Shown in pieces: positions 1 to 64,000 of a DNA stretch of 64,000 bases. A program made the translations under genes and the position numbers. How positions within the stretch are numbered: position 1 is the first letter of the stretch; the number at the start of each line of letters is the position of its first letter. The DNA comes from Escherichia phage AV109. The notes under the pieces are model-generated. The model ran no database searches. It was given only the letters and a program-made list of their open reading frames with translations, and had not been told where the DNA came from. The stretch is from sequence record OR352939.1, one strand, 5' to 3'.

Positions 1-73
1 GTTTTGTAATATAGACTATATGATGGGAACCGTCTTCAAGTGTAATCAGAATCTCTTGAATGACATTTTCCAT
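1..73 (-). CDS. 5' end of a minus-strand ORF running off the window start (MENVIQEILITLEDGSHHIVYITK...); position corresponds to T4 gene 40 region
   Basis: ATG at 73..71, open frame to position 1; no clear SD; position downstream of uvsX. Confidence 0.3.
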   Translation of the reverse strand, partial: MENVIQEILITLEDGSHHIVYITK

Positions 74-128
74 TGCTGAACGGATAATTTTAAGAGATTC
101 ATTAAACACTCGTTCTTTGCGAATGTCC

Positions 129-148
129 TCCCCTTCCGAAGAAGGGGA
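129..148 (-). other. RNA stem-loop, 8-bp stem with UUCG tetraloop on the minus-strand transcript, 35 nt downstream of uvsX stop
   Basis: tccccttc-cgaa-gaagggga perfect inverted repeat; no U-tract so not a classic terminator. Confidence 0.4.
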
Positions 149-182
149 TTCATCAACGATTTCTAGATTTAAATCATCGAGA

Positions 183-1355
183 TTATTCATCGAAATCTTC
201 CATTTCGTCAAGGTCGTTTTCTATATCTGCTGCAGACGGAGCATCAGAAGTTTTAACCGGAACTTTAGTTGTTGCTTTGCAATTAATAAGGTCGTTAACA
301 GCGTCATCAACTTCTTTAATAGAAGAGATAGCACCTAGTTTATATTTAGTTTCAATTGCATCTCGGAAAGGTTTGTGTTTAAACAAAGGTCCCCAGAATT
401 CTACACAATCAGTAGCTTTAGCACGCCATGATTTTTCTTCACGAATCATTTCACCTGTTTCTTCGTCAAGGAATTCGCGAGCATACCAACCGGCTTTAGG
501 CTTAACTACAAAACCAATTTCAGTTGCCATTTCTAACAAGCCACTGAATGGGTCAATACCGCCATCAAAATTAACCGTGATTGGGAAAGTAGATTTTTCT
601 TTAACGGTGCGAGATTTTTCTGCTTTCAACGTGAAGTCATAACCGGTCAATTCTGTACCTTCTTTAACCTGACGTTTAGAGATAAAGAATACAGTGTTAG
701 CAGAATAAAGAATACCTGTACCACCACCCATAATCTCTTTAGGATACAATCCGCCGATTTCCATTGCTGTATGGTTGATTGCAACACACGGAATATCTTT
801 AATAGTCAGATAAGGAGTCACAATACGGAAAAGAGATTTAAGTGCCTTAGCACGAGACATATCACCTACAACTTTCTCGTTCAATGCATCTTCAGTTTCT
901 TTCTTAGATGCAGTATTACCGATTGAATCGATAAAGATAATAACTTTATCACCCCGTTCAATCGCGTCAAGCTGATTAGTCATATCAACTTTAAGTTGTT
1001 CGACGGATTGAATCGGAGTATGAACTACACGGTCTAAATCAACACCCATTGAACGAAAATAAGATTCTGAAGCACCAAATTCTGAATCATAGAACAAACA
1101 AATTGCATCTTTATATTTCTTCATATATGCTGCAACCATGGTCAGTCCAAACAACGTTTTAAAGTGTTTAGAAGGAGCAGCAAAAATAGTCAAGCCTGAT
1201 TGCAATCCTGCATTCAGAGCACCACCTAGTGCAATATTCAACATTGGAATACGAGTAGGGACTTCATCACGATTATTAAACAGCTTAGACTTAGTCAAGT
1301 CTGCAGTCATTTTAGAAGTAGAAGCTTTAATCAGACGAGATTTTAAATCAGACAT
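183..1355 (-). CDS. uvsX: UvsX RecA-like recombinase
   Basis: 390 aa; N-terminus MSDLKSRLIKASTSK and overall sequence match T4 UvsX as I recall it; T4 gene order. Confidence 0.97.
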   Translation of the reverse strand: MSDLKSRLIKASTSKMTADLTKSKLFNNRDEVPTRIPMLNIALGGALNAGLQSGLTIFAAPSKHFKTLFGLTMVAAYMKKYKDAICLFYDSEFGASESYFRSMGVDLDRVVHTPIQSVEQLKVDMTNQLDAIERGDKVIIFIDSIGNTASKKETEDALNEKVVGDMSRAKALKSLFRIVTPYLTIKDIPCVAINHTAMEIGGLYPKEIMGGGTGILYSANTVFFISKRQVKEGTELTGYDFTLKAEKSRTVKEKSTFPITVNFDGGIDPFSGLLEMATEIGFVVKPKAGWYAREFLDEETGEMIREEKSWRAKATDCVEFWGPLFKHKPFRDAIETKYKLGAISSIKEVDDAVNDLINCKATTKVPVKTSDAPSAADIENDLDEMEDFDE

Positions 1356-1453
1356 TGTATTTTTCCATAGGCATCATTATATTTTACTCATGTTTAAAAG
1401 ATAAGATGATTATATACTAAGGGTTATACAGCATTTAAAACTTTAAATGGCTC

Positions 1454-2002
1454 TTAACGAGCCCATTTGATAATTTCTGTAATCAAATAATTACGTTCGC
1501 TTGCATTAAATCCTATAACTTTGTTAGCACCATCATGATTAAGTAATTGATACGTTTGGATTTTGTTATGAATTGCAAACTCTTCAAAATGTGAAATGAC
1601 TGTATTAAAACCGAATGAAGACAAAGTAATAAGGTCGTCTTCAAAACTTTCAGTCATTTCGTTACGTGTTAAAATAATTGTGAACACATCATGGTTTTGG
1701 CAAAGACGAACATAATCCTGTTCATAAACGTCAAGAACCGAGTCCGCATCTTGTCGAATACGTCCATAAACCCAGTTACTAATATATCCACGGTCTAACA
1801 GATAAATCTTAGTAGGGTCTAAATAATTCAACATCGTTTCGAAACAGCCAACTTCATTTCGAGACTTAACATCGAAACGTCCATCAACTGTTCGTTTAGG
1901 GAAATCAATTTTTACATATCTTTCACTAATTTCCATTATGTCATTAATGAAAGTTGTTTTACCAGCATTATCCGGTCCATCTACTAAAATAATTTTAGCC
2001 AT
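1454..2002 (-). CDS. P-loop kinase, thymidylate-kinase-like fold (nucleotide/nucleoside kinase candidate)
   Basis: 182 aa; Walker A GPDNAGKTT near N-terminus, DRGYISNWVYG resembles TMPK DRY..S motif; start abuts stop of upstream ORF. Confidence 0.55.
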   Translation of the reverse strand: MAKIILVDGPDNAGKTTFINDIMEISERYVKIDFPKRTVDGRFDVKSRNEVGCFETMLNYLDPTKIYLLDRGYISNWVYGRIRQDADSVLDVYEQDYVRLCQNHDVFTIILTRNEMTESFEDDLITLSSFGFNTVISHFEEFAIHNKIQTYQLLNHDGANKVIGFNASERNYLITEIIKWAR

Positions 2003-2003
2003 T

Positions 2004-2903
2004 TTATTCCTCGATTACGACATCTTCATATTTAGGTATATTATATGGTGAAGAAATTAAAGCATTAAAGTAGATGAACTCACCAAGACCTGGATGAAAT
2101 ACTTCTTCAGGATTTTCGAAATATTGAATCTTCGGACGTCCTTTAAGAATTTGATAGTACTCAGTTTTAGTTGGTTTAAAAATTCGAATCAACGCTTCTT
2201 CAGGATACTTATTTCTGTCAAAGCTATTATTTGGATCGGTTATATAAAGCGGTTGACCTAATTGAATTGCGCATTCAACAACTTGTTCAAAACGATAGCA
2301 TGGGTCACTAATTCGAAATGGATGAAAAATACCATCTAGATGAATAGGAGCCAAATCACCTACAAGACGCTGCATGATGGAAGGACGTATAACTTTCTGC
2401 GTTACGATAATCTTATTACCATCTGCACCTGCGTTAACCAGCACTTCTTTTTGACGTTCATTCAACACAGTTGTTTGGATTGAACGATTAACCGACAATA
2501 TGTCGGTTTTTAAGAATTCGTCAATATAAAAACGTGGTTTATTAGGGTCTGCGGTGATATTGAAATTGAATTCTACATCAAAAGCGCCGTCATATCCAGT
2601 GATATCTGTGATTAGAAAATCACAATCATAATAAGCAATTAATGAATCAACCACAAATTCATTTTCAGACCAGAAATATTTACGAGTGTTATACGCGTTA
2701 TCTTTATACCATAATGGAACAAACTTAAATTCTGGAAAAAGACGTTCGCATTCTTTAATATCAGATGCATTACGTGGATATGTAATCACATCACCCGGAT
2801 TAGCACGGTGCAAATGAAGTTGGAAGTTGCCATCCTTAAGGATAGCATACTGTCCAGTTTCATAAGACCGCATACTCAAGATAGGTACGCGGAAAATAGC
2901 CAT
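2004..2903 (-). CDS. hypothetical protein occupying the position of T4 beta-glucosyltransferase
   Basis: 299 aa ORF; start overlaps gene 42 stop by 1 nt (TAATG); no motif I can assign. Confidence 0.55.
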   Translation of the reverse strand: MAIFRVPILSMRSYETGQYAILKDGNFQLHLHRANPGDVITYPRNASDIKECERLFPEFKFVPLWYKDNAYNTRKYFWSENEFVVDSLIAYYDCDFLITDITGYDGAFDVEFNFNITADPNKPRFYIDEFLKTDILSVNRSIQTTVLNERQKEVLVNAGADGNKIIVTQKVIRPSIMQRLVGDLAPIHLDGIFHPFRISDPCYRFEQVVECAIQLGQPLYITDPNNSFDRNKYPEEALIRIFKPTKTEYYQILKGRPKIQYFENPEEVFHPGLGEFIYFNALISSPYNIPKYEDVVIEE

Positions 2904-3619
2904 TAGTCAAGGAATCCTTTAACATAATCAAAATCACGTTCAAACACATGGGCACTTACCATGGTATGAGTATAATCACCAACTTCTACACCACATTCGT
3001 TAGCGATATAATGAAGTAATTTTCCTTGGAGATAAAAATCCAACTGCATAACAACAGCACAGTTCTGGGAACGCATATGACAGTGGGTATAAAGCTTACC
3101 GTCACGAATATAATAGGTCACTGAGTCAGTACATGGATATTCAAGCGTTTCGTCTGAATCAAGCAAAGCCTGATCAGAACTTTCTAGAATTTGGAACACA
3201 ACTCTTCGGGAGTTAGGCTTCTCTTTAAGTTCTTTTAGAAGAGCTGGTAATTGAGCCGCAATGCGAGGACCATAGAAAGTGTTGAAGTTCGCCGGCAAAA
3301 CATCTGATTTTGGTTTAGAAATAAATTTAGCGACATTAGGATATGCCTTAAACGCTTCTTCTGCGTTGGTACCACCAGAAATCATAAACTTCCAGAAGTC
3401 TTCGGCATATTCATAAGAGATGCGGTTAATACGTGGGTCGGTCATTTTGAATGATGATGGAGTGTCAACAACTACTGTCATAGACCCAATTTCATTACAA
3501 CGTCCAATACGAGAATCAGTTACGAATTCCGGGTTTTCTAAAATTTCACGATTGACTGCTTTAAATGCGGCTTGAAAATCTGCGGCTTTGATATATTTCA
3601 TTGTGTTATGTTTTCCCAT
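2903..3619 (-). CDS. 42: dCMP hydroxymethylase (thymidylate-synthase fold)
   Basis: 238 aa; CTDSVTYYIRDGKLY...HMRSQNCAVV region resembles T4 gp42 catalytic core; position between uvsX and 43. Confidence 0.85.
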   Translation of the reverse strand: MGKHNTMKYIKAADFQAAFKAVNREILENPEFVTDSRIGRCNEIGSMTVVVDTPSSFKMTDPRINRISYEYAEDFWKFMISGGTNAEEAFKAYPNVAKFISKPKSDVLPANFNTFYGPRIAAQLPALLKELKEKPNSRRVVFQILESSDQALLDSDETLEYPCTDSVTYYIRDGKLYTHCHMRSQNCAVVMQLDFYLQGKLLHYIANECGVEVGDYTHTMVSAHVFERDFDYVKGFLD

Positions 3620-3661
3620 GTTTACCTCAATACAATTTATTATATACTCAATTTGTAAAGC

Positions 3662-3901
3662 TTATTTGAATTTCTTGGCAATGTTGATATAACGTAAAGC
3701 TTCAGTATCAATACTTCCAAGAACACTATGAAGAAATGCATCAGCGTAGTATTCCAATTGAACAGGTTCTTTAATCACTTTAGCCGCTTTGGTTTCAAAC
3801 AGGCCCATCAGGGCCTTTTTAAGAATTTGTTCGTTAGTGTTCAGTTTAATAGTCAAAATCTCTTCGTTAAGTTTATAATTAAAAGTTTTTCTAGAAATCA
3901 T
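3662..3901 (-). CDS. hypothetical protein (79 aa)
   Basis: ORF; start overlaps stop of upstream 389-aa ORF (ATGA). Confidence 0.5.
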   Translation of the reverse strand: MISRKTFNYKLNEEILTIKLNTNEQILKKALMGLFETKAAKVIKEPVQLEYYADAFLHSVLGSIDTEALRYINIAKKFK

Positions 3902-5067
3902 TCCGGGTACCTCAAAGCGTCATCAGAGTTAGTTATATCAATAATAGATATAGAGTTTTCTGCTAACCCGTTTTTAGATAATTGACGTTTATAATATCTT
4001 TCACAATATGTACACGTCGTCCCGCAGATTTCATTAGCACAATCGAAATCTGGATGTCTGAACCACCTTTTTTCTAAAAAGCCATCTAACAAAGAGGTTT
4101 CAATATTTACTGTATGTGAAAACTCAGTTTCGTTTTCAAGAGTGAAAATGGTCTCTAAAGGCTTCCACAGTTCTAACAAATTACCTTCAAACTTTTCAGA
4201 AGCGTATGCTTCAAGAACTTTCAAAATGTAGTCTGTGCTACCTGTACGTCCTGAAACTTTGAATTGAGTGATACCAATATCATTATAAAGTTTCAAATCT
4301 TGAGGACGAACAAAACGAGTTCTCAACCAGTTAAATGGGTCTGTATCACGAGCTTTAATACAGTGCTGCATAGGATATCCGTTTAAGGATTTAGCATCAT
4401 CAGCTGTAACATCAGTACTATGGAAAATATAGCAAGAGTCACGATAGCTACAATGTGTTGTATACCCTTTACCAGCATTAGAACAGAACTCATTTACAAG
4501 AACTTCAAATATTATATTGTTCTTATTGCAAAACTCTGCTGCACGCTTCAGGAAAGAAACTGAACGGTTCTTATGAATTCCGCAGCAGACCTTTTTGATA
4601 TTATACTGGTCATGCAAGTATTTGATTTGAGTTACAGCATCGACATGTAGAATTGTTGAAACTTCAATCTCAATGTCTTTATTGACTTCACGAACAATTT
4701 CCATAACAACAGGGTTAGCGATAGTAATACGCCATACGCCTATTGACCAAAGATACTGAACATAATCCTGAATAGCTTTCTTCTTCCACTCAACTAGTTC
4801 TCTTTTTGAACCAGGATTTATCGTGTTGAGTGTATAGTTAAAGCAAATACCTAATTCGTTACAACGTTTAACGTAGTCTTCTAACATCTTTTTGTCAACG
4901 TCAGGAAGCCTAAAATCAGGTCTGGCTGCTACAAAAGCCATTTCTCTTGTAGAGCCATATACTTCGTTTATCAAGCTATTAGGATAGGTTTTATTGAGCT
5001 CTACGATTTTATCAAGAAGAGCTAAATCAAAATTCGTTCCGATTTTAAAAGTATTCATTTTTTGCAT
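3898..5067 (-). CDS. hypothetical Cys-rich protein; candidate transferase or Fe-S enzyme of the sugar-modification module
   Basis: 389 aa; EVLVNEFCSNAGKGYTTHCSYRDSC and C-terminal CANEICGTTCTYC cysteine clusters; loosely reminiscent of U32-family signature but not a strict match. Confidence 0.55.
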   Translation of the reverse strand: MQKMNTFKIGTNFDLALLDKIVELNKTYPNSLINEVYGSTREMAFVAARPDFRLPDVDKKMLEDYVKRCNELGICFNYTLNTINPGSKRELVEWKKKAIQDYVQYLWSIGVWRITIANPVVMEIVREVNKDIEIEVSTILHVDAVTQIKYLHDQYNIKKVCCGIHKNRSVSFLKRAAEFCNKNNIIFEVLVNEFCSNAGKGYTTHCSYRDSCYIFHSTDVTADDAKSLNGYPMQHCIKARDTDPFNWLRTRFVRPQDLKLYNDIGITQFKVSGRTGSTDYILKVLEAYASEKFEGNLLELWKPLETIFTLENETEFSHTVNIETSLLDGFLEKRWFRHPDFDCANEICGTTCTYCERYYKRQLSKNGLAENSISIIDITNSDDALRYPE

Positions 5068-5113
5068 CTCGCGTTAATTGATGCGATGGTTTTTGCAGGT
5101 CTTACTTAAATTA

Positions 5114-5500
5114 TTATAGATTCGGTTTATACGATTTAAATGTTTCGAATTCGCCTTTATTCATAAGAGCTTTGAATTCGTCAGGACGCATAGCTTTGTC
5201 GTCGATAATCCAATCATATACTGGTTTATGTGTTAGCAAATTATGGTACTTCAAGCCAATGTTTGCCAAGTTCTGAATCAGACTTGGGAGAATGTCAATT
5301 GCTATACGACCAGGACCTACTGACTTCATACCGCGAGCAGTGTAAAGCGTTATGGTATGCCCTGCATCATACAGGGCATTAATGGCAGACACCATTTCGA
5401 CGTCTGGTTTGAAGTTCACGTAATCACGATTGTTATTCCACTCTGTTATACAATCATCGACATCAAAACAAAGATTAAGCATGTTTTCTACACGGTGCAT
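5114..5500 (-). CDS. HAD-like phosphatase (putative sugar-phosphate phosphatase)
   Basis: Motifs FDVDDCIT, TLYTARG, conserved K, WIIDDKA consistent with HAD motifs I-IV; probable start at the ATG overlapping upstream stop (TAATG); track ORF extends to 5515. Confidence 0.5.
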   Translation of the reverse strand: MHRVENMLNLCFDVDDCITEWNNNRDYVNFKPDVEMVSAINALYDAGHTITLYTARGMKSVGPGRIAIDILPSLIQNLANIGLKYHNLLTHKPVYDWIIDDKAMRPDEFKALMNKGEFETFKSYKPNL

Positions 5501-7185
5501 TAGATTCGTTCCCATTGATGAGTGATATCGCCACCGATTGGACGATAGGAAACACCAGTTTCTTTATCAGTTAGTACCCATTTACCAGGATTTTTTGTAA
5601 TCAGAGTAGCCGTTACAGGTTCTGCTACGTCATAACTAATAGAGCCGTCCTGAAGTACACGGCCCATGTTACGTAATTGCTTAGTCAGAAGTTCCATACC
5701 TTTATAATATGCGGCTACCGCTTTAAGTGGATTATTCTTGAAATAACCACCTAATGCAATCCAGATAATTGCCACAGCCAAATGATGATATTCATTAAAC
5801 GAACTCAGCTTTCCATATTTGTAAACTAATGGATTGATGTTAATAGTCACATTACAAGTTGTTTCATCAATAGTAAACTGTCCCCAGGTCGGATTAGCAT
5901 TGAATTCATCATAACCTGAAACAGCATAAAGCACTTTAGCTTCATCATACAATTTTGGCCCGTAAATCTTGGTTTCACCAAAATATCCACGAGGGTCGAT
6001 AAATTTGACTTCGCCGTTATCAGTAATCATAGTATTACTGAAGTTCGGGTCACCATGAATAACAGAGTACTGTCCCTGAGAACGGTTATGATAACGAATA
6101 AGGTGTTCTAAAGCTTGTTTCAGCATTGGCTTCAGACGTCCAATCTTAGTGTAGTTCACATGTGTGATTTTACCAAATGAATCAATCAACGGTTGAATGC
6201 TTTCACAACGATCAATAACTTTCGTATAGAATTCTTTAGTGAAATCACGACGAACAGTTTCAGGACTTACAAAATAAGTGTCTGTGCTGAATTTCAGTGC
6301 ATCTAAAATTGCATCAACAATTTGTGGACGAGCAAGACTTGATTTGGATTTAATATATTCAAATGCCGGCTTACCTTTAATGCGTTCCATTTCAAAGTTA
6401 TTTTCATTAACAGAAACTAACTGAGGAACTGAATCTGATTTCACTTTAAGATACCATGAAATCTCATCTTTCTGAAGAGCTCGACCTTGTTCAGTTAATG
6501 CGAATTTAGTTACAGTTTCTTCACCAATTTCAACTGCATTAAAACTACGATTAAGTTCACGAACTTCATGAGCCTTTTCAAGTTTAGGCATATCACCAAG
6601 GTCGATGATATTCATAAGCTCTGATTTATTGAATGCGCCGCTGTAAAGGAATTCTACGAAATCACGTCCTTTGCAGTATTCATGAATTTCCTCATCGGTA
6701 GAACCCATGTAGAATTCCCAGTCTTTGAACTGGTAAATTCCCACAACATTACCACCTGTTGAACCTACGTTAGTGATATTTTCACCATCGAAATTATATC
6801 GACATTCGTCACCCTTAACATAGATTGCGTTAACATTCCAAGACCATGAACCAAAATCAGGAATAATATCACACCAGTTAACAATTACGTTATGGCCGTC
6901 TAAATCTTTGTGTAATTTAGCAAGAGCATAAGCAGAACCATACGCTTCATCGACTGTACGAATAGTCACATTGAACCCTTCTTGCTCACAATAAGCTCGA
7001 ACAGTTTCAGCAAATTTTGAATGAACTACTACAATAATTTCATCTGCGCCAAGGTCAGAATAAATTGTATACAAATTGCTCAGAATAGTGTCTTGTTTAT
7101 AGTTAACAAGCACCTTAGGAATATGGTGAGTAATTGGATATAAACGAGTTGCCAATCCAGCACCAAGAATAACAGCTTTTTTCAT
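5500..7185 (-). CDS. bifunctional sugar-1-phosphate nucleotidyltransferase (N-terminal) / sugar kinase (C-terminal, APH/choline-kinase fold)
   Basis: 561 aa; N-terminal ILGAGLATRL nucleotidyltransferase glycine loop; C-terminal HGDPNFSNTMI...FIDPRGYFG kinase catalytic loop; SD GAGGA upstream. Confidence 0.8.
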   Translation of the reverse strand: MKKAVILGAGLATRLYPITHHIPKVLVNYKQDTILSNLYTIYSDLGADEIIVVVHSKFAETVRAYCEQEGFNVTIRTVDEAYGSAYALAKLHKDLDGHNVIVNWCDIIPDFGSWSWNVNAIYVKGDECRYNFDGENITNVGSTGGNVVGIYQFKDWEFYMGSTDEEIHEYCKGRDFVEFLYSGAFNKSELMNIIDLGDMPKLEKAHEVRELNRSFNAVEIGEETVTKFALTEQGRALQKDEISWYLKVKSDSVPQLVSVNENNFEMERIKGKPAFEYIKSKSSLARPQIVDAILDALKFSTDTYFVSPETVRRDFTKEFYTKVIDRCESIQPLIDSFGKITHVNYTKIGRLKPMLKQALEHLIRYHNRSQGQYSVIHGDPNFSNTMITDNGEVKFIDPRGYFGETKIYGPKLYDEAKVLYAVSGYDEFNANPTWGQFTIDETTCNVTININPLVYKYGKLSSFNEYHHLAVAIIWIALGGYFKNNPLKAVAAYYKGMELLTKQLRNMGRVLQDGSISYDVAEPVTATLITKNPGKWVLTDKETGVSYRPIGGDITHQWERI

Positions 7186-7226
7186 GTTGTGGTCCTCATT
7201 GGTAAGTAGGAGTATTGTACACTATT

Positions 7227-7370
7227 CTAGTTAAAGCATTCATACTTTGCTTGTAGTCCAATCATAATCCATCCAATTACAAGTGTTGGAATCATTACCG
7301 GAGCCGTTAAGCTCCAGTAGATAGTCATGACAAGCATCAATAGTAAAAGTCCTATTGTTATTGCTTTCAT
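7227..7370 (-). CDS. small hydrophobic membrane protein (47 aa), not in ORF track
   Basis: MKAITIGLLLLMLVMTIYWSLTAPVMIPTLVIGWIMIGLQAKYECFN; ATGA overlap with SIS gene stop; SD GAGG 8 nt upstream. Confidence 0.45.
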   Translation of the reverse strand: MKAITIGLLLLMLVMTIYWSLTAPVMIPTLVIGWIMIGLQAKYECFN

Positions 7371-8002
7371 TGTTCGCCTCGTAACATGGCACCTAGTGCA
7401 CCGCCTGGATGGAACTTAAGGAAATCATTAGAGGTAAATCCACGTTCAGACGAAAGGTTGATAGCAAACGTATCGATAAGCGCTAACAACAATGTAGTGG
7501 ACATTGTCGGAGCTAAAGAGTTCTCGTCAACTTCTACCGCGATACCAGTACAGAACGTATAATCAAAAAGAGCTTCGTATTCTTGTGGAATGTCAGGGTT
7601 ACAATGTAACAGAATCTGTTTAACCTGAGGACGAATCATACGAAGATGTTTAGCAACACCTATCATTTCTTCAGTCTTACCAGAACGACTAATATGAATC
7701 AACACGTCATTAGGTGCAATAAATCCTGCGTCACCATGAGAATAATGCCCAGTGTTCAAATACATGCTAGGAATACCTAGTGAAGCAAATGTCTCGGAAG
7801 CTTTAGTTGCGATATTAGCATTCTTACCAACACCTGTAATAATTACCCGGCTTTCATAATTACTAAGTCCAGGGCGTCGAAGAGTTTCTAGAATAGCATT
7901 ATAACGAGCAGGGTTTTGACTAATTACTTTGGCCATAGCGGCCAAAGAAGAAGCTTGTTTTATGATTGCGTCAATAGCGATAGTAATAGGAGTAGTTTTC
8001 AT
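7367..8002 (-). CDS. SIS-domain sugar-phosphate isomerase, arabinose-5-phosphate isomerase (KdsD/KpsF) type without CBS domains
   Basis: 211 aa; GVGKNANIATK, SRSGKTEE, LAPTMSTT and HPGGALG motifs characteristic of API SIS domains. Confidence 0.8.
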   Translation of the reverse strand: MKTTPITIAIDAIIKQASSLAAMAKVISQNPARYNAILETLRRPGLSNYESRVIITGVGKNANIATKASETFASLGIPSMYLNTGHYSHGDAGFIAPNDVLIHISRSGKTEEMIGVAKHLRMIRPQVKQILLHCNPDIPQEYEALFDYTFCTGIAVEVDENSLAPTMSTTLLLALIDTFAINLSSERGFTSNDFLKFHPGGALGAMLRGEQ

Positions 8003-8042
8003 ATTTCTCTCATTTAATTAGTTTACCGTCCATGGCATTATA

Positions 8043-10754
8043 TCAAAAATCGAACATATCGAACAGAGATGCTTTCTTCTCGTAATCGAGTTTCGCTGCT
8101 GATGTGAATCCTTCAAGTGGTTTAATAAATGTCTTCTCAAGGAGAACAGTGTAGTCCATCCAATGAAGTACGTCGTCTTTAATTAAATCTGTGATTTCAG
8201 TACCAGAAGGCCATGCGATACATTTATCACCGAATGGGTTTCCTTCACGTAAAGGCAGAACATATACTTTTTCACCTTCTACAACTTGTGGTGCATCAAT
8301 ATTACCTTTGATAGCTCGGTTATATGTCAGAATTCCACGAATATGAAACGGGCATTTAGGACCAGGGAATCCACCGACATCATATTTAGCAATGTTATTC
8401 GCAGAAGATACCGACGCGATGCTAATATAATTCAATTGACGGAATTCTTTTTCAAACTCTTTAAAATATTCTTGTAATGATTCTTCACCTTCTTGAAGCA
8501 TACGACGAATACATTCTTTAAGAGCTTTCTGTACTGCTTTAGGAGTCGAAGATTTCTGAGTCTCTAGACCCATGATTTTGAGTTTAGGCTCAGCATAACG
8601 AGTGCCTTCCATATCCCACACGTTTAATGCATAACGTTTCTTACCAGTCCAGAATCCACCAATACCTTTAGAACCGAGCGGAGGGCCAGCAATAGCTTCT
8701 CGGTCCATGAACATTAAGTGTTGTTTATTGTTCATGTATTCACACATTTCACGGAAACCTCTATCAATAGCTGGTTCCATACGTTCACGTGCAAACTTAT
8801 CTAAGAAGTCTACCCAATGGTTTGTATCACGGAATTTAGATTCACCAACCTTATCGATAATTTTATCAGCAGATACGTAAATAGAGTCTGTATCACCATA
8901 AAGAACGAAAGCTTCACCTTCTGTACCACAAACTTCATTCAGATATTCATTAACTTTACGTTCAATCCACTGTAAAGCCATTTGACCAAATGTTGTGATT
9001 GCAGTTGCATTACGCAAATCATAATAACGGAACCAAACGTTTCCAAGTGCACCATAAAGTGAGTTGATAAGCAATTTACGGTTAATTTGGGCAGTCATAC
9101 CCGCAACTTCAGTACGTTGAGCTCTAAACAACATTTCATTAAGAGATTTAGCAGACAACTTTTTAATCTTTTCTTTAATCTCATCGCTGAAGTCGAAACG
9201 ATAATCAACATCTAATGGTTCGTCAACAGAAAGATTAGGATTATGCAATGCCTCTTTAATTATTTCACCATTACGTTGAGCTGCAAGCATGTAACCTTTA
9301 TGTTCTTTACGTTGATTAAAGACCTTAGTGATTTCAGTTGGAACTACACCATCACGGTCTTTATAATACATCATGCCGTTAGGAGAACAACTGTACACAT
9401 CTGAAGGACGTTCAGCGATTGCGTTAATATAATCATGTAATGGAGCTACTTTAAACGTTCCTGCTATTGTTTCTGGGCTAATATTCACTTGGCGAATGAT
9501 GCTTGGATACAGAGATGTAAGGTCGAAACTCATTACATATTTGTATCGATTTGGAATAGGTTCCTTAACAAAAGCGCCAGGATAAGGTTGAACCGGGTGA
9601 GAACGACCTTGTGGAATCACCTTGTTCTGCTCTTTAAGGCTATTAAAAATAATAGCATCCCAAGTTTTAATTGGACTGAACACAGATTGAATCTGAATTT
9701 TAGCATAATAACCCATGTCCAAGCTCAAGTTGATGAACTGACGCTTAGAATCAATTTGCAATACACGATACACGTCGATAATGTTATAAGAAATATATCG
9801 TTGGTGATTGCTTTCACGAAGCTTAGAAATAGGGCCGTCATATTTCAGTTTACCAACGTTCAATTCAAATTCTGAAATGTAATCCAGAGAATACGACGGT
9901 TGATTGGTAAAAGAGAATTTTTTGTAAAGGTCAATGTAATCAAGAACAGAGATACCGAACAATGTAATGATTTCACGAGAACCATACATGTTTTCGATAA
10001 CTTTAACACGAGTTTTACGATGTGGCGATAAACGTTTCGCAGTAGATTCGCCAAAAATATTCTTGATTCGGTTATACACATATGGAATATCAAATGACTC
10101 AACGTTCCATCCAGTCAAAATGACAGGAGTTTTCTGTTGCCAGAAGTTGAGATATTCCATCAACAATTCTTTTTCGTTATCGAACGGCATATAAATGATT
10201 TTATCGATAATTTCAGATGGAACTTCATCACCGCCTTGTTCTTGAAGCTTAGCAGCGATTTCAATAGACCATTCTTCTACATTACCATACGGAGAATTCA
10301 ATAGATCAAATACGTAGAACCTGTCGTCAATTGAGTCATAATGGGTGATAGCATCAATAGGATGCTTTGCTTGTGCCGGCTCAGGGAACCCGTCCGGAGA
10401 TGTTACTTCGATGTCGAAGTTAGCCACACGAATTTTTGTATGGTCGTATTTGATTTCATAGTTATAAGTGTCAGACAAATACGCCAATTTGAAATCGTCC
10501 ATGCCAAGTGCTTCAAGTCCGATATCTTCCATGCGTTTAATCCATTGGGAGGCATCACGCATATTAGCGAACAACTTACGAGTACACGGCTTACCGTAGA
10601 TATCGAAATATTTCGTAGCCTGACTTTCCGGACAATGAGCAAACAGTGATGGTTTATATTCTACTTCACGAGTACGTTCACGGCCATTAGAATCGATGTA
10701 ACGTTCAAAAATTGAATCACCAATCTGTTCAACCGTTAAGTAAAATTCTTTCAT
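8043..10754 (-). CDS. 43: DNA polymerase (family B), RB69-type gp43
   Basis: 903 aa; sequence from MKEFYLTVEQIGDSIFERYIDSNGRERTREVEYKPSLFAHCPESQATKYFDIYGKPCTRKLF onward matches the RB69 polymerase as I recall it. Confidence 0.98.
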   Translation of the reverse strand: MKEFYLTVEQIGDSIFERYIDSNGRERTREVEYKPSLFAHCPESQATKYFDIYGKPCTRKLFANMRDASQWIKRMEDIGLEALGMDDFKLAYLSDTYNYEIKYDHTKIRVANFDIEVTSPDGFPEPAQAKHPIDAITHYDSIDDRFYVFDLLNSPYGNVEEWSIEIAAKLQEQGGDEVPSEIIDKIIYMPFDNEKELLMEYLNFWQQKTPVILTGWNVESFDIPYVYNRIKNIFGESTAKRLSPHRKTRVKVIENMYGSREIITLFGISVLDYIDLYKKFSFTNQPSYSLDYISEFELNVGKLKYDGPISKLRESNHQRYISYNIIDVYRVLQIDSKRQFINLSLDMGYYAKIQIQSVFSPIKTWDAIIFNSLKEQNKVIPQGRSHPVQPYPGAFVKEPIPNRYKYVMSFDLTSLYPSIIRQVNISPETIAGTFKVAPLHDYINAIAERPSDVYSCSPNGMMYYKDRDGVVPTEITKVFNQRKEHKGYMLAAQRNGEIIKEALHNPNLSVDEPLDVDYRFDFSDEIKEKIKKLSAKSLNEMLFRAQRTEVAGMTAQINRKLLINSLYGALGNVWFRYYDLRNATAITTFGQMALQWIERKVNEYLNEVCGTEGEAFVLYGDTDSIYVSADKIIDKVGESKFRDTNHWVDFLDKFARERMEPAIDRGFREMCEYMNNKQHLMFMDREAIAGPPLGSKGIGGFWTGKKRYALNVWDMEGTRYAEPKLKIMGLETQKSSTPKAVQKALKECIRRMLQEGEESLQEYFKEFEKEFRQLNYISIASVSSANNIAKYDVGGFPGPKCPFHIRGILTYNRAIKGNIDAPQVVEGEKVYVLPLREGNPFGDKCIAWPSGTEITDLIKDDVLHWMDYTVLLEKTFIKPLEGFTSAAKLDYEKKASLFDMFDF

Positions 10755-10812
10755 TTAATTTCCTTTAGACGAGTTATTGTCTTTTGTTTGTTGATGAACT
10801 TATTATACTCCA

Positions 10813-10832
10813 AATGGGACCGAAGTCCCATT
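10813..10832 (-). promoter_or_regulatory. UUCG-tetraloop hairpin in regA-43 intercistronic region (candidate translational operator or RNA stability element)
   Basis: aatgggac-cgaa-gtcccatt perfect 8-bp inverted repeat, 3 nt after regA stop and about 58 nt upstream of gene 43 ATG. Confidence 0.4.
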
Positions 10833-10835
10833 GCT

Positions 10836-11213
10836 TTAATTACCAATTGTATATTTTGCTTTCAAAGTCCAGTCATCTTTCTGTTTAAAAGAGATAACAC
10901 GGAAGTTATTAGTAAGGCCAAATAGATCTTCACGAGCAGAGTCTTCAATAACAATCAAGCCCCAGTCTTCAAGCAACTGAGCAATCGAATCACGTCGTTG
11001 GTAGTCTTCACCATCAATATCAACCTGACGTCCGTCCATACGCAGCATTTCTTTAAAGTGGACGATGTAGTATTTACCTTGCTTTTGGAGGATATGACAA
11101 GACTGATAAAGAACTTTATCCTTGTTATTAGCGATGCCCATACGGGTCAGAGTCTCTTTGACTTTCAGAAAATCTTCAGGGTTCTTCAATTTAATTTCAA
11201 TCATTTTTACCAT
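10836..11213 (-). CDS. regA: RegA translational repressor
   Basis: 125 aa; [41 protein letters not shown] resembles T4 RegA; overlaps gene 62 end. Confidence 0.9.
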
Positions 11214-11770
11214 TCCAATGCTAATTTTTTAAATTGTTTTTGTTCTTTCACATTTTTTGTAACTTCTTTGAGAAACTCATCAGTGACCATGGCCTTCAGT
11301 TCTTTAAGGACTATTGGCAACTTGTTATTTTTTTCAAGGAGCCGCTTATACTCGGTAGCATCATTCATGTTGATTGTGTAATGTTTCATCAACAGTTTGA
11401 TAACTAGTAACTCTGAAGTGTCTTCAACTAGTTTAGCCCATTTAGAGAATCGACGACCACGCGGAATTGCAGCCATCATATAGTTGAAGTGCGCTTCATC
11501 ACTTAATTCAGAACCGACTAAGTTCATCATGTAAACAGCTGGCATACATTCCGGGAACTGGGATAATGAGTTCTCAACCATAAATTTTGAGTAGTCGACC
11601 TGAGCAATTGACGTAGATTTCTTTTCATTAATAGCATTAATGATTTTAAAGAATTCATTCTCAGGTTTTTCTTTAAACATGTCAGCACATTTTTGAATCG
11701 CATCAGCGTCGTTAGACTTCCATGCAATTTGGTGCTCGTTAAGTTGGACGTCATCATCAAATAAGTTCAT
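11207..11770 (-). CDS. 62: clamp loader subunit gp62
   Basis: 187 aa, same length as T4 gp62; position between 44 and regA. Confidence 0.85.
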
Positions 11771-11771
11771 A

Positions 11772-12734
11772 TTATTTCCAAGTCAGTTCGCAGGTCAGTT
11801 GAAGAAGCATATACATAACATGTAATTCAATATTACTTGCTAATCCATGAAACTTATTGTTTTCGCCTGCAATTTCATAAAGCGAAATAATACTTTTACC
11901 AGGTGCAACTTGGTCATAACATTCTGAAACTAATTTATCGATGAACCATGAATAATCTGCGGCATATTTTGGAGCTAATGCACGAAGTTGTTTGATATCT
12001 TTATTTTTCATTGCTTCTATGACATCATCTACCGTGCCACGGTCATTAGTTACGATAGACAAAATACCCGCATCAAGAACACCTTTAGACGAGTACTGGT
12101 CTAATTGACCAATTGTACGACGAAAGTCCGGGAAGTTCTTTTTAACCAGAGCTGCAACAACTTTCATATCAGCGATTTCGATATTTTCGTTCTTACAGAT
12201 TTCAACCATACGATGAATCATTTTCTTCATCATCGAGATTTTATCTTCTTCGGTTGGACGTCCGAATTCGATAACTCGACAACGACTACGTAACGGTTCG
12301 ATAATTCCATCGATGTTGTTAGCAGTAATAATAATAGAACAGTTACTAGAGAATTCTTCCATAAACGTACGAAGGTGACGTTGTGATTCGGCGAGGCCAC
12401 TACGGTCAAATTCATCGATAACGATAACTTTCGGCTTGCCTTCCATTGAGACTGAACGAGCGAATGCAGTTAATGGACCACGCACAAAATCAATCTTACA
12501 ATCAGAACCGTTGACGAACATCATTTCGGCATTAATATCATTACATAATGCTTTTGCTACGGTTGTTTTACCTGTACCAGGAGAAGGAGAGTGTAAAATA
12601 ATATGAGGAAGTTTTCCTTTAGATACTAAAGACTTGAATGTTTCATGGTCATACGCAGGCAGAATACATTCGTCAATGGAAGAAGGACGATATTTCTGTT
12701 CTAGAATGTGTTCTTTGGAATTGATAGTAATCAT
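11772..12734 (-). CDS. 44: clamp loader ATPase gp44
   Basis: 320 aa; Walker [20 protein letters not shown] motifs; matches T4 gp44. Confidence 0.95.
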
Positions 12735-12809
12735 GTAATTTTCCTCATTATCATTAAACTGGAGGATTTCTCCTCCATAATCGTATCACAATAAACGTAA
12801 AGCTTTGAC

Positions 12810-13496
12810 TTAGAAGTCGTGAGTAGAATCGGCTTCCATCGCAATAACATAACTTACTTGAGAGCTTTCAAACTTGGCTGCAACTTTATCACCAGCTCCC
12901 CACAACATTACTTTATAGTTACCTGGCTGGATTTTCATATTAGCCATATTGATTACGAAGTTAAAGTTGTTAGAACCATCATAATCGGTAAGAGTCAAAG
13001 AATACTTAGGACGAGTTAGTCCTGAATCTTCAACTTTATTATAGCCATTGATAACAATTTTACCATCTTTATTTGTAATAGCAATTGTATCAATCTGAAG
13101 ACCACGTGAAACTCGAAGCAATTGTTGAAGGTCTTCAGCTTTAATTTCAGTAATCACAGAAGCTACTGGGAATTGAATTGGCTTATTAGGAAAAACAATT
13201 GTGCTCTTGTCAGCGGCAGGCCAATAAACTGTGGAACGTGTATCTGCAATTTTAATATTGCCATCAGTGTGCATTGAAATTTCAGCATCATCAGACACTA
13301 GACTCAAAATGCTTAAGAAGCTATTCAAATCATAAAGTGCTACGTCAAAATCAATTTCATCAGAGATATTTGCTTCCGCATAAGTGGTGCCATTAACTGC
13401 ACGAGTCATAATAAATTTACCTTGACTCAGCAGAATGCCAGAGTTAATAGAAGCGAAGTTTTTCAGAATATTTACGGTTTCACGGCTAAGTTTCAT
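12810..13496 (-). CDS. 45: sliding clamp gp45
   Basis: 228 aa; MKLSRETVNILKNFASINSGILL... matches T4 gp45. Confidence 0.95.
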   Translation of the reverse strand: MKLSRETVNILKNFASINSGILLSQGKFIMTRAVNGTTYAEANISDEIDFDVALYDLNSFLSILSLVSDDAEISMHTDGNIKIADTRSTVYWPAADKSTIVFPNKPIQFPVASVITEIKAEDLQQLLRVSRGLQIDTIAITNKDGKIVINGYNKVEDSGLTRPKYSLTLTDYDGSNNFNFVINMANMKIQPGNYKVMLWGAGDKVAAKFESSQVSYVIAMEADSTHDF

Positions 13497-14392
13497 TTAG
13501 GTTTCCTATTAGCATAATAATTTGTCCAAGACCGGATAGCACCTTGGTATGATTCATCATTAAAACCATGCTGAATTGCATGTTTTCTAAATGTAATATA
13601 ACTTGGTTTTCCTAAAGCAATCCACAATTCCTTTAATTTTTGTTCATGAAATATCCATGTACCTCTAGCTTTAGATTTTCTGAATTTATCCTTAAATTCT
13701 TTGGTTGCATTTCTTTTCGAAGCTGCGATAGAGGCCTTTGCTCTATTTTCAGGTTTAGACCAATACAATGTTTTAGATATTTTTATTTTATCTTTAACAT
13801 TAGGAGAATTCATTATATCTTTAAATTTTAAAGCAAAATCTCTATCGCTAAACATTTTTTTAGAAAGAATAGAAACTTTCTCTCTTCGTTCTTTGGTCCA
13901 ATATGTTTTTTGAAATTCTCTAATTGCGTTTAAATGATTCTCCGACAATTTGCAATTTTTTCTAACACCGACGTAATCTTCGTTTATTTCGTTTTTAGAA
14001 AGTTTTACTATTTTGCCTGTTTTTAAATTTTTATACGGTGCATATCCTTTAGCTGATATTCTAGACTTCTCGTTAGCATAAGCCTTATTAAAATATTTTT
14101 CATTTGAAACGGCTTTAACATTGAGTTGGAATAGTCTTTCTATTCTTCTAGGGTCTAATGTGGTTTCGCCTAAAATTTTTACAGAATATTCGCCTTGGTC
14201 TATTAATCTGGTATATAAAGGAGAATACGAGGAATTAACACTACCGGTATATATTTTACCGGTAGAATCTTCAATAATATCCTTTCCATTAAAATGACAC
14301 GAAACTTTAGAACCTATATAATAACACGGGTATTCATTTTTAATCTCACGATTATAAAAGGTTATAAGATATATTAAATTCATAATTATCAA
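13493..14392 (-). CDS. GIY-YIG-like seg-type homing endonuclease inserted between rpbA and 45
   Basis: 299 aa; N-terminal LIYLITFY...CYYIGSK GIY-YIG-like motif; basic C-terminal region; paralogous to ORFs at 18245 and 25374. Confidence 0.55.
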   Translation of the reverse strand: MIIMNLIYLITFYNREIKNEYPCYYIGSKVSCHFNGKDIIEDSTGKIYTGSVNSSYSPLYTRLIDQGEYSVKILGETTLDPRRIERLFQLNVKAVSNEKYFNKAYANEKSRISAKGYAPYKNLKTGKIVKLSKNEINEDYVGVRKNCKLSENHLNAIREFQKTYWTKERREKVSILSKKMFSDRDFALKFKDIMNSPNVKDKIKISKTLYWSKPENRAKASIAASKRNATKEFKDKFRKSKARGTWIFHEQKLKELWIALGKPSYITFRKHAIQHGFNDESYQGAIRSWTNYYANRKPK

Positions 14393-14805
14393 GCAGCAAC
14401 CATCTGCTTTTTAATAGTTTCAGGCAGTGATTCAATATATTCTGGAATTTTAGAAGCAACAATTTCGCCAGCTGCAATTAGTTGTTCGTCGGCATCAACA
14501 CAGTAGGAATCTTCCAGACGCTCAGAACCGTCTTTATCAAGAACGATTTTTGCGCCAGCTTCAATAGAATCGTTATAGTGCTTACGCATCAGATGAATCC
14601 ACATATCAGATACATCGTTATCAATAAAACCATAAATCATAAAACGAGTTTCTTGTGGCAAAGATTGGAGTTTTTTAGCACTTGCGTCATCACAATGCAG
14701 GACCCATGCTTTACGAACACGATTATGGTTATGTGGGTTAGCGTCAGTACGGATAGAAGTAACTTTCAGATCAGCAGCAGTGAAACCTTTAGCAGTAGTA
14801 AACAT
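14389..14805 (-). CDS. rpbA: RNA polymerase-binding protein RpbA-like
   Basis: 138 aa; location between 46 and 45 as in T4; assignment mainly positional. Confidence 0.5.
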   Translation of the reverse strand: MFTTAKGFTAADLKVTSIRTDANPHNHNRVRKAWVLHCDDASAKKLQSLPQETRFMIYGFIDNDVSDMWIHLMRKHYNDSIEAGAKIVLDKDGSERLEDSYCVDADEQLIAAGEIVASKIPEYIESLPETIKKQMVAA

Positions 14806-14817
14806 ATTATTTCTCTC

Positions 14818-15018
14818 TTATTCGTAGAAGTCGGTAACTGTCCATGCAGAATTGCGATTAGACATTATTTTATTATACTCGTCTTTAAAAGCAGATTTGA
14901 GCATTTGTTCAGTAACAATATGTTCTTCACCTGAAAACGTATTGGTCAGAACATATTTTTTAATTTCAGGGACAACAAGAAGATGTTGTCCGGTTGAATA
15001 CTCCATGTTGTTCTCCAT
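14818..15018 (-). CDS. hypothetical protein (66 aa)
   Basis: ORF between gene 46 and rpbA. Confidence 0.4.
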   Translation of the reverse strand: MENNMEYSTGQHLLVVPEIKKYVLTNTFSGEEHIVTEQMLKSAFKDEYNKIMSNRNSAWTVTDFYE

Positions 15019-15060
15019 TTAATTTGATGTGGTCATTATAACCACATCGTGTTAAAGCGT

Positions 15061-16749
15061 TTATGAAACAGTCATTACCGTAAATCGTCCAACTTTGCTC
15101 ATTTGAAGATGTTGTCCATAAGCTTGTGGGTCATGGTCTCTGTGACTAATTATAAACACGTTTGCATCGGTTAGAGAGTTAAGAATTGTTGAAATAGCTT
15201 TAATACCTTCAGAATCAGTCGCGGAATCCATGACTTCGTCCATAATTAATGTATTGATTCTAACACCAGAGACCTTTTCAGCAATATCTCGCCATGTAAA
15301 CAACAACGCGATATCGATACGTGCTTTTTCACCTTGACTAAATGAAGCATAACTGAACTCTTCACGACCACGTGATTTTATAGATTCATTGAATTCTTCG
15401 TCAATAGAAAACACGTAATCAGCTTCCATGATTTTAAGATAATGGTTAATCTGCTTGTTGAACAGAGGCACATATTTTTTAATGATAGCACCTTTAATAC
15501 CAGAATCTTTTAACATATCTGTGATAATACCACGATGGTATTTTTCAAGAACGATATCCGATTTTGTTTTAATGATTTTATCAAGTTCTTTTTGAAGCAA
15601 AGCTATCTCATCGGCATGGTCGATAAATTCCGCTGAGGCTTGTTCTATTGCAGCTTTAACTTTCTTAGCTTTATCAATAGTGGCAATCATTGCTTGTTTC
15701 TTGGTACGAATATCAGATGCAAGGTCCTGTTTAGTCTTAACATTAGCTCTATATTCGTCCACTAGGACACTCAGATTATCTCTGTGGCAGGTAAGTTGCT
15801 CGAATGAGTGATTACATTCATGAAGCTTATCGGTAATCTTAGAGACAATAGGATCACCCTGGTGCAACTGTGATGCGCAAGTAGGACATGTACCGCCATC
15901 ATGATACATCTTAATAACTTTGTTGTATGAGTCAATTTTAGATTTAATCAAGAATGCTTCTTGTCCTATCTTGTTGAATGCCTCAGTAGGGTCTTCATCA
16001 AGAACGATATTAAGTAGTCGCTCATTAGCTTCTTCGATTTCTGCTTTTAATGAACGAGCTTCTTTAGCTAGGTCGTCATACATATTCTGTAGACGCGCTA
16101 CATTATCACCAGATAATTTCTTTTGACGTTCGATATTCTCGTTATAAATCTTAATTTGTTGGATAACACCATCTTTCTTGGCATCGAGAACTTGTCCCTG
16201 GGAATTAAGTTCTCGAACTTGAGACTTATTGATTTTATCCATTTCAGCGAGTGTGCCGACTTCTAAAAGGTCTTCGACAAGTTTTCTACGAGCAGGGGTG
16301 CTAAGAGCCATGAAAGGGGTATACCCTGCCGTCCCAAGCACAACGATCTGTTTAAAAGACGCGTATGACATTCCGATGCTACGTTCAAATTCTTCTTGGA
16401 AGTCACGACTGCTGGCAGATTCATCAAGACGAACACCGTCAACGGAGATTTCGAAAATATTGGGCTTTTGGCCACGTTTAATGAAGTATTTTTTATCATC
16501 GAATTCCATCCAAAGCTCAACTAAGAGCTCTTTCTTGTTCGTGCTATTAATGATTTGTCCTTTCTTAACATCACGAAATGGTTTACCGAAAAGTCCGAAA
16601 GTAATGGCTTCTAACATCGTAGATTTACCACCGCCATTTTTACCAGTGATTAATGTCTTTTGAACTTTATCTAATTGGATATCAATAGGATTCCCACCTA
16701 CCGACATGATGTTTTGATAACGAACACGATTTAATTTAAATGATTTCAT
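15061..16749 (-). CDS. 46: recombination nuclease subunit gp46 (Rad50/SbcC-like ATPase)
   Basis: 562 aa; Walker A GKNGGGKST, coiled-coil middle, CPTC zinc hook, Walker B LIMDEV; matches T4 gp46. Confidence 0.95.
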   Translation of the reverse strand: MKSFKLNRVRYQNIMSVGGNPIDIQLDKVQKTLITGKNGGGKSTMLEAITFGLFGKPFRDVKKGQIINSTNKKELLVELWMEFDDKKYFIKRGQKPNIFEISVDGVRLDESASSRDFQEEFERSIGMSYASFKQIVVLGTAGYTPFMALSTPARRKLVEDLLEVGTLAEMDKINKSQVRELNSQGQVLDAKKDGVIQQIKIYNENIERQKKLSGDNVARLQNMYDDLAKEARSLKAEIEEANERLLNIVLDEDPTEAFNKIGQEAFLIKSKIDSYNKVIKMYHDGGTCPTCASQLHQGDPIVSKITDKLHECNHSFEQLTCHRDNLSVLVDEYRANVKTKQDLASDIRTKKQAMIATIDKAKKVKAAIEQASAEFIDHADEIALLQKELDKIIKTKSDIVLEKYHRGIITDMLKDSGIKGAIIKKYVPLFNKQINHYLKIMEADYVFSIDEEFNESIKSRGREEFSYASFSQGEKARIDIALLFTWRDIAEKVSGVRINTLIMDEVMDSATDSEGIKAISTILNSLTDANVFIISHRDHDPQAYGQHLQMSKVGRFTVMTVS

Positions 16750-17000
16750 ATGTATTCTCTTCGAATGAAGTCCTCTACATATTTTAACATGTCATCCCTA
16801 TCAGCAAAATATTCATCTAGTTCTGCATACATAACAACACCTGGTGCATACTCACAGGTAACATACATTGTTCCAAAGAAACGAGGAGTTGATTCCTCGT
16901 AATTCTCAGTCCATTCAACGATACCAATATAACCGTCACCAATACTAAATTCATGACGATGGATTTCATAATCAGTCTTCGTCATTATACGCATCCTCAA
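16746..17000 (-). CDS. hypothetical protein (84 aa)
   Basis: ORF, 4-nt overlap with gene 46 start. Confidence 0.5.
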   Translation of the reverse strand: MRMRIMTKTDYEIHRHEFSIGDGYIGIVEWTENYEESTPRFFGTMYVTCEYAPGVVMYAELDEYFADRDDMLKYVEDFIRREYI

Positions 17001-17229
17001 TACACGCTTCAGCCATTTTAAGAATAGAGCCAGGAGTATCGTTGTCCATTATATTAAAGCTAAATTCAATAGCCCAGTCGGTGCAGACATGAACTGCTTT
17101 AACTTCATTGCCTTCAACGCGTAATGGCTCAATCCAATACTTGATAGTGTTCTCGAATCCATCGTCATCTTTAACGTCCATTTCAACTTCAAGCCTGAGT
17201 CCAGCATTGTTAAATTCATCTAAAGTCAT
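16972..17229 (-). CDS. hypothetical acidic protein (85 aa)
   Basis: ORF between 47 and 46. Confidence 0.45.
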   Translation of the reverse strand: MTLDEFNNAGLRLEVEMDVKDDDGFENTIKYWIEPLRVEGNEVKAVHVCTDWAIEFSFNIMDNDTPGSILKMAEACIEDAYNDED

Positions 17230-18248
17230 TGTGTTGCCTCAATATAAAGTTCGTTGGAATATTTGACCAGCGCTTCTCTGTCTTCATCTGAGATATCTGG
17301 AATCGCGTCAATATATTCTTTAATGATATCTTGAAGTGATTTAATCTCGATTTCCTGGTCGTCATCAGATTCAACACTGTTATCAACTTTAGAAACCATA
17401 CGAAGAGAGTGAACTACTTTTTCAAGTTCAGATTCAAACTTAGTCAACTCTGAATCAATTTCTGATACTATAACACGTACGGCTAGATTAGTATAATCAG
17501 AATAATTGATTTTGCCTTTAAATGGATAAGTGATTCGTCGATGCCATGTTGTTTCATTAGGAATAAATTCCATACGTTCAACATCAGTGTCAAATACCCA
17601 GAATCCGCGAGGGTCGTTCTCATCACCTGCAGTAAGGGTCCATGGTGTCCCAATATATTTGACGTTAGCAGCTTCAGAGATTGTGTGGAAGTGGCCAGAC
17701 CAGACTTGTTTATAGGTCTTTAAGAAATCAGGTTCAAGCCCATGAGACTTCATTCCTTTATAGAAATAGAAGCCATTTAATTCCCAGTGCCCAACACAAT
17801 ACGCTGCAGAAGAAGTCTTGATGTGCTCTAAGATTTCACCTGTATTTTCTTCACACATCCATGGAATCAAATCAATCAAGCACCCATCAAAATCTACTGT
17901 AGTTGGCTTATCATAAATTATTACGTTTTTACGATGGCTCAATAATTCTTGAACAGTGTTAGGATATAAGGTTGTTTTATAAAAGAGATCATGATTCCCA
18001 AGTATTGTATGGACTGTTATACCAGCGGCTTCCACCAAATCAAACATTTCACGCGTGAATTCCATACAACGTTGTGTGGTGTGGGCTCTGACATCAAATG
18101 TATCACCATATTGAATCCATGTTGTTATTCCATTTGCGACGGAATAGTCGATCATTTGTCTGAAACCGTCACGTTGTATAGCTTGAATCCAATCGTCGTC
18201 TTTTTTGACGCCTAGATGCAAATCGCCTATATTAAGTATTTTCATCAC
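17226..18248 (-). CDS. 47: recombination nuclease subunit gp47 (Mre11/SbcD-like phosphoesterase)
   Basis: 340 aa; GDLHLG, GNHD, GHFH metallophosphatase motifs; T4 gene order. Confidence 0.92.
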   Translation of the reverse strand: MMKILNIGDLHLGVKKDDDWIQAIQRDGFRQMIDYSVANGITTWIQYGDTFDVRAHTTQRCMEFTREMFDLVEAAGITVHTILGNHDLFYKTTLYPNTVQELLSHRKNVIIYDKPTTVDFDGCLIDLIPWMCEENTGEILEHIKTSSAAYCVGHWELNGFYFYKGMKSHGLEPDFLKTYKQVWSGHFHTISEAANVKYIGTPWTLTAGDENDPRGFWVFDTDVERMEFIPNETTWHRRITYPFKGKINYSDYTNLAVRVIVSEIDSELTKFESELEKVVHSLRMVSKVDNSVESDDDQEIEIKSLQDIIKEYIDAIPDISDEDREALVKYSNELYIEATQ

Positions 18249-19048
18249 ATACCTTTAAATTTGGAGTAAATTATATTGTGGTACGATATATCAGGAAACC
18301 CTTTATCGACCGCAATTTTTCTAAACTTATTAGGACTTATTTTACCACACTCCATCCATAATGCAAACAACTCGTCAAAATGCTCATATGCTGGACCTCG
18401 ACGAGCTTTTGACACAGCAGCACTTATGCGAGCCTTTTTCTCAGAATCAAGGTTTTTAAGAGAATTACTTATTTTATTTTTTTGCTCTTCTGAATTGAAG
18501 GTGCCTTTTTCCCAGCCTAAAGGTTGGCTTCCTTCATGGAACATTTTTCTTGAAGTTCCATTGGTATACCATATTTTACCTTTATTGTGCCCTGATGCTT
18601 TATATTTTGGTGAGCGTCCTTTTATAAATCCTTCAGGTATAGTAGGAGCAAATGTTTGTTCAAGGGTTTCTGGGTTATACGAATGTATGTTATTTTTGGC
18701 GTTATGAGACCCATATAATGGGTGATTTTTACCAGAAACATCACGCCCAAAGAAACCAGTTGGTGATGCCAAAGACATATTCATATACAAAGGATTTTTA
18801 TGAGCTTGAACTCTAATTTGATAGTCCTTTTCCACCTTTAAAGCTTCTTCTCGTGTTGGATGTTCGCTCAAAATACAAGAATCAAACAACGTAGGATTTT
18901 CTAAAAGTTCTTTGTTATAAATTTTACGATAGGCTTTAGATAGAATAGTACCATGATACCCGTTTAAATGTTTTTCTAAGCTAGTCGAACCTATGTAAAA
19001 AGGTGGTAGCTTATCTCCAGAATAAATTGTCAAATAGACTATAAACAT
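18245..19048 (-). CDS. GIY-YIG-like seg-type homing endonuclease at the position where T4 carries alpha-glucosyltransferase
   Basis: Probable start MFIVYLTIYSGDKLPPFYIGSTS at 19048 with AAGGAG SD 7 nt upstream; track ORF extends to 19117. Confidence 0.55.
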   Translation of the reverse strand: MFIVYLTIYSGDKLPPFYIGSTSLEKHLNGYHGTILSKAYRKIYNKELLENPTLFDSCILSEHPTREEALKVEKDYQIRVQAHKNPLYMNMSLASPTGFFGRDVSGKNHPLYGSHNAKNNIHSYNPETLEQTFAPTIPEGFIKGRSPKYKASGHNKGKIWYTNGTSRKMFHEGSQPLGWEKGTFNSEEQKNKISNSLKNLDSEKKARISAAVSKARRGPAYEHFDELFALWMECGKISPNKFRKIAVDKGFPDISYHNIIYSKFKGM

Positions 19049-19072
19049 ATATTTCTCCTTTGATTTAAGGAG

Positions 19073-19102
19073 ATTATAACACGCCTTTAATGAAGCGTAA
19101 AC
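19073..19102 (-). promoter_or_regulatory. T4-type early promoter (GTTTAC -35, TATAAT -10) driving the seg-like gene
   Basis: Minus strand GTTTAC, about 17-18 nt spacer, TTATAAT, then SD AAGGAG. Confidence 0.45.
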
Positions 19103-19127
19103 AAAAAAAGGAAGCACTAGGCTTCCT
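19103..19127 (-). terminator. rho-independent terminator (minus strand)
   Basis: aggaagc-actag-gcttcct hairpin followed on the minus strand by a run of seven T. Confidence 0.5.
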
Positions 19128-19193
19128 TTTGATATCGCCTAAGGCTTATAGGTCCTTAGAAATCTGGATGTTCATCTTCAACAAAGCTAGTAT

Positions 19194-19409
19194 TCATCGC
19201 TGCCACCATTTTTTAAGTTGATGTGAATCTACCCATACCTTCGCTACAGGCTCAATATTAAAAATACCATCGGACGTACGTCCAATCATTTTGTATTCGG
19301 TTTCAGATTGCTTGATACAAATATCACCATAAGAGCGAAGTCTAAAAGCGGCTCCTACTAGAAGCCGTTTAAACTTTGTTTGAACTAGCGCCATTAATGA
19401 TGTCCTCAA
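19194..19409 (-). CDS. hypothetical protein (71 aa)
   Basis: ORF; overlaps next ORF, start uncertain. Confidence 0.35.
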   Translation of the reverse strand: MRTSLMALVQTKFKRLLVGAAFRLRSYGDICIKQSETEYKMIGRTSDGIFNIEPVAKVWVDSHQLKKWWQR

Positions 19410-19692
19410 TAGCCTGACGAGTAGTAACCCACTGGATTTTAATTAACTTGTCATTATATGGTTGTCTTAGAATATCCCGAGATTTCTTAATAGCATATTC
19501 GTAAGCTTCGAAGTTGTTTTGAATTGCTGCTTCTTGAGCATGAGCATAAAGACGGTTTAGTTCAAAACGATTCTTTTTAAGAATCTTTTCGGATTTTTTA
19601 CGTGCTTCAGCTTCATTTTTCTTTTGGATTTCTTGTAGCATTTTAGCTACTGCATCTTCTGCTTCTTTATTTTCAATAATCTCGGTAGTCAT
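19369..19692 (-). CDS. hypothetical protein (107 aa), Lys/Glu-rich helical
   Basis: ORF. Confidence 0.45.
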   Translation of the reverse strand: MTTEIIENKEAEDAVAKMLQEIQKKNEAEARKKSEKILKKNRFELNRLYAHAQEAAIQNNFEAYEYAIKKSRDILRQPYNDKLIKIQWVTTRQAIEDIINGASSNKV

Positions 19693-19693
19693 A

Positions 19694-19909
19694 TTATCTC
19701 ATTAAATTAAAATAAAAACGTCCGTCCTCTTCAATACAGAACTCATACTCAACCGGAGTCCCATTTATCGAAAATAACACGTCATGTGGGTTCAAAGGGT
19801 CGATGTCAAAATTAATTTTAAATTCACGACCCAACAGTTTTACCAAATAAGGGATTGCTTCGTCAAAAGGTTCTTCTAAGTAGTTAGAGATGTCAATTGT
19901 CATCCTCAT
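19694..19909 (-). CDS. hypothetical protein (about 71 aa)
   Basis: Track ORF 19694..19987 overlaps gene 55; internal Met [14 protein letters not shown] is the likely start. Confidence 0.4.
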
Positions 19910-20468
19910 ATAAAAAATCCAAACTAGGCGAATCGCTAACAACTTCCTTCTTTTCAGCCCCAGGAGCTTTATAAGCGGATTCTTCATAATGCGTCATTTT
20001 ATCGTAGATGTCTTGAATAAACGTTTCATCTACCAACGCTACCATATCATCGTCATGACTGTCGTAGACATTATGAACGAAGTAACTATATTTCTTTGCA
20101 ACTTCCTTACGTTCTTTTTTGATACGTTGGACAAAAGCATTAAAACAAGCTCGAGTTATGTATGCATGTGGGTTATTGTACTTAGTTTCGTCGAAATTAT
20201 GAAGTCCCTTAATAGAGGCTTCAATCCCATCTGCAATCATCTCCTGCTTCCAAGACTGGGTATATCCTGAAAAGTTGAAACGTTTGGACAGGCCTTCGGC
20301 GATAAGCATAATTGCTAAACCGATGGTATCATTCTGACGAATAATTTTGTTTGGGTCTTTATTATTTAAGAGCTCCTTTTTCCACTCGATTATAGCGGCG
20401 AGAAGCTCTTTATTATTCACATAGTTATTTTTAGGTTTTTGTTCAGTCATAAGTACCTCTTGGCTCAA
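19893..20468 (-). CDS. 55: late sigma factor gp55
   Basis: 191 aa; [70 protein letters not shown] matches T4 gp55. Confidence 0.96.
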
Positions 20469-20605
20469 TTCATAGGTCTATTATATCATAATATTTAGAG
20501 ACCTATCTTAAAGCACGAGATACTATCAAAGATACGTAACTTTCATAAAGTTGTCGACTTAAAATTCACCAAACTTTTCTTCGGTTATAGCGATTCAAGA
20601 TAGTT

Positions 20606-20833
20606 TCATTCTATTTCCTTTGCTGCAAATAAGGCAGCATCCAACGAATCAAATTGGTCAACAAAATCAATATTTAACGCATCGTCAACCGTAGCATATA
20701 ACCACCATTGTTTGAATTCATATTCAAGAATAAATCCAGGCCCTTCAATCTGAGGAAGACCTAGGCTATTTGTACCAACTTCGTAACCAGCTAGACGGAG
20801 GTCATTAATCAAAGTTTCTGTTAATACGCTCAT
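20606..20833 (-). CDS. hypothetical protein (75 aa)
   Basis: ORF. Confidence 0.45.
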   Translation of the reverse strand: MSVLTETLINDLRLAGYEVGTNSLGLPQIEGPGFILEYEFKQWWLYATVDDALNIDFVDQFDSLDAALFAAKEIE

Positions 20834-21162
20834 TTTACCGCCTTAACAATTTTCAAGTCAACGAATTTTTTCTTACGTTGATTTTTCATACGACGGATAG
20901 TCTTTTCAGAGATTTCATGTTTCTGATAAGCTTTAGATTCAACACCAAATGCAGCAACGTCAAATTCAGAAAGAATATATTGTACTAGAATTTCACGAAT
21001 AGAATTACGTCCAATTTTCTGGTCGTGTTTTTGCATGATTTCATAAAGACGGAATTCCCACGCGTCAAGAACTTGAGGAGTAACAATATTGCCGGATTCC
21101 AGAAGAGCAACAACTTTATCGAAAGCGAAAGAATTAACTACGTTTTTGATTTTAGTAGACAT
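20830..21162 (-). CDS. hypothetical protein (about 110 aa)
   Basis: Internal Met MSTKIKNVV at 21162 has strong SD GAGGAAAA; track ORF extends to 21201. Confidence 0.5.
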   Translation of the reverse strand: MSTKIKNVVNSFAFDKVVALLESGNIVTPQVLDAWEFRLYEIMQKHDQKIGRNSIREILVQYILSEFDVAAFGVESKAYQKHEISEKTIRRMKNQRKKKFVDLKIVKAVK

Positions 21163-21199
21163 ATTATTTTCCTCGGTTATTTTATTATCCAATGAGAGC

Positions 21200-21229
21200 A
21201 TTATACTCTGCTCTCAAGAGTTTGTAAAT
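21200..21229 (-). promoter_or_regulatory. early-promoter-like element (ATTTAC -35, TATAAT -10) overlapping a 7-bp inverted repeat
   Basis: Minus strand GATTTACA, 18 nt, TATAAT; gagagca...tgctctc inverted repeat spans the -10. Confidence 0.35.
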
Positions 21230-21231
21230 CG

Positions 21232-21432
21232 TTATCCGAACTTTTTAGCGCCTTTCCAGCCTTCGTACATAACTGCACAAGTCAGTAGTACAGCGTGCTG
21301 GCATTCTTTGTATTTGTAAATCCAGAACCAGCGTAAGAAGTCTTCATCCTCAACGCCGTTGAGTTTCATATTGGCAAAGAATTCGGCACGTTCTTCACGA
21401 AGCTTTTGCGATAACATAGATTCAGGATTCAT
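21232..21432 (-). CDS. hypothetical protein (66 aa)
   Basis: ORF. Confidence 0.4.
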   Translation of the reverse strand: MNPESMLSQKLREERAEFFANMKLNGVEDEDFLRWFWIYKYKECQHAVLLTCAVMYEGWKGAKKFG

Positions 21433-21656
21433 TTTGCGTTCCAGGCCCCATTTTCATCGATGAACTTAATCCAGTCATTTACAGACCATTTAGTTGTATC
21501 ACCCTTTGGATTAACATTTAAAGTATATAATCCCTGCTTAAAAAGCATTCGTTTGATATTCATAATTTCCTCAACTATAACGATAACATTCGTTAGCTTT
21601 ACGTTTGGCTTCAGTATGAGAAGTATTATAATCATACTCTTCTTTACTGTAAACAT
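21429..21656 (-). CDS. hypothetical protein; start uncertain
   Basis: Track ORF overlaps the next ORF by 86 nt; internal Met at about 21563 would remove the overlap. Confidence 0.35.
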   Translation of the reverse strand: MFTVKKSMIIILLILKPNVKLTNVIVIVEEIMNIKRMLFKQGLYTLNVNPKGDTTKWSVNDWIKFIDENGAWNAK

Positions 21657-21891
21657 CTTTTTTCAACTTACGAACTTCTTTGCGGAGTTGTCGATTCATT
21701 TCGTTCTTGACTTCAGAATCAACGCCTTTCATACGTTTCCATTTATCTGAGCGGAAGATGTTTTCAACCATGTCTTTGTGGCTAACACCGTCAGGAGCTT
21801 TACGCTTACCAAAATAGTCGTAATCGCGAACTTTCAAATCTTTACGACGATATGTTTTACCCATAAGTACCTCAGAGGTTGATTGATACAA
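21571..21891 (-). CDS. hypothetical basic protein (106 aa)
   Basis: ORF, Lys/Arg-rich. Confidence 0.45.
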   Translation of the reverse strand: MYQSTSEVLMGKTYRRKDLKVRDYDYFGKRKAPDGVSHKDMVENIFRSDKWKRMKGVDSEVKNEMNRQLRKEVRKLKKDVYSKEEYDYNTSHTEAKRKANECYRYS

Positions 21892-22120
21892 TGCGTTTGA
21901 TAAAATTCACTTCACTTACTGAAAGGTCTTTAAGACCGATTGATTCTAAACGCTGAATAAAAGTCAACATTGGGATATAGTCCCAATGTGTTTTAGACGT
22001 TTGATAAGTACGGACGCCATTAGCAATTTCAACGTTCAAATCGGAAATGGTAATGAATATCAGACGTTCGTTATTTACATTAAGAGATAGAACAACTTTC
22101 TTTGAATCTAAACTAATCAC
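21872..22120 (-). CDS. hypothetical protein (82 aa)
   Basis: ORF. Confidence 0.4.
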   Translation of the reverse strand: MISLDSKKVVLSLNVNNERLIFITISDLNVEIANGVRTYQTSKTHWDYIPMLTFIQRLESIGLKDLSVSEVNFIKRIVSINL

Positions 22121-22419
22121 GGCTTAATTTCCTTCGCAATTGAACAGAAGATACCACGGTCACAAAGCATTTCACCAATTTCTGGATATTTGATTGAACG
22201 GTACCAAACATCCAGGCTTGAAACTCTGGTTATCTGTACTGCATTACCGTTGACAGAATAGTACTGGTCAACCTTAATTTCTTTATCTTCAATTGTCATT
22301 TTATTTTCCTCTATAGTAGATGGTTTAATCTTAACACATCTATCGAGGATGTAAACTGTTTTATGAAAATATTTTTGATTTGAGAGGGGCACAAGGAGAT
22401 AGTGAAGTGAAGATTCCAA
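22117..22419 (-). CDS. hypothetical protein (100 aa)
   Basis: ORF, 4-nt overlap with downstream ORF. Confidence 0.45.
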   Translation of the reverse strand: MESSLHYLLVPLSNQKYFHKTVYILDRCVKIKPSTIEENKMTIEDKEIKVDQYYSVNGNAVQITRVSSLDVWYRSIKYPEIGEMLCDRGIFCSIAKEIKP

Positions 22420-22464
22420 TGGATTATATTAGAAATGAGATAAAGAAGACCAGGCGGCACCTGG

Positions 22465-22773
22465 TCAATCTTCTATGATATCAGAGTCGTATCCTAATGA
22501 AATCAAGGACTTTTTAAACTCTGCAATATTCTTTTGTTTCTTATCATTTAAAAATATGACAGGATAACGAATATTAAGTGAAGTGAATCCTGCACGTTTA
22601 GCAAGAGATACGATTAAAGGACGGTCATATTCAATCTTACCATTATTAGTGAGGACTTTATAAAATGTATAAGGAGCATTGAGCTCCTTTAAAAGTTTTG
22701 TAACAGTATAACATCCTGGACAACGTCCAACTTCTTCAGGGATGCCATAAATTTCAATCTTGTTGTGTTCCAC
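22465..22773 (-). CDS. nrdH: glutaredoxin-like protein NrdH
   Basis: 102 aa; CPGC redox motif near N-terminus; adjacent to nrdG/nrdD. Confidence 0.8.
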   Translation of the reverse strand: MEHNKIEIYGIPEEVGRCPGCYTVTKLLKELNAPYTFYKVLTNNGKIEYDRPLIVSLAKRAGFTSLNIRYPVIFLNDKKQKNIAEFKKSLISLGYDSDIIED

Positions 22774-22775
22774 AA

Positions 22776-22988
22776 TTATTCCTTGCCAAGAACAGAATTC
22801 AGTTTATTAGTAATTTTGTCCAAACGTTCATTGAATTCGCTGGAGGATAAACCCTTTTCCGGAGAAATTAAACTAATCACGAAAAATACACCAGTAAAAG
22901 GAATAAGAAAAATAGCTCCAACTGCCATAAACAAAAAGAACGTTACAGTTGTAAGAAAATCAGCTAAACCTTTACGAAATTTGTACAT
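22776..22988 (-). CDS. small membrane protein (70 aa)
   Basis: Hydrophobic segments FFLFMAVGAIFLIPFTGVFFVISLI. Confidence 0.45.
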   Translation of the reverse strand: MYKFRKGLADFLTTVTFFLFMAVGAIFLIPFTGVFFVISLISPEKGLSSSEFNERLDKITNKLNSVLGKE

Positions 22989-23098
22989 ATTTACCCTTAA
23001 TTAACTAAGAATTGATAATCATTAAACTATATTGCGAATAAAATTCTGGACCAAAACGAAAAATCATATCATTTATAGTATCCATAATGTAATTCAAT

Positions 23099-23569
23099 TT
23101 AATCATGTTTCCACACCCCATCGGTATTTGACCAAAGTCGCTGATTATCTGATCCTCGCCACAGTTTTTTGGTCGGAAGATTTTTCTCATACTTCCCATC
23201 AATAATAACATCAACATATTTAAGCATTTCTAGTTGTTTAATATCTTCAAACTTATATCCTGTCCACAACCAAATGCTTTTATTGGGATAAAGATTTTTT
23301 ACTGTTTGAACAATGCAATGAATAACATCTCGGTTATCAGGATAGAGAGGGTCACCTCCGGTTATAGTTAATCCTTCTATATAATCATTATTCAAACATT
23401 CAATTAATTGTTCTAGTGTTTCACCAGTGAATGGAATACCATTTCTAGCATTCCATGTTGATTTATTATAACACCCTTCGCATTTATGCAAACAACCTGT
23501 AACGAAAAGAACGACCCTGCATCCAGGGCCATTCACAAAATCGCAAGGATAAAATCTATCATAATTCAT
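23099..23569 (-). CDS. nrdG: anaerobic ribonucleotide reductase activating protein NrdG (radical SAM)
   Basis: 156 aa; CLHKCEGC cysteine motif; 4-nt overlap with nrdD. Confidence 0.9.
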   Translation of the reverse strand: MNYDRFYPCDFVNGPGCRVVLFVTGCLHKCEGCYNKSTWNARNGIPFTGETLEQLIECLNNDYIEGLTITGGDPLYPDNRDVIHCIVQTVKNLYPNKSIWLWTGYKFEDIKQLEMLKYVDVIIDGKYEKNLPTKKLWRGSDNQRLWSNTDGVWKHD

Positions 23570-25383
23570 TGGTGTTTAACCCTATGCATTATTTCTTTAT
23601 TTTTACCGAGATTAAATCCGCGTTCGTTCGGATTTCCCAAATAACCGCATGTTCTTCTTATGGTGTTCATCTTTTTAGGATCAGTTTCTCCACAGATAGA
23701 ACAAACAAATCCGTTTTCAGTAGGAGTCATTTCATGGGTACTTCCACATGTAAAACATTTATCTACTGGCATATTAACACCAAAATAATCTAAATGCTGT
23801 GCAGCATAATCCCACACGGCCTCAAGACCTTTTAAGTTATTTTTCATATCAGGAAGTTCAACATAAGAAATGTGACCACCTGTCGCAATGAAATGATACG
23901 GCGCTTCACGAGAAATCTTTTCAAACGGAGTAATATTTTCTTCTACTGAAACGTGGAAACTGTTAGTGTACCAGCCTTTATCGGTAACATCTTTTACACT
24001 TCCATATTTTTCTGTATCAAGTTTACAGAAGCGATAACAAAGGTTTTCAGCAGGAGTAGAATACAAACTAAAAGCAAAACCAGTTCTTTCAGTCCACTGT
24101 TTAAGATGAGCATTCATTTTAGTTAAAATTTCTTGTCCAATATCACGACCGACAAGAATATTCAATTCATGAATACCGATGTATCCTAAAGACACTGAAC
24201 TTCTACCGTTTTTAAATAGCTCAATTATATCGTCATCAGGTTTAAGACGAACCCCGAATGCACCTTCTTGGTAAAGAATAGGAGCAACAGTCGCTTTAAC
24301 TCCTTTTAAGGAACTAATTCTACACATCAAAGCTTCAAAACACAGGTCCATTCGTTCATTGAATAATTCAACAAATTTCTGTTCATTGAACTGTGTTCCA
24401 ATATAAGAATCTAATGCGATACGAGGAAGATTCAGTGTTACAACGCCGAGATTATTACGACCGTCAAGAATTTCATTTCCAGTTGAATCTTTCCATACGC
24501 TCAAGAAACTACGGCAACCCATCGGAGAAACTGGAACTGAAGAACCGGTAATAGCTTTATTATTCTTAACTGAAATAATGTCAGGATACATTCTTTTGCT
24601 TGCACATTCTAACGCAAGTTGTTTAATATCATAGTTTGGATCATCTTTATAAAGATTAACACCTTCTTCAAAAAACATAACAAGCTTAGGGAAAATAGGA
24701 GTTATTCCATCACGTCCAAGGCCTTTAATGCGGTTTTTAAGAATTGCCTTCTGAATCATTCGTTCAGTCCAGTCAGTTCCCGTACCAAATGTAATTGTCA
24801 CAAAAGGCGTTTGTCCGTTTGAACTAAAGAGAGTGTTTACTTCATATTCATAAGCTTGGAATGCATCGTATACGTCTTTTTCTGTTTTAGATTGAGCATA
24901 ATTCAGAATGTCTGGTATTTGCCATTTTTCTGCATCTTCAACATGTTTAGCGTATGTGCGTTTAACATAAGGAGAAAGAACTTTATCGACATTCGCAAAT
25001 GTAGTTCCGCCATACTGGTGTGAAGCAACTTGTGCAGTAATTTGTGCCATAATTGCAGTAGCAACGCCAATAGATTTAGGCGTTTCAATTTGAGCATTGC
25101 CTAATTTAAATCCATTCTCAAGCATTCCTTTTAAATCTACTAAACAGCAATTAGTAAAAGGCAATGATATACTATAATCTAAATCGTGAAAATGAATTAA
25201 TCCGACATTATGAGCATTTACAATATGGCTCGGAAGAATACTACAAGCGATATGTTTAGAAACAATACCGGCCATTAAATCTCTTTTTGTTGGAAAGACA
25301 CGAGAATCTTTGTTGGCATTTTCGGTATTTAATTCTTTATCTTTATTTGAAATAAAATTTAAAACATCTTTCTCTAAAGACAT
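23566..25383 (-). CDS. nrdD: anaerobic ribonucleoside-triphosphate reductase NrdD
   Basis: 605 aa; C-terminal glycyl-radical motif RTCGYLG and zinc-ribbon CxxC pairs. Confidence 0.97.
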   Translation of the reverse strand: MSLEKDVLNFISNKDKELNTENANKDSRVFPTKRDLMAGIVSKHIACSILPSHIVNAHNVGLIHFHDLDYSISLPFTNCCLVDLKGMLENGFKLGNAQIETPKSIGVATAIMAQITAQVASHQYGGTTFANVDKVLSPYVKRTYAKHVEDAEKWQIPDILNYAQSKTEKDVYDAFQAYEYEVNTLFSSNGQTPFVTITFGTGTDWTERMIQKAILKNRIKGLGRDGITPIFPKLVMFFEEGVNLYKDDPNYDIKQLALECASKRMYPDIISVKNNKAITGSSVPVSPMGCRSFLSVWKDSTGNEILDGRNNLGVVTLNLPRIALDSYIGTQFNEQKFVELFNERMDLCFEALMCRISSLKGVKATVAPILYQEGAFGVRLKPDDDIIELFKNGRSSVSLGYIGIHELNILVGRDIGQEILTKMNAHLKQWTERTGFAFSLYSTPAENLCYRFCKLDTEKYGSVKDVTDKGWYTNSFHVSVEENITPFEKISREAPYHFIATGGHISYVELPDMKNNLKGLEAVWDYAAQHLDYFGVNMPVDKCFTCGSTHEMTPTENGFVCSICGETDPKKMNTIRRTCGYLGNPNERGFNLGKNKEIMHRVKHQ

Positions 25384-26195
25384 AATTCTAATTTATCCTT
25401 TTGAAATTCTTCGTCTAAATATGGGTTCCAACCCATTTTAAACCTTTTGATGAAATTATCAATTCTAAATTTCGGTAAATTTAACTCCGCAAAAATAGAT
25501 GATTTACTTTTAAAATCTGGACCTAAATAATCATATAAAATTTCTGCGTATTTTAACCATAATATATAAGTACCAGATTTAATTGCGTTCGGAGTTTTCC
25601 AAGGTTTTACACCATACATCGGATTTCCACTTCCTTTATGCCTGATAGAAGATGAAATTCCAATTTTAATTTTAGCTTCCTTTGTATGCGAAAATCCACG
25701 ATGCGGATTTTCTTTCCAGTATTTTTTAGCAGCTTCTGATATTTTCTTTCTGGCTAAATTAGTATGATGCTTTCCATAAAATCCATGATTTTTGCCTTTA
25801 TTACGATTTCTTTTAATCATGGTTATTGATTGCTTTTCTCTAGTTTCTTTAGAAGGAGAAATACCATATGTCGTAAATTTGCCATCAGCATATGCTAAAT
25901 TAAAATACTCTTTATTCCATACATCTTTTTCTATATTCTTTTGAAATTCAGCTTCAATGCTAGTTATTTGTTCATCTCCGACTAATTGAAAATATAATAT
26001 TTCAACTTTCGGCGTTTCTTTCAATAAGGCTTTTTGAAATTCGGAAGATGACGAAGACGAATAATAAAATTTACCATTTTTATCAATAATATTCGTTCCA
26101 TCAAAAGTGCAATTGGTTTTACTTCCAATGTAATAATATGGTGGGGTTTTAGCATTAATTCTATTAATAAATGATAGTTTATATACTACATTCAT
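25374..26195 (-). CDS. GIY-YIG-like seg-type homing endonuclease inserted between gene 49 and nrdD
   Basis: 273 aa; N-terminal VVYKLSF...YYYIGSK; ATGA overlap with gene 49 stop and 10-nt overlap with nrdD start. Confidence 0.55.
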   Translation of the reverse strand: MNVVYKLSFINRINAKTPPYYYIGSKTNCTFDGTNIIDKNGKFYYSSSSSSEFQKALLKETPKVEILYFQLVGDEQITSIEAEFQKNIEKDVWNKEYFNLAYADGKFTTYGISPSKETREKQSITMIKRNRNKGKNHGFYGKHHTNLARKKISEAAKKYWKENPHRGFSHTKEAKIKIGISSSIRHKGSGNPMYGVKPWKTPNAIKSGTYILWLKYAEILYDYLGPDFKSKSSIFAELNLPKFRIDNFIKRFKMGWNPYLDEEFQKDKLELCL

Positions 26196-26665
26196 TTTAA
26201 ACTCTTTCTAAGCTGCTTTTTGAATGAAGCTATTAATTGTGTTTTAGTATCAGATTCAGTATATTCAAATCCTCTTTGAAGCATCTCAGCCATCATTTCC
26301 TCTTTACCTAGTCTTGAGAACTCTTTAGTTTTGTCTGGAACAAAATTAGGATGGATATTATTATCAGAATAATCTTGTTTCAAATAAGCAAGAAGAGCTT
26401 CAAGCCATTCTAAGTAGTCAACGTTTTGACCTTTCAAACCGGAACGGTTGAACTTATGCTTCATTTGACCTTCTGCTGCGTTGCACAGATTACAGAGTAA
26501 TCCACGAACTCTACCGGCTTTTGGCCCGTTTAATTCATGGTCGTGGTCAAGATGGTTACCTTGAACATCAGGGTCTAATTCACGGTGGCAAATAGGACAC
26601 TTACCATTCTGTGCATCATAAAATTTTTGTTTTTCTTCTTTATATTTTGCGCCTGATAATAACAT
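26192..26665 (-). CDS. 49: endonuclease VII (Holliday junction resolvase)
   Basis: 157 aa; KFYDAQNGKCPICHRELDPDVQGNHLDHDHELNGPKAGRVRGLLCNLCNAAEGQMKHKFNRSGLKG matches T4 gp49. Confidence 0.96.
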   Translation of the reverse strand: MLLSGAKYKEEKQKFYDAQNGKCPICHRELDPDVQGNHLDHDHELNGPKAGRVRGLLCNLCNAAEGQMKHKFNRSGLKGQNVDYLEWLEALLAYLKQDYSDNNIHPNFVPDKTKEFSRLGKEEMMAEMLQRGFEYTESDTKTQLIASFKKQLRKSLK

Positions 26666-26706
26666 GATAAACCCTTACCTTTTAAATAGATAAGGGTATT
26701 TATAAT

Positions 26707-26904
26707 TTAGTAAACGTTATAAAAGTTACGATGAGAACGTTTAGCTTTGCGAAGCTGACGTTTAGTAGGACGAACTGTAAATGGTTGTCCAGAGAAAAAA
26801 TTCGGATCGGTTTTAATAAGCAAATACCAATCATGCTTGCCATTTTTTAATAAACGGTACAATAATTTAACTTGCATAATAATCTCTTCCCATTTCCATA
26901 TCAA
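26707..26904 (-). CDS. hypothetical protein (65 aa)
   Basis: ORF. Confidence 0.4.
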   Translation of the reverse strand: MIWKWEEIIMQVKLLYRLLKNGKHDWYLLIKTDPNFFSGQPFTVRPTKRQLRKAKRSHRNFYNVY

Positions 26905-27005
26905 TTAATTCATTTATTGAAGGTTCATCATAACATGTTTCTTCGTCGTTGTAAACTGTTTCGACGTCTGGCTCGACCGTCTCCCATCGAGCCGAATACC
27001 ACGGT

Positions 27006-27341
27006 TTAACCGCGGAGTTTATTGAGCTCTTCATAATCAACCCAGGATTCTAGCCCAGATGGCAAATCAGATTCAATTTCCCAAAGAAGCTCTTCAATGG
27101 CTTGCAGGCGATTATATTCTTCAACGGTAATGGTAACCATTGTTTCAGGCTTTTTAACCATCATGTCATTCATCAGAATATACAGGTCTTCACAAACAGC
27201 CGGGTCATCCCATGTCCATATTTCAGCATCTCGAACCAATGAAGTCGGAATCGAATTTAAAACTTCAAGCTTAGTAGGAGCGTCAGGGCCGAGAAGAGTT
27301 GCTACAAATTTATATGCTTTGGCGAAATCAATATCGTTCAT
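27006..27341 (-). CDS. hypothetical acidic protein (111 aa)
   Basis: ORF; 4-nt overlap with nrdC. Confidence 0.45.
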   Translation of the reverse strand: MNDIDFAKAYKFVATLLGPDAPTKLEVLNSIPTSLVRDAEIWTWDDPAVCEDLYILMNDMMVKKPETMVTITVEEYNRLQAIEELLWEIESDLPSGLESWVDYEELNKLRG

Positions 27342-27601
27342 TTAAAATATTCTCGCAGTTGGTCAAATCCACCAATGTGACTTCCATCAGGAGCAAACAC
27401 TTGAGGCATAGTCAATCCGACTTGTGATTCACGTCCAAGCTTAACCAGAAGCTCAGCAATTTTCTCATCATCGAACACACCTTTTTCTGGCATAACATTA
27501 ATGAATTCGAACGGCTGTTTCTTAACAGTCAGCAATCGTTTCGCATTATCACAATAAATGCATTTATGAATAGTAGAGTCATACCCGTACACTTTAAACA
27601 T
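27338..27601 (-). CDS. nrdC: thioredoxin/glutaredoxin NrdC
   Basis: MFKVYGYDSTIHKCIYCDNAKRLLTVKKQPFEFINVMPEKGVFDDEKIAELL matches T4 NrdC; track ORF has a 5-codon N-terminal extension. Confidence 0.9.
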   Translation of the reverse strand: MFKVYGYDSTIHKCIYCDNAKRLLTVKKQPFEFINVMPEKGVFDDEKIAELLVKLGRESQVGLTMPQVFAPDGSHIGGFDQLREYFK

Positions 27602-27737
27602 TATTTTTCCTTTCATCGATTAAATATGCAACGCCAAATACAATACATGTAATAAAACCTGTGATACAGATAGAAACCAACAACACCGTACCAAAGAACC
27701 AAATCAAGTTATCTTTAGTAGTTTGTTTGATATCCAT
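27594..27737 (-). CDS. possible small membrane protein (47 aa), not in ORF track
   Basis: MDIKQTTKDNLIWFFGTVLLVSICITGFITCIVFGVAYLIDERKNNV; stop overlaps nrdC start; weak SD. Confidence 0.3.
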   Translation of the reverse strand: MDIKQTTKDNLIWFFGTVLLVSICITGFITCIVFGVAYLIDERKNNV

Positions 27738-27788
27738 CTCACGAATTTCTATAGCTATCGTATCACCTTTATTCAGAAGCGTATAAAA

Positions 27789-28007
27789 CTAAGGTGATAC
27801 ATGCCTGTCAAAAACTCGTCCTTGCTCATCTTTATAGACTGCAATAAATTCTAATTTAGAATATTTTCCTGTAGATTGACCTGAAATTAATTCCACTACC
27901 TCCACAGGAATTACTTTAGTTTCCATGTAAGTATTCTGGCTGTTCCAAATGAATGGAATGATGGCAAAAACTAAAGCTGCGATAAAACAACGAAGGCTAT
28001 ATCTCAT
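27789..28007 (-). CDS. small membrane/secreted protein (72 aa)
   Basis: N-terminal hydrophobic segment CFIAALVFAIIPFIW. Confidence 0.45.
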   Translation of the reverse strand: MRYSLRCFIAALVFAIIPFIWNSQNTYMETKVIPVEVVELISGQSTGKYSKLEFIAVYKDEQGRVFDRHVSP

Positions 28008-28312
28008 TATAATGTTCTCTCAAATTTGTGGAAGCATTTACGGCATTTCAATTTCAAGTTATCGGTGGTCCAGTTAACCAGTTGGACTTGGATAGTTCCA
28101 CATTCCGGGCATGGATGTTTTGCTGCCGATTTGGCAGCATTTTCACGTCGTTCAACCATTTTCATTATTTCGTTCCATGCCGGAGGAACGAACTCTTCTT
28201 CACCGTGGATTTTATTTCTCTGAACAAATTCAATCTTTGAACTATCGTCAATAAACTTAACCAAGCGGTGATTAGTGTTCATATCAATATCCTCTAAAAG
28301 ACGTAGTTTCAT
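28007..28312 (-). CDS. zinc-ribbon protein (101 aa)
   Basis: CPECG...CRKC paired cysteines near C-terminus; TAATG overlap with upstream ORF. Confidence 0.5.
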   Translation of the reverse strand: MKLRLLEDIDMNTNHRLVKFIDDSSKIEFVQRNKIHGEEEFVPPAWNEIMKMVERRENAAKSAAKHPCPECGTIQVQLVNWTTDNLKLKCRKCFHKFERTL

Positions 28313-29262
28313 TATAAAACCTCAATGGCATTTCGTAAACCATCCGCTTTCGCATTCAGAGCTTTTAACGATTTAGTTTGTTCTGCAATCTGGGCTTCGA
28401 CTTCTTTAAGACGAGATTTGAGATATTCGCGTTCTTCTCTTAAGTTATCAACTTTTTCTGCTTTAGGTTCTTTAATAGTCTTAAGTTTATACCCGTTAGG
28501 GGACTTCAGCTTAATTCGGGTACGAGAACTGTATAACATTGAACCGTTATCTTCGGATTCGTCGAACGTTTCAACAACATCCATAGTCTCTAACAATGTA
28601 ATAAGTTTATAAGACAACGAACGAACGGTTTTGTTATGCTTATTAATTTCTTCGGCTTTCATGGTACCGAGATTACGTGAGTAGTAATAAGGAACCTGGA
28701 TATCAATTGACAATGATGCGTTACCATTACCAGTTGGTTTGAATACTGCAGTAACCCAATCTTTAACATGAACTTTATTTGTACGACCATCACCGCCTGT
28801 GAATAATTTACGAGAATGTTTAAAAAGCATATTCACTTGGTTATTGAATTCACAAGCAAATTTATCAACAAATTTAGTTTCAGGAATGGTAGATAACCAA
28901 TCAGCTAAATGAGTCTTTTTAACATCGTTAATAATAGTAAATTCAACCAAATCGGTTTTAGATGTCACAGATTTAATAAAGCTCGGCTTCATAAAGTTTT
29001 TAATGTTATCGCGAGCTACAGTAGAAGATAATAAACGAGAACGTTTGAACCATTGAAGCAGTGTCCCTAATGAATGAGAATACGCATTCTGAGTATCTTT
29101 ACAGATATGATTTTCTTGGCCTGTATATGTACCAAAATCTCGAAGAATACCACTTACTACATCTCGGTGTGGAACATCAAATCCTAGTGCACCAGAAGCG
29201 CGCTGAGCATGAACGTTAGCGATAAGACCGGCAAAGTATTCAATGTAATGTGAACGTGTCAT
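28312..29262 (-). CDS. hypothetical protein with C-terminal coiled coil (316 aa)
   Basis: ORF with SD GAGAGGAAAA; C-terminal heptad-like REEREYLKSRLKEVEAQIAEQTKSLKALNAKADGLRNAIEVL. Confidence 0.55.
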   Translation of the reverse strand: MTRSHYIEYFAGLIANVHAQRASGALGFDVPHRDVVSGILRDFGTYTGQENHICKDTQNAYSHSLGTLLQWFKRSRLLSSTVARDNIKNFMKPSFIKSVTSKTDLVEFTIINDVKKTHLADWLSTIPETKFVDKFACEFNNQVNMLFKHSRKLFTGGDGRTNKVHVKDWVTAVFKPTGNGNASLSIDIQVPYYYSRNLGTMKAEEINKHNKTVRSLSYKLITLLETMDVVETFDESEDNGSMLYSSRTRIKLKSPNGYKLKTIKEPKAEKVDNLREEREYLKSRLKEVEAQIAEQTKSLKALNAKADGLRNAIEVL

Positions 29263-29319
29263 AATATTTTCCTCTCGTTAAGATAGAAAGATTATACTCC
29301 AACCATCCTTGGTTGTACA

Positions 29320-30315
29320 TCATTCCTTAAGAAGTTTTACTACCTGAATAAGATTAGCTCGTTCTGTTTTATTTTTACCGTTTAAGCCTGCTAATCGTGA
29401 GATTTCATCGTCGGTCTGTTGAATAGTTACATTAAGTTCGTTAATCAAAGCTTCAAAGTATTTGATTTGCTCAGCATGTTTTGATTCAAATTTCTGAACC
29501 GGAATAACGTCTTGGTTTAGTTCATCAATAAGGTCTTTAAGAGCATCTTCTTGGTTGATATCATATTCAACTTCTTTTATTTCTTCAACAAGCTCGTCTT
29601 TATATCTAACGTCTTTTAGTCCTGGGATCGGGCCTAAAATCTCTTCTTTAAGAGTACAAACATATCCAATACGGTATCCAATGCCGTCTCGCTTGATATC
29701 AACTTCGTCGATAAATCCACAATGTTTAAAACCAGAGCCGATTAGGTCAAAATATCCTTGACGTCGTCCTTCAAACGTTACACGAACTACTAAGATGGTT
29801 TTGCCACCAACCTTTTGAAGCTCACATTTATAAAAGTCTGTTGAACCTGAATAACGTGGATGAGTTTTAAAGTTCATCTGACGATCTAGGCCCATTTGTA
29901 AACGTGCTGTTACGGCCAGAAAACGTGTTTGGTTCTCGTTAAGATGAGCAACAATCCATTTCAAAGGCATTTTACCATGTTCACGACCGAACAAATCAGT
30001 ACGTCCTAAATTACGCAGGATATTGTTAGAGTTAATCATCGACAGAACGTTAAGTTTATTCAGCGCGCTGAAGATTCCATCGGCCATTGATTTTCCGTAA
30101 CCTTTACATGCTTTAATAAGCGCTCGCGGTAGATTAGTATAGATTTCAGACGGCATATGAAAATCAAATTTACTAGTCAGTAATTGATGAACTTGGATAG
30201 CAATTTGTTCATAATTAAGTGCTCTGCGATCGTTATGGTCTTTAAACCACACTTTAATCTGTGAAGCACATAAACCGTTAATTTCATGTTTTACCGCATC
30301 AGATGTAATGCTCAT
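29320..30315 (-). CDS. hypothetical protein with C-terminal coiled coil (331 aa)
   Basis: ORF with SD GAGGAAA; same architecture as the preceding ORF. Confidence 0.55.
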   Translation of the reverse strand: MSITSDAVKHEINGLCASQIKVWFKDHNDRRALNYEQIAIQVHQLLTSKFDFHMPSEIYTNLPRALIKACKGYGKSMADGIFSALNKLNVLSMINSNNILRNLGRTDLFGREHGKMPLKWIVAHLNENQTRFLAVTARLQMGLDRQMNFKTHPRYSGSTDFYKCELQKVGGKTILVVRVTFEGRRQGYFDLIGSGFKHCGFIDEVDIKRDGIGYRIGYVCTLKEEILGPIPGLKDVRYKDELVEEIKEVEYDINQEDALKDLIDELNQDVIPVQKFESKHAEQIKYFEALINELNVTIQQTDDEISRLAGLNGKNKTERANLIQVVKLLKE

Positions 30316-30377
30316 AACTATTTCCTCAGATTGAATTGGAATTCAAAACCATTATAACCCGTCCTTGGGTAAAGCGT

Positions 30378-30905
30378 TTATGCGTGAACCGTCTTTAAAC
30401 GTTCTTCAAATTTCCGAAGAGTACTAATACGTTCTGCTTTCTGTTTTGTATAGTTTGCAATACGTTCTGAAGTGAGAGCGTATCGTTCGTTTACTGATTC
30501 TTTCATGAAGTCAGGGATTTCACGAGAAGCTTTAATTTCATCAAACTTATCGAGTACTGCCTGGTCTTCAGCGATTAAATTTTCGTACATCTCGATATCT
30601 TTCTTGATAAACTCGATATCTTCCTGGGTTACTTTGGATAAACGAGATGCTTTATCCTTTTTGTACTGCTCGTTAGTTTCACGAGACCAGAATAATGTAC
30701 GTTTTTTGTTAGTGTTTTTGTAGACTTCCACAATTCCAACTGAATCGATGATAACAATCCAATTCCAGCGAGATTTGAAAATCTGACCTCCGTCCACGGT
30801 AATCTCGTTACCATAAGCAATGTCATTAAAGAACTTACTTTGTGCTTCAGATTTAAATTTACCGTCGTTATAATTTACCAGGTTGAAAATATCTTTAGCG
30901 TTCAT
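30378..30905 (-). CDS. hypothetical protein (175 aa)
   Basis: ORF with SD GGAGGT. Confidence 0.55.
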   Translation of the reverse strand: MNAKDIFNLVNYNDGKFKSEAQSKFFNDIAYGNEITVDGGQIFKSRWNWIVIIDSVGIVEVYKNTNKKRTLFWSRETNEQYKKDKASRLSKVTQEDIEFIKKDIEMYENLIAEDQAVLDKFDEIKASREIPDFMKESVNERYALTSERIANYTKQKAERISTLRKFEERLKTVHA

Positions 30906-30932
30906 GTTTTACCTCCAGTAGTTGATAGGTCT

Positions 30933-30961
30933 ATAATAACATAACCATAGACCTTGTAAAC
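30933..30961 (-). promoter_or_regulatory. T4-type early promoter
   Basis: Minus strand GTTTAC, 17 nt, TATTAT, then SD GGAGGT and ATG at 30905. Confidence 0.5.
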
Positions 30962-30963
30962 AA

Positions 30964-31251
30964 CTAAAAGAAACTTTTTTCGGTATTTTTTCCACTGAAC
31001 CAAACAGACTTCGGGATTTTTTGTAATTTTTCAGATTTAAGTTTCTCTTCCTGTTCTTTCTTATATACACCCTTGTCGTACTGGAGCATCTCTATGGCAT
31101 TCTTTTGCAAACGATCTAAGGTAATTAAGGCTTTAGTTTTTCCTTTCAAGGAAGAGTCTTGGCGAACCTCCTCGCTATATTGCATCGTAGAACTAACCAT
31201 ACGATGAGCATACAGTTCTACTGCGGCTTTAATTTTTTGCATAAAATCCAT
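30964..31251 (-). CDS. hypothetical protein (95 aa)
   Basis: ORF. Confidence 0.4.
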   Translation of the reverse strand: MDFMQKIKAAVELYAHRMVSSTMQYSEEVRQDSSLKGKTKALITLDRLQKNAIEMLQYDKGVYKKEQEEKLKSEKLQKIPKSVWFSGKNTEKSFF

Positions 31252-31427
31252 AACATATCCTCTTTGATTTGTACATCATTATTTTTAAATATTTCTATGC
31301 CCTCAGTAGGTTCCTGGTGTCCTTCTTTGAGGTAAGCCATATGATTATTCATCTTTATGGCTTTTGTTACCTCAGAACTTCCTATAAAGCTTATTTCAGT
31401 AAAGTAACTTCCGAGATTTCTTCCCAA
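31218..31427 (-). CDS. possible small ORF overlapping both neighbours
   Basis: Overlaps flanking ORFs; weak. Confidence 0.25.
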   Translation of the reverse strand: MGRNLGSYFTEISFIGSSEVTKAIKMNNHMAYLKEGHQEPTEGIEIFKNNDVQIKEDMLWILCKKLKPQ

Positions 31428-32371
31428 CCATCTTTATCAGTTGAAATAAAATCTGCTACATAAAGAGCCGTACGTAATGATACATTGCGAAGACGAGATA
31501 CGTTAGCCTTCATCCAGGACAATGCTTTGTACGTTTCTGCATCCGTCAGGCCACGTTTCTGCATCATGTCAGTAGATAATATTACATCTTCAACTCGAAC
31601 CATAATCTCTTCATTAGAGTGTACTCCAAGGTCGAGATACACTGAACGAGATACTAAAGCTTGAAGGTGTGGAGCAAGTTTCGAACCCCGTTCTAACTCT
31701 TTATCGATATCAACGTTTGTAATGAAAACGATAGTACCTTCAAACTCAAATTCTTTATCAATACCCTTATCCTCGAGATAAGATGACGCAGTGCTCCAAC
31801 AAACTTTGCGTTTATCTCCGGTATCTAATGCTGCTTTAAGAAGATTCAAGATGTCCATATCTGAGAATACGTCAACGTCGTCGATTAAGAGAACGCTGTC
31901 TGCATCACGGTTGAGCCAAAGTTGTTCGTAAAGGCCAATACCAGAGATTTTACCATTAATACTTTTGTATTTGATGAAACCATTATCATTAGCATTATTA
32001 AGTGCTTTATCCAGAGAATACGTCTTACCAATACCTGCTGCACCTGAAATAATGAGTGAACGAATTTTGCCATCAATAATGCCATTCGTCATCATGTTCA
32101 TTACTTTAAAGCGTTTGTTGATACGAGTTTTCATATCTTCAGTGCTTTCAGCAACTGCAACTGGTGATGTCTCAACTCCTTCCATTACGATGTCTGATTT
32201 GAAGACCCATACTCCACGTTCAGAACCATCAATCATAACGAAAATTTTACCATCACCTAAGTGGGAACATTCAGGATTAAGCTTTGCCGGGAACCAGGTC
32301 TTTGTGGCAACATAAGAACCAGAGATTTCGTTATTACGATAGATACCTTTTTTGATTTGAACGTTGAACAT
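31391..32371 (-). CDS. P-loop NTPase with an N-terminal extra domain
   Basis: Walker A ISGAAGIGKT, Walker B VLLIDDVD; ATG at 32371 with SD GGAG (track start 32383 is TTG). Confidence 0.65.
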   Translation of the reverse strand: MFNVQIKKGIYRNNEISGSYVATKTWFPAKLNPECSHLGDGKIFVMIDGSERGVWVFKSDIVMEGVETSPVAVAESTEDMKTRINKRFKVMNMMTNGIIDGKIRSLIISGAAGIGKTYSLDKALNNANDNGFIKYKSINGKISGIGLYEQLWLNRDADSVLLIDDVDVFSDMDILNLLKAALDTGDKRKVCWSTASSYLEDKGIDKEFEFEGTIVFITNVDIDKELERGSKLAPHLQALVSRSVYLDLGVHSNEEIMVRVEDVILSTDMMQKRGLTDAETYKALSWMKANVSRLRNVSLRTALYVADFISTDKDGWEEISEVTLLK

Positions 32372-32410
32372 TTTATTCTCCAAATTTACTCATTTCGTTT
32401 CGATAGGTCT

Positions 32411-32439
32411 ATAATAACATGTTTAAAGCAAAAGTAAAC
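32411..32439 (-). promoter_or_regulatory. T4-type early promoter
   Basis: Minus strand GTTTAC, 17 nt, TATTAT, SD GGAG. Confidence 0.5.
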
Positions 32440-32441
32440 AA

Positions 32442-32660
32442 TTATTTGCGACGAGATTTTTTGGTAAGAGGTTGAAAGAACACTGCTTTACCAGCAGGAG
32501 TCAAAGTGACTCGTAATGCATTACCGATTCCCAAGGATGCTTTAACCAGACCTTTAGATTTCAGTTCACCGAATGCTTGACGTTGGTCTGCATCACGAGT
32601 GTTAACCATAAGACCTTTATCACCAGCTTCACGAATCATTTCTAACATTTTGGTTTTCAT
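32442..32660 (-). CDS. hypothetical basic protein (about 72 aa)
   Basis: Start MKTKMLEMI with SD GGAGAA; track ORF extends upstream into the promoter. Confidence 0.45.
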   Translation of the reverse strand: MKTKMLEMIREAGDKGLMVNTRDADQRQAFGELKSKGLVKASLGIGNALRVTLTPAGKAVFFQPLTKKSRRK

Positions 32661-32688
32661 TTTGTTCTCCTCTTGTTTTGATAGGTCT

Positions 32689-32717
32689 ATAATAACATAT
32701 CCTAAAAGCATGTACAC
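32689..32717 (-). promoter_or_regulatory. early promoter variant (GTGTAC -35, TATTAT -10)
   Basis: Same gataggtctataataacat core as the promoters at 30933 and 32411. Confidence 0.4.
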
Positions 32718-32763
32718 TACTTTTTAAAAATATTTGACCCCCTAAAGGGCCCGAAGGCCCTTA

Positions 32764-33753
32764 TCATTTATAGTATGAATTGTGGTTTTCTAAGTAGACT
32801 TGCTCAAGAAAGTCATCCCAGAAACTCATATCTACTTTTTGCTGCATACCATTCTTTGCGGCTTGTTCTGCCGCATGTTCAACTTGGTCAACGATATCTT
32901 CTAGGAATTCCTGTACGGTTTTAAACGTATGTTTACCAAGCTTAACATCGAGAATAAATGGAGCATCCTGAAGCGGGTAAACCAGGTCGCCAGTTTTGTA
33001 AATTTCTAAGAGCTGAAGTCCACCACGGCATGCATGACTCAATGCTTTCCAATCAATACCTTCATTGGCTTCTGCCTTACGAGCACGTTCACCATAGTTC
33101 TCTTCAAGTTTAACCAGGATGGCATTGAACTCTTTGTTAGTTAACGTATCTTGGAATTTACGGTCCAACAGACTATAAAATGTTTGCTTACCTGTTTTCT
33201 CGTTTTCGGTTTCAACCCATGAAGCAAATTCACCTATAGGCAGAACATTCTTCATATGGGATAAACGAATTACTGCACCATTATCAAAGTATTGTCCCCA
33301 TTCATTAGAACGTTTAAGGGCTTGACGAAGAACAGCCAGTCGAGAACCCTTGACACCGTATTTAGAAGCTTGCTTACGGACATACCCTAAATAAGATTTC
33401 ATGTTAGTAGTATAGAAACGAGACCTGTTATCTTGAATATACTTCCATACATCAGGCAAATCAGATTTAACTACTAGACTTTGTGGAGTGTGAAGCATAT
33501 CTAATGCGACGGTTTCACCATCCGCAGCTAGTTTAAAGAAATATTTGAGACTGTACAACTCATGGTCCACGTCGTCTTTTGTGTTCTTAGAAGATGTGTT
33601 ATTCGTGTTCTTGCTCATGTGTTCTTTAACGTTACCGGTCAAAATATCACGAGCATGAGGGACATAAATTTCTTTAAAATCGATGTCAGATTCAGGAGTA
33701 GACGTTCCATAAAGGTGGCTACCAAAGTAAGCCTTAACAATCGTTTTCATCAT
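32764..33753 (-). CDS. nucleotidyltransferase-fold protein (pol-beta superfamily signature)
   Basis: 329 aa; N-terminal YFGSHLYGTSTPESDIDF fits the G[SG]x9-13Dh[DE]h motif; ATGA coupling with upstream gene. Confidence 0.5.
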   Translation of the reverse strand: MMKTIVKAYFGSHLYGTSTPESDIDFKEIYVPHARDILTGNVKEHMSKNTNNTSSKNTKDDVDHELYSLKYFFKLAADGETVALDMLHTPQSLVVKSDLPDVWKYIQDNRSRFYTTNMKSYLGYVRKQASKYGVKGSRLAVLRQALKRSNEWGQYFDNGAVIRLSHMKNVLPIGEFASWVETENEKTGKQTFYSLLDRKFQDTLTNKEFNAILVKLEENYGERARKAEANEGIDWKALSHACRGGLQLLEIYKTGDLVYPLQDAPFILDVKLGKHTFKTVQEFLEDIVDQVEHAAEQAAKNGMQQKVDMSFWDDFLEQVYLENHNSYYK

Positions 33754-34145
33754 TTAGCCTTATATTCAAGAGTAGGACAGACTTTTTCTTTACGAACTTT
33801 AAGGTATTCGCCTATTAATGATTTCTTACGTTCAATAGGCTCCAGTCCATTTTTAATTCGTTCTTGGTTTTGTGCAATGAGCTCAATTTCTTTATAATAT
33901 TTTCTGTCGTTATATTTGTCTAACAACCAAGACGGACCAATTACTAACCCGGTAGCAATAAAAGCCATGACTGCTACACTTAAAATGCCTACACCAATTG
34001 AGGCTGGAACTAATGTCCATAGACTGCTAAAAACAAAGAATTTAGTTAAAATTTCATGGCCAATGATTGTGACTGCTGCTAAAATCGCAAATCCAATAAT
34101 TGAAGCAGCCAATACCGGGATTAACGTTTTCCAAAATAAGCACAC
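33750..34145 (-). CDS. membrane protein (131 aa)
   Basis: Hydrophobic segments IPVLAASIIGFAILAAVTIIG and VPASIGVGILSVAVMAFIATGLVIG. Confidence 0.5.
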   Translation of the reverse strand: MCLFWKTLIPVLAASIIGFAILAAVTIIGHEILTKFFVFSSLWTLVPASIGVGILSVAVMAFIATGLVIGPSWLLDKYNDRKYYKEIELIAQNQERIKNGLEPIERKKSLIGEYLKVRKEKVCPTLEYKAK

Positions 34146-34231
34146 AACGTTTTCGGACGATTCCGTGTACTATTGAACGCGGCATAAATTTTAAAATGCC
34201 AAGAGTTTTCATTGATAATCATAATAATTCC

Positions 34232-34774
34232 TTATTTCAAAGTTGGGATAATAGAATCGAGATAAGCTTTAAGAGCAACTGCTTCATCTTTGTCTAATGT
34301 AATGATATGTTGACGAAGGTCATCAATTTGGCGAATAACTACGACATCACCGTCTTCATAAGAAGGATTAACTCCCAGGACTGTTGTATAGTCAGGGCGG
34401 TCCTGATTTGTAATAAAAGCATTACGGCATTTAGCCCATTGAAGTTTGGCCTTTTTGGCTGTTTCAGATTCAATGAATTCTTTCACCTTAGCGACAAATG
34501 TTTTCCAATTATTAATAGAAAAACATTCATCTTCGGTTTCGATATTAACCCCACTATAAAGTCCGTGATAAAAACGAACTTGAAGGTCTTCATCAATGTT
34601 AATTACAGATGCATGACCGGGTGGATTGAGTTTCAAAATCTTGTCTAGTTCCATAGGAAGAATAGTAACAACATCATCTTCTTGCGTCAGAACGTACGCA
34701 TAACCACGTTTTTCGATACATAAATCACCAAACAACTCAGTCGTTTCAATTACAGTTTTCATATTATTCACCAA
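34232..34774 (-). CDS. hypothetical protein (180 aa)
   Basis: ORF. Confidence 0.5.
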   Translation of the reverse strand: MVNNMKTVIETTELFGDLCIEKRGYAYVLTQEDDVVTILPMELDKILKLNPPGHASVINIDEDLQVRFYHGLYSGVNIETEDECFSINNWKTFVAKVKEFIESETAKKAKLQWAKCRNAFITNQDRPDYTTVLGVNPSYEDGDVVVIRQIDDLRQHIITLDKDEAVALKAYLDSIIPTLK

Positions 34775-34874
34775 TTAAAGTTTCAACAAAATTCACCAAA
34801 TCATTCTGACGAGCATCAACCTGATTTCTATAAAAACTAAATAAGATCCATCAATTTATTAGCTTGTTCACGGG

Positions 34875-34985
34875 TCATTTTACCATACTCGCTTCAATAA
34901 GATTCATTACACCATTTACCATGTTATACGTAAACATCGGATAATTGTATTGTACTACAACATAAGCGATAAGCAAAAGTTTCAT
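34875..34985 (-). CDS. possible small ORF (36 aa), not in ORF track
   Basis: ATG at 34985 preceded by SD GGAGAA and an early promoter; MKLLLIAYVVVQYNYPMFTYNMVNGVMNLIEASMVK. Confidence 0.35.
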   Translation of the reverse strand: MKLLLIAYVVVQYNYPMFTYNMVNGVMNLIEASMVK

Positions 34986-35013
34986 TTTGTTCTCCATTTG
35001 TTTTTGTAGGACT

Positions 35014-35043
35014 ACTATAACATAGTCCTACCAAGTTGTAAAC
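35014..35043 (-). promoter_or_regulatory. T4-type early promoter with 9-bp inverted repeat flanking the -10
   Basis: Minus strand GTTTAC, 18 nt, TATAGT; gtaggacta...tagtcctac palindrome. Confidence 0.5.
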
Positions 35044-35252
35044 TACCGATTGTGTTTTAAATGTTGATAAAGTTCTTCAACTTGTTTAGGATCCAAAACA
35101 ATTAAGTCATTTTCTTGACGAAGATAAATCCATCCCTTATCCCCAGGGCCATTTTTACAAAACATCACCGTCGCCATATCGTCATCTTCAACGCTTTCAG
35201 GTAAAAGTTCAAGTACACCATCTTCGGATTTTCCAGTATAATCGTAAAGCAT
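35043..35252 (-). CDS. hypothetical acidic protein (about 69 aa)
   Basis: Internal Met with SD GAGGA is the likelier start; track ORF extends to 35279. Confidence 0.4.
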   Translation of the reverse strand: MLYDYTGKSEDGVLELLPESVEDDDMATVMFCKNGPGDKGWIYLRQENDLIVLDPKQVEELYQHLKHNR

Positions 35253-35326
35253 AATATCCTCACATAATCTCGTTAACATACATTTGTAATTCGGTGTGCG
35301 TATCAGCCATCTTTTTCATAGCTCTG

Positions 35327-35440
35327 TTAATGTCGATGTCTCCATCTTCGCAACCATGAGCATTTTCCCCAATCGGATACAGCGTTAGCGTACTCTTCAA
35401 TCAAAAACATTAACTTAGAAATTTTTTCTTTACGTGACAT
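35327..35440 (-). CDS. possible small ORF (37 aa), not in ORF track
   Basis: ATG at 35440 with strong SD GAGGAGAA downstream of an early promoter. Confidence 0.35.
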   Translation of the reverse strand: MSRKEKISKLMFLIEEYANAVSDWGKCSWLRRWRHRH

Positions 35441-35467
35441 AACGTTCTCCTCTAGTAAGTAAGGTCT

Positions 35468-35496
35468 ACTATAACACAACCTGAGGAGAAGTAAAC
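35468..35496 (-). promoter_or_regulatory. T4-type early promoter whose spacer carries the complement of the downstream SD
   Basis: Minus strand GTTTAC, TTCTCCTC in spacer, TATAGT, then GAGGAGAA SD. Confidence 0.5.
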
Positions 35497-35505
35497 TGCT
35501 AAATG

Positions 35506-35534
35506 CAAAAAAGCCCCAACCTTTCGGAAGGGGC
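35506..35534 (-). terminator. rho-independent terminator, copy 1 of a repeated GC-hairpin family
   Basis: Minus strand GCCCCTTCC-GAAA-GGTTGGGGC followed by TTTTTTG; immediately after the stop of the 35540 gene. Confidence 0.55.
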
Positions 35535-35539
35535 TTTGA

Positions 35540-36097
35540 TTAGTTTTTGTAATATCGTAAAGGGTTGATATGGAATGAAAGCATTGCGCGTGGAATAGGA
35601 CGACTCAAAAGACTCTTAAGTTTCCAACCACAGTAAACACGCAGATAAAATGTAATACCACCGACCTTAAGATAAGGTATAGCAGCGAATAATCCCCATG
35701 CAGACTCGTTCCAAACTAAAAGATATCCATGATGTGCCGGATCAGGAGATCCAGATTTAGTTTCGGCGTTGCCTTTATAGTGCCATTCTGATGAAGCTTC
35801 GCGACCTAAAACATGATACGAAAAATTATATGCTTTGTTGCGCCATAGCCAAGCTACGCGTTGAGCATATTTACCTATAACAGGAATTTTACGTATTTTA
35901 GACCAACGTTCAACATGGCCGCGGTCACCATCGATAGGATTATCGTAAGTCATCATCCAGTCAAAGCCATAAGGTAGTTTACCGGTTTTTTCACTATGGA
36001 ATGGAACTACAAATGGTGCTAGAATAATTGCTAAAATCGCTGCGATCCAATCTATAGGAACAAGAACAACCCAACTTACATATTTTAAAAATTTCAT
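35540..36097 (-). CDS. membrane-anchored protein (185 aa)
   Basis: N-terminal hydrophobic WVVLVPIDWIAAILAIILAPFVVPF. Confidence 0.5.
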   Translation of the reverse strand: MKFLKYVSWVVLVPIDWIAAILAIILAPFVVPFHSEKTGKLPYGFDWMMTYDNPIDGDRGHVERWSKIRKIPVIGKYAQRVAWLWRNKAYNFSYHVLGREASSEWHYKGNAETKSGSPDPAHHGYLLVWNESAWGLFAAIPYLKVGGITFYLRVYCGWKLKSLLSRPIPRAMLSFHINPLRYYKN

Positions 36098-36129
36098 ATA
36101 TCCTCTCTTAGTTTACAAGGATATTTATA

Positions 36130-36157
36130 CAAAAAGCCCCAACCTTTAGGAAGGGGC
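36130..36157 (-). terminator. rho-independent terminator, copy 2
   Basis: Same gccccaacc...ggaaggggc hairpin plus U-tract, downstream of rI. Confidence 0.55.
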
Positions 36158-36164
36158 TAGTAAA

Positions 36165-36467
36165 TTAGATAGATGTAGGCTCTAATTTTATTTTCATGAA
36201 CTCGGCAAATTGTCTGGCAGTTTTTATGCCTTGTTCATGACATTCAAATGCATCATCACAGGGGCTATTTTTGTAATGCTTTGCCATATACTTATAGAAT
36301 TTTTCAGAATTCTCGACATTTTGAATTTCAAACAAAGTATATACGTTTTTAATCCCTGATTCCATAAAGTTATCAAAATATGGGTCGATATATGCAGTAC
36401 CAACGATAGGAGTTGTTGCTGCAAAAAACCCCAGCATCGCCACAATGGCTATCGCTCTTAAGGCCAT
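36165..36467 (-). CDS. rI: lysis-inhibition regulator RI (antiholin)
   Basis: 100 aa; N-terminal signal-anchor MALRAIAIVAMLGFFA; DPYFDNFMESGIKNVYTLFE resembles T4 RI; SD AGGAGG. Confidence 0.85.
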   Translation of the reverse strand: MALRAIAIVAMLGFFAATTPIVGTAYIDPYFDNFMESGIKNVYTLFEIQNVENSEKFYKYMAKHYKNSPCDDAFECHEQGIKTARQFAEFMKIKLEPTSI

Positions 36468-36479
36468 ATAGGCCTCCTG

Positions 36480-36692
36480 TTAATTTTGGCCAGTATTTAT
36501 TTTTCGCCTTTGGACGGCCTTAACATCTGCGAGGTATTTTTCCAGCTTACGCTTACGAGTATAATCTGCTTTAGAACCAGTTTGACGGATATCCTCATTT
36601 AAATGAGAAATAGAATGTCCTAATTCTCTTCGGATTTCATCCAATTGGGTTACAGTAAGATTACGAAGTTGTCTTTCGTTTAATTGCTGCAT
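36480..36692 (-). CDS. hypothetical basic protein (70 aa)
   Basis: ORF with SD GAGGT between tk and rI. Confidence 0.45.
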
Positions 36693-36719
36693 ATATACCT
36701 CTTGGTTAGATATTAGTAT

Positions 36720-37301
36720 TTATAACAACCCTGTCAAATCGTTCCAATGCTTCCGGCATAATGACACGTATCTATCGGTATCACCAATTTCAATTTGACT
36801 GCCATCTGTAATTGGAAGTCCGTCTTCCGTGACTCTAGCTACCATTGTGGCTTTTTTACCGCAATGACAGACACCTTTAAGTTCAACAAGCTTATCGGCA
36901 ATAGCCATTAATGCTTGAGAACCTTCAAATAGATTACCTTTAAAATCCGTTCGTAGTCCATACGCCATTACCGGCACATTGTATACGTCAACAATACGAC
37001 TAAGTTGATACACCTTTTCAGTAGTTAAGAACTGAGCTTCGTCAACAAATACACAATGAATATCCTTTTGTGCTGCAGCCCATTTATAAAATTCAAAGAT
37101 ATCCATGTCTTTTGTAATTATATTGGCGTCCTGACGAATACCAATACGAGAGACTATTTCACCTTTTGAATCGCGAGTATCAATAGCCGGTTTAAGAACT
37201 AATACACCCATGCCACGTTCTTTATAGTTGTGTGCGGCAGTAAGTAATGAAGCAGACTTACCAGCGTTCATAGCGGCATATGTAAAAATTAAACTAGCCA
37301 T
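36720..37301 (-). CDS. tk: thymidine kinase
   Basis: 193 aa; Walker A AAMNAGKS, zinc-binding CHCGKKA...LCRKHW; matches T4 tk. Confidence 0.95.
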   Translation of the reverse strand: MASLIFTYAAMNAGKSASLLTAAHNYKERGMGVLVLKPAIDTRDSKGEIVSRIGIRQDANIITKDMDIFEFYKWAAAQKDIHCVFVDEAQFLTTEKVYQLSRIVDVYNVPVMAYGLRTDFKGNLFEGSQALMAIADKLVELKGVCHCGKKATMVARVTEDGLPITDGSQIEIGDTDRYVSLCRKHWNDLTGLL

Positions 37302-37310
37302 AAGAGTCCC

Positions 37311-37493
37311 TTATAGTGAATTCACGTAGTCAATGAGTTCTTGTTCTTTCCTGTCAAATGATTCCATCAATGCGTGATATTCTTCGTCCGTCAAAGGAGC
37401 ATATTCATCATACGCATTGGTGGCTGCTTGTTCATCCAATAGGTCATGGATAAGTTCGAACAGTTTAGCTTTCTCTTCTTTAGTTAATTTCAT
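37311..37493 (-). CDS. hypothetical acidic protein (60 aa)
   Basis: ORF. Confidence 0.4.
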   Translation of the reverse strand: MKLTKEEKAKLFELIHDLLDEQAATNAYDEYAPLTDEEYHALMESFDRKEQELIDYVNSL

Positions 37494-37984
37494 TTAGGTT
37501 CCCAATCAACAATCACAATTTCTAGTTTAGTGGAATACGTATCTAAAATCTCTTCGATGACATCCCAGTTTCCACCACCAATACCTGCACCAATTCTTGG
37601 CATATAAATTACAGGCTTTGTTATCTTATTCTTTCCGAATTCATTTAATTCTATTATACAATTCATTAAAGCAGAGTACTCAAAATTAGGTCCCGGCTCA
37701 AACTGTGTATAAAGATTAAAGCAATAAGCTTTATGGGTCTTAAAATATTTTTCATAAACCGAATAAGTCCCGAGTTTAGACTTGTCTCCGAATTCGGTTT
37801 GAAGTTTATCGGCTTCCAGAATTTTTGGATAAGCCTTTGCTAATTGTCCTGCCACACCAGCGCCCATTGTATGAAAACAATTACACCCGTGAGCAATATT
37901 ATTACCTTTAGAAAACAGGGCGACAATATCGCCCTTGATATAGTTTTTAATCACTTGCTGCAAGTCCTCTAGTATAAGAGTCAA
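37490..37984 (-). CDS. macro-domain protein (ADP-ribose binding/processing)
   Basis: 164 aa; GNNIAHGCNCFHTMGAGVAGQLAKAYP and GAGIGGGNW motifs typical of macro domains. Confidence 0.7.
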   Translation of the reverse strand: MTLILEDLQQVIKNYIKGDIVALFSKGNNIAHGCNCFHTMGAGVAGQLAKAYPKILEADKLQTEFGDKSKLGTYSVYEKYFKTHKAYCFNLYTQFEPGPNFEYSALMNCIIELNEFGKNKITKPVIYMPRIGAGIGGGNWDVIEEILDTYSTKLEIVIVDWEPK

Positions 37985-38294
37985 CTAGACGGTCCACCAT
38001 AGAATTGCATGCTGCCTTATCTTTAGGTTCCGCCACCGAGCATTCTAATATTTGCCATTTTTTATAGTATCTTTTAATTAAGGTAGATGCCTTGAACCTA
38101 CTAGACACCCCATCTTTTTCTCCGTCTTTATACGCATATAACAATTTTTGTGAAAAATCTACTTTACACTCTCGACTTTTACCACAATAATCAGACGCCG
38201 TTCTGTTTGTATACTCCGTTACATCAGTATATGTAGTATTAGCAAGAGCGTTAAATGAAACCAAGCCAACTATTAAAGCCAACATTTTGGTCAT
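37947..38294 (-). CDS. secreted/periplasmic protein with signal peptide (115 aa)
   Basis: N-terminal MTKMLALIVGLVSFNALA; four Cys. Confidence 0.45.
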   Translation of the reverse strand: MTKMLALIVGLVSFNALANTTYTDVTEYTNRTASDYCGKSRECKVDFSQKLLYAYKDGEKDGVSSRFKASTLIKRYYKKWQILECSVAEPKDKAACNSMVDRLVDSYTRGLAASD

Positions 38295-38833
38295 TCTTTT
38301 ATTTCCAGTAGTTTATTTGATTTAAGGTAATTAGCCTTTTCTAGGACTTCAGAAGCATATTTACTTCCAGCACTTGTCTTCCATCCTGCATTATATGAGG
38401 ATATAGCTTTTCTTATATCCCCATTATGTATATTTAACCAATAAGAAAATTCGATATAAGCCCATCTGGCTGAATTAGACCGCTTAGATAGCATTTTCTT
38501 AATTTGGGCATCAGACATATTATAACCAAGCTGGTTAATTCTTGCCCTCATTGTTGGTAGATAATTTTGGAACATTCCATACGCATGGTGACCTTTCTTA
38601 TCTTTAAGATTAATACCGGCAGATGATTCCTGCCATAGTATTGCGGCCATTATGTATCCAAGTCCTTTCTTATGCATATTTTCATGCGTTTTAAATTTTC
38701 CGTCCTTAGAAAACTGTTCCCCAAACTGATAAGCATAATTCAAGTTATCGAGTTGGACATTACTAAAAGTATGCTCGGAGCTATGTGCTGATAACGAAAG
38801 AGCAAATAGACCAGCGAGTAGTGCTTTTCTCAT
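38291..38833 (-). CDS. secreted lytic-transglycosylase-like protein (SLT-type motifs)
   Basis: Signal peptide MRKALLAGLFALSLSAHS; WQESSAG, GMFQ and SYNAGW resemble SLT catalytic motifs. Confidence 0.5.
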   Translation of the reverse strand: MRKALLAGLFALSLSAHSSEHTFSNVQLDNLNYAYQFGEQFSKDGKFKTHENMHKKGLGYIMAAILWQESSAGINLKDKKGHHAYGMFQNYLPTMRARINQLGYNMSDAQIKKMLSKRSNSARWAYIEFSYWLNIHNGDIRKAISSYNAGWKTSAGSKYASEVLEKANYLKSNKLLEIKE

Positions 38834-38841
38834 GTTTACCT

Positions 38842-39300
38842 CTAGATTTTAATCACTGCTTTAGAAGCTTTTCCTGGTAGTCGTTTACTGTTAATAATAG
38901 CCATTCTACATTGAAGAGTCTTCATTTTGAATGCCGGATTTTCGCGACAAACTGTAAGTCCTAACCAAAGATTTCCGTCAGTTATTTCTAAACGGCCTGG
39001 GCGATATTCGACACCTTCGACAAAATCTTCATCAACATCCGGACGTGCCGGCATTGATAAAAATTCTGCAACTTCTTTAACGTGATTTTTTACTTTATGA
39101 AATAATTCAAAAACGTAATTCTCATCTATTTCTCTCTGGATGGCACGATCTAAGAGATGTTGAGAATACTTGATATGAAAGCCTGGTAGTCCAAGAGACT
39201 TTGCAGCATCTTTTATACCGGCATTTATTTTGCGGAACTCCGTTTCAAAGATTCGACGGAGTTTATTACGGCGGATAAAAACATCCGAATTGATAGTCAT
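38842..39300 (-). CDS. regB: RegB sequence-specific endoribonuclease
   Basis: 152 aa; MTINSDVFIRRNKLRRIFETEFRKINAGIKDAAKSLGLPGFHIKYSQHLLDRAIQREIDENYVFELFHK matches T4 RegB. Confidence 0.92.
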   Translation of the reverse strand: MTINSDVFIRRNKLRRIFETEFRKINAGIKDAAKSLGLPGFHIKYSQHLLDRAIQREIDENYVFELFHKVKNHVKEVAEFLSMPARPDVDEDFVEGVEYRPGRLEITDGNLWLGLTVCRENPAFKMKTLQCRMAIINSKRLPGKASKAVIKI

Positions 39301-39328
39301 TTTGATTTCTCCTCTAGTTGACAGGTCT

Positions 39329-39357
39329 ATAGTAACACAACTAGAGGAGAAGTAAAC
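39329..39357 (-). promoter_or_regulatory. T4-type early promoter for regB with 12-bp inverted repeat spanning spacer and SD
   Basis: Minus strand GTTTAC, TTCTCCTCTAGTTG in spacer, TACTAT, then CAACTAGAGGAGAA. Confidence 0.5.
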
Positions 39358-39361
39358 TACT

Positions 39362-39577
39362 TTATTGATAAAATGGAGTTAAAGCCCAGGATTCTTTAGA
39401 TACTATATTGGCGAAATGCCTCATCTCTTCGATTTGGCGACGACGCTGGTCAGCATAGTCTTCTTCGCCTTCTTCCTTACAGTCTTCAAGGTCTTCTTCA
39501 AGATACTTTAAGTATTCACTACAAATTTTGTTGACCTTTTCTTGGAAGTCCAATAACCCAGTAATAGTAGAAGCCAT
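39362..39577 (-). CDS. hypothetical acidic protein (71 aa)
   Basis: ORF. Confidence 0.4.
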   Translation of the reverse strand: MASTITGLLDFQEKVNKICSEYLKYLEEDLEDCKEEGEEDYADQRRRQIEEMRHFANIVSKESWALTPFYQ

Positions 39578-39843
39578 TAGTATTTTTCCTCAGGTCGAAA
39601 TACCGCACGACATGCCCACATGCTGGCTTCTTTTAGATGTTGCTTAGCATACTTAAGAGCCTGCACTGCATCCATATCTTCTTTGGTTTGTTGCTCTGTT
39701 TCATTTTCTTTCAAGATATATGCTTCTTCAATCAGAGCATCAAACATCAATCCAAGACGGACTTCGGCATCTTTAATAGCGTTCACTTTACTGATTTTAT
39801 CATCGGTATGCGGCTTGTAGCCTTTGATGTCTTCAATCGACAT
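39577..39843 (-). CDS. hypothetical protein; start uncertain
   Basis: Track ORF 39577..40011 overlaps the next ORF; internal Met MSIEDIKGYK is the likely start. Confidence 0.35.
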   Translation of the reverse strand: MSIEDIKGYKPHTDDKISKVNAIKDAEVRLGLMFDALIEEAYILKENETEQQTKEDMDAVQALKYAKQHLKEASMWACRAVFRPEEKY

Positions 39844-40057
39844 AAGGAATTTCCTCATCAGTGGCAAGGTCATATTCGACCAATTGGATAGGCTCATTAA
39901 TACCATATCCACGTACAGTGATATCGGTTGACGGATAGTTTCCAGTAATATCACCCATTCTAAATGCTTCAATGAATGATTGCTCGCCTGAGCAACTAAA
40001 CCAGGCGGCAAAACATTTTAAAACATCTTCAGACCCTTCTATAATCAATTTAGCCAT
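39833..40057 (-). CDS. hypothetical acidic protein (74 aa)
   Basis: ORF; start abuts stop of GrcA-like gene. Confidence 0.4.
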   Translation of the reverse strand: MAKLIIEGSEDVLKCFAAWFSCSGEQSFIEAFRMGDITGNYPSTDITVRGYGINEPIQLVEYDLATDEEIPYVD

Positions 40058-40419
40058 TATAGACTCTCAGTAAAGGTACGAGCGATAACGTCGCGCTGCT
40101 GTTCCGGAGTCAGAGAGTTAAAGCGAACTGCATAACCGGATACACGGATGGTCAGCTGCGGATATTTTTCTGGATGCTTAACTGCATCTTCTAGAGTTTC
40201 ACGACGCAGAACGTTAACGTTCAGATGTTGACCACCTTCAATTTTAACTTTAGGTTGATGTTCAATTTCAATTTCACGGGCATTCAAACCGTAGAAAATT
40301 TCCGGGTCTACAATAGCGTCTTCTTTAAAAGTCTTAGAGACAATAATCCGGGCTTGAGTACCGTCTTCAAAATAAATAGTGCCTTTATGTGCACCTTCAA
40401 GAATTTGATATGCTTTCAT
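40057..40419 (-). CDS. autonomous glycyl-radical cofactor GrcA/YfiD-like protein
   Basis: 120 aa; C-terminal [63 protein letters not shown] carries the glycyl-radical RVSGYAV motif and closely matches E. coli GrcA as I recall it. Confidence 0.85.
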
Positions 40420-40425
40420 ATAACC

Positions 40426-40734
40426 TCAGTTAGAAAATAAATTTATCCAAGTTTTTTCTTTAATCAAAAATGGGTCGGAATTAAACGCCATTAAACTTTG
40501 AGTGATTAATCCCTTAAATGGCCCATCAATAAATTCCATTTTGAAATGCGGAATACTAGTCATCAACCGTGCATTAGGAGCAGTACAAAGAACCTGCTGC
40601 CCTGCGAACGGTCCTTTAGTCAAACGGTATCGTTTAGGTTTAAAATGGTAAATCTCGTAATTTTCTACAAGAGCCATTTTATTGCATACTTGGCTGTTAT
40701 AACAATATTCAAAAACTTCAATAGTGGTCATCAT
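40426..40734 (-). CDS. hypothetical protein (102 aa)
   Basis: ORF. Confidence 0.45.
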   Translation of the reverse strand: MMTTIEVFEYCYNSQVCNKMALVENYEIYHFKPKRYRLTKGPFAGQQVLCTAPNARLMTSIPHFKMEFIDGPFKGLITQSLMAFNSDPFLIKEKTWINLFSN

Positions 40735-41270
40735 TGCATTCCAATCACAAAAAATTGAGGACGAGCATTACCGCCGATGCAATATTTGCTTTTGCAACAG
40801 TGTTGGACTGTTTTAATATGTACATTGTAAATCTTATCCATATCAGGAGCTTTAATAGGCTCGTCAATTATGTACAGAATACGAGAAAGCGTTAATCCAC
40901 GGAATTTAGAACCTTCATTGCCAATAAAACTACGAACAGAATCAGTAAATAAACGGAATCGAATATCGTCGCTAGAATAACGAGAAAATTCTTTTTTAAT
41001 GTTGCCGGCAGAAATTTTAGCATAAGCTGAAGTATTAGAAAGAACAATAACTGTTCCACCATCATACAGCCAATTAACAGCAAAATTAGTTACTGCGGTC
41101 GATTTACCTGATTGTCTGCCGCCGTCTAAACGAAGTGTACAGTACTGCTTGAGTACGTCTTCAAATGGTGGGACATAACCGTTCTTACAAATTTCTTCTA
41201 CTCTAGCATCAGAATGGTGTGTAAAAGCATTCATCAGGGATAGATAAGGACCAGTTAAAAATGTTCTCAT
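40731..41270 (-). CDS. P-loop protein (179 aa), function unknown
   Basis: Walker A-like GGRQSGKST; 4-nt overlap with downstream ORF. Confidence 0.5.
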   Translation of the reverse strand: MRTFLTGPYLSLMNAFTHHSDARVEEICKNGYVPPFEDVLKQYCTLRLDGGRQSGKSTAVTNFAVNWLYDGGTVIVLSNTSAYAKISAGNIKKEFSRYSSDDIRFRLFTDSVRSFIGNEGSKFRGLTLSRILYIIDEPIKAPDMDKIYNVHIKTVQHCCKSKYCIGGNARPQFFVIGMQ

Positions 41271-41351
41271 TTAGTTTCTCTTTTAGGTTGGGCCATTCCG
41301 TGGCGCATGAATTGTCCATTTCTGTATTTACCCCTCCAAGTAATTATGAAT

Positions 41352-41381
41352 ATACTATCACAATTCTAGGAGAAAGTAAAC
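41352..41381 (-). promoter_or_regulatory. early-promoter-like element
   Basis: Minus strand GTTTAC, about 18 nt, TAGTAT. Confidence 0.35.
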
Positions 41382-41383
41382 TG

Positions 41384-41686
41384 TTATTTACCTTTAATTA
41401 CTTTAGCTGCTTCGATAGCCGCTTGCTGAAGGTCATCCATAGACATACCGAATTTAGAAGCAAAGTTATCAATTTTCTTTTCGACAGCATTCAAAGGCTT
41501 GGCCTGTTTACCTTCATTAGCGCCAGGAAGAGCGAGAATACGCTCTTTGTCAATATAAAGGCTTACAAGTTTCTTACGGTCTTTATCGGACAAATCATGA
41601 AATGAATGGGCCTTTTTATTTATAGCGGCTTCTAATTTACCTGCACTCACTCGCGCTTCAGTAATAAATTCTTGATATGTTTTCAT
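41384..41686 (-). CDS. internal-protein-like, N-terminal capsid-targeting leader MKTYQEFITEA
   Basis: 100 aa; leader matches the T4 IP capsid-targeting sequence. Confidence 0.6.
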   Translation of the reverse strand: MKTYQEFITEARVSAGKLEAAINKKAHSFHDLSDKDRKKLVSLYIDKERILALPGANEGKQAKPLNAVEKKIDNFASKFGMSMDDLQQAAIEAAKVIKGK

Positions 41687-41727
41687 ATGTTTCCTTTAAA
41701 TGTAAATAGGCCTAAGTATTGGCCTTA

Positions 41728-42306
41728 TTAATTACCACGGGCTGCATTAGCAACGGCATAAGCATACTGAACATTAGCGTCCTTAAACGTACCTTTAGAG
41801 GTATCTATTTCTGCCTTAAAGCCGCCTTTAGTCATAACATCGGCAAATTCTTTACGGAAAGCCATTGCATCAAGACCTTTCCATGACGATTTATGCTTGG
41901 CAAATTCAAGACCGGCGTAGTTGACAGCCTTAGCTAATTTATTATCAATAACCCATTTACCTGCTTTAGGCACAAACTTCGGGCCTTTTTGTTTAGAGAA
42001 CAGTTTTAAATTCCAGCGACGAAGATCACTGTCGGCTTTAACAAAAGCTGCGTCTAAGTTACTAGCAACAACATCTTCAATATGAGCAAATTTAAGACCG
42101 TCAACTTCAATATTTAGATCGTTACGCCAACGAAGTCCTTCCCAAGCGAAGGCTTTAAAATCAGAAGCTTTTGTGGCTAGATATCGTTCAAGTGGAGCAG
42201 TTTTAGGGTCAAAGCCGTTTCCGCCACGATAAGTCCACTCGTCCTTATTAATGCCTTGAGCTTTTCCTGCAAAGGCCTCGGCGATAAATTCTTTATATGT
42301 TTTCAT
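41728..42306 (-). CDS. internal protein, IPIII-like size, leader MKTYKEFIAEA
   Basis: 192 aa; SD AGGAAAC; basic protein. Confidence 0.65.
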   Translation of the reverse strand: MKTYKEFIAEAFAGKAQGINKDEWTYRGGNGFDPKTAPLERYLATKASDFKAFAWEGLRWRNDLNIEVDGLKFAHIEDVVASNLDAAFVKADSDLRRWNLKLFSKQKGPKFVPKAGKWVIDNKLAKAVNYAGLEFAKHKSSWKGLDAMAFRKEFADVMTKGGFKAEIDTSKGTFKDANVQYAYAVANAARGN

Positions 42307-42327
42307 TTTTGTTTCCTTGTTTGTTTT

Positions 42328-42366
42328 GATAGAGTAATTATACCATATTAATACTTAAGCGTAAAC
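42328..42366 (-). promoter_or_regulatory. T4-type early promoter (GTTTAC / TATAAT)
   Basis: Minus strand GTTTAC, 18 nt, TATAAT, SD AGGAAAC. Confidence 0.5.
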
Positions 42367-42369
42367 AAT

Positions 42370-42630
42370 TTAAGCTTTACCGCCAGAAATAATTCCGAAG
42401 TTGTTAAAATCGTACCCAATATCGTCAACATCTACTTTAGGACTTACTACAACATAAGCAATTTCACTACGTTTTGCATAGGTGTTGATTTCTTTACCAT
42501 CGCCACCTAAGAAAGAATACCCATTACGTTTTAATGAGCCAAAGTCTTCGGCATCACCAATGAAAGCTTTAACTTTAAATTTAGGACCTTTGGCATCTGC
42601 TTCAGCGATAAATTCTTGATACATTTTCAT
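42370..42630 (-). CDS. internal-protein-like, leader MKMYQEFIAEA
   Basis: 86 aa. Confidence 0.6.
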   Translation of the reverse strand: MKMYQEFIAEADAKGPKFKVKAFIGDAEDFGSLKRNGYSFLGGDGKEINTYAKRSEIAYVVVSPKVDVDDIGYDFNNFGIISGGKA

Positions 42631-42636
42631 TTTTCC

Positions 42637-43050
42637 TTAGTAAATTGATTTACCATAGTATTTGTACCAAGTCGGACGTTGAGCAATTTTTTCATCTAAG
42701 CGTGCTTGACTTATCGCAATGGACGCTTCAGACGGGACGTAATTATTACGAAATTCTATAGGAATGTCGGAAATATCCTGGACAGTCGTGTCCTTGATTT
42801 TGAAACCACGTTTCAAGCATTCAGCGATTAGTTCGATTTGACGTAAACGTAAAAATTCGAGTTTGTCGTAAAAGAATGTTACGTGACCTGTGCCTAAGAT
42901 AAATGTTGGAGAGATTTTAAAATCCTTTACACGTTTACCGTTTTGAACATGTTTACGGACTGCACCAAATACGCGTGGTAATTCACGATACTCAGCCATA
43001 AGATGTTGGTCGGTCAGTTCAGAAACAAGTGTTAAATTGATACGGGTCAT
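42637..43050 (-). CDS. denV: endonuclease V (pyrimidine-dimer DNA glycosylase/AP lyase)
   Basis: [41 protein letters not shown] matches T4 DenV; ATG at 43050 with SD GGAGGAA (track start 43062 is TTG). Confidence 0.96.
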
Positions 43051-43077
43051 AATTTCCTCCAAGTAGTTGATGAATGT

Positions 43078-43107
43078 ATAGTATCAAAGTCCTTGGAGGA
43101 AGTAAAC
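43078..43107 (-). promoter_or_regulatory. T4-type early promoter with 10-bp SD/anti-SD inverted repeat
   Basis: Minus strand GTTTAC, TTCCTCCAAG in spacer, TACTAT, then CTTGGAGGAA SD for denV. Confidence 0.5.
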
Positions 43108-43108
43108 A

Positions 43109-43390
43109 CTATTTTTCTGAAGCGCCTGAAATATATTTTTCAAGACGTTGTTTCATTAGCGAGCCGTTCTTAGCGATTTCTTCCGGTTTATCGCACATAC
43201 GTAACAAGGCTTCAAGCTTAGCGATATCGCTGGTACGTTCAAATTTGCGAGTATCTATCTTACTAGCAAGTTCAGAAATACGTGCTAATAGACTTTCAGC
43301 TTCAACCAAAGCTGCACCTAGCTTAGTTGCAAATGTGTCAGTAGCTTCATTAAGAATAGATTCTGATAAAAATTCATTGTATGTTTTCAT
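43109..43390 (-). CDS. internal-protein-like (IPII-like position), leader [11 protein letters not shown]
   Basis: Start at internal Met of track ORF 43109..43405. Confidence 0.6.
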
Positions 43391-43875
43391 ATATACGCTT
43401 TCCAAGTTCCTGTTTTAAATGTTGAGATTACGCGTTTCGCGCGATTAGGTGTCTGACGATACCATTTAGATTGGGCTAGATTTACTGCCGCTTCGTCCCA
43501 ACGTTTCTGTTGAAGCATACGAAGAGAATTAGTAAAACCGGCGACGCCTGCTACACCCATTTGGAAGACCATATTGACCAATGCACATCGACGAACCGCA
43601 TCTAAAGAATCATATACCGGTTTAAGTTTAGCATTACCCAAGATTCCGCGAACGGCTTTATCAACGTCTTCATTAAATAGCTTTTCAGCCTCATCGAGGG
43701 TAATTGTACCGTTGCATTTACGTCCGATCATTCTGTCAAGTTCAGCTTTAGCTACGGCTAAAGACGGGTTCTTTGTTACTAAATGGCCTATGCCAATCGT
43801 CCAAAAGCCTTCAGTGTCTTTGTATAAAGTTAGTCTAAGACCTTCGTCATTACGAAGCATTTCAAATATATTCAT
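43387..43875 (-). CDS. e: lysozyme (endolysin)
   Basis: [59 protein letters not shown] matches T4 lysozyme; track ORF has 4 extra N-terminal codons. Confidence 0.97.
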
Positions 43876-43903
43876 AATACCTCCCACATTTATAGGAGGT
43901 ATT
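43876..43903 (-). promoter_or_regulatory. SD-sequestering hairpin with embedded late-promoter-like box upstream of gene e
   Basis: Minus strand AATACCTCC-TATAAATGTG-GGAGGTATT then ATG; 9-bp stem pairs the SD, loop carries TATAAATG. Confidence 0.5.
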
Positions 43904-43909
43904 TATTAC

Positions 43910-44368
43910 TTATAGGAGGGTAGTGAGCACCTTATATAATGATTTGCCCATTACATATTCCCATTGAGAAGGTTTAATTAAAGCGAATGCATCAAATTCA
44001 GGAATCTGACGTCCGTCTGGGAATGTATGATAGGAATTACAAACACTGTTTCTGAATTGCTCGTGCTCTACAGGGATGGTATATAGGAACAGATGAATAT
44101 TCTTATTATCTGAGTAATGATGTTCACCTAGGTCTTTCAGGAAGGCAGGGTCATATTGTGTAAACCCAGTTTCTTCTTCGCATTCACGAATAGCGGCTTC
44201 AATAGGAGATTCGCCAGGTTCGACATGGCCTTTAGGAATATCCCACCGATGAGCTAAAGAACCTTTAGGACGAGAACCAGTTACACGCCCCATGAATAAT
44301 TCTTTATCTTCGGTAAGGAAAATAATACCGGCTGATAGTTCTTTCACTTTATTTTTCTTACTCATCAT
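43910..44368 (-). CDS. nudE: Nudix hydrolase NudE
   Basis: 152 aa; Nudix box GHVEPGESPIEAAIRECEEETG. Confidence 0.88.
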   Translation of the reverse strand: MMSKKNKVKELSAGIIFLTEDKELFMGRVTGSRPKGSLAHRWDIPKGHVEPGESPIEAAIRECEEETGFTQYDPAFLKDLGEHHYSDNKNIHLFLYTIPVEHEQFRNSVCNSYHTFPDGRQIPEFDAFALIKPSQWEYVMGKSLYKVLTTLL

Positions 44369-44609
44369 CTCGGTCCCATGATTTGGCCATTAATTCGGAC
44401 ATAAATTCTTCAATGCGCGTTTCTTTAGATGGACTTTCACTATTAGAGACCGCAAGTTTGTAATCTGCAATAGGACAGAACATATCAAGGTCCATATTAA
44501 GGTCGTCTTTGATTTTTTCTTCTGACACATCTTTATCGTATGTGTACAGATAACTATCACATGATTCTGATTTAATGTAAATTGCTATACTCATCTCAAA
44601 TTCCTGCAT
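44358..44609 (-). CDS. hypothetical acidic protein (83 aa)
   Basis: ORF. Confidence 0.4.
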   Translation of the reverse strand: MQEFEMSIAIYIKSESCDSYLYTYDKDVSEEKIKDDLNMDLDMFCPIADYKLAVSNSESPSKETRIEEFMSELMAKSWDRDDE

Positions 44610-44827
44610 TCGGTAATAAAACGTTCAACTTCATTATTCTTGGCTTTTATCTTGTCTTTATGTTCTTGTAAACTACTTTTAATAAGATTAATAATGATAG
44701 CGACAGTGCCGCCGCCAATGATGCCACCAATAATACTTACGATAGTAGATGCTAATAAGATAGCAATAATATCAACAAAACCGAAAGAACTCACCTTAGT
44801 ACTAAAAAAACCATATAGACGGTACAA
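44591..44827 (-). CDS. small membrane protein (78 aa), non-ATG start likely
   Basis: Hydrophobic FGFVDIIAILLASTIVSIIGGIIGGGTVAIIINLI. Confidence 0.4.
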   Translation of the reverse strand: MYRLYGFFSTKVSSFGFVDIIAILLASTIVSIIGGIIGGGTVAIIINLIKSSLQEHKDKIKAKNNEVERFITECRNLR

Positions 44828-44922
44828 ATATAATCCATCCTGTTATCCATTGGCACTTATTGAAAAACTTTTCAAGCTCAGCTTGAGTTGTTCGTATTAC
44901 TTCATCGATAGGTTGATATCCG

Positions 44923-45072
44923 TTAATGTATCTGTTCACGATAATACCTGCTGACTGGTCCGATTTTAAATTCTTGGCAAATATGTTTCACTAAGTATGA
45001 TGGACATCCTGTCCAATCTACTGAATAGTATGAAATACCTTCATTGCCGTCGTCTATATTATTGTTAATCAT
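44923..45072 (-). CDS. possible small ORF (49 aa), not in ORF track
   Basis: ATG overlaps stop of upstream gene (TAATG); MINNNIDDGNEGISYYSVDWTGCPSYLVKHICQEFKIGPVSRYYREQIH. Confidence 0.35.
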   Translation of the reverse strand: MINNNIDDGNEGISYYSVDWTGCPSYLVKHICQEFKIGPVSRYYREQIH

Positions 45073-45758
45073 TACCAGCCTTCCATAGGGAATTCCAGAT
45101 AAACTTGAGCATTGACACGAATTTCATTGGTAATCTTTTTAACTCGGTCTGTATTACGAGATACACGTCCGAACCAACGCCATCCGTTACTAATTGCACG
45201 AGAACCAGTGTGCCATGTTTGCCAATCAAATTGAAGAAGAGTACGGTCTGGAGCTTCCCATTTCTCTAGTTCGCCTTTTTCGATTTTTTCGAGGACTTCT
45301 TTGTGCCACTGGCGATAGATAAGTTCGCCATCAGGAATCTGACTGAACTCTGCAGTTCCTGTTGCAAAATGAGTAGGACACACATCAGCGTTAACAAGAC
45401 CAAGAATATGTTCAGACAAATAGCGAGGATTGTCATAGTCAGGTTGTCCTGCAGTAATAAAGTGTTGACCAACTGGAATATCAGGGCGTGGAACATCGTC
45501 ATGGTGATATCCAGGAATAGCAGGGTACCAGCCAGGCATCAGCATGTGGACTCGTGAATCAAATACAACATCCGAGTCTTTCCAATCGTCAGGGAGATTT
45601 TGGATAAAGCTACGAGTAATTGGACCGCCATTATCAAAAGCAAAATTCAAATCGCAATTAAAGAACATAGGCTCGTTTTTAATCTGGCCATTTTTAATCG
45701 CATGAGCAAAACCACCTACTGCACGAGCTTGACTATTAAACACTTTAGAACTATTCAT
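45072..45758 (-). CDS. hypothetical protein (228 aa)
   Basis: ORF; 3-nt gap to upstream ORF. Confidence 0.5.
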   Translation of the reverse strand: MNSSKVFNSQARAVGGFAHAIKNGQIKNEPMFFNCDLNFAFDNGGPITRSFIQNLPDDWKDSDVVFDSRVHMLMPGWYPAIPGYHHDDVPRPDIPVGQHFITAGQPDYDNPRYLSEHILGLVNADVCPTHFATGTAEFSQIPDGELIYRQWHKEVLEKIEKGELEKWEAPDRTLLQFDWQTWHTGSRAISNGWRWFGRVSRNTDRVKKITNEIRVNAQVYLEFPMEGW

Positions 45759-45759
45759 A

Positions 45760-46065
45760 TTATTTTCCTCGGCATTCTTTAATGAAATTTTCTAGATTGG
45801 TAGATTCAATAGCTTTTTTACGAGCTTCTGCATGTTCTTCTTCGGACAATTTACATTTATAATTGACCCAGACATTATGGTCGAAACTAGTCGTGGCATA
45901 TAATAACAATGCTCCAACGAATAGCAAAAACGGTGATAAGAATACAAAACCAGGAACACCATCCATACTGTAAGCCTTTTGTAATACTGCAACAGAAAGA
46001 GCTGCGTAAAAAGGTGATGCAAATATTGTTAAAAGACCAATTCGGTTGGTTTCGCCTAATTTCAT
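45760..46065 (-). CDS. membrane protein (101 aa)
   Basis: Hydrophobic segments; SD GAGGAG. Confidence 0.5.
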   Translation of the reverse strand: MKLGETNRIGLLTIFASPFYAALSVAVLQKAYSMDGVPGFVFLSPFLLFVGALLLYATTSFDHNVWVNYKCKLSEEEHAEARKKAIESTNLENFIKECRGK

Positions 46066-46093
46066 AATATTCTCCTCATGTTTTAATAGGACT

Positions 46094-46123
46094 ACTATAA
46101 CATAATCCTATAATTATGTAAAC
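46094..46123 (-). promoter_or_regulatory. T4-type early promoter with ataggacta palindrome
   Basis: Minus strand GTTTAC, 18 nt, TATAGT. Confidence 0.5.
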
Positions 46124-46135
46124 AGTTTTGCGAAA

Positions 46136-47092
46136 TTATTTGAAAGGTTTTACCATATGAAAATTTTCTTTAAACCGTTTGATGTAATCATTTTTGCCGA
46201 GCTTATGATACATAGCCACTACTTCATAATAGTTCTCGTATGCGTACTCACGGAACCAACCGGAGGTGATGCTTGTGCAGACTTTTTCTAATGCCATCAT
46301 GAAACTGGCTTCAGGGTTAATTTTAAAGTCATTAGGAATTTGAGAACGTTCTAATGCTAGTACACATGATTCTTCATATACACCAGCCAGTTTAATCATT
46401 TCGGGTAACGATTCGAACTTCTCGCGTGAGGTCATGACTTCAGAACCGTCTTTCATATAAAATGTATACGCTGGACGGTCTGTTAGTGCAATGGCTTCAT
46501 GAATAGTATCATGGTCATATGTATAGATGTCATCTTTAAAGAACGCACTTTTAGAAGTGTCAAGAACTGGGTGAGCATAGTTCAAGGTTTCTTTCTGGCG
46601 TTTCAGCATAATTTCAGTAAGTTCATCGTTCAGTGTAACACCTTTACCACGAAGATACTGAATATGGTTCATAGTCTTTAAAAAGAATGGATTATTTTTC
46701 TTGAAACGATGAGACATCTTAATTGCAAGACCTATCTCAGGAGTTGCCCAGTAAAACCCGTTCAAACGGTCTTTAGACAAATTTTTCTTGGCGTATTTTA
46801 AAAGGTCATAAGAAGACGTGAAATCTTCAGGAGTGAGTTCACCGACTAATTCACGGACATTAGTGATTGCCGGAACAATATATGCTTCAAAATGAGTTTC
46901 GCGTCCATTATGGAAGCATTTGAAAACTTGGACATCAGGGTTATCTTGGTGAACATATACACCCATCATTTGATTTTTGAATGCATTCCAAGAACCTTGG
47001 TCCGCAATAAAGTCCCAATCGCTATTTTTGATAGCGCTAGAATCAATAAGACCATGATAGTGAAGTGCACGAGAACCAATAACTAACATCAT
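46136..47092 (-). CDS. hypothetical protein with N-terminal nucleotidyltransferase-like signature (318 aa)
   Basis: VIGSRALHYHGLIDSSAIKNSDWDFI fits the GS...DxD pattern; weak. Confidence 0.4.
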   Translation of the reverse strand: MMLVIGSRALHYHGLIDSSAIKNSDWDFIADQGSWNAFKNQMMGVYVHQDNPDVQVFKCFHNGRETHFEAYIVPAITNVRELVGELTPEDFTSSYDLLKYAKKNLSKDRLNGFYWATPEIGLAIKMSHRFKKNNPFFLKTMNHIQYLRGKGVTLNDELTEIMLKRQKETLNYAHPVLDTSKSAFFKDDIYTYDHDTIHEAIALTDRPAYTFYMKDGSEVMTSREKFESLPEMIKLAGVYEESCVLALERSQIPNDFKINPEASFMMALEKVCTSITSGWFREYAYENYYEVVAMYHKLGKNDYIKRFKENFHMVKPFK

Positions 47093-47120
47093 AATATTTT
47101 CCTCGGATTAATTCATTAAC

Positions 47121-47360
47121 TTAAATTTCACGACATGCGATATTATATTCGTCCCAGAGGTCATCGTGTGAAGCCTCTACCAATGGAACGATTGTACCGT
47201 TTATGTCTTCATTATAAGGGCAAATTGTACAGTGCGCATCTTCGAATCGGATGCCTTTGTGTTCAGATTTTTTATAACGCATATCGAATATCTTTGCAAA
47301 CTTTTCACGAGTAATGGTTTTAGCAACCACTTTGGTTCCGATACTTTCGTAATAAATCAT
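47121..47360 (-). CDS. hypothetical protein (about 79 aa)
   Basis: Second ATG with SD GGAG is the likely start; track ORF starts at 47372. Confidence 0.4.
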   Translation of the reverse strand: MIYYESIGTKVVAKTITREKFAKIFDMRYKKSEHKGIRFEDAHCTICPYNEDINGTIVPLVEASHDDLWDEYNIACREI

Positions 47361-47388
47361 TGTGGACTCCATTTGTTTTGATAGGACT

Positions 47389-47418
47389 ACTGTAACATAG
47401 CCCTATCTTGTTGTAAAC
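47389..47418 (-). promoter_or_regulatory. T4-type early promoter
   Basis: Minus strand GTTTAC, 18 nt, TACAGT; ataggactactgtaacatagccctat core. Confidence 0.45.
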
Positions 47419-47422
47419 TGTT

Positions 47423-47620
47423 TTAGCAAGAATAACTAGATGATACCCAGCCTTGAACAGTGATACTATTGTGGGATAATGAGATCGCGTCCTGGAGATT
47501 CAGACCTGCGTTATCTTCAATCCATAATGTAACTTCTTCGCGTTCTTCTGTTGCAATTTGGAACAGGTTTTCCAGAGCAGCTACTGCCGTACGTACAGCA
47601 CAATCTAATTCACGAGACAT
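47423..47620 (-). CDS. small protein, member 1 of a tandem paralog trio with C-terminal GxWVxSSxxC tail
   Basis: 65 aa ending VQGWVSSSYSC. Confidence 0.5.
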   Translation of the reverse strand: MSRELDCAVRTAVAALENLFQIATEEREEVTLWIEDNAGLNLQDAISLSHNSITVQGWVSSSYSC

Positions 47621-47629
47621 ATGGTTTCC

Positions 47630-47902
47630 TTAGCAAGTGTGAGAAGATGCGACCCAACCGCCATCTTCAAGGCTCAGGTTGTAGTCGTATTGGTAAACGT
47701 CAGCCCATTCAGCCTGGCCGTTTTTTGTACAACGTTCAAGATCGGCTTTAAGATGTCCGGGTGAATGATAGGTTCCACCCATACCATAAGCTGGATACAA
47801 GTCAAATGTTGTGTTTTGTTTATCAGCAATTTCTTTGGCAGCCTCAATAGCTGCATAGATTTTTGCTACAGCTTCAGCCAGTTCGGTTTGTTCTTTAGAC
47901 AT
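47630..47902 (-). CDS. small protein, member 2 of the tandem trio
   Basis: 90 aa ending DGGWVASSHTC; stop followed by AAGGAAACC SD of next gene. Confidence 0.5.
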   Translation of the reverse strand: MSKEQTELAEAVAKIYAAIEAAKEIADKQNTTFDLYPAYGMGGTYHSPGHLKADLERCTKNGQAEWADVYQYDYNLSLEDGGWVASSHTC

Positions 47903-47911
47903 AACTATTCC

Positions 47912-48223
47912 TTAGCACAACGCAGAAGACGAAACCCAAGCACCATCTTTCTCTTCTACCCTTGATTTATCCCAAGAAATACTAATATATGATTCGCCAT
48001 CAATAGAAGTCGCCGGGTTTTTCTCTACTGTAAGACCTTCACTTTCCAGCCATTCAATAGTATTTGCGCATAAATCTGAAGAACACCTCATCGGAAACCG
48101 GCAAGATTTTTCACCTTTAGATGCTGCATCGTACATCTTTTCCAAAATACGCTTTTGCACGTTTTTAAAAATAGTTTCAGCAGATTCTTCAGATTTTTTA
48201 TTCAGTTCAGTGTAAAGACTCAT
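47912..48223 (-). CDS. small protein, member 3 of the tandem trio
   Basis: 103 aa ending DGAWVSSSALC; SD AGAGGAAAA. Confidence 0.5.
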   Translation of the reverse strand: MSLYTELNKKSEESAETIFKNVQKRILEKMYDAASKGEKSCRFPMRCSSDLCANTIEWLESEGLTVEKNPATSIDGESYISISWDKSRVEEKDGAWVSSSALC

Positions 48224-48251
48224 AACATTTTCCTCTATGGTTGATAAGTCT

Positions 48252-48280
48252 ATAGTATCATGTCCTTAGAAGAAGTAAAC
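48252..48280 (-). promoter_or_regulatory. T4-type early promoter
   Basis: Minus strand GTTTAC, 17 nt, TACTAT, SD AGAGGAAAA, ATG 48223. Confidence 0.5.
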
Positions 48281-48312
48281 ATCTTTATGAAATATTTTTA
48301 TGCCCTAGATAC

Positions 48313-48340
48313 CAAAAGGCCCCAACCATAAGGAAGGGGC
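48313..48340 (-). terminator. rho-independent terminator, copy 3
   Basis: ggccccaacc-ataa-ggaaggggc hairpin with minus-strand U-run, downstream of the 48347 gene. Confidence 0.5.
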
Positions 48341-48346
48341 ATTCTA

Positions 48347-48811
48347 TTATTTAATTTGTTTAGCAGACCAGATACGGTCTTTAATAAGTTTTTGGATATC
48401 TTCAACATACTCAAGGCTATGAGCGTGAGGATTATCTTTGAAGCTATGTGCTCGTGCCAGTTTCTGTCCTTCTGTTTTGATTACTAAAAGCTCTTTAAGA
48501 ATTGCTTCATACTTAGAAATAATTCCTTTGGCGATATTTTTTTCTTGAGCTGCTTTAGGGTCCACTTTTGGCGCAGGTGCTTTACCTGTAGCTTTCTGGA
48601 ACAATTCACCTGATGCAGCTAGGCTTTTAAAAACTCGGCTAACAGTATTAGCATTAGTAAAACCTTCGGCTTTAAAATCTCTAATAAAACGGAAACGTTC
48701 TTCATCAGAGGCGTCTTTGTAAGAATATTTACCTGCTTGAATTGCTGCAATCGCAGCGGCTTTTACATCTGAACTAGATTGTTCAGTCAAAAATTCAGCG
48801 TATGATTTCAT
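48347..48811 (-). CDS. internal-protein-like, leader MKSYAEFLTEQ
   Basis: 154 aa; Ala/Lys-rich. Confidence 0.55.
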   Translation of the reverse strand: MKSYAEFLTEQSSSDVKAAAIAAIQAGKYSYKDASDEERFRFIRDFKAEGFTNANTVSRVFKSLAASGELFQKATGKAPAPKVDPKAAQEKNIAKGIISKYEAILKELLVIKTEGQKLARAHSFKDNPHAHSLEYVEDIQKLIKDRIWSAKQIK

Positions 48812-48854
48812 GTTGCTTTTCCTAAGTTAATTAACTTATCTATTTATTATTATG

Positions 48855-48883
48855 CCAAAAAGCCCCGACCTTTCGGAAGGGGC
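48855..48883 (-). terminator. rho-independent terminator, copy 4, downstream of the tRNA region
   Basis: gccccgacc-tttc-ggaaggggc hairpin with minus-strand U-run. Confidence 0.55.
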
Positions 48884-48894
48884 TAAGCCTTGCG

Positions 48895-49010
48895 GCAACC
48901 TTGTCGGGGTTCCACCTGCTAAGGCAAGTGTTTGTACGAAACGCCGGGATTCGAACCAAGATAAAGGAGTTAACAGCTCCCAGTAATAACCTTTATACGA
49001 TGCACCATTT
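48895..49010 (-). other. tRNA-like remnant or small stable RNA candidate adjacent to the tRNA
   Basis: Minus strand has canonical T-loop GGTTCGAATCC and an anticodon-like stem-loop GGGAG-CTGTTAA-CTCCT, but I could not fold a clean acceptor/D/T cloverleaf. Confidence 0.25.
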
Positions 49011-49013
49011 GTT

Positions 49014-49088
49014 TGGTGGCCCTGGCTGGTTTCGATCCAGCTACCTATCAGTTATGAGCTGACAGCTCTCCCATTGAGCTACAGGGCC
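49014..49088 (-). tRNA. tRNA with CAT anticodon (Met or lysidine-type Ile)
   Basis: Hand-folded cloverleaf: 7-bp acceptor GGCCCTG/CAGGGCC, D-stem GCTC/GAGC, anticodon stem GTCAG/CTGAT with loop CTCATAA, T-stem GCTGG/CCAGC, encoded CCA. Confidence 0.85.
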
Positions 49089-49184
49089 TAAATAACTTTC
49101 TATTATGAAAGGCACTTGAGGGAGCACCTTTGGTAATAGAGGGTAGATTAATAATAACACATAATTCTTAAAGCAAATTACGTT

Positions 49185-49475
49185 TTACCGTACCATATTA
49201 ATGTAGTTATATTCAATGCAACGTAATTTCAAAGGGTTCTTGAAAATATCATATTCAAGAGGGCCTTTTTCTGTTTCAATAAAGAAATCAAAGTTAACTG
49301 TGTTAAATTTAACGTCTTCACAGAGTAATTTAACTTGTGAAGATGAACGGTCGATATAAACCTTTTCAACCTCAAAGATAGTCAGAATACCGTAGTCATT
49401 AACCAGTGCTTTAGCTGCACGTTGGTCGCTTTCATATCCGTTCTCAATGGACGATACTTTAGCATAAAGAATCAT
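49185..49475 (-). CDS. hypothetical protein (96 aa)
   Basis: ORF. Confidence 0.45.
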   Translation of the reverse strand: MILYAKVSSIENGYESDQRAAKALVNDYGILTIFEVEKVYIDRSSSQVKLLCEDVKFNTVNFDFFIETEKGPLEYDIFKNPLKLRCIEYNYINMVR

Positions 49476-49834
49476 GAATGTTCCACCATTTCAAAGGTAT
49501 GAGCATCAACAATATGATACCAGTCAAAATTTTCTTCCGCGTTTTTATAAATTTCGCGAAGAGCTTCAACAGTTTTTCCTGTAGCAACAAGATCGTCAAT
49601 ACCACCAAGAGGATAACAGTAATAACCAGCAAACAGAAGGAAATTAATAGTTTCTGTAGGTTCTGGATGCAGAACACCGTTATCATCTACCACTTCAAAG
49701 AAAGTGTAAGAAGGAGTACAAGTTTTAATCCAAGCCCATGCTTGGGCTGCTGAATCAAATGGTCTGCGTATCAAACGACAATCAGGGTCTTTAGAAGGAT
49801 TTGCGTCAAAATCTGCATATACATGATATTTCAT
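49472..49834 (-). CDS. hypothetical protein (120 aa)
   Basis: ORF; 4-nt overlap downstream. Confidence 0.5.
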   Translation of the reverse strand: MKYHVYADFDANPSKDPDCRLIRRPFDSAAQAWAWIKTCTPSYTFFEVVDDNGVLHPEPTETINFLLFAGYYCYPLGGIDDLVATGKTVEALREIYKNAEENFDWYHIVDAHTFEMVEHS

Positions 49835-50020
49835 TTACTCACCTTTTGCAATTTTATCCATAACGATAGCGATTAAGCCGATTAGAAATGCTACTACCAA
49901 TGAGATAGAATTTTCTGTTGTTGTCAGTAGTCCACAAATGAATCCTACAAACATCGAAAAACTAAAAGCCATTGAAGCAATTACTACAGCAACATTACGA
50001 ATCAGTTCAGCGCGTTTCAT
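49835..50020 (-). CDS. small membrane protein (about 61 aa)
   Basis: Internal Met with SD GGAG; hydrophobic VAVVIASMAFSFSMFVGFICGLL. Confidence 0.45.
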   Translation of the reverse strand: MKRAELIRNVAVVIASMAFSFSMFVGFICGLLTTTENSISLVVAFLIGLIAIVMDKIAKGE

Positions 50021-50057
50021 TTTATTTCTCCATTTACTCATTTGTTTTGATAGGACT

Positions 50058-50087
50058 ACTATAACATATCCCTATAGGCTTGTATAC
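50058..50087 (-). promoter_or_regulatory. early promoter variant (GTATAC -35, TATAGT -10)
   Basis: ataggactactataacatatccctat core. Confidence 0.45.
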
Positions 50088-50089
50088 CT

Positions 50090-50353
50090 TTATTTCAAAT
50101 ATATTGCGTATTTTTTATAGCCACCAGGCTCGTGTCGAAGACCTTTATCATTCGCAAAACGTTGAATGTTATTGAACTGATTTTCATCAAGTTCGGATGT
50201 GTCAAATACGAAAAAGTTTCGTTTGTTACCAAGCGTGATATGCGGAGTTAAGTCAATATTATACAAATTAAGAATATCAGCAATAACCTGATTGACCGCT
50301 TTGTTAATTTTCACACCAGATGATTCTGAGATGAATTCGTTGAAAGTTTTCAT
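50090..50353 (-). CDS. internal-protein-like, leader MKTFNEFISES
   Basis: Start at internal Met of track ORF 50090..50365. Confidence 0.55.
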   Translation of the reverse strand: MKTFNEFISESSGVKINKAVNQVIADILNLYNIDLTPHITLGNKRNFFVFDTSELDENQFNNIQRFANDKGLRHEPGGYKKYAIYLK

Positions 50354-50385
50354 TTTAGGTTCCATTTGGTTGTTTTGATAGGACT

Positions 50386-50415
50386 ACTATAACATAGTCC
50401 TATCGTGTTGTAAAT
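50386..50415 (-). promoter_or_regulatory. early promoter (ATTTAC -35, TATAGT -10) with ataggacta palindrome
   Basis: ataggactactataacatagtcctat core. Confidence 0.45.
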
Positions 50416-50726
50416 TATTTTATGCCTTTAGAAGAAATGGTATTTTGGCGTTTAACCCCTGTTTGTGAAAAATCGTGGTTATCGATTTGGTCGACTCGCA
50501 TAACACCAAATGCAGATTTAATTTTAGCCTTTGAACCTTTTTTGATACTAATTATCATATAAGTATCATTTTTCTTATATTCGAAATTTGTTACTTCAAC
50601 GCCTTGATTAGAAATTGACTTAATAATAGCATTAGCGTATTCATCATCTAACGGACCGGTGGTGTTAATAATAAAATTTTTATCGGCTTTAGTAGCTTCA
50701 GCGATAAACTCTTGATAAGTTTTCAT
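50415..50726 (-). CDS. internal protein (IPI-like position), leader MKTYQEFIAEA
   Basis: 103 aa; located just before 57B as ipI is in T4. Confidence 0.6.
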   Translation of the reverse strand: MKTYQEFIAEATKADKNFIINTTGPLDDEYANAIIKSISNQGVEVTNFEYKKNDTYMIISIKKGSKAKIKSAFGVMRVDQIDNHDFSQTGVKRQNTISSKGIK

Positions 50727-50763
50727 TTGTTTTTTCCGTTTGGTTTGTGATTTGATATGATGA

Positions 50764-50792
50764 TAGTATCACACCATCATCCTTATGTAAAC
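50764..50792 (-). promoter_or_regulatory. T4-type early promoter
   Basis: Minus strand GTTTAC, about 18 nt, TACTAT. Confidence 0.45.
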
Positions 50793-50805
50793 TGTTTTGT
50801 GAAAA

Positions 50806-51491
<686 letters not shown>

Positions 51492-51495
51492 TTTA

Positions 51496-52230
51496 TTACC
51501 TTAAGATTGTTTCAATTTTAGAATAAAGCTCTTCTAAAGAGCCGTCGTTTGTAATAACTAAATCGCCTTCTTCAATAGGCAACCCAGCTTCTGTAATATG
51601 TTTATCAGTGGATTCCGTACCAGAGCGAACCACATGAATAACTGTAGCACCCATCGCTCTAGCGGTTTCCATTTCATGGACTTGACGTGTATCGGTTACA
51701 ACATAGTAATCGAAATCACTTCCAATATAATCCATATAGTTTAATGCAAAAAGCTTAACCCAATACATACGGTCAAATAAATTAACGACAACATCCGTAC
51801 CGAGGGCTTGCATAAGACGGCGGATTGACCATGTGTCGTTGATATTATTTATAGCTTCACGCAGGGCTTCATATGGTTTAATATCTAGATACGAATATCC
51901 ACCTTCTAACGATGATAATACTTTAACATTATTAATTGGTAAATATTGACTTTGCAAATAAATTAGCGCTTCTTCCAATAATTCAATAACATCCAACTTA
52001 TTGATATTTAATGGCGTTTCACGGTCATATCCGATACCTTCAAAGTATTCGTATTTCAACTCTGTGAATACATCAGGATTTTCAGCATGCCTACGTCCCC
52101 AGGCTATTGCTAGAGAGTCTTTAATTGGATATGCTAATTGGTATTTTACGGATTTAAAGTTTGAATTGATGTAATCAGCAGTAGTGTCTTTACCACTACG
52201 TTTGATGCCACTTAAAAAGATTAGCTCCAT
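51496..52230 (-). CDS. 1: deoxynucleoside monophosphate kinase gp1
   Basis: 244 aa; MELIFLSGIKRSGKDTTADYI... WSIRRLMQALGTDVVVNLFDRMYWVKLFAL matches T4 gp1. Confidence 0.95.
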   Translation of the reverse strand: MELIFLSGIKRSGKDTTADYINSNFKSVKYQLAYPIKDSLAIAWGRRHAENPDVFTELKYEYFEGIGYDRETPLNINKLDVIELLEEALIYLQSQYLPINNVKVLSSLEGGYSYLDIKPYEALREAINNINDTWSIRRLMQALGTDVVVNLFDRMYWVKLFALNYMDYIGSDFDYYVVTDTRQVHEMETARAMGATVIHVVRSGTESTDKHITEAGLPIEEGDLVITNDGSLEELYSKIETILR

Positions 52231-52283
52231 AGGTTTTCCTCATATAATTTATGAGTGATTATAACATACGGAGCTAGAAGCGA

Positions 52284-52868
52284 TTAACGCAAGGAAGGGT
52301 GTCTAGAAATGGATTTAGATTCGACCGCTTGACGTGGTTGTTGAGATACAATGACTTCACCATCCTTTTCTATCGTCATATACGCATAGTGAATAGTTGC
52401 TACGCACGTAACGGCAGGGTCAGAATCTTCAGTGTAACTAAATTCAATTTCACTCAAATCAGAAATCCATGGTTTATAGAAATTTGCCGTCAAAACTACT
52501 TCTGTCTTATTGTTATTTAAAATGTGCAAAGTAACAAACTCAGGACCATCGGAGTGGGCCGTATTATGTCCGGTTATATAGTTATTAGTGCTGAGCATCC
52601 ATTTATACATGTTCATCCAGGACGTCATGTCTTCATCAACTATAAATCGTACAACAAAAGGGTCATATTCAAATGTGGTGCCTGCACGCATTGCACGTCC
52701 TAACCCCATCGTGCCTGTCACAGTTTCAACAACAGGAATTCTCACACCTGGCAACGGTGCCGTTTGGGCATTGAGCACAAAACCTGAAGTTCGTGTACTA
52801 TCTGGGATATCCACAACAAAGTTTGTTATATTTGTTTGGTTAAAAATCTGTCTCGTTGGACGAGTCAT
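52284..52868 (-). CDS. 3: tail completion/sheath stabilizer gp3
   Basis: MTRPTRQIFNQ start with SD GAGGTG; T4 gene order 1-3-2-4. Confidence 0.8.
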   Translation of the reverse strand: MTRPTRQIFNQTNITNFVVDIPDSTRTSGFVLNAQTAPLPGVRIPVVETVTGTMGLGRAMRAGTTFEYDPFVVRFIVDEDMTSWMNMYKWMLSTNNYITGHNTAHSDGPEFVTLHILNNNKTEVVLTANFYKPWISDLSEIEFSYTEDSDPAVTCVATIHYAYMTIEKDGEVIVSQQPRQAVESKSISRHPSLR

Positions 52869-52970
52869 AAGCACCTCAAAAACGCTTTAATAAAAATGCA
52901 GTATAATGGTTTTAGGTCTCTTCCATTAATCTGGTTCAACAGAATATCAGAAGAACGGAAGAGAATAGAA

Positions 52971-53792
52971 TTAAGATTTCCAAACAGTATTCGCAGAGAA
53001 ACGTTTTCCTTTTGACATAAACTGCTGAGTAGGTAACATGATTATGTTAGCCCAGTCTTTAGGAGCTATTTCTGTTATTGTTCCTCTAATGTGGCCTGGC
53101 AGGTATGCTTTAATCATTTTGTCAGCACCTTGAAATCCTTTCACCTTGCTCCAGTCTATCTTCAACTTTGTGTTATTAGTAATAGTAGTTGTGCTAGCAT
53201 ATTGCTTCAGCAATTCTTCAAGAAACTGTTGTCGTGCTTTAGGTGGGATATAGTGCAAGTTTAACCCATACATCAAATTATGTTTACCTAATCCTAAATA
53301 AATAATCAAAGGATAACGGTCCCAGTATGGCAGAGTATCTTTATGTTTAGCATCATACACGTAAGTATAAATTTTGCCTGGCGTAGGCTTGACTACTTTA
53401 TGACCTTTTACACTTTTCTTAATTGTTTCAACAAACCACTTAGATGATTTGTTGTTTACTGCTGCGCCTTCATTTCTAATCTTTTCTCGTATTGAACTGC
53501 GAAACGAGTTTATCATCAGAAGTTGACGTTCTTGCTTATTGAGTTTATTTTTAGGTTTAGATTCAAGCGTTTCAATTTTCTGTGCAGTCTTAATAGATGA
53601 TGCATATCTAGACATTGCAGATGTAAACGACGAGTATTTTATTCCTTTTGATTCTGCAAATGCTTTTGCAGTGATTCCTTTCTCTTTAGCTTTCTTGTAT
53701 TCTAATCCTATCTCAATCCATTTTCTTTCATTCATAGACTGAGCAATCTTAGGGGCTTGTGCGCCTTCAGATATAATTTGGAATATGCTCAT
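52971..53792 (-). CDS. 2: DNA end-protector protein gp2
   Basis: 273 aa; size and position match T4 gp2. Confidence 0.85.
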
Positions 53793-53794
53793 AA

Positions 53795-54244
53795 TTACCC
53801 CTTGTATCCGAGTTTTCTAAGTCCGTCTTCGGTTAGAACTCGAAATTTTATATTTCTCTTTTCAGCAACAGCTGAGGCAGCTTTCCATTTGTCACAGTTC
53901 ACAGACCAGGTATATATTTCATTCATATAACGTTTCTTTGCTGCGGTCGTAAGATTTGCGGGCTTAATAGGTGGCTGAGTTTCTTTCTTTGGTTTTATTT
54001 CTACAAAAAACTCTTGACCTGATGCATCTTTCATCCATATGTCCATATAGTATCGACGTTTCTTACCTTCAGCATTACAAAAATATGGAATTACTGCTGT
54101 TTCACTACCCCATGCAATAATTTCTGGATTTTTATCCAACCATTCGAAAAAGAATTTTTCCCAGTTTGAACGATACGTTATTTTGGTATGGTCTCCACGG
54201 TATTTTTTTAAATTTTTTGGGACCCATTTACCAGAGTAGGCCAT
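53795..54244 (-). CDS. 4: head completion protein gp4
   Basis: [48 protein letters not shown] matches T4 gp4; SD AAGGAGG; track ORF extends upstream. Confidence 0.88.
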
Positions 54245-54255
54245 GTTGTCCTCCT

Positions 54256-54263
54256 TATAAATA
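54256..54263 (+). promoter_or_regulatory. late promoter TATAAATA for gene 53
   Basis: Exact TATAAATA about 43 nt upstream of gene 53 start. Confidence 0.5.
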
Positions 54264-54270
54264 GTATTAT

Positions 54271-54278
54271 TATTTATA
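54271..54278 (-). promoter_or_regulatory. late promoter TATAAATA for gene 4 (divergent from the gene 53 promoter)
   Basis: Exact TATAAATA on minus strand about 27 nt upstream of gp4 ATG. Confidence 0.5.
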
Positions 54279-54305
54279 CCAATTTCATATTGGAAGGAGA
54301 CTATC

Positions 54306-54881
54306 TTGTTATTTACATTCTTCGACCCAATAGGATATAGTGCTAAAACAGTTAATAAGAATGCACCTACTATTCCTATGACAGACATATTTCGTAACTA
54401 TAAAGAGTACTTTAAGCGTGTGGCTGCCAATTATAGATTACGTTCTTATTACATTAAAGGCTCTCCACGTCCTGAAGAACTAGCGAATATCATTTATGGC
54501 AACCCGCAATTATACTGGGTTCTTTTGATGTGCAACGATAACTACGACCCGTATTATGGTTGGATTACATCTCAGGAAGCAGCGTATCAAGCTTCTATTC
54601 AGAAATATGCTAATGCAGGCGGCAACCAAATTCTTTACCATATTAATGAGAACCGTGAGAAATTTTACAATTTAGTTTCATATCCAGACGAGCCTTTAGT
54701 GTGGTACGATAAAGGTGATGAAGCTCGTAAGTATCCGCAATATAAAGGACCTTTAGCTGCAGTAGATACTTATGAAGCGGCAGTATTAGATAATGAAAAA
54801 CTTCGTAAAATAAAAATTGTTGCAAAAGAAGATATAAACTCGTTTATCACAGATTTGATTCGTGAGATGGAGATTGCATAA
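54306..54881 (+). CDS. 53: baseplate wedge protein gp53
   Basis: 191 aa; MLFTFFDPIGYSAKTVNKNAPTIPMTDIFRNYKEYFKR matches T4 gp53; start codon appears to be TTG with SD GGAGA. Confidence 0.9.
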   Translation: MLFTFFDPIGYSAKTVNKNAPTIPMTDIFRNYKEYFKRVAANYRLRSYYIKGSPRPEELANIIYGNPQLYWVLLMCNDNYDPYYGWITSQEAAYQASIQKYANAGGNQILYHINENREKFYNLVSYPDEPLVWYDKGDEARKYPQYKGPLAAVDTYEAAVLDNEKLRKIKIVAKEDINSFITDLIREMEIA

Positions 54882-56614
54882 TGGAAATGATTAGCAGTAG
54901 CCTTAATTGGTTCGTGGGTGTTGTCGAGGACAGAATGGACCCATTAAAACAAGGGCGAGTTCGAGTTCGAGTCGTTGGTCTTCATCCGGCACAGAGAGCA
55001 CAAGGTGATGTACAAGGTATTCCTACAGAAAAACTTCCATGGATGACTGTTATTCAACCTATTACGTCTGCATCAATGTCAGGTATTGGTGGTTCTGTTA
55101 CAGGTCCTGTTGAAGGAACTCGAGTATATGGTCATTTCTTAGACAAATGGAAAACAAACGGGATTGTACTTGGTACGTATGGCGGAATTGTACGTGAAAA
55201 GCCTAATAAACTTGAAGGTTTTTCAGACCCGACAGGCCAGTATCCGCGACGTTTAGGTAATGATACGAACGTATTAAACCAAGGTGGTGAAGCTGGTTAT
55301 TATTCGAACTCTAACGTAATTCAAGATAACAACTTGGATTATGGTATAAACCCAGACGATACAGATTTAGCAAATATTCCAGAAGATGATGACCCTAATT
55401 TTACAATAACAGAAATGTTACGTCGTGACGAAGGTCTTCGTGATAAAGTGTATTGGGACCATCTCGGATATCCTACCGTAGGTATTGGTCACCTTATCGT
55501 AATGGAAAAGACCCGAGATATGTCTCGAATTAATAAATTGTTATCTGATCAAGTAGGGCGTGAAGTAACAGGAAATCCCGGAACTATTACATTAGAAGAA
55601 GCAACAGCGTTATTTGAGAAAGACCTTGCTAAGATGCAGAAAGACATTCGTTCTAATTCTAAAGTAGGTCCTGTTTATGCTAAAATGAACAGGTCTCGTC
55701 AAATGGCATTAGAAAACATGTGCTTCCAAATGGGTGTTGGTGGTGTAGCAAAATTCAATACTATGCTTAAAGCAATGGCCACAGGCGATTGGAAAACTGC
55801 ATACAAATCTGGACGCGATTCATTATGGTTCCAACAGACTAAAGGACGCGCTTCACGTGTAACAACAATTATTTTAACCGGTAATATGGAATCATACGGT
55901 GTTCCTGTTAAAACACCGCCTTCACCAGGAGTTGGTGCCGATTTAGTTACTAGAAATACCTATCCAGAAGACCCGGCCGGTCCTCCTGTTCCATTAGATT
56001 CACGTATCCTTTTTAAAGAACCAGAATCAAGTTATCGTGGTGAGTATCCATACGTTCATGCTATGGAAACAGAAAGTGGTCATATCCAAGAATTTGACGA
56101 TACTCCAGGTAATGAACGTTATCGCTTAGTTCATCCAACAGGGTCATATGAGGAAGTTTCTCCGTCTGGGCGTCGTACTCGTAAAACTGTAGAAGACCTT
56201 TTTGACATCACTAATGGTGATGGGAACTTCTTGATTTCTGGCGATAAGCTTGTTAACGTTGGTGCTAATGAAATATATTATAACATGGCAGACCGCCTCC
56301 ATCAAATAGACGGCAATGACACAATCTTTATTCGTGGTAACCAATCTAAAACTGTTGAAGGCGATGGAACTCTTTACGTTAAGGGTAATATCAAAATAGT
56401 TGTTGACGGAAATGCAGATATTCTTGTTAAAGGTGATGCTAAAACTCAGGTCGAAGGGAATCATGATTACACCGTCAACGGAAACGTTAAATGGACTGTT
56501 AATGGTAATGTTGATATGACTGTTGCCGGGGATTGGGCAGAAACAATGTCTACAATGAGCTCAGTAGCTTCAGGACAATACACTGTTGACGGATCTCGTA
56601 TTGATATTGGGTAA
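54881..56614 (+). CDS. 5: baseplate hub/tail-associated lysozyme gp5
   Basis: 577 aa; central lysozyme domain and C-terminal VxGxxxxx beta-helix repeats. Confidence 0.97.
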   Translation: MEMISSSLNWFVGVVEDRMDPLKQGRVRVRVVGLHPAQRAQGDVQGIPTEKLPWMTVIQPITSASMSGIGGSVTGPVEGTRVYGHFLDKWKTNGIVLGTYGGIVREKPNKLEGFSDPTGQYPRRLGNDTNVLNQGGEAGYYSNSNVIQDNNLDYGINPDDTDLANIPEDDDPNFTITEMLRRDEGLRDKVYWDHLGYPTVGIGHLIVMEKTRDMSRINKLLSDQVGREVTGNPGTITLEEATALFEKDLAKMQKDIRSNSKVGPVYAKMNRSRQMALENMCFQMGVGGVAKFNTMLKAMATGDWKTAYKSGRDSLWFQQTKGRASRVTTIILTGNMESYGVPVKTPPSPGVGADLVTRNTYPEDPAGPPVPLDSRILFKEPESSYRGEYPYVHAMETESGHIQEFDDTPGNERYRLVHPTGSYEEVSPSGRRTRKTVEDLFDITNGDGNFLISGDKLVNVGANEIYYNMADRLHQIDGNDTIFIRGNQSKTVEGDGTLYVKGNIKIVVDGNADILVKGDAKTQVEGNHDYTVNGNVKWTVNGNVDMTVAGDWAETMSTMSSVASGQYTVDGSRIDIG

Positions 56615-56617
56615 TAT

Positions 56618-57133
56618 ATGGCACAAATACTTCCTTTAAATACCGACTTAGGAGAAGACATGGAAGGGGCGTCTATTGACGTCCTTTTTACTCCGCAGTT
56701 AGAAACAACCGAAACTTTAGTGTCAATAAATATAACAGATTATGAACCGACACAAGGCATTACGGTAGATGGTAATCGTTTATATGGAACATATGAAAGT
56801 GTGTTTAGCTTTTCTTCGGACGCATTGAAATACCGATTAAATGATGATTTTGAAACCGCATCTTCATGGGATGATTTACCAAAAGATGAGTCCACGCAGT
56901 TATATTTGTGGAGAGCTCCTCAGAATCTTCGTAAAGTGTTTAGTTATACGGTTGAAATGATTTATAACTACCAAGAAGAAAGTTCATCAGGCGGTTCTAG
57001 AAGTGACTCTGGTACAGAACCTCCACCGGCTCCAGTACAAAAAACTCTTACTAAGGTTTATACAAAAACTATAGTAGGAAATTGGAGCAAATGGGCTCAT
57101 CAATTACGAAACTATGTTTATGAGAGGCCGTGA
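56618..57133 (+). CDS. gp5.1-like protein
   Basis: 171 aa ORF between 5 and 5.4. Confidence 0.6.
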
Positions 57134-57429
57134 AAATGTCTGGCTTAAGTTACGACAAGTGCGTTACAACAGGTCATGAAGCATGGCCTCCTACTGTAAT
57201 AAATGCTTCCCAATCTAAAGTGTTCACCGGCGGTATTCCTGTTCTTGTGGCAGGAGACCAAATAACACCTCATACAGAAATTAAAAAACCATACGAGACT
57301 CATGGAGGTGTTACTGAACCTCGTACATCTAAAGTATACGTCACCGGTAAAAAGGCCGTTCAAATGGCTGACCCAATTTCATGCGGGGATACTGTTTCTC
57401 AGGCCTCGTCAAAAGTCTTTATAAAATAG
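57130..57429 (+). CDS. 5.4: PAAR-repeat spike-tip protein gp5.4
   Basis: [58 protein letters not shown] matches T4 gp5.4. Confidence 0.85.
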
Positions 57430-57437
57430 GAATTAAA

Positions 57438-59411
57438 ATGGCAAACACTCCTGTAAATTATCAATTAACCCGAACAGCGAATGCTATTCCCGAGATTTTT
57501 ATCGGGGGCACATTTGCCGAAATCAAACAGAACATTATCGAATGGCTTAATGGGCAGAATGAATTTCTTGATTATGATTTTGAAGGTTCACGCTTAAACG
57601 TATTGTGCGACCTTTTAGCATATAACACTCTTTACATCCAACAGTTCAGTAATAGTGCAGTGTATGAAAGTTTTATGCGTACTGCAAACTTGCGTAGTTC
57701 TGTTGTACAAGCGGCTCAAGATAACGGATATCTGCCTTCATCTAAATCAGCAGCACAAACAGAAATTATGCTAACATGTACAGATGCATTAAATAGAAAC
57801 TATATCACCATTCCACGTGGCACTCGTTTCTTAGCATACGCTAAAGATACTTCTGTTAACCCGTATAACTTTGTTTCTACTGAAGATGTCATTGTAGTTA
57901 AAGACAAAAATAACCAATATTTTCCACGTCTTCGATTAGCTCAAGGACGTATTGTTCGCACTGAATTAACATTTGATAGATTAAAACCTATCATTATTCG
58001 TGATAAGAATATTGACCGTAATTTGGTTAAGTTGTATGTTGACGGAGCAGAATGGATTAACTGGACTCGTAAGTCGATGGTTCACGCTGGTTCTACGTCA
58101 ACAATCTATTATATGCGTGAAACAGTTGATGGGAACACCGAATTTTATTTTGGTGAAGGCGAAATCTCTATTAACACGTCAGAAGGTGCGTTAACATCTA
58201 ACTATATTGGTGGCCTTAAACCTGTTCAGGGTTCTAAAATCGTAATTGAGTATATTTCTACTAATGGCGCAGATGCTAACGGTGCTGTAGGATTTTCTTA
58301 TGCTGATACATTAGCTAATATCACGGTAATCGATATTAATGAGAACCCTAGCAATAACCCAGACTTTGTTGGGGCCGACGGCGGTGGTGACCCTGAAGAT
58401 ATTGAACGTATCCGCGAATTAGGCACAATTAAACGCGAAACTCAACAACGTTGTGTAACCGCTTCCGACTATGACACATTCGTTTCTGAGCGGTTTGGTT
58501 CTATTATTCAAGCGGTTCAAACATTCACAGATTCATCTAAACCAGGGTACGCCTATATTGCTGCTAAGCCTAAATCTGGATTGTATTTGACTTCTGTCCA
58601 ACGTGATGATATCAAAAACTATTTGAATGATTATAACTTAGGGACTATTACACCTGTTGTTATTTCGCCTGATTATTTGTTTATCAAAATGAATATCAAA
58701 GTTACATATGCGTTGAATAAACTCCAAGAATCAGAACAATATCTTGAAGGGCAAATTATTAATAAAATTGACCGATATTATATTGAAGATGTAGAAATTT
58801 TTAACTCATCGTTTGCAAAATCTAAAATGCTAACTTATGTCGATGATGCAGATATTTCTATTATTGGTTCTTCAGCTACTATTCAAATGGTTCGCGAAGT
58901 ACAAAACTTCTATAAAACGCCTGAGGCCGGTATTAAATACAATAATCAGATTAAAGATAGATCGATGGAATCTAATATATTCTCGTTTGATTCGCACAGA
59001 CCTAATCCGGAAAATGCAAACGAAACTATTAAATACGGTGTTCGCATAGTATCTTCTGACCGTAATGACCGTGGCATAGGTCAAGTTATTATTGGTCCAT
59101 TTGCAGATGGTGATGTTGTTGAAAACGAAAATATACAACCTTATACGGGTAATGATTTTAATAAACTTACTGTTACTGACGGACGAAACAAATACTATTC
59201 AATTGGTGAAGTGAATTATCCTGCCGATTCGATTTATTGGAACATTGCTAAAATTGACCTCACTTCAGACCGTTTTGAAGTTCAAACAATTGAACTTTAT
59301 TCCGACCCTGCAGATGATATTATTTTTACAAAGGATGGTTCTTTAATCGTATTCGAAAATGACTTACGTCCTCAGTACTTAACTATAGATTTGGAGCCTA
59401 TTTCACAATGA
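57438..59411 (+). CDS. 6: baseplate wedge protein gp6
   Basis: Start MANTPVNYQLTRTANAIPEIF at 57438 with SD AGGAA; track ORF begins upstream at 57381. Confidence 0.9.
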   Translation: MANTPVNYQLTRTANAIPEIFIGGTFAEIKQNIIEWLNGQNEFLDYDFEGSRLNVLCDLLAYNTLYIQQFSNSAVYESFMRTANLRSSVVQAAQDNGYLPSSKSAAQTEIMLTCTDALNRNYITIPRGTRFLAYAKDTSVNPYNFVSTEDVIVVKDKNNQYFPRLRLAQGRIVRTELTFDRLKPIIIRDKNIDRNLVKLYVDGAEWINWTRKSMVHAGSTSTIYYMRETVDGNTEFYFGEGEISINTSEGALTSNYIGGLKPVQGSKIVIEYISTNGADANGAVGFSYADTLANITVIDINENPSNNPDFVGADGGGDPEDIERIRELGTIKRETQQRCVTASDYDTFVSERFGSIIQAVQTFTDSSKPGYAYIAAKPKSGLYLTSVQRDDIKNYLNDYNLGTITPVVISPDYLFIKMNIKVTYALNKLQESEQYLEGQIINKIDRYYIEDVEIFNSSFAKSKMLTYVDDADISIIGSSATIQMVREVQNFYKTPEAGIKYNNQIKDRSMESNIFSFDSHRPNPENANETIKYGVRIVSSDRNDRGIGQVIIGPFADGDVVENENIQPYTGNDFNKLTVTDGRNKYYSIGEVNYPADSIYWNIAKIDLTSDRFEVQTIELYSDPADDIIFTKDGSLIVFENDLRPQYLTIDLEPISQ

Positions 59412-62400
59412 CAGTAAAAGCGCCAGCAGTCACAAGTCTCAGAATATCCAAGTTGTCCGCTAACCAAGTTCAAATACGCTGGGATGACGTTGGTGCTAAT
59501 TTCTACTATTTCGTAGAAATCGCTGAGACTAAAACGGCAGACGGGGGAATAATTCCCACTGCCAGCTACAGATGGATAAATTTAGGATATACTCCTAATA
59601 GCAACTGGTTCGAAAGTAGCTTAGACCCATTAACTTCTTATATTATTCGTGTATCAACTGCCGCCGAAGGCTTCGAGAGATCTGATTGGGTATATACCGA
59701 AATATTTGAATCATTTCAGACTAACGCGTATACATTTCAACATATGATTGAAATGCAATTGGCTAACACTTTTATTAGAGAAAAATTTACAAATAACAAC
59801 ATGTCTTATGTCGATTTTAATAACGACACTATAATGGCAGCTCTAATGAATGAATCGTTCCAATTTAGCCCTGCTTATGCGGATATTTCATCTATTAAAA
59901 ATTTCATTATTGGCGAAAATGAGTATCATGAAATTCAAGGTTCGATTCAACAGGTGTGTCATGATATAAACCGTGTTTATTTGATGGAATCCGAAGGAAT
60001 TCTTTATTTGTTTGAACGGTATCAGCCTGTGGTTAAAGTCTCTAATGATAAGGGACAAACCTGGAAATCGGTTAAATTGTTTAATGACCGTGTAGGGTAC
60101 CCTGTATCAAGAACAGTGTATTACCAGACAGGTTATACCACGTATGTTCTTGGGTATGATAAATTATTTTACGGCCGTAAATCAACTGACGTTCGTTGGT
60201 CTGCTGATGATGTGAGATTTAGTTCTCAAGATATAACATTTGCTAAAATTGGTGACCAGTTAAATTTAGGATTTGATGTAGAAATATTTGGTAACTACGC
60301 ATCATTACCTGCTAACGTATCACGTATTGCAGAAGCTATCGTTTGCAATGACGATTATGTATACGTTGCTGCTCGAGATAAAGTTCGTTTTATTAAAACT
60401 AGTAATGCCCCTATTGATTCAGACCCGTTATCTCCGACATATTCCGAACGTTTGTTTGAACAAGAAACATTTAACATCACAGGTAACCCTAAGGCCGTTT
60501 GCTATAAAATGGATTCTGTCGGTGGTAAAATATTTGCACTGATTATCGGTGAAGTTGTTAATCTTAACGATGACCCGAGGACTACTCCTATTGTTGATTC
60601 TGCTGATAAGGGTATTTACGTTCTAGACCATGATGCTGGCACATTTAAACGTGTGTTTGGTAATACTGAAGAAGAACGCCGTCGTATTGAACCTGGGTAC
60701 ACCAGTATGTCTACTGATGGTGTTGAGTTATCTATTTCATCTAGTAATTTTAAATTTCTAGAATCGGATATTGTTGACGACCCAAAAACACAAGTCAAGT
60801 ACGGTTTAATCGGTGCTGTTAAATATGAGTATCCTCGTGAATGGCTGGCTGATAAACATTACCATATGATGGCATTTATTTCAACTGAAGACTCTCAATG
60901 GGAATCGTTCACTCCCCAACCAATGGAATACTATGCTGAGCCATTCTTTAGTTATTCTAGAAAGTCTGGTACTCGTTGTTGGATTAATAACTCAGACAAG
61001 GCTGTTGTAATTTATTCTGATTTACTTTACACTAAGGTTATTGAGAATCATCCACTTAGTTCTTCAGACCGTGAAGTTCATGAATACTGGAAAGACGGTG
61101 ACTGTACAATAGTGATGCCTAACGTAGATTTCACCGGATTTAAAAAATATGCATCCGGCATGATTTTCTATAAATCATCAGGTGAGATTATTTCTTATTA
61201 TGATTTTAGTTATCGTGTTAGAGATAATGTTTCTATAATTTGGAAGCCTACTAATATATTCTTAACAGCATCGTTACAAAACCAAGAAAAAGATACCACA
61301 TGGACTCCTGTAGAAGAGAACGGCATTGCAGACCCAGATTTACGACCATTGCTCACTACAATGATGCCGGAGTCTTATCTTTTAGATAATACAAACTTCG
61401 AAGCATTCTGCGAGGCTTATATTCAGTATCTTTCTGACGGTTATGGGACCCATTATAACAACCTTTTGAATCTTATTAAAAATCAATATCCGCGCGAAGA
61501 ACATGCGTGGGAATACTTATGGTCTGAGATTTATAAACGAAACATTTACTTAAACGCCGAAAAACGCGATTTAGTGTCTCGTTTCTTTGAATCAAGAAGT
61601 TATGACTTCTATTCAACTAAAGGAACTGAAGCATCATATAAATTCTTGTTTAAAGTGCTTTATAACGAAGATGTTGAAATTGAAATTGAATCTAGTTCCG
61701 GGACTGAATATGATATCATCATTGAATCTGATTCGTTGACAGAAGATTTGGTCGGACAAACCATATACACCGCGACAGGGCGTTGTAATGTGACGTATAT
61801 CGAGAGAAGTTACTCTAAAGGTAAATTACAATGGACAGTAACAATTCACAACCTCTTAGGTCGTTTAATCCAAGGACAGGAAGTTAAAGCTGAAAGACTC
61901 CCTGGTTTTGAAGGTGAAATTGTTCGTGGTATTAAAGGTAAAGAGCTTTCTCAGAACAACATCGATTACATAAATCGTGGTAGAGCATACTACGTAATGA
62001 AGATTAAATCTAAACTTCCATCATCTCGTTGGAAATCAGACGTATTACGTTTTGTTCATCCGGTTGGATTTGGATTTATCGCAATTACACTTCTCACAAT
62101 GTTTATTAACACCGGATTAACACTTAAACATGTTGAAACCATTATTAATAAATACAAAAACTATAAGTGGGATTCTGGATTACCGACTAAATATGCAGAC
62201 CGAGTGGCTAAATTAGACCCACAAGGAAATGTTGAGTTTGACCCTATTACAGGTAAAGCGATATATGAAATAGGCCCTATGGCTGGTCAAGATTATCCAT
62301 TACCTGAAGATTATAACGCTGAAAACAATAACTCCATATTTCAAGGTCAACTTCCATCGGAACGACGTAAACTGATGAGCCCATTATTTGATGCGTCCGG

Positions 62401-62506
62401 AACAACATTCTCTAGATTTAGAGATTTGGTTGAACAACGGTTAATCGATAATGTAGGAAATCCAAGAGACCCCGTGAATCCACCACAGGTTAAATTAGAT
62501 GAATGA
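59408..62506 (+). CDS. 7: baseplate wedge protein gp7
   Basis: 1032 aa, same length as T4 gp7; 4-nt overlap with gene 6. Confidence 0.9.
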   Translation: MTVKAPAVTSLRISKLSANQVQIRWDDVGANFYYFVEIAETKTADGGIIPTASYRWINLGYTPNSNWFESSLDPLTSYIIRVSTAAEGFERSDWVYTEIFESFQTNAYTFQHMIEMQLANTFIREKFTNNNMSYVDFNNDTIMAALMNESFQFSPAYADISSIKNFIIGENEYHEIQGSIQQVCHDINRVYLMESEGILYLFERYQPVVKVSNDKGQTWKSVKLFNDRVGYPVSRTVYYQTGYTTYVLGYDKLFYGRKSTDVRWSADDVRFSSQDITFAKIGDQLNLGFDVEIFGNYASLPANVSRIAEAIVCNDDYVYVAARDKVRFIKTSNAPIDSDPLSPTYSERLFEQETFNITGNPKAVCYKMDSVGGKIFALIIGEVVNLNDDPRTTPIVDSADKGIYVLDHDAGTFKRVFGNTEEERRRIEPGYTSMSTDGVELSISSSNFKFLESDIVDDPKTQVKYGLIGAVKYEYPREWLADKHYHMMAFISTEDSQWESFTPQPMEYYAEPFFSYSRKSGTRCWINNSDKAVVIYSDLLYTKVIENHPLSSSDREVHEYWKDGDCTIVMPNVDFTGFKKYASGMIFYKSSGEIISYYDFSYRVRDNVSIIWKPTNIFLTASLQNQEKDTTWTPVEENGIADPDLRPLLTTMMPESYLLDNTNFEAFCEAYIQYLSDGYGTHYNNLLNLIKNQYPREEHAWEYLWSEIYKRNIYLNAEKRDLVSRFFESRSYDFYSTKGTEASYKFLFKVLYNEDVEIEIESSSGTEYDIIIESDSLTEDLVGQTIYTATGRCNVTYIERSYSKGKLQWTVTIHNLLGRLIQGQEVKAERLPGFEGEIVRGIKGKELSQNNIDYINRGRAYYVMKIKSKLPSSRWKSDVLRFVHPVGFGFIAITLLTMFINTGLTLKHVETIINKYKNYKWDSGLPTKYADRVAKLDPQGNVEFDPITGKAIYEIGPMAGQDYPLPEDYNAENNNSIFQGQLPSERRKLMSPLFDASGTTFSRFRDLVEQRLIDNVGNPRDPVNPPQVKLDE

Positions 62507-63503
62507 TTCAAGTGTTATCTATCGTGCAATAGTTACATCAAAATTTAGAACAGAGAAAATGCTGAATTTTTATAATTCAGTTGGGGATGGAGATGATAAG
62601 AACTCCATTTATATTACGTTTGGACGTTCAGAGCCTTGGGCGTCAAATGAAAATGAGGTGGGCTTCGCCCCACCTTATCCTACAGATTCTGTTCTTGGTG
62701 TTACTGATATGTGGACCCATATGATGGGTACCGTTAAAGTTTTACCTTCAATGTTAGATTCTGTTATTCCTAGACGTGATTGGGGAGATGTGCGATATCC
62801 AGACCCTTACACGTTTAGAATTAACGATATAGTCGCATGTAATACTGCTCCGTACAACGCGACAGAAGTTGGAGCTGGTTGGTTAATTTACCGTTGTTTA
62901 GATGTCCCTGACGTAGGGCTCTGTTCAATAGAATCTTTAGATAATAAAGATGAATGTCTTAAATTGGGTGGTAAATGGACTCCGTCTGTTCGTTCTATGT
63001 CTCCTCCTGAAGGCAGAGGCGATGCTAATGGGGTTATCGAAACCGGTGATGGATATATTTGGGAATATCTTTATGAGATTCCTGCCGATGTGTCAATTAA
63101 CCGTTGCACTAATGAATATCTTGTAGTTCCATGGCCGGAAGAAATTAAAGAAGACCCCACCCGTTGGGGATATGAAAATAACTTAACTTGGCAACAAGAT
63201 GACTACGGCTTGATTTACCGTGTTAAAGCCAATACGATGCGGTTTAAAGCATATTTTGATTCTGTTTATTTCCCTGAGGCAGCTTTGCCTGGTAACAAGG
63301 GTTTTAGACAGATATCAATTATCGCAAACCCGTTAGAAGCTAAGAAAAATCCAAATGACCCTAATGTTAAAGCAGAAAAGGATTATTACGACCCTAGAGA
63401 CCTGCAACGTCATTCTGGTGAAATGATTTATATGGAAAACCGACCACCTGTTATTATGGCAATGGACCAAACAGAGGAAATTAACATTTTGTTTATGTTT
63501 TAA
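62499..63503 (+). CDS. 8: baseplate wedge protein gp8
   Basis: 334 aa; MNDSSVIYRAIVTSKFRTEKMLNFYNS matches T4 gp8. Confidence 0.95.
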   Translation: MNDSSVIYRAIVTSKFRTEKMLNFYNSVGDGDDKNSIYITFGRSEPWASNENEVGFAPPYPTDSVLGVTDMWTHMMGTVKVLPSMLDSVIPRRDWGDVRYPDPYTFRINDIVACNTAPYNATEVGAGWLIYRCLDVPDVGLCSIESLDNKDECLKLGGKWTPSVRSMSPPEGRGDANGVIETGDGYIWEYLYEIPADVSINRCTNEYLVVPWPEEIKEDPTRWGYENNLTWQQDDYGLIYRVKANTMRFKAYFDSVYFPEAALPGNKGFRQISIIANPLEAKKNPNDPNVKAEKDYYDPRDLQRHSGEMIYMENRPPVIMAMDQTEEINILFMF

Positions 63504-63506
63504 TTA

Positions 63507-63531
63507 GGGAGCCTTCGGGCTCCCATTTTTG
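63507..63531 (+). terminator. rho-independent terminator after gene 8
   Basis: gggagcc-ttcg-ggctccc perfect hairpin followed by ATTTTTG. Confidence 0.6.
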
Positions 63532-63535
63532 TATC

Positions 63536-63543
63536 TATAAATA
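63536..63543 (+). promoter_or_regulatory. late promoter TATAAATA for gene 9
   Basis: Exact TATAAATA 33 nt upstream of gene 9 ATG. Confidence 0.5.
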
Positions 63544-63575
63544 GAATATAATATCGGACAACAAAAGGCAGAATT

Positions 63576-64000
63576 ATGGCATTTTTTAAGCAAACTCCTA
63601 AACAATTAATCGATACCGGCGAAATTGGTAATGCCTCAACAGGTGATATCTTATTCGACGGTGGTAATAAAATAAATGACGATATCAACGCTATTTACAA
63701 TGCATTTGGCGATCAACGTAAAATGGCCGTAGCAGATGGAACCGGACCTACAGGTCAAACTATTCATGCCACAGGCTATTATCAAAAAGGAAAGGCGGTC
63801 GATTATCAAACTCCTATTAAACCAGGCACTATGCATGATATTGATGCTTCTGATGGTGGTGTGATTGTTATTATTGACCATCCTGAATTAGGTGACTCGG
63901 TAGAATTCATAAACTCTAATGGGTCTATTTCTGTTAACAATCCTTTAAGTATCCAAGTAACTGATGGTTCAATTAAAGGTGTTCTTAATAATCTTGTTAT
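63576..64000 (+). CDS. 9: baseplate wedge/long-tail-fibre connector gp9 (partial, continues past window end)
   Basis: ATG at 63576; MAFFKQTPKQLIDTGEIGNASTGDILFDGGNKINDDINAIYNAFGDQRKMAV resembles T4 gp9; no stop before window end. Confidence 0.85.
   Translation, partial: MAFFKQTPKQLIDTGEIGNASTGDILFDGGNKINDDINAIYNAFGDQRKMAVADGTGPTGQTIHATGYYQKGKAVDYQTPIKPGTMHDIDASDGGVIVIIDHPELGDSVEFINSNGSISVNNPLSIQVTDGSIKGVLNNLV

Follow-up and report, generated by a model that had tools for sequence, protein, structure and literature searches.

Two accessory genes of AV114, an RB69-like, T4-type Escherichia phage (Mosigvirus; genome 168.5 kb), are each bordered by two copies of the same hairpin in the window, that is, the whole 64,000-nt stretch analysed here. 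All features described below are on its minus strand. The first of these cassettes lies downstream of rI. It opens with hairpin copy 2 and its U5 tract (36131..36157; RNA GCCCCUUCC-UAAA-GGUUGGGGC-UUUUU, folding at -14.7 kcal/mol), which would terminate transcription after rI and mark the upstream end of the cassette. Two nt past this tract and 24 nt upstream of the next start codon stands TATAAATA (36122..36129), a motif read from the sequence and identical to the T4 late-promoter consensus. MX01 and most anchor-survey contigs also have the motif past the hairpin, and it could function as a late promoter. The cassette gene (35540..36097) encodes a 185-aa DUF7338 / phrog_2143 protein (Pfam 6.7e-62, PHROG 5.4e-79) with a hydrophobic N-terminus, called a membrane protein. 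Copy 1 with its U6 tract (35507..35534; RNA GCCCCUUCC-GAAA-GGUUGGGGC-UUUUUU, -17.9 kcal/mol) is the downstream boundary. Directly past it, a putative T4-type early promoter (35468..35495; GTTTACT-16/17-TATAGT, matched by the scanner as TTTACT-16-TATAGT with TG) would drive the next small gene, which is mobD.2a-like.

The second cassette is found at the end of the tRNA cluster. A conserved trailer and the 3' end of an rnaC-like (species 1 RNA) sequence (48884..48957) together anchor copy 4 across T-even genera; the anchor CCTTGTCGGGGTTCCACCTGC was detected in T4, MX01, DK-13 and PhAPEC2 as well as in 14 viral contigs. Copy 4 with its U5 tract (48857..48883; RNA GCCCCUUCC-GAAA-GGUCGGGGC-UUUUU) is the upstream boundary of the cassette. 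Between it and the cassette gene lies AATAAATA (48841..48848), a putative late promoter with 7/8 of the consensus, for which the case appears weaker than for the motif past copy 2. The gene (48347..48811), missing in T4 and PST and present in many other T-evens, encodes a 154-aa phrog_2280 protein (PHROG 2.4e-53). In an N-terminal alignment with T4 IPI/II/III and MX01 Ip7/Ip9, its N-terminus (MKSYAEFLTE) is similar to the capsid-targeting leader of the internal proteins (IP) of T-even phages, and the product is probably an internal protein that is injected. Copy 3 with its interrupted tract (48314..48340; RNA GCCCCUUCC-UUAU-GGUUGGGGC-CUUUU, -17.0 kcal/mol) is the downstream boundary. The putative T4-type early promoter read past it (48252..48280; GTTTAC-17-TACTAT) scores under the threshold of a simple scanner; MX01 has an equivalent promoter past its downstream hairpin. 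In AV114 this promoter may drive the e.8-side gene.

The four hairpins constitute one family. The window contains four instances of the motif GCCCC(A/G)ACC-N4-GGAAGGGGC, at 35513, 36136, 48319 and 48862, and the pattern GCCCCNNCCNNNNGGNNGGGGC, with at most one mismatch, gives 4 matches against 0.00 expected from 100 dinucleotide-preserving shuffles. The four copies described in the earlier note are thus real and at the right sites, although the starts given there fall in the preceding A-run; the hairpins proper are 35513-35534, 36136-36157, 48319-48340 and 48862-48883. The genome search it proposed found no other full member in the assembled AV114 genome (168,522 bp) and a single diverged relative, outside the window at 18031-18053 of the record; the family thus numbers 4-5 copies per genome. 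The minus strand of each copy reads GCCCCUUCC-loop-GGUYGGGGC, then 4-6 U, with loops GAAA, UAAA, UUAU and GAAA in copies 1 to 4. The claimed minus-strand U-run is present after every copy (U6, U5, C+U4 and U5), and so is the claimed position after a minus-strand gene or the tRNA region: a stop codon lies 5-7 nt before copies 1, 2 and 3, and copy 4 follows the rnaC-like trailer at the same spacing. That only the loop varies proved incorrect. In the left arm of copy 4 a G replaces A, giving U.C and U.U in the minus-strand RNA where the other copies have U.U/U.U, and in copy 3 AAAAGG stands in place of AAAAAG, so that a C breaks the U-tract. Likewise, the A-A mismatch described as conserved is so in this lineage, but the orthologous site of T4-type phages carries a fully paired stem. 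The 5' arm of copy 4 is of the UU type and its 3' arm is the complement of a GA-type 5' arm; this copy looks like a chimera of the two variant types.

These features suggest that all four hairpins function as intrinsic (Rho-independent) terminators of minus-strand transcription. They are intergenic and co-oriented with the upstream gene, and the RNAs of copies 1 to 4 fold at -14.7 to -17.9 kcal/mol (roughly -15 to -18), whereas the opposite-strand RNA folds more weakly (-12.3) and has no U-tract. Among the instances of the exact stem in IMG/VR viral contigs, a T-rich tract (at least 5 T within 8 nt) lies on the same side in 90 of 95. The orthologous hairpins of PhAPEC2 and SA79RD are annotated as rho-independent terminators (ARNold, TransTermHP, WebGeSTer), and at the rI site of SA79RD an annotated T4 early promoter adjoins the terminator. 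The hairpin was not found in 5,426 complete E. coli genomes and is therefore not a host terminator. A simple terminator scanner detects one copy of the four, the other three being missed because of the internal mismatch in the stem. Covariation, with one compensatory pair and an observed score reached by 38 of 500 shuffles, gives weak support to the stem. As the U-tracts are short (4-6 U) and that of copy 3 is interrupted by C, termination may be partial. The terminator interpretation of the earlier note is consistent with everything testable in silico and is partly supported: anatomy, orientation, orthology and the annotation of relatives speak for it, but a terminator role alone leaves unaccounted for the recurrence of one sequence, mismatch included, in four copies.

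The copies form two direct-repeat pairs (2+1 and 4+3), each around one accessory gene; this pairing around single genes was overlooked in the earlier note. At the rI site, the DUF7338 gene is present in 22 of about 157 Mosigvirus records. The remaining 135 or so keep one hairpin and the outer flanks, and these records, RB69 among them, align to AV114 in two pieces (about 474 nt vs about 1098 nt), the absent length being the 623-bp period of the repeat. In PhAPEC2 and SA79RD the single hairpin joins the upstream flank of copy 2 to the downstream flank of copy 1. Its loop there is GAAA in PhAPEC2 and UUAU in SA79RD, the latter also being the loop of copy 3, at the other AV114 locus. Similarly, at the tRNA-end locus T4 and PST have the hairpin and trailer only, and the single T4 hairpin combines the upstream flank of copy 4 with the downstream flank of copy 3 (UUUUGGUAUCUAG); T4 has the empty form of this cassette site. 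In other contigs the same hairpin is followed at this locus by IP154, other CTS-bearing IP genes, DUF7338, two tandem genes or nothing.

The cassettes have also changed place. The DUF7338 gene, which follows rI in AV114, is at the tRNA-end locus in Dhakavirus and Gaprivervirus, where it again follows a family hairpin, with a hairpin on both sides in Dhakavirus. In MX01 it has family hairpins on both flanks and the same 623-bp period as in AV114. At both loci, and across several genera, the breakpoints of gene presence or absence and of relocation thus lie precisely within the hairpin; such genome comparisons give presence and absence, from which the direction, insertion or deletion, is not readable. 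Flanking pairs are usually both of the lineage variant (UU in Mosigvirus, GGCCC..GGGCC in Dhakavirus, GA in T4-like contigs), while L169 has a mixed pair.

The explanation we consider probable is that these hairpins are insulating terminators which serve also as 22-28-bp homology patches for insertion and deletion of cassettes. The hairpin and its A/U-tract (22-28 bp) are the only sequence common to both cassette ends. Transcripts that arrive from rI or the tRNA/rnaC cluster would stop at the upstream hairpin, the cassette gene would start from its own late-type promoter directly past the U-tract, and the downstream hairpin would end the cassette transcript; past it, a T4-type early promoter would initiate transcription anew for the gene that follows. 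At the DNA level, the general T4-type recombination and replication machinery could use hairpin and tract as a homology patch to delete, insert or relocate cassettes. Recombination between flanking copies would lose the gene and leave one hairpin; a gene would be gained, and the hairpin duplicated, when a hairpin already in the genome recombines with one on a donor, which may be another phage or an excised circle. From these arrangements we infer termination, the activity of the promoters and an origin of the common sequence by recombination.

It is unlikely that the hairpins are ordinary intrinsic terminators only, alike by common ancestry or because the stem is a good one, with the indels incidental and accessory genes simply tending to be terminator-bounded. 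Besides the terminator anatomy and annotations, this reading can claim the cassettes of DK-13 and PhAPEC2 gp133, which end in an unrelated terminator and indicate that a cassette can do without the family hairpin at one of its ends. Moreover, compared with relatives, the 16-kb region shows many further breakpoints in which this family has no part (PhAPEC2 aligns in 10 pieces), so the family explains only part of the local plasticity. It does not account, however, for breakpoints inside a 28-nt repeat at two loci in several genera, for copies 1 and 2 having no common sequence outside hairpin and tract, for the same gene at both hairpin-marked loci in different genera, or for chimeric and mixed hairpins and loop variants common to both loci.

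Alternatively, the hairpin could be a dedicated recombination site, where a structure- or sequence-specific protein recognizes the folded stem with its tandem mismatch and catalyses exchange, as in integron attC or by a targeted nuclease; we regard this as very unlikely. The likeness to attC is that imperfect hairpins with conserved unpaired bases delimit single-gene cassettes of variable order and place. In viral contigs, 95 stretches contain exactly this mismatched stem, combined with 16 different loops. Among T-run hairpins of viral contigs with the same 3' arm, the tandem-mismatch form outnumbers the paired one (31 vs about 12), a dominance of tandem U.U that would be left without explanation if homology alone mattered. 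Furthermore, the inner stem changes from one discrete state to another (UU, GA, AG), no intermediates being seen in the contig survey, and Arbiol et al. speculated along these lines for the GGGG...CCCC stems of PeSLs (PMC2839356). On the other hand, the annotation of the whole AV114 genome has neither an integrase nor a site-specific recombinase; the recombination genes are general only (UvsX, gp46/47, endonuclease VII), and unlike integron cassettes those of AV114 have their own putative promoters. A fully paired stem serves the same cassette site in T4-type phages, and the mismatch is therefore not needed for cassette turnover. Plain homology explains the empty sites and junctions. The deletion junction between L136 and L037 lies in GGGCTTTTTTATA, in the U-tract region common to two different terminators, and microhomology is enough for T4 recombination, deletions and amplifications occurring at 6-10-bp microhomologies in laboratory T4 (PMC9391042).

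A mainly post-transcriptional role (3' stabilizer, processing signal or RNA-binding protein site), with termination secondary, is highly improbable: copy 4 does follow a processed tRNA/rnaC precursor and the stem is conserved while loops vary, but Rfam gave no match for the hairpin, U-tract and strict orientation are hallmarks of termination, and the DNA-level indel junctions are left unexplained. That a small selfish element, MITE- or REP-like and with passenger genes, ends in this hairpin is scarcely credible, since despite repeats around single genes and the same gene at two loci, the repeats are direct copies of a short palindrome-like unit and not terminal inverted repeats, the cassettes have no transposase or nuclease, each genome has only 4-5 copies, empty sites keep a hairpin, and no target-site duplication, nor a cassette inserted with one at a previously hairpin-free site, was seen in the compared relatives.

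The AV114 hairpins, interpreted as insulating terminators and homology patches, have close counterparts. The T4 hairpin downstream of rnaC (T4 record 70835-70856) is orthologous to copy 4 and has the same GAAA loop; over 106 nt spanning the rnaC 3' end, trailer, hairpin and U-tract the two are 93% identical, inner stem positions making up 3 of the 7 differences. The T4 stem is fully paired (G.U and A-U vs U.C and U.U in AV114) and exceeds the AV114 one in stability by about 4 kcal/mol; the T4 hairpin has no cassette and is the only copy within the examined 57-76 kb stretch. The polymorphic IP loci of T-even phages (Repoila et al. 1994, as summarized in PMC2839356 and PMC12373910) vary between phages in number, order and identity of IP genes, as does the locus of the copy 4/copy 3 cassette, whose product has the IP leader. 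The elements associated with them, in the summary of PMC2839356, are weaker AT-rich stem-loops generally without poly-G, whereas the AV114 hairpin is GC-rich with GGGG/CCCC runs and also bounds a non-IP gene, DUF7338, at another locus.

The promoter-early and promoter-middle stem-loops (PeSL, PmSL) of the T4-like phages RB49/phi1, T4/PST and KVP40/nt-1 (Arbiol 2010, PMC2839356; Comeau 2014, PMC4122927) are likewise multi-copy GC-rich stem-loop terminators directly upstream of a promoter. They too occur in hyperplastic regions, around small accessory genes and at indels between close relatives, and the same mechanism has been proposed for them, excision and integration of cassettes by homologous recombination between copies. 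In lacZ fusions PeSLs stop transcription, and inverse PCR has revealed mini-circles formed by recombination of flanking PeSLs (PMC2839356); PeSL-type indels are also present in T4/PST and KVP40/nt-1 (PMC4122927). The promoters past copies 1 and 3 fit the T4/PST PeSL consensus TTTACW-N17-TAYWAT. In contrast, AV114 copies share the 22-28-nt hairpin and tract only and no whole promoter/Shine-Dalgarno module, copies 2 and 4 precede late-type TATAAATA-like motifs and not early or middle promoters, the copies are few, and the stem, with its tandem U.U mismatch, is distinct in sequence from PeSL stems (GN-loop-CN, AGNA-loop-TCNT). With its own promoter and a terminator on each side, each gene would be a transcriptionally insulated plug-in, and the pattern fits the ‘terminator/promoter linker’ gene shuffling already described in T4-like phages.

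The four near-identical hairpins of the minus strand are arranged as two pairs of direct repeats, and exactly one gene lies inside each pair. Copies 2 and 1 (36136-36157 and 35513-35534, minus strand) border a gene (35540-36097, minus strand) encoding a 185-aa DUF7338 protein (phrog_2143) with a hydrophobic N-terminus. Copies 4 and 3 (48862-48883 and 48319-48340, minus strand) border a gene (48347-48811, minus strand) encoding a 154-aa protein of phrog_2280. On the minus strand all copies read GCCCCUUCC-loop-GGUYGGGGC followed by a U-tract, and the frame GCCCCNNCCNNNNGGNNGGGGC gives four matches against 0.00 expected from shuffles. The earlier note had described one hairpin in four copies, each with a U-run on the minus strand and placed just past a minus-strand gene or the tRNA region. 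This description holds: copies 1, 2 and 3 lie 5-7 nt past the stops of the 185-aa gene, of rI and of the 154-aa gene respectively, copy 4 follows an rnaC-like trailer, and the tracts of copies 1-4 are U6, U5, C plus U4, and U5. The further statement that only the loop varies (GAAA, UAAA, UUAU and GAAA in copies 1-4) is nearly right, but copy 4 has a stem substitution (U.C for U.U) and a C interrupts the U-tract of copy 3. When aligned with their flanks, the copies have only the hairpin with its A/U-tract in common, a unit of about 28 nt in which copies 1 and 2 differ by one mismatch.

The 16-kb stretch around the hairpins, in a part of the genome where the minus strand carries nearly all genes, matches Escherichia phage AV114 (OR352944.1; Straboviridae, Tevenvirinae, Mosigvirus, RB69 group) at 100% identity and many other Mosigviruses at 95-98%. 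The 168,522-bp AV114 genome was assembled from the window and three fetched pieces, window positions being AV114 record positions minus 95,974. A search for further copies over these 168,522 bp, as had been proposed, recovered only the four window copies as full family members, with one diverged relative outside the window (AV114 record 18031-18053; minus-strand RNA GGCCCUUCC-AAAAA-GGUCGGGCC-U7). This fifth member lies between convergent genes, directly past the stop of a plus-strand helicase-like gene, and in about 15 viral contigs with a size like that of T4 the full-form hairpin stands in apparently the same context (...UUAGAAGUCUUCUUC downstream). Also outside the window, AV114 contains a second repeated terminator family, GGGAGAC-UUCG-GUCUCCC with a U-tract, in two identical copies and two close variants (AV114 record 33296-33313, 26329-26345, 50167 (L004:167-184) and 59165 (L004:9165-9182)), so the reuse of a terminator sequence is not unique to the family studied here.

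In the fold of the minus-strand RNA, a GC base of 5 bp is followed by an internal loop (2x2, U.U/U.U), a top of 2 bp and a tetraloop; with flanks included, the energies of the four copies range from -14.7 to -17.9 kcal/mol. For the minimal element the energy is -15.1 kcal/mol against shuffle means near -8, and the plus-strand RNA folds more weakly (-12.3) and lacks a U-tract. All four copies thus combine the features of an intrinsic terminator: a stable GC-rich stem-loop, a U-tract directly 3' of the stem (copy 3 being the weakest case) and an intergenic, co-oriented position shortly past a gene or RNA. In the IMG/VR sample, the exact mismatch-bearing stem was found in 95 stretches with 16 different loops, and 90 of these are strongly biased in orientation, with the T-rich tract (at least 5 T in 8 nt) always on one and the same side. 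Orthologous hairpins in two related genomes were predicted by the depositors to be rho-independent terminators, with ARNold in PhAPEC2 and with TransTermHP/WebGeSTer in SA79RD. Our built-in promoter/terminator scanner, which requires an uninterrupted stem without internal mismatch, missed three of the four copies. The Rfam search gave no match but tRNA-Met, and the hairpin sequence strings retrieved nothing relevant in the phage literature searched. Covariation among twelve stem variants came down to one compensatory pair, C-G to G-C in Dhakavirus, which is not significant and too sparse to prove the fold. An origin from a host terminator is ruled out by the absence of the hairpin from 5,426 complete E. 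coli genomes. As judged from sequence and comparison, the predicted terminator role is well supported by anatomy and context. The terminator interpretation of the earlier note is plausible by fold, U-tract, position and annotation in relatives, but incomplete, as it misses the paired bracketing of exchangeable genes.

At the locus downstream of rI, the DUF7338 gene is present in 22 of the roughly 157 Mosigvirus records that have this locus. The remaining ones, RB69 included, align in two pieces over about 474 nt rather than about 1098 nt, and the missing length of about 624 nt matches the repeat spacing of 623 bp. PhAPEC2 and SA79RD carry a single hairpin here, with the upstream flank of copy 2 (...CUAAUUUACUA) and the downstream flank of copy 1 (UUUUUUGCAUUUAGCAGUUUAC...), the empty site of PhAPEC2 type having the form ...CUAAUUUACUA-GCCCCUUCC-loop-GGUUGGGGC-UUUUUUGCAUUUAGCAG... 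The breakpoint therefore falls inside the repeat. We considered whether the 185-aa gene could be a translocated copy of PhAPEC2 gp133, which adjoins the 154-aa gene, and rejected this as BLASTP found no similarity; gp133 is a paralogue of the 154-aa protein, both belonging to phrog_2280. The DUF7338 membrane protein is widespread, with homologues in 551 phage records, Felixounavirus and jumbo phages among them, and a few Felixounavirus records label them ‘holin’; in AV114 the gene stands directly after the antiholin gene rI, behind a late-promoter motif.

The second locus lies at the end of the tRNA cluster. The N-terminus of the 154-aa protein, MKSYAEFLTE, aligns with the capsid-targeting leader of the T4 internal proteins IPI, IPII and IPIII and of Ip7 and Ip9 of the Dhakavirus MX01, positions M1, K2, E6 and F7 being invariant. 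It has the about ten residues ending in Glu of the MKTYQEFIAE type, the N-terminus of T4 IPII and IPIII. By this leader the product matches a T-even internal protein, with packaging and cleavage putative. To survey the orthologous site, we used the conserved trailer CCTTGTCGGGGTTCCACCTGC as anchor, leaving the hairpin unconstrained, in 14 viral contigs and in T4, MX01, PhAPEC2 and DK-13. What follows the U-tract varies by contig: the gene for the 154-aa protein (with two leader variants), other internal protein genes bearing the leader, the DUF7338 gene, an internal protein gene and the DUF7338 gene in tandem, or nothing. The site is empty in T4 and two of the contigs (L029 and L136), and the single T4 hairpin has the upstream flank of copy 4 and a downstream flank (UUUUUGGUAUCUAAGCC) matching that after copy 3. 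A BLAST survey agrees with these observations: the AV114 configuration is found in 47 records, sampled Tequatroviruses (from 385 records at 60-80% identity) show a match of about 76% that starts shortly before one hairpin and runs across the other and the trailer, and T4 and PST match in the hairpin and trailer only. PhAPEC2 has two paralogous internal protein genes in series, the first between family hairpins, the second ending in an unrelated terminator.

The trailer that copy 4 follows shares 93% identity with the T4 rnaC (species 1 RNA) 3' end and the sequence downstream of it. Window 48936-49007 is annotated in GenBank as tRNA-Asn, and neither ARAGORN nor Rfam at gathering threshold calls a tRNA there; its 3' part (up to 48957) is the portion showing the 93% identity to the rnaC 3' end. 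It may be an rnaC-like or degenerate tRNA-like RNA rather than a functional tRNA. Between this 3' end and copy 4, the trailer of about 50 nt (48884-48935) is conserved in T4, Mosigvirus, Dhakavirus and Gaprivervirus and contains a small GCC-GCAA-GGC hairpin in most lineages.

Both cassettes have the same predicted promoter layout. A T4-type early promoter follows copy 1 (35468-35495, minus strand; TTTACT-16-TATAGT, from the scanner), the orthologous site being annotated directly downstream of the SA79RD hairpin, and another, read from the sequence, follows copy 3 (48252-48280, minus strand; GTTTAC-17-TACTAT). Copy 2 precedes the late-type motif TATAAATA (36122-36129, minus strand), a perfect match to the T4 late-promoter consensus, and copy 4 precedes a 7/8 version of it, AATAAATA (48841-48848, minus strand); TATAAATA also lies 2-4 nt past the U-tract in most contigs of the anchor survey. 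From these positions we infer that each cassette starts with the upstream terminator and a late promoter, continues with the gene and a second terminator, and is followed by the early promoter that serves the next gene. The predicted late expression suits a protein that needs packing into proheads.

The closest known elements are the promoter-early stem-loops (PeSLs) of T4-like phages, in which a stem-loop terminator directly precedes an early promoter and which occur in multiple copies, in hyperplastic regions and at indel borders; those of RB49 and phi1 displayed terminator activity in lacZ fusions, and inverse PCR revealed mini-circles that had arisen when flanking copies recombined (PMC2839356). 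Later work applied the concept to the T4/PST and KVP40/nt-1 pairs as well, including a middle-promoter variant, with the consensus TTTACW-N17-TAYWAT for T4/PST (PMC4122927), which the promoters after copies 1 and 3 fit. A directly adjoining early promoter is thus predicted for two of our four copies. Our family resembles PeSLs by its several copies (four full and one diverged), the four lying in the rI/tk and e/tRNA accessory regions. It differs from them in that copies 2 and 4 precede late-type motifs, copy number is far below that of RB49, homology is confined to the hairpin and tract instead of covering the whole module (AT-rich region, -35, -10 and Shine-Dalgarno), and the stem sequence is unlike the described PeSL stems. 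The family would thus be PeSL-like in its working, not a clean PeSL member. The elements of the internal protein locus of Repoila et al. (1994), in the summary of PMC2839356, are AT-rich stem-loops lacking poly-G and, as summarised there, unlike the hairpin studied here.

Several traces of relocation and exchange are associated with the hairpins. The DUF7338 gene is found after rI in AV114 vs at the tRNA-end locus in MX01, where it has a family hairpin on both sides and the same 623-bp period; in DK-13 and L037 (Gaprivervirus-like) it also occupies the tRNA-end locus, with only the upstream hairpin of the family. Given these different loci across genera, a hairpin-marked site must have received an insertion at least once. 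DUF7338 is present in L037 and absent from L136, with the junction in GGGCTTTTTTATA, a stretch common to two different terminators. The flanking pair is usually of one lineage-specific variant regardless of the enclosed gene: Mosigvirus has UU (named by the inner stem positions), Dhakavirus has GGCCC..GGGCC together with UU, and the T4-like contigs have the paired GA form. The IMG/VR contig L169 (172,379 nt; anchor offsets 36 and 684) has the gene for the 154-aa protein between an upstream hairpin of Mosigvirus type (GCCCC..GGGGC) and a downstream one of Dhakavirus type (GGCCC..GGGCC), and is a between-lineage mosaic at this locus. Copy 4 joins a UU-type 5' arm to a 3' arm (GGUCGGGGC) exactly complementary to the GA-type 5' arm; a 106-nt alignment with T4 shows seven differences, three of them among the four inner positions of the stem. 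The rI-site hairpin has the loop GAAA in PhAPEC2 but UUAU in SA79RD, between flanks that are otherwise about 97% identical, and AV114 copy 3, from the other locus, has the UUAU loop too. Crossovers or gene conversion among family members would leave such patterns. Some cassettes, at the tRNA-end locus only, share a TAACTTAGGAAA Shine-Dalgarno segment. In another IMG/VR contig (L192:1-760; 170,527 nt), whose hairpin has lost one C (GGGC-U), the 5' untranslated region preceding DUF7338 in MX01 (UUUUUUUGUAUAAAUAUGUAGUAAACUAACUUAGGAAAUAAUAUG) is fused to the reading frame of the 154-aa protein, which makes the shared Shine-Dalgarno segment UAACUUAGGAAA a candidate for a second zone of crossover.

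The hairpins therefore coincide with insertions, deletions or replacements between close relatives, and cover two of many variable sites, the PhAPEC2 alignment of the 16-kb stretch being in 10 pieces. Ten consecutive CDS (window about 27,300-33,750) are labelled ‘thioredoxin’ in the AV114 record, and the PhAPEC2 orthologue of the last is called NrdC.11 nucleotidyltransferase; these labels are probably annotation carry-over, not a thioredoxin array.

A loose IMG/VR scan with NN at the mismatch positions retrieved many unrelated hairpins and gives a rough sample of variant frequencies only; among the matches listed for the frame GCCCC-NN-CC-N4-GGUUGGGGC with a T-run, U.U was commonest (at least 31), followed by GG (at least 6), GA (at least 5), UG (at least 2) and AA (at least 1). 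At the tRNA-end site the inner positions take the discrete states UU, UC, GA and AG, and the anchor survey found no single-step intermediates between them at the orthologous site. The paired forms are more stable than the UU form by about 4.3 kcal/mol. It is possible that one successful variant was spread by recombination, that a leakier terminator was selected, or that the stem is specifically recognized. On this last option, GCCCCUUCC/GGUUGGGGC would do more than supply homology: folded as DNA or RNA, it would be specifically recognized by a factor of the phage or host that promotes cassette capture, which would explain the identical tandem-U.U stem in many unrelated contexts with free loops, its excess over paired variants and the discrete states. 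If true, lytic T-even phages and other coliphage groups with the same stem would have an integron-like system for acquiring anti-defence and accessory genes. We consider it very unlikely. The mismatch is not required for cassette turnover, because T4-type phages use a paired stem at the same cassette site, and a 22-28-bp repeat needs no dedicated enzyme, since deletions and amplifications occurred at 6-10-bp microhomologies in T4 laboratory evolution (PMC9391042). Unlike integron attC sites, the hairpins have no annotated tyrosine recombinase beside them in AV114: neither an integrase nor a site-specific recombinase appears among its 261 annotated features, in which recombination functions are limited to UvsX, gp46/47 and endonuclease VII. 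An integron-like reading was set aside on these grounds, the annotated content and the paired stem of T4-type phages, and a MITE-like one was also considered and set aside.

The elements are best regarded as PeSL-like linkers of terminator type, which would insulate exchangeable cassettes of one gene each and mark their limits. This leaves the understanding of terminators or phage recombination unchanged; the PeSL idea now also covers Mosigvirus, Dhakavirus and Gaprivervirus, where the linker is reduced to the hairpin and a putative version with a late promoter occurs. The hairpin may be used as a search handle for accessory and anti-defence cassettes in new T-even genomes, and the positions it marks may offer natural, transcriptionally insulated insertion sites for therapeutic phage engineering. 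Injected T4 internal proteins each disable a specific GmrSD-type restriction enzyme (PMC12373910). In RB69-like and T4-like phages, the hairpins would mark two plug-in sites for the swapping of accessory genes, injected internal proteins being one class of the genes exchanged there.

Follow-up and report, generated by a model that had tools for sequence, protein, structure and literature searches.

The reading frame at positions 37490-37954 on the minus strand of the 64,000-nucleotide window (the whole stretch of Escherichia phage AV109 DNA analysed here) is the Mosigvirus ortholog of the T4 gene tk.4 (adfM), and we put at roughly three in four the probability that this ortholog serves as a counter-defence against DarTG2 by removing ADP-ribose from thymidine (T-ADPr). 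The gene is a known one, ordinary and already described: a macro (A1pp) domain was reported in tk.4 orthologs in 2006, and work on T4 from 2025 gave it a role in counter-defence. Beyond the cited literature, the present analysis offers a modest refinement, namely a glutamine-for-lysine substitution in the apparent active site.

The coding sequence (37490..37954, minus strand) begins with GTG, ends with TGA and encodes 154 amino acids comprising a single macrodomain. These limits follow from alignment with T4, a stop codon in T4, public annotation and a Shine-Dalgarno sequence. The GTG at 37954-37952 aligns exactly with the ATG of T4 tk.4, immediately upstream of which T4 carries an in-frame TAG stop, and the records of RB69, moha and AV114 annotate a 465-nt gene from GTG 37954. 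The Shine-Dalgarno sequence, a GAGGA read from the sequence at 37965..37969 (minus strand), lies 10 nt upstream of the GTG; T4 has the same GAGGA 11 nt before its ATG. At the position equivalent to the GTG, the aligned homologs start with M-I or MxI (a few start later by one or two residues), and an extension upstream of it is missing from all of them. A longer minus-strand frame of 164 amino acids does run from a TTG at 37984 to the stop at 37490, and the preliminary description of this DNA took that TTG as the start; both motifs quoted there, GCNCFHTMGAGVAG and GAGIGGGNW, are found in the translation. The 164-residue reading is rejected on homology to T4 and on the TAG that stands in frame in T4, and the additional segment (37955..37984, minus strand), which in another frame is the 3' coding end of vs, is most likely not part of Tk.4. 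The 38-nt overlap with the upstream gene that had been described is an artefact of choosing the most upstream TTG, and the actual overlap with vs is 8 nt.

That tk.4 is a real gene and not a chance reading frame is indicated by its matches to Pfam Macro, to PHROG 335 and, by tblastn, to other phage genomes. Against Pfam Macro (PF01661), Tk.4 scores 28.2 bits (gathering cut-off 22) over profile positions 2-117 of 118, while the match to PHROG 335 has an E-value of 8e-67. Homologs at E<=1e-3 amount to 394 database proteins, and of 50,697 phage records searched with Tk.4 by tblastn, 2846 contain a match, belonging to phages whose names point to Escherichia, Klebsiella, Salmonella, Pseudomonas, Vibrio, Acinetobacter, Aeromonas and other hosts. 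The RefSeq record of RB69 names the frame tk.4, "phosphatase; contains A1pp phosphatase motif"; in other records it appears as "macro domain protein", "Poa1p-like family protein" or "hypothetical protein".

An AlphaFold2 model of Tk.4, computed from a 46-sequence alignment from which the T4 row was left out, has a pLDDT of 95.5 and a pTM of 0.91 and displays the three-layer alpha/beta/alpha macro fold. In Foldseek, TARG1, Poa1p, BT1257, the DarG macrodomains and SCO6735 come out as the closest experimental structures, each at a probability of 1.0 and with TM-scores of about 0.68-0.81. These nearest structures represent the ALC1/TARG1-like class, and many ADPr-bound macrodomains are likewise matched at a probability of 1.0. 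When the sequences of the PDB are searched, the nearest structures named above come up again and BT1257 is the best match, with E=1.9e-10 for the single sequence and 9.6e-17 for the family profile. Both glycine-rich ADP-ribose loops, MGAGVAG and GAGIGGG, are present. The Pfam and PDB sequence matches, together with the predicted fold, support the assignment of Tk.4 as a macrodomain protein and show the earlier macrodomain reading to have been correct.

The case for counter-defence originates with T4. In a genome-wide transposon-insertion screen, tk.4 was the single gene that turned important on a DarTG2 host, and a clean T4 knockout was sensitised to DarTG2; the evidence is genetic, and the gene was renamed adfM, for anti-DarT factor Macrodomain (preprint 10.1101/2025.11.20.689424). 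T4 without adfA and adfN is still DarTG2-resistant, and a further factor had been predicted. In single-stranded DNA the toxin DarT2 attaches ADP-ribose to thymidine within TNTC motifs, whereby replication is blocked, and DarG-type macrodomains reverse this modification. The use of a macrodomain against DarT2 has a phage precedent in the unrelated PhiKZ gp104, which carries the name AdfM as well: it strips T-ADPr from DNA in vitro and shields PhiKZ against DarTG2 (Cell Rep 2026, PMC13309987). In one review, RB69 is given as a DarTG1 target and T5 and SECphi18 as DarTG2 targets, which fits RB69-type phages that carry a working anti-DarTG2 gene.

The phenotype, which we take from the literature, was reported for T4. 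The T4 and RB69-type proteins are of the same length and 84% identical over 153 amino acids from residue 1, and their genes occupy the same position between vs and tk.2 and share the same start context. Among the 25 substitutions that separate them is one in the second glycine loop, GAGIGKGNW in T4 and GAGIGGGNW in AV109; at this position, residue 127, 110 of 120 family members have Gly and five have Lys. It is the T4 genetics with DarTG2, in conjunction with the DarG and PhiKZ macrodomain precedent, that recommends the same explanation for RB69-type adfM. The preliminary description had proposed two roles, of which countering ADP-ribosylation fits the published genetics of this 84%-identical ortholog; a part in NAD-derived defence signalling finds no support here.

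The product of tk.4, a stand-alone macrodomain of 154 residues made along with the overlapping neighbours vs and tk.2, would most likely have counter-defence against DarTG2-type toxin-antitoxin systems as its job. On infection of a host carrying such a system, DarT2 would ADP-ribosylate thymidines in single-stranded phage DNA, whereupon the macrodomain would bind the ADP-ribose and hydrolyse the ribose-thymine bond, restoring replicable DNA. The chemistry would probably resemble that of SCO6735 rather than that of DarG: Gln84, held by Asn25, would position the distal ribose, and a water molecule held by the backbone would start the reaction.

The residues named in this scheme were located in an alignment of 120 family members, in which H22, G23, N25, C26, G33, A35, D49, G62, N80, Y82, Q84, P119, I121, G122, G124 and W130 are invariant or nearly so. 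The HGCN motif (H22-G23-C24-N25), read from the sequence, is encoded at 37880..37891 (minus strand), and its N25, present in all 119 ungapped homologs, aligns with N22 of DarG, N23 of PhiKZ AdfM and N27 of SCO6735. The Y82-T83-Q84 codons lie at 37703..37711 (minus strand). Profile and MAFFT alignments place Q84, found in 120/120 family sequences, opposite the catalytic lysine of TARG1 (K84), Thermus aquaticus DarG (K80), PhiKZ AdfM (K78) and Mycobacterium tuberculosis DarG, and opposite the essential Gln85 of SCO6735. The DarG/TARG1 catalytic lysine is thus absent from the whole Tk.4 family (Gln in 120/120), and in Tk.4 the Lys84/Asp125 dyad of TARG1 is replaced by Q84 and G126. The latter residue, Ala in most family members, aligns with both TARG1 D125 and Poa1p F152 and falls within the second glycine-rich ADP-ribose/diphosphate loop, G122-A-G-I-G-G-G-N-W130, encoded at 37565..37591 (minus strand). 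For BT1257, which MAFFT misplaced around the Gln motif, profile alignments were used there; for PhiKZ gp104, the placement around the T-K motif was taken from MAFFT, the HMM alignment being unreliable there. Sequences for SCO6735 and BT1257 came from PDB alignments, and the SCO6735 numbering agrees with the published V25, N27, K34, Q85, G87 and K89.

This residue pattern, which the present analysis shows along with the gene's identity, its orthology and its fold, corresponds to that of SCO6735 from Streptomyces coelicolor: H22-G23-C24-N25 of Tk.4 matches H24-V25-C26-N27, N80 matches N81 and Q84 matches Q85. Mutation of the catalytic lysine inactivates DarG, whereas SCO6735, with Gln85 at the lysine position, is efficient at releasing thymidine-linked ADP-ribose from DNA. 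Activity is abolished in its Q85A mutant and nearly abolished in its N27S mutant, which loses the Asn that locks Gln85; the mechanism proposed in the literature employs a water molecule bound by the main chain at residue 25. Because SCO6735 is active with a glutamine at this very position, the missing lysine need not mean a loss of function in the Tk.4 family. The preliminary description had regarded loss of catalytic residues on alignment as evidence against its interpretation: the DarG/TARG1 lysine is indeed gone, but an invariant glutamine equivalent to the essential Gln85 stands in its place.

SCO6735 and BT1257 are Gln-type ALC1-like macrodomains, and both share with Tk.4 an N-terminal H-x-C-N, an N-x-x-x-Q replacing the T-K motif, and a P-R-I-G-x-G-x-x-G-G-x-W loop, although Foldseek identity to Tk.4 is about 27% for BT1257 and 21% for SCO6735. 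They differ from Tk.4 in a central mobile loop that is 5-6 residues longer and that in SCO6735 bears the DNA-binding lysines K89 and K94; SCO6735, moreover, is a cellular protein of DNA damage and antibiotic regulation, not of phage counter-defence. By analogy, Tk.4 would hydrolyse T-ADPr in DNA by the glutamine mechanism, and catalysis by the T4-type protein is likewise proposed. Counting against this explanation are the missing DarG/TARG1 lysine, the missing lysine loop by which SCO6735 binds DNA, a sequence affinity to the phosphatase Poa1p that roughly equals the one to DarG, and the weak matches to DarG models.

The last of these points bears on how Tk.4 should be classified. Against the NCBIfam DarG2 model (NF048014), Tk.4 scores 31.8 bits and does not reach the equivalog cut-off of 250, and with the PADLOC DarG model it obtains 33.3 bits as compared with 133 bits for PhiKZ AdfM. 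Given the 31.8 bits from NCBIfam and 33 bits from PADLOC, we do not file Tk.4 as DarG, membership of which was rejected on these low scores and on the absence of the catalytic lysine in profile and MAFFT alignments. The DarG2 macrodomains of T. aquaticus and M. tuberculosis share the fold (Foldseek probability 1.0, TM about 0.75), the conserved Asn (DarG N22, Tk.4 N25) and the presumed substrate with Tk.4, but they possess the catalytic K80 where Tk.4 has Gln, a C-terminal DarT-binding domain and an adjacent darT, the neighbours of Tk.4 being vs and tk.2. PhiKZ AdfM has in common with the T4 protein its name, its build as a lone phage macrodomain and its action against DarTG2; unlike Tk.4 it is DarG-like, retains the lysine (K78) and belongs to another lineage, with 19% identity to Tk.4. 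The PhiKZ and T4-type AdfM proteins therefore appear, from their sequences, to be independent recruitments.

In its function Tk.4 would resemble DarG, but it seems to belong to a distinct, largely phage-borne clade of Gln-type macrodomains. A more far-reaching proposition, which we regard as evenly poised between true and false, is that the AdfM of T-even and RB69 phages is not a captured DarG but a member of a separate phage-wide clade (marked by HGCNC, NxYTQ and PxIGxGIxGxW) that takes ADP-ribose off DNA by using, on a short-loop scaffold, the lysine-independent Gln/Asn water mechanism so far described only for SCO6735, with anti-DarT2 macrodomains having been recruited at least twice, as the Lys type in PhiKZ and the Gln type in T4. 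If this is true, the Gln type may have a wider substrate range than DarG.

The affinity to Poa1p raises an alternative that we consider unlikely, namely that Tk.4 hydrolyses small-molecule derivatives of ADP-ribose, as a Poa1p-like ADP-ribose-1''-phosphate phosphatase or an O-acetyl-ADP-ribose deacetylase, and clears by-products, toxins or signals that are soluble and derive from NAD. Such an activity is implied by the RefSeq name "phosphatase", and a survey of viral NAD/ADPr systems made the case that the majority of phage macrodomains act on soluble derivatives of ADPr. Yeast Poa1p is, along with human TARG1, a top fold match to Tk.4, and Poa1p structures are also among the best sequence matches; the H-x-C-N-C motif is common to the two proteins. 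Among the residues mutated in deposited Poa1p structures, H23 is kept (as H22), S30 has a similar counterpart (T29) and F152 is lost (G126, with Gly or Ala across the Tk.4 family); the H23A mutant chain scores below the wild type against Tk.4. This loss of F152 speaks against a Poa1p-like activity, as does the invariant Asn/Gln pair, which matches a DNA-ADPr hydrolase. Furthermore, the T4 ortholog has a single reported phenotype, and this is specific to a system that modifies DNA, DarTG2.

Somewhat less probable again is protection without catalysis, in which Tk.4 would act as a stoichiometric inhibitor or reader, either binding and blocking DarT2 or covering ADP-ribosylated DNA. Absence of the DarG/TARG1 catalytic lysine would accord with such a role; dead SCO6735 Q85A still inhibits DarT by interaction, and the anti-DarT factors AdfA and AdfB act by binding. 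Yet the ADP-ribose pocket, made up of H22, N25, N80, Y82, Q84 and both glycine loops, does not vary among 120 homologs, an enzyme-like pattern, while the 154 residues of Tk.4 include no equivalent of the C-terminal DarT-binding domain of DarG, and the isolated DarG macrodomain carrying K80A does not inhibit DarT.

Least probable of all is the erasure of other ADP-ribosylation, be it the phage's own Alt, ModA and ModB marks or the RNA or protein marks of other defences such as CmdT-like toxins; T4-type phages do encode three ADP-ribosyltransferases, the ALC1-like macrodomains TARG1 and SCO6735 also act on protein substrates and the very wide spread of the Tk.4 family in phages fits a broad role, but the Alt and Mod enzymes modify arginine, macrodomains are not known to reverse arginine ADP-ribosylation and nothing links tk.4 to these marks. 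The CmdTAC paper makes no mention of tk.4, and macrodomains occur in it only in the reference list.

Phages with tk.4 are expected to withstand DarTG2 hosts, a point of relevance to host range and to phage therapy. Mechanistic work on Tk.4 should direct mutations to Q84, N25 and H22 and not to a DarG-type lysine. As tk.4 is present in thousands of sequenced phages, its occurrence in AV109 adds little beyond correct annotation; records that now read "phosphatase" or "hypothetical protein" could be renamed adfM-like. The shared AdfM name does invite annotation confusion, T4 Tk.4 and PhiKZ gp104 being only 19% identical.

Over the region 36700-39300, AV109 shares 100% identity with Escherichia phage AV114 and 98.6% with RB69, and by this identity the 64,000-nt window is a segment of a Mosigvirus (RB69-like, Tevenvirinae) genome; the region is matched by 657 phage records. 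Every gene around tk.4 is carried on the minus strand, the order of transcription being regB (38842-39300), vs.1 (38291-38833), vs (37947-38294), tk.4, tk.2 (37311-37493) and tk (36720-37301). The upstream neighbour vs, encoding a valyl-tRNA synthetase modifier, was identified by PHROG 1256 (E=2e-34) and the annotation of RB69, moha and AV114; the downstream neighbour tk.2 is a DUF7438 gene. The end of vs (37947) overlaps the GTG of tk.4 by 8 nt, and the ATG of tk.2 overlaps its TGA by 4 nt (ATGA), arrangements typical of tightly packed T4-type gene clusters. Synteny around tk.4 matches in RB69, T4, fPS-65, fPS-2 and Klebsiella phage EI; T4 has tk.3 and tk.1 nearby, whereas AV109 has neither at that place.

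The upstream gene that had been said to encode a signal-peptide protein is vs, and its product does have a Sec-type signal-like N-terminus. The "SLT-like" secreted protein said to follow corresponds to Vs.1, which scores 18.3 bits against Pfam SLT (threshold 21.3 bits) and is encoded further upstream in the direction of transcription. The signal-like N-termini of Vs and Vs.1 are MTKMLALIVGLVSFNALA/N and MRKALLAGLFALSLSAHS/S. Despite its N-terminus, Vs is annotated as modifying the cytoplasmic valyl-tRNA synthetase, and one Salmonella phage record gives its homolog a signal peptide N-region; in T4, vs matters in minimal medium (preprint 10.1101/2025.11.20.689424). Elsewhere on the minus strand, vs.6 (40057-40419) encodes a stand-alone glycyl-radical cofactor (GrcA-like) protein, annotated in RB69 and T4 as autonomous glycyl radical cofactor GrcA. 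A scan of the region for sigma-70 promoters returned 8 sites as compared with 9.5 expected from shuffled sequence, and hence no enrichment.

Within tk.4, codons 7-15 contain a terminator-like hairpin, AGGGCGAUAUUGUCGCCCU followed by a U-tract (37917..37935, minus strand), with a folding energy of about -13 to -15 kcal/mol and a z-score of about -2.2. It is absent in three other genera, as represented by Klebsiella phages EI and Mexia and Salmonella phage NP4. In the RB49-like phage Sf20 it is retained, with a single change that preserves pairing, and a 26-nt block containing the hairpin is identical, all third codon positions included, in AV109, T4 and the Yersinia phages fPS-65 and fPS-2, in whose records the site is annotated as "terminator". 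The hairpin could dampen transcription that continues from vs into tk.4, make the 3' end of the vs mRNA more stable or mark a recombination boundary.

Follow-up and report, generated by a model that had tools for sequence, protein, structure and literature searches.

The window analyzed here, a 64 kb stretch of DNA from the T4-like Escherichia phage AV109 (Mosigvirus; OR352939.1), carries seven minus-strand open reading frames (ORFs), W1 to W7, whose products all begin with the motif MK[TSM][YF]xEF[IL]xE (Table 1). The leader peptides quoted in an earlier note on this DNA are all found verbatim at ORF N-termini. They are encoded at the high ends of the genes (41686, 42306, 42630, 43390, 48811, 50353, and 50726), the positions given in that note being the low, stop-codon ends.

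Table 1. Leader-bearing genes and neighboring elements in the AV109 window (slashes mark predicted gp21 cleavage sites).
Feature	Position	Strand	Details
W1, IpII orthologue, 100 aa	41384..41686	-	leader MKTYQEFITE/A
W2, IpIII orthologue, 192 aa	41728..42306	-	leader MKTYKEFIAE/A
Early-type promoter upstream of W2	42337..42365	-	TTTACG, 17 nt, TGnTATAAT; 10/12 matches, extended -10
W3, internal head protein without Ip number in records seen, 86 aa	42370..42630	-	leader MKMYQEFIAE/A
W4, Ip5-family protein, 93 aa	43109..43390	-	leader [10 protein letters not shown]/SILNE/A
Direct repeat flanking W5, downstream copy	48309..48340	-	32 nt, imperfect; hairpin and T-run on coding strand
W5, leader-bearing protein, RB32ORF132c/bas37_0244 family, 154 aa	48347..48811	-	leader MKSYAEFLTE/Q
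Direct repeat flanking W5, upstream copy	48852..48883	-	terminator-like hairpin between tRNA and W5
Terminator-like site upstream of W5	48878..48863
W6, Ip9, 87 aa	50090..50353	-	leader MKTFNEFISE/S
Early-type promoter upstream of W6	50386..50414	-	TTTACA, 17 nt, TGnTATAGT; 10/12 matches
W7, Ip7, 103 aa	50415..50726	-	leader MKTYQEFIAE/A
Early-type promoter upstream of W7	50763..50791	-	TTTACA, 17 nt, TGnTACTAT; from promoter scan

The motif occurs seven times in the window, where 2.9e-5 occurrences are expected analytically, and in none of 200 Markov-1 random sequences. Scored with a PSSM derived from them, all seven leaders reach 34-43 bits, and no other site in the 64 kb rises above the 8-bit reporting threshold. 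For a whole-genome count, the near-identical Escherichia phage AV114 (Mosigvirus; 99.75% identity to window positions 1-39826) was used as a proxy, and the remainder of its genome contains no eighth leader, the top additional score being 14.7. In a control scan of T4 60-78 kb, ipII and ipIII score 43.3 and ipI scores 15.8, consistent, as is the literature, with the three such genes attributed to T4. What had been put at “at least seven” is thus exactly seven. The mature domains do differ from one another as claimed: comparing the sequences without their leaders gives E<0.01 for none of the pairs. That the leaders might be chance similarities or the ORFs mis-called has only the shortness of the motif in its favor, and practically no likelihood can be granted to it. 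It is refuted by the leader statistics (seven where some 3e-5 would be expected), by the placement of every leader at the start of a coding-strand ORF that has a ribosome-binding site, and by the conservation of each of the seven ORFs across hundreds of phage genomes. Two starts are ambiguous, with an in-frame TTG 5 codons upstream of W4 and an in-frame ATG 4 codons upstream of W6 (at 50365, adding MEPK); in the AV114 record and in most relatives, MKT... is the annotated start. The expansion relative to T4 stands as a matter of numbers, seven against three, but it is neither new nor unusual in the clade, since phage mogra has the same seven genes and 80% or more of the region is found in 59 records.

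W1 to W4 are grouped around denV and the lysozyme gene e, a known plastic ip locus. The mature part of W1 shares 93% identity with T4 IpII, and the protein matches phrog_7857 (internal virion protein, E 4.5e-55), its cluster members being named ipII or internal protein II. W2 is 94% identical to T4 IpIII and matches phrog_5341 (E 1.4e-117), with IpIII again the name in cluster members. W3 lies 6 nt downstream of denV and matches phrog_2667 (internal head protein, E 4e-21); its similarity to the Ip7 profile is mostly limited to the leader, and it occurs in 217 phage records, several labelled “internal head protein.” The W4 ATG overlaps the stop codon of e (ATGA, a gap of -4 nt), and the protein is 54% identical to RB51 Ip5 over the mature part (E 6e-18), 48% identical to bas37_0261, and a match to phrog_3499 (internal head protein, E 2e-46). 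W6 and W7 sit in the classical ipI locus, between 57B and trna.4. W6 matches phrog_7673 (internal head protein, E 4.8e-49), shares 76% identity with “Ip9 [Enterobacteria phage RB15],” and is annotated Ip9 in mogra, VR7, and IME08. W7 matches phrog_2667 (E 2e-38), and its homologues in T2, RB32, WG01, and AS6 are called “Ip7 protein” or “internal head protein 7.” Its AF2 model (pLDDT 75.5) has a ferredoxin/ACT-like core followed by a disordered, Lys/Arg-rich basic tail, for which the fold search returned generic matches only (best E 2e-3) and no functional fold match.

W5 is located elsewhere, between the tRNA and the e-cluster genes and away from the known ip loci. The same position also holds genes with a capsid targeting sequence (CTS) in RB51, Bas37, a Yersinia phage, and a Klebsiella phage, and W5 marks a third ip locus. 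The protein is predicted to consist of an N-terminal three-helix domain, a PAK-rich linker, and a C-terminal helical hairpin (AF2 pLDDT 74.8), and a fold search finds no match beyond its own family. It matches phrog_2280 (“unknown function,” E 2.4e-53) in an alignment beginning at profile position 1. The family counts 511 phage records; all 40 of those listed are “hypothetical” or unannotated, as all 20 named members of its cluster are “hypothetical” or “uncharacterized,” and no Ip label was found in the records checked, including the curated RB51 and RB32. The leader and its L-x-E end are nevertheless kept in all full-length family members, the Yersinia and Klebsiella phage homologues having variant leaders that retain L-x-E. 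The orthologue bas37_0244 was disrupted at 29 of 34 TA sites and scored non-essential; it is dispensable on K-12, which fits an accessory gene. The two direct repeats flanking W5 share 81% identity, and a “34 bp imperfect direct repeat” is noted around the orthologue in the RB51 record.

The leaders have the features of the CTS of T4 internal proteins (Ips). Mutagenesis has shown that CTS positions 4 and 7 govern targeting while positions 8 and 10 govern processing, and in T4 these ten residues alone are enough to package foreign proteins (PMC9026906). All four positions are conserved in 7/7 leaders: an aromatic residue (Tyr/Phe) at 4, Phe at 7, Ile/Leu at 8, and Glu at 10. The L/I-x-E motif of the gp21 protease closes every leader, and the P1' residue is Ala in four, Ser in two, and Gln in W5. 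The protease and scaffold that act on the tag are encoded outside the window in the AV114 proxy, which has gp21 (Peptidase_S77, E 2.9e-107), gp22 (T4_CASP, E 1.5e-89), and gp67 (GP67, E 3e-20). Six of the seven proteins match PHROG families named internal head or virion protein, and public records name members of the set Ip5-like, Ip7, Ip9, or internal head protein. The assignment of these genes to T4-type internal proteins with a CTS is supported by these matches together with the IpII and IpIII orthologues, the critical positions, and the presence of gp21 and gp22. A literature search for virion proteomes or mature N-termini turned up none covering these seven proteins, whether from AV109 or from a Mosigvirus.

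Upstream of W2, the early-type promoter is of the type and in the position found upstream of T4 ipI, ipII, and ipIII, and the W7 promoter region aligns with the regions upstream of T4 ipI and the Bas37 ip genes. Each of the W2, W6, and W7 promoters has a 6-11 bp inverted repeat spanning the -10 box, with differing hairpin registers. A perfect late promoter is absent immediately upstream of all seven genes; T4's own ip genes likewise lack one directly upstream. Alignment of the regions upstream of the ip genes in AV109, T4, and Bas37 reveals a common module that runs into the first codons. It has some resemblance to PeSL, the shuffling cassettes published for T4-like phages (TTTACW-N17-TAYWAT plus a stem-loop, beside variable ORFs of hyperplastic regions; PMC4122927), and the W2, W6, and W7 promoters may be elements of this kind. 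W5 is flanked by terminator-like repeated hairpins. The shared N-terminus could accordingly be in part a by-product of a recombining mobile 5' cassette (promoter, stem-loop, ribosome-binding site, and first codons), in which case not all carriers would be packaged, and W5, and W6 if its upstream ATG is used, could be cytoplasmic early proteins. The 32-nt repeat bracketing W5, its Gln at P1' and missing Ip annotation, the upstream ATG of W6, and the finding that the Ip9 cargo domain is a leaderless gene in unrelated phages all point in this direction. However, W5 lacks this common module, and its leader is still preserved across the full-length family as far as the Yersinia and Klebsiella phages. 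Moreover, synonymous codons differ at identical leader residues, a sign that selection acts on the peptide and not of copied DNA, and the ability of ten residues to package foreign proteins in T4 also argues for a working tag. Such a by-product origin is thus quite improbable, and the tagless Ip9 cargo suggests that the tag is portable.

It is probable, in our estimation, that the seven genes encode T4-type Ips in which a portable ten-residue N-terminal address tag is joined to unrelated small cargo domains, W3 to W7 being further first-response inhibitors. Transcription would start from the early-type promoters, or would rely on read-through from or coupling to neighboring genes. By extension from T4 experiments in the literature, the leader, MK-T-Y/F-x-E-F-I/L-x-E, would then bind the gp22-based scaffolding core and enter the prohead before shell closure. 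There, the gp21 prohead protease would cleave after Glu10 of L/I-x-E, and in W4 also after Glu15, to release an 8-20 kDa cargo inside the head. At infection, the cargo would exit with the DNA and be active ahead of any phage gene expression. According to Silas et al. (2025; PMC12373910), the T4 proteins Ip1, Ip2, and Ip3 are inhibitors of GmrSD type IV enzymes, each acting on a different one; IpII inhibits GmrSD-ECOR21 and IpIII inhibits GmrSD-ECOR17 (PMC12373910; Srikant et al., 2022). Likewise, W1 and W2, the only two of the seven with orthology to a validated GmrSD inhibitor, are likely to inhibit, stoichiometrically, two different GmrSD-family enzymes that attack sugar-modified hmC DNA. 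At the matching positions, AV114 carries a thymidylate-synthase-fold gene annotated as a putative dCMP hydroxymethylase and a SIS-domain arabinose-5-phosphate isomerase, which fit the ara-hmC DNA of Mosigvirus, itself attacked by type IV enzymes (PMC6024577; PMC8594841).

For W3 to W7, we infer packaging and anti-defense roles, most likely as first-response inhibitors of host defenses with other specificities. Past the leader they show no similarity to Ip1, Ip2, Ip3, or bas37_0260, and this counts against the main reading, as do the Gln at the W5 P1' position and the missing Ip label of its family, the ambiguous starts of W4 and W6, the absence of perfect late promoters and of functional fold matches, the results with ip4-10 given below, and the use of AV114 as a proxy. 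Some leader proteins could instead be packaged to serve the virion, as basic proteins that neutralize or organize DNA or aid scaffold or head assembly, their diversity reflecting weak constraint and not an arms race. The predicted mature proteins are strongly basic in five of seven cases (pI 9.0-9.7), as is the W7 tail; T4 IpIII mutants show slower head assembly, more polyheads, and a burst about 40% of normal (PMC9026906); and ip4-10 failed to inhibit additional GmrSD variants reproducibly (PMC12373910 supplement). We nonetheless consider this unlikely. Each of the three T4 Ips, which are dispensable (PMC9026906), has its specific GmrSD target, and host-expressed IpIII without the CTS still rescues infection (Srikant et al., 2022; PMC12373910), which places its action in the cytoplasm. 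In addition, the mature forms of W3 and W4 have pI values close to neutral (6.3-6.4), the phage can do without the W5 orthologue, and close relatives differ sharply in their repertoire, a pattern typical of accessory genes that are under pressure to diversify.

Comparison with known systems sets the AV109 genes in context. With T4 IPI, IPII, and IPIII (Mullaney and Black, 1996; Silas et al., 2025) they share the same or nearly the same leader, the L/I-x-E gp21 site, matching neighborhoods (57B-trna.4 and denV/e), and a matching arrangement of early-type promoters. They differ in that no IPI orthologue is found in the window, Ip7 and Ip9 filling the ipI locus, and in gene order, which is e-W4-denV-W3-IpIII-IpII here and e-ipIII-ipII-denV in T4. 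There are also four extra cargo types plus W5 at the third site, and arabinosyl-hmC is expected in place of the glucosyl-hmC of T4. The polymorphic T-even Ips (Ip4-Ip13 of T2, T6, and the RB phages) are likewise families defined by their leader, with cargoes that are unrelated and loci that are plastic. Of these, W4 falls in the Ip5 family, W6 is Ip9 (RB15), and W7 is Ip7 (T2, RB32), whereas in the records seen W3 has no Ip number and the W5 family (RB32ORF132c) no Ip name. At least ten Ips had already been identified through their leader by Repoila (1994), as cited in PMC12373910. More distantly, the ejection proteins of phiKZ and SPN3US are also loaded into the head, processed after Glu by a prohead protease related to gp21, and ejected (PMC9026906); likened by description, they have longer non-homologous propeptides, an S/A-x-E motif, and much larger cargoes.

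Bas37_0260 has the same leader and lies in the same ipI locus, where there are two adjacent ip genes. Unrelated to Ip1-3, this CTS protein inhibits McrBC (HIDEN-SEQ preprint, 10.1101/2025.11.20.689424), so that the tag serves several anti-restriction cargoes and CTS cargoes reach type IV systems beyond GmrSD. It has no sequence similarity to W1-W7 past the leader, and its function is thus not transferable to them. The “diversified injected anti-defence arsenal” of the earlier note agrees with a published view (Silas et al., 2025, PMC12373910; Srikant et al., 2022; HIDEN-SEQ preprint), the role having been shown only for IpII and IpIII, the T4 counterparts of W1 and W2; for W3 to W7 it is an extrapolation. 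Variable leader-bearing sets are a well-documented feature of the T-even phages, and the interpretation, while largely right, was already in print. To this picture our analysis adds a third ip locus, at W5, and the occurrence of the Ip9 cargo without its tag in unrelated phages.

The seven leader peptides quoted in the earlier note all occur verbatim as the N-termini of minus-strand ORFs, here called W1 to W7; the leader is the capsid targeting sequence (CTS) that loads T4-type internal proteins (Ips) into the phage head. The positions given in that note designate the correct genes, but the figures are the stop-codon ends, and each leader lies at the opposite end, where the coordinate is higher. 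The window contains seven matches to the pattern MK[TSM][YF].EF[IL].E against an analytic expectation of 2.9e-5, and it was found in 0 of 200 Markov-1 random sequences. With a PSSM derived from the leaders, W1 to W7 score 34-43 and no other site in the 64 kb exceeds the reporting cut-off of 8. The other 104 kb of AV114 (OR352944.1; Mosigvirus, Tevenvirinae) yield further matches scoring 14.7 at best, which are probably due to chance. As a control, the same PSSM recovers T4 ipII and ipIII at 43.3, and T4 ipI at 15.8. Because no comparable extra leader is found in the window or in AV114, the "at least seven" first proposed becomes exactly seven. The window comes from a T4-like phage. It and AV114 are 100% identical over window positions 41300-50800, and 99.75% identical over 1-39826 (96 mismatches and 3 gaps). 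The window is thus not strictly AV114, and whole-genome statements rest on the latter as a proxy. A weak leader-like ORF of 31 codons starting MKKLKEFLNEKPMF (PSSM 12.7, L-N-E motif) lies inside an annotated small gene, with its minus-strand start at 30527 of the AV114 segment 49900-96100; it is probably a chance occurrence.

Coordinates of the leader-bearing genes and associated elements in the window
Feature	Position	Strand	Remark
W1	41384-41686	minus	
W2	41728-42306	minus	
W3	42370-42630	minus	
W4	43109-43390	minus	
W5	48347-48811	minus	
W6	50090-50353	minus	
W7	50415-50726	minus	
32-nt imperfect direct repeat	48309-48340 and 48852-48883		81% identity; terminator-like hairpins; brackets W5
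ip 5' module	50727-50810, 50354-50430 and 42307-42385		from alignment with T4 and Bas37 ip upstream regions

Mutagenesis of the T4 IpIII CTS has assigned residues 4 and 7 to targeting and residues 8 and 10 to processing, the protease gp21 cleaving after the Glu of L/I-x-E, and ten CTS residues are enough for the packaging of foreign proteins (PMC9026906). In every one of W1 to W7, position 4 is Tyr or Phe, position 7 is Phe, position 8 is Ile or Leu and position 10 is Glu. Residues that are identical between leaders are often encoded differently (ACA/ACT, TAT/TAC, GAA/GAG, ATT/ATC, GCN), so the leader is conserved at the peptide level. AV114 encodes gp21 (Peptidase_S77, E 2.9e-107), the gp22 scaffold (T4_CASP, E 1.5e-89) and gp67. 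At the predicted cut W5 has a Gln at P1', and alternative upstream starts are present in W4 and W6. No virion proteomics for this phage or its close relatives was found in the literature.

Early-type promoters (TTTAC-17-TGnTAxxxT) lie upstream of W2, W6 and W7, and the canonical late promoter TATAAATA is found directly upstream of none of the seven genes. T4 ipI, ipII and ipIII have the same early-type arrangement, likewise with no perfect late box, so the missing late promoters are uninformative. Aligning upstream regions reveals a 5' module common to ip genes of the window phage, T4 and Bas37 (MZ501089). In it, AATAATTTCACAAA and a GTTTAC -35 box are followed by an inverted repeat that spans the -10 box, then by TCAAAACA, the ribosome-binding site and ATGAAAAC, and the similarity reaches into the first codons. 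The sequences of the inverted-repeat arms vary while their complementarity is kept, and the hairpins of the eight aligned sequences do not share one register. In this variation of arms that still pair, the module is reminiscent of the published PeSL shuffling cassettes (PMC4122927).

W1 and W2 are the orthologues of T4 IpII and IpIII (93% and 94% identical, respectively). W3 is called "internal head protein" in several records, with no Ip number. W4 is a member of the Ip5 family, with 54% identity to RB51 Ip5 over the mature part (E 6e-18); its start codon and the stop codon of lysozyme gene e overlap in the sequence ATGA. W6 is Ip9 (76% identity to the original RB15 Ip9 entry), and W7 is Ip7, the name its homologues carry in T2, RB32, WG01 and AS6. 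Six of the seven match PHROG families that carry the name of internal head protein or internal virion protein; W5 instead matches phrog_2280 ("unknown function") over its full length. Its homologues occur in 511 phage records, around 400 of them at 60-80% identity, with RB32 and RB51 among the Tequatrovirus phages included. All 40 of the matches listed are "hypothetical" or unannotated, and the 20 named sequences in its 90% cluster are without exception "hypothetical" or "uncharacterized". In the curated RB51 record, where Ip4 and Ip5 are named, the W5 counterpart stays RB32ORF132c. Searches of Pfam and NCBIfam, and of PDB sequences with W1, W2, W5, W6 and W7, returned nothing meaningful. In the W5 model (pLDDT 74.8), a disordered leader precedes an N-domain of three helices (residues 11-72), which a Pro/Ala/Lys linker joins to a C-terminal helical hairpin; the model has no match in the PDB (best E 1.2), and in BFVD it matches only its own family. 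The W7 model (pLDDT 75.5) has a ferredoxin/ACT-like core and a disordered basic tail, with generic ferredoxin/ACT-like matches only (best E 2e-3) and no IPI* among the 50 matches listed. As the earlier note had stated, the mature domains differ from one another: once the leader is removed, no pair is significantly similar. Between W6 and W7 there is a weak match of 28% over 42 aa, which at E 0.012 against a database of ten sequences was judged not significant. W3 was also considered as a paralogue of W7, since both match phrog_2667. The relationship is not supported, as the alignment of the two profiles (probability 86%, 42 columns) falls mostly on the leader.

The set is indeed expanded relative to T4, which has IPI, IPII and IPIII and no counterparts of W3-W7 in the syntenic 18 kb. 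In the regions examined, RB51 has Ip4, Ip5 and a W5-like gene; Bas37 has bas37_0260, an Ip5-like gene, a W5-like gene and bas37_0243; and phage mogra has the same seven as the window. RB69 is reported to have an IPI almost identical to that of T4 (PMC6024577), whereas the window has none. There are 59 records that each cover at least 80% of the ip region, and the seven-gene set is common to many Mosigvirus isolates.

W5 marks a third site of predicted CTS genes, flanked by the tRNA and the e-gene block. Genes with such a leader also occupy this position in RB51, Bas37, Yersinia phage fHe-Yen9-01 and a Klebsiella phage, in tandem in two cases (bas37_0243 with bas37_0244, and gp153 with gp154 of fHe-Yen9-01). 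Their leaders vary (MLEYSEFLKE..., MKFKEFLAE...) yet end in L-x-E, and in the proteins the N-domain is kept while the C-domain is swapped. The bracketing direct repeat, also noted around the orthologue in the RB51 record, gives W5 a cassette-like look. The orthologue bas37_0244 is dispensable on K-12, and its fitness was unchanged in one host comparison of the HIDEN-SEQ work (10.1101/2025.11.20.689424). It is adjoined by bas37_0243 (MZ501089, 11029-11592), a CTS-bearing gene of 187 aa starting MKTYAEFLTEAAK that has no counterpart in the window; HIDEN-SEQ scored it 'Essential' (TA sites disrupted 1/48), which is unexpected for an internal protein. Directly downstream of W5 are three tandem small minus-strand ORFs (47423-47620, 47630-47902 and 47912-48223), barely similar overall, all starting MS and sharing an invariant C-terminal W-V-[S/A]-S-S-x-x-C. 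A tRNA-Asn is annotated in AV114 at window positions ~48936-49007, beside tRNA-Met; ARAGORN and Rfam (gathering threshold) find only the tRNA-Met, at 49014/49017-49088, and no tRNA-Asn, which may be degenerate or mis-called.

Leaderless forms of the Ip9 domain occur in a Kagunavirus siphophage (UTEC10 WWY66496.1; 72 aa, 57% identity) and on metagenomic phage contigs, while a 756-aa Kuttervirus protein carries the domain at its C-terminus. The proteins without a leader begin almost exactly at the predicted mature start of W6. This distribution fits a CTS that acts as a portable tag and is joined to accessory domains that already existed. An Ip9-type cargo would start as an ordinary leaderless early accessory gene, and the gain of 10-11 codons would turn it into a pre-loaded, injected effector. 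The joint reading, tentative and somewhat short of probable, is that the widespread two-domain W5 family, with tandem paralogues in fHe-Yen9-01 and Bas37, occupies a third, unrecognised ip locus of T-even phages, with the tRNA cluster on one side and the e-gene block on the other, and that the CTS serves as a capture tag. If so, leaderless homologues could be used to find Ip functions, and a census of leaders would reveal many unannotated injected effectors. The 'ip7 protein' of Escherichia phage OLB35 is a chimera of an Ip7 N-terminal and an Ip9 C-terminal part, apparently from a deletion between adjacent ip7 and ip9, and shows that recombination occurs within this locus.

That such genes encode T4-type injected anti-defence proteins, as first interpreted, is essentially the established view in published work. 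T-even phages were credited with "at least 10" Ips found by their signal sequence (Repoila 1994, as cited in PMC12373910). Ip1, Ip2 and Ip3 each inhibit a GmrSD type IV enzyme of their own, without cross-protection among them; ip4-10 did not reproducibly inhibit further GmrSD variants (PMC12373910). CTS-less IpIII made in the host cytoplasm still rescues infection (Srikant 2022), and the CTS protein at the Bas37 ipI locus, bas37_0260, inhibits McrBC (10.1101/2025.11.20.689424). Being orthologous to IpII and IpIII, W1 and W2 are probable inhibitors of ECOR21-type and ECOR17-type GmrSD, respectively. For W3-W7, which do not resemble Ip1-3 or bas37_0260 beyond the leader, we can only infer an anti-defence role. 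Transfer of the bas37_0260 function to any of W1-W7 was rejected, because only the leader is shared. AV114 carries a thymidylate-synthase-fold gene annotated as a putative dCMP hydroxymethylase (2902-3618 of the AV114 segment used) and a SIS-domain protein annotated as D-arabinose-5-phosphate isomerase (7367-8002 of that segment), window coordinates being ~1 nt higher for both; these fit the RB69-type arabinosyl-hmC DNA of Mosigvirus, which GmrSD enzymes attack (PMC6024577, PMC8594841).

Novelty is limited to the unrecognised family member and its locus (W5), and to the Ip9 tag-capture observation. As the principle is already established, the value lies in cataloguing and target discovery, not in a new concept. 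Injected proteins act ahead of any phage gene expression and therefore decide whether infection by a therapeutic T-even phage takes hold in wild strains with modification-dependent nucleases; this phage was isolated on ESBL E. coli. Known targets exist for only two of the seven proteins (IpII and IpIII), inferred from their orthology. The other five are orphan cargoes and, W5 above all, candidate inhibitors of type IV systems or of further first-response defences that act on arabinosyl-hmC DNA.

Follow-up and report, generated by a model that had tools for sequence, protein, structure and literature searches.

The lysozyme gene e of the window (the whole 64,000-nucleotide stretch of DNA that was analysed) is preceded by a stable hairpin, built of 9 Watson-Crick and 3 further pairs, which holds the Shine-Dalgarno sequence (SD) in its 3' strand beside the AUG. 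Gene orthology and synteny, the homology of the leader, the occlusion of the SD and the placing of the promoter all assign this leader to the T4 gene e family of leaders, and in all likelihood it represents the Mosigvirus (RB69-type) orthologue of the T4 leader, with late mRNA driven by the upstream box AATAAATA. The arrangement as such is already known from publications on T4 and relatives, and that T4-type phages conserve it was reported in 2010; only mildly new is that in this genome the box within the loop is a private variant produced by one base change. The mechanism would be textbook developmental translational control, of little significance beyond annotation quality.

The gene e locus

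The window belongs to an RB69-like Mosigvirus, its region 43300-44400 matching Escherichia phage AV114 at 100% and RB69 at 98.5% identity. All genes surrounding the leader lie on the minus strand (Table 1). The product of gene e is identical to T4 e at 133 of 161 positions (83%, E 2e-103) and its ORF carries the Pfam Phage_lysozyme domain (PF00959). As in T4 and RB69, nudE is located upstream of e, separated from it by a spacer of 34 nt, while downstream of e an internal-head-protein-like ORF is followed by denV. The former ORF (43109-43390) corresponds to RB69ORF127c and stands where T4 has ipIII.

Table 1. Features of the gene e leader and its surroundings in the window
Feature	Position	Strand	Remarks
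Nearest predicted early promoter upstream of e	46087..46137	minus	Counterpart of RB69 Pe:67959, in silico
nudE (e.1), Nudix hydrolase	43910..44368	minus	PF00293; upstream early gene
Predicted late-promoter box AATAAATA	43900..43907	minus	A(-13) variant of TATAAATA
Hairpin 5' arm AAUACCUCC	43895..43903	minus	Anti-SD CCUCC at 43899..43895
Loop UAUAAAUGUG	43885..43894	minus	Holds 7/8 late-box look-alike TATAAATG, 43894..43887
Hairpin 3' arm GGAGGUAUU	43876..43884	minus	SD GGAGG at 43884..43880
Gene e (endolysin, T4 lysozyme orthologue)	43387..43875	minus	162 aa, start MNIFEM
ORF directly downstream of e, overlapping e stop	43109-43390	minus	phrog_3499 'internal head protein' match

In the GenBank record of RB69 (AY303349; locus L002 2026-2041 = RB69 65673-65688) we noticed that gene e is made to begin at an internal codon, Met6 (65673). 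Homology to T4, like the SD, the hairpin and the late box, points instead to MNIFEM at 65688 as the true start of RB69 e, and the combination of box, hairpin and SD likewise backs MNIFEM as the true start of e.

The hairpin and the accessibility of the SD

The leader mRNA (minus strand, 43903..43873) reads AAUACCUCC-UAUAAAUGUG-GGAGGUAUU-AUG, with the start codon of e at 43875..43873 and the SD GGAGG four nt away from it; on the plus strand positions 43876-43884, 43885-43894 and 43895-43903 are AATACCTCC, CACATTTATA and GGAGGTATT, respectively. The whole spacer, in mRNA sense, is UAA (nudE stop)-G-UAAUAAAUACCUCC-UAUAAAUGUG-GGAGGUAUU-AUG. The initial annotation had described a 9-bp stem that pairs the lysozyme SD and a 10-nt loop containing TATAAATG; each of these elements was found where it had been placed, and the SD GGAGG does sit in the 3' arm of the e leader. 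In RNAfold the stem grows to 12 pairs (extra U-G, A-U and U-G) and the loop shrinks to 4 nt. A 61-nt segment folds at -16.3 kcal/mol (z = -3.3), a value reached by none of 200 shuffles, and the 28-nt hairpin alone folds at -15.3 kcal/mol. Perfect 9-bp hairpins with a loop of at most 12 nt number 6 distinct cases in the window vs 4.7 +/- 2.8 in first-order Markov simulations. Thus, for a genome rich in A+T the hairpin by itself is not rare; it is its position over the lysozyme SD and its retention across Tevenvirinae genera that exceed chance. An Rfam covariance-model search of 43300-44500 gave no family match at E up to 10.

A direct repeat, CCTCCTATAA in mRNA sense, is present in two copies 20 nt apart (43890-43899 and 43910-43919). 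The upstream copy (43919..43910) was considered as a back-up anti-SD and rejected, as it falls in the last nudE codons and stop and is unconserved, the same site being CCTAC in NBG1 and CATCC in the related locus L004.

Opening of GGAGG in the read-through RNA is predicted to cost 14.1-14.2 kcal/mol in the window vs 14.0 kcal/mol in T4, and for an RNA that begins directly after the anti-SD the predicted cost is 1.8-2.2 kcal/mol (window, assuming a start at 43895-43893) vs 3.4 kcal/mol (T4). Correspondingly, the predicted probability that the SD of the window e leader is unpaired rises from 0.00 in the read-through RNA to 0.82 in the late RNA. In an 80-nt late RNA a weak alternative helix is predicted between the SD region and codons 4-8, at a cost of ~2 kcal/mol.

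Conservation of the leader

We sampled e loci from IMG/VR, T4, RB69, NBG1 and ten named phages; the leaders compared were 20 distinct ones from the IMG/VR, T4, RB69 and NBG1 set and 8 from named phages of the Tevenvirinae type whose e is 60% identical or more. The SD-containing hairpin is kept in all 28 distinct leaders, and in 27 of them it occurs together with a ATAAATAC box abutting the anti-SD. In these 27 leaders an (A/T/G)ATAAATA box lies 27-34 nt from the AUG, the anti-SD, (C)CUCC or its variants CUUC or CCCC, follows directly after, and the hairpin encloses the SD. The arrangement was found in Tequatrovirus, Mosigvirus, Winklervirus, Karamvirus, Moonvirus, Muldoonvirus and the T4-like phages of Klebsiella, and among the loci examined it was absent from Aeromonas phiAS5 and a Justusliebigvirus, which agrees with a review by Uzan and Miller that lists Aeh1, 44RR, 25, 31 and FelixO1 as having e without the structure (PMC3014915). 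Scanning IMG/VR with a degenerate pattern yielded one contig, which brought nothing new.

The window leader is homologous to the T4 leader, as judged by a MAFFT alignment and a covariance model. The 17 leaders in the MAFFT alignment all agree in ATAAATAC, in GG-G within the SD and in the ATG, and the covariance model built from this alignment found in the 64-kb window a single site, the e leader, at 56.3 bits (T4, 50.4 bits), and found the e leader in every Tevenvirinae locus searched. The model also gave a 27.3-bit match (E about 0.009) at 1978-2025 of locus L041, directly downstream of the lysozyme homologue of a distant contig, which may be a similar box-plus-hairpin before the next gene.

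When a single register was imposed, 83.8% of cells were paired vs 39-65% in slid controls; covariation in this register amounted to one compensatory pair (U-A to C-G) and did not exceed that of shuffles. The formal covariation is weak because conservation of the SD and of the box has separate causes, and a fixed consensus structure understates conservation because the stems shift register between genera; conservation was judged by per-lineage folds and not by single-register covariation. The T4 and RB69 groups have the stem AAUACCUCC/GGAGGUAUU, Karamvirus and the Klebsiella phages CUCCUAUC/GAUAGGAG, locus L025 CCUCCUA/UAGGAGG and locus L024 CCCC/GGGG, and the SD is paired in every lineage whatever the register. 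Leaders that have lost the outer AAUAC/GUAUU pairs (GGAGGTCCT, GGAGGATGT) have a stem restored towards the loop (CUCCUAUC/GAUAGGAG, CCUCCUA/UAGGAGG).

The one leader of the 28 with a separate layout is that of Citrobacter phage Ci1 (OR515478; locus L066, 91-150), which has a 14-bp SD hairpin, TTCCTTCTCTAAAT/GTTTAGAGGAGGAA, and lacks the upstream NATAAATA, having TCTAAATA within the 5' arm and loop instead.

The predicted late-promoter box

As read from the sequence, the conserved late-promoter element of the e leader is AATAAATA, which starts 32 nt upstream of the AUG, has its last 4 nt in common with the first 4 of the 5' arm and lies partly outside the interval 43876-43903 described in the initial annotation. 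The three minus-strand copies of AATAAATA in the window are all intergenic and 32-37 nt upstream of an SD and ATG, and the other intergenic late boxes of the window stand 32-39 nt from the AUG. A late box occupies positions -13 to -6 (Nolan 2006, PMC1524935), and from this the +1 of AATAAATA is predicted at ~43894/43893, the first nucleotide after the anti-SD CCUCC; an RNA from this +1 would have a 19-nt leader with an intact SD. The gp55-type box is thus so placed that its predicted late +1 is 3' of the anti-SD strand.

We also counted, in the RB69 genome, the boxes lying in promoter context, i.e., 24-50 nt upstream of an SD and the start of an ORF 45 aa or longer. This was so for 15 of 26 copies of TATAAATA and 6 of 15 copies of AATAAATA, while TATAAATT gave 1/25, TATAAATG and TATAAATC 0/16 each, and the background was 1.4-3.4% of positions. 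A(-13) in place of T is the commonest natural variant, occurring in 9 of 50 listed T4 late sites (PMC2988020), and T(-13) shows poor conservation among RB69 and other T4-like phages (PMC1524935). Late promoters of T4 are normally A+T-rich downstream of the box (PMC2988020), and the CCTCC at -5 to -1 of AATAAATA is G+C-rich, which is unusual in a late promoter, although the T4 promoter, with CCTTC at these positions, is active. The HMM list of 31 RB69 late promoters by Nolan includes neither e box, and a literature search for genome-wide TSS maps of T4 or RB69 gave nothing usable. For RB69-type phages, the A(-13) variant abutting the anti-SD is the most probable functional late promoter of e.

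Predicted read-through and the proposed switch

The nearest predicted early promoter upstream of e is identical at 48 of 51 nt to its RB69 site (Nolan 2006, Additional file 3) and contains a sigma-70-like match, TTTACA-17-TATAGT with an upstream TG, at 46122..46094. All ORFs between this promoter and e are on the same strand, and the scan found no strong minus-strand terminator between the two, making read-through from upstream into e plausible.

The leader would act as a developmental switch that holds back endolysin synthesis to the late period. Transcripts of the early and middle classes would begin upstream (the nearest predicted early promoter being ~2.2 kb away) and cross nudE into e, and this read-through RNA would carry the whole leader, in which the anti-SD arm AAUACCUCC pairs with GGAGGUAUU; with the SD paired, 30S subunits could not bind and no lysozyme would be made from early RNA. 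After replication begins, gp55-RNA polymerase would recognise AATAAATA (43907..43900) and initiate ~6 nt downstream of it, at ~43894/43893, immediately 3' of the anti-SD, so that the late mRNA would be devoid of the 5' arm, have a free SD on its 19-nt leader and be translated. We infer the promoter activity, the exact +1 and the read-through in this phage. The suggestion of the initial annotation that active late transcripts start inside the hairpin is in this respect retained, since the 5' arm would be absent from them, and only their source is changed from the loop box TATAAATG to AATAAATA. A late start in the loop, whose absence had been named there as counter-evidence, is probably to be expected, but from AATAAATA.

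Alternative explanations

The reading in which the loop box TATAAATG (43894..43887) is itself the late promoter, with transcripts starting inside the 3' arm, we consider unlikely. The loop of T4 holds a second, perfect TATAAATA, and either T4 promoter gives translatable RNA (PMC3014915); some of the listed T4 late sites depart from the consensus at one position (PMC2988020), and TATAAATG, which differs from the TATAAATA consensus at -6, keeps, as AATAAATA does, the bases A-12, A-9 and A-8 that gp55 reads by flipping them into pockets (PMC7892883), so that a weak activity of the loop box is possible. However, TATAAATG owes its existence to one C-to-T change, at 43888, private to AV114. A 38-mer centred on this SNP occurs in AV114 only among 50,697 phage records, and the window 60-mer is exact only there (1 of 143 matching records), whereas the RB69 60-mer with TATAAACG is exact in 69 records (RB69 and 68 others); AV118 differs from the window by one base in 1101 nt, which is 43888. 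The loop reads TATAAACG in RB69, NBG1 and AV118, and none of the leaders examined from lineages outside the T4 group has a loop box. The geometry is also wrong, since TATAAATG stands 19 nt from the AUG vs 25-47 nt for used boxes, and its implied +1, ~43881/43882, would fall inside GGAGG and yield 5'-(A)GGUAUUAUG, a leader of roughly 6-7 nt with a truncated SD; the lack of any TATAAATG in promoter context in RB69 argues in the same direction. A second, in-loop late promoter as known from the T4 group was not found here, the loop having only the 7/8 match TATAAATG, and as such a promoter is uncommon among relatives it does not define the wider leader family. The loop TATAAATG, a near-match private to one strain, probably contributes little or nothing, and it is quite unlikely that the 43888 C-to-T change gives AV114 a functional second late start in the loop. 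If it did, the T4 dual-promoter layout would have been recreated in a Mosigvirus, and lysozyme dosage or timing could differ from that of the near-identical sibling AV118; AV114 and AV118 form a natural near-isogenic pair for asking whether a late box with G at -6 fires.

That the stem-loop is instead an intrinsic terminator or 3'-end stabiliser of the nudE transcription unit is very unlikely, even though automated features of this kind lie over the hairpin in MH243438, KF562341, KT184309/10, MK327934 and others, and its G+C stem core is followed by U-containing sequence (UAUUAUGAAUAUAUUU). The tail AUGAAUAU has no U tract, with no run of at least 5 U in the 8 nt after the stem; the base of the stem is A-U; the hairpin was not flagged among the 11 terminator-like sites of our scan of 43000-50000, and the TransTerm list of Nolan has nothing at RB69 65670-65729. 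Further, the T4 homologue is read through, as early e mRNA exists (PMC3014915), and in every lineage the 3' arm is an SD abutting the AUG, an arrangement for which a terminator has no need. The GenBank 'terminator' label on this hairpin in Mosigvirus records (window 43876-43920) is therefore probably wrong, and the hairpin should not carry a terminator annotation. We regard it as extremely improbable that the palindrome is a chance by-product, in which the late box (..AATAC) and the SD with its spacer (GGAGGTATT) merely happen to be complementary and have no regulatory role. The about-chance rate of 9-bp hairpins in the window and the non-significant covariation statistics would fit such a view, but neither promoter nor SD explains the anti-SD (C)CUCC in every lineage, lineages without the outer pairs have a stem restored towards the loop, L024 shows CCCC/GGGG, and the T4 homologue is experimentally functional (PMC3014915). 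The leader is thus best regarded as an SD-occluding leader of the T4 gene e type with AATAAATA as its putative late promoter.

Similar leaders at other genes

Leaders with a late box and a predicted occluded SD were also noticed at other genes. In the window the minus-strand leader of gene 49 (endonuclease VII; 26663-26704) reads TATAAATA-CCCTTATC...AAGGTAAGGG-TTTATC-ATG, a box with an occluded ribosome-binding site, and the modelled probability of its SD being unpaired changes from 0.00 in read-through to 0.60 in late RNA; the design is known for T4 gene 49. A 185-aa ORF (35540-36129, minus strand; phrog_2143, function uncharacterised) is preceded by TATAAATA-TCCTTG...GAGAGGATAT-ATG, with corresponding values of 0.02 and 0.58; on this model the leader at 36129 may be another late-switch leader, and the scan of RB69 showed no counterpart at the equivalent place. 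In the leader of RB69 holin t (159154-159196; locus L061, 9154-9196) a late box TATAAATA lies 27 nt upstream of the start, and the SD has a probability of being unpaired of 0.00 in the read-through model and 0.45 in the late model, suggesting that this other lysis gene may use the same design.

Comparison with known systems

The leader-mediated translational control of the T4 gene e lysozyme was reportedly described by McPheeters et al. in 1986 (NAR 14:5813), from which year the mechanism dates. The leader of the window shares with that of T4 an orthologous gene (83% aa), the nudE-e synteny, a late box overlapping the 5' arm at the same spacing, nearly alike arms, AAUACCU(C/U)C(U) with (A/G)GGAGGUAUU, and a penalty for opening the SD of ~14 kcal/mol vs 2-3 kcal/mol. 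The T4 gene e arrangement proposed in the initial annotation is borne out by the synteny, the alignable leader and the same SD-occluding hairpin. The two leaders differ in their boxes. In T4 both the box that overlaps the 5' arm and the box of the loop are perfect TATAAATA; the window has AATAAATA upstream and, in the loop, a degenerate box 2 nt closer to the AUG. The stem of the window is the stronger one, with C-G for U-G (-15.3 vs -12.3 kcal/mol), and its effective loop is 4 nt vs 8 nt in T4.

In T4, early transcripts running into e form an inhibitory structure and lysozyme synthesis is down about 100-fold, while e RNA from either of the two late promoters is devoid of the 5' portion and is translated (PMC3014915). 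For T4 alone it has been established by experiment that early e mRNA goes untranslated, that the structure forms and that late 5' ends fall inside the hairpin (PMC3014915). The same logic is followed by T4 genes 49 and soc, I-TevI and other homing endonucleases, whose ribosome-binding site is sequestered on read-through early or middle RNA and whose late promoter is so sited that late RNA is made without the 5' strand (PMC3014915; PMC2988022). These leaders differ from the present one in that the genes are unrelated and the leaders non-homologous, and I-TevI adds autorepression at the late promoter. With intrinsic terminators the hairpin has in common that it is a short, G+C-cored intergenic stem-loop, annotated as a terminator in some GenBank records, but it has no U tract and its 3' arm is the SD abutting the start codon.
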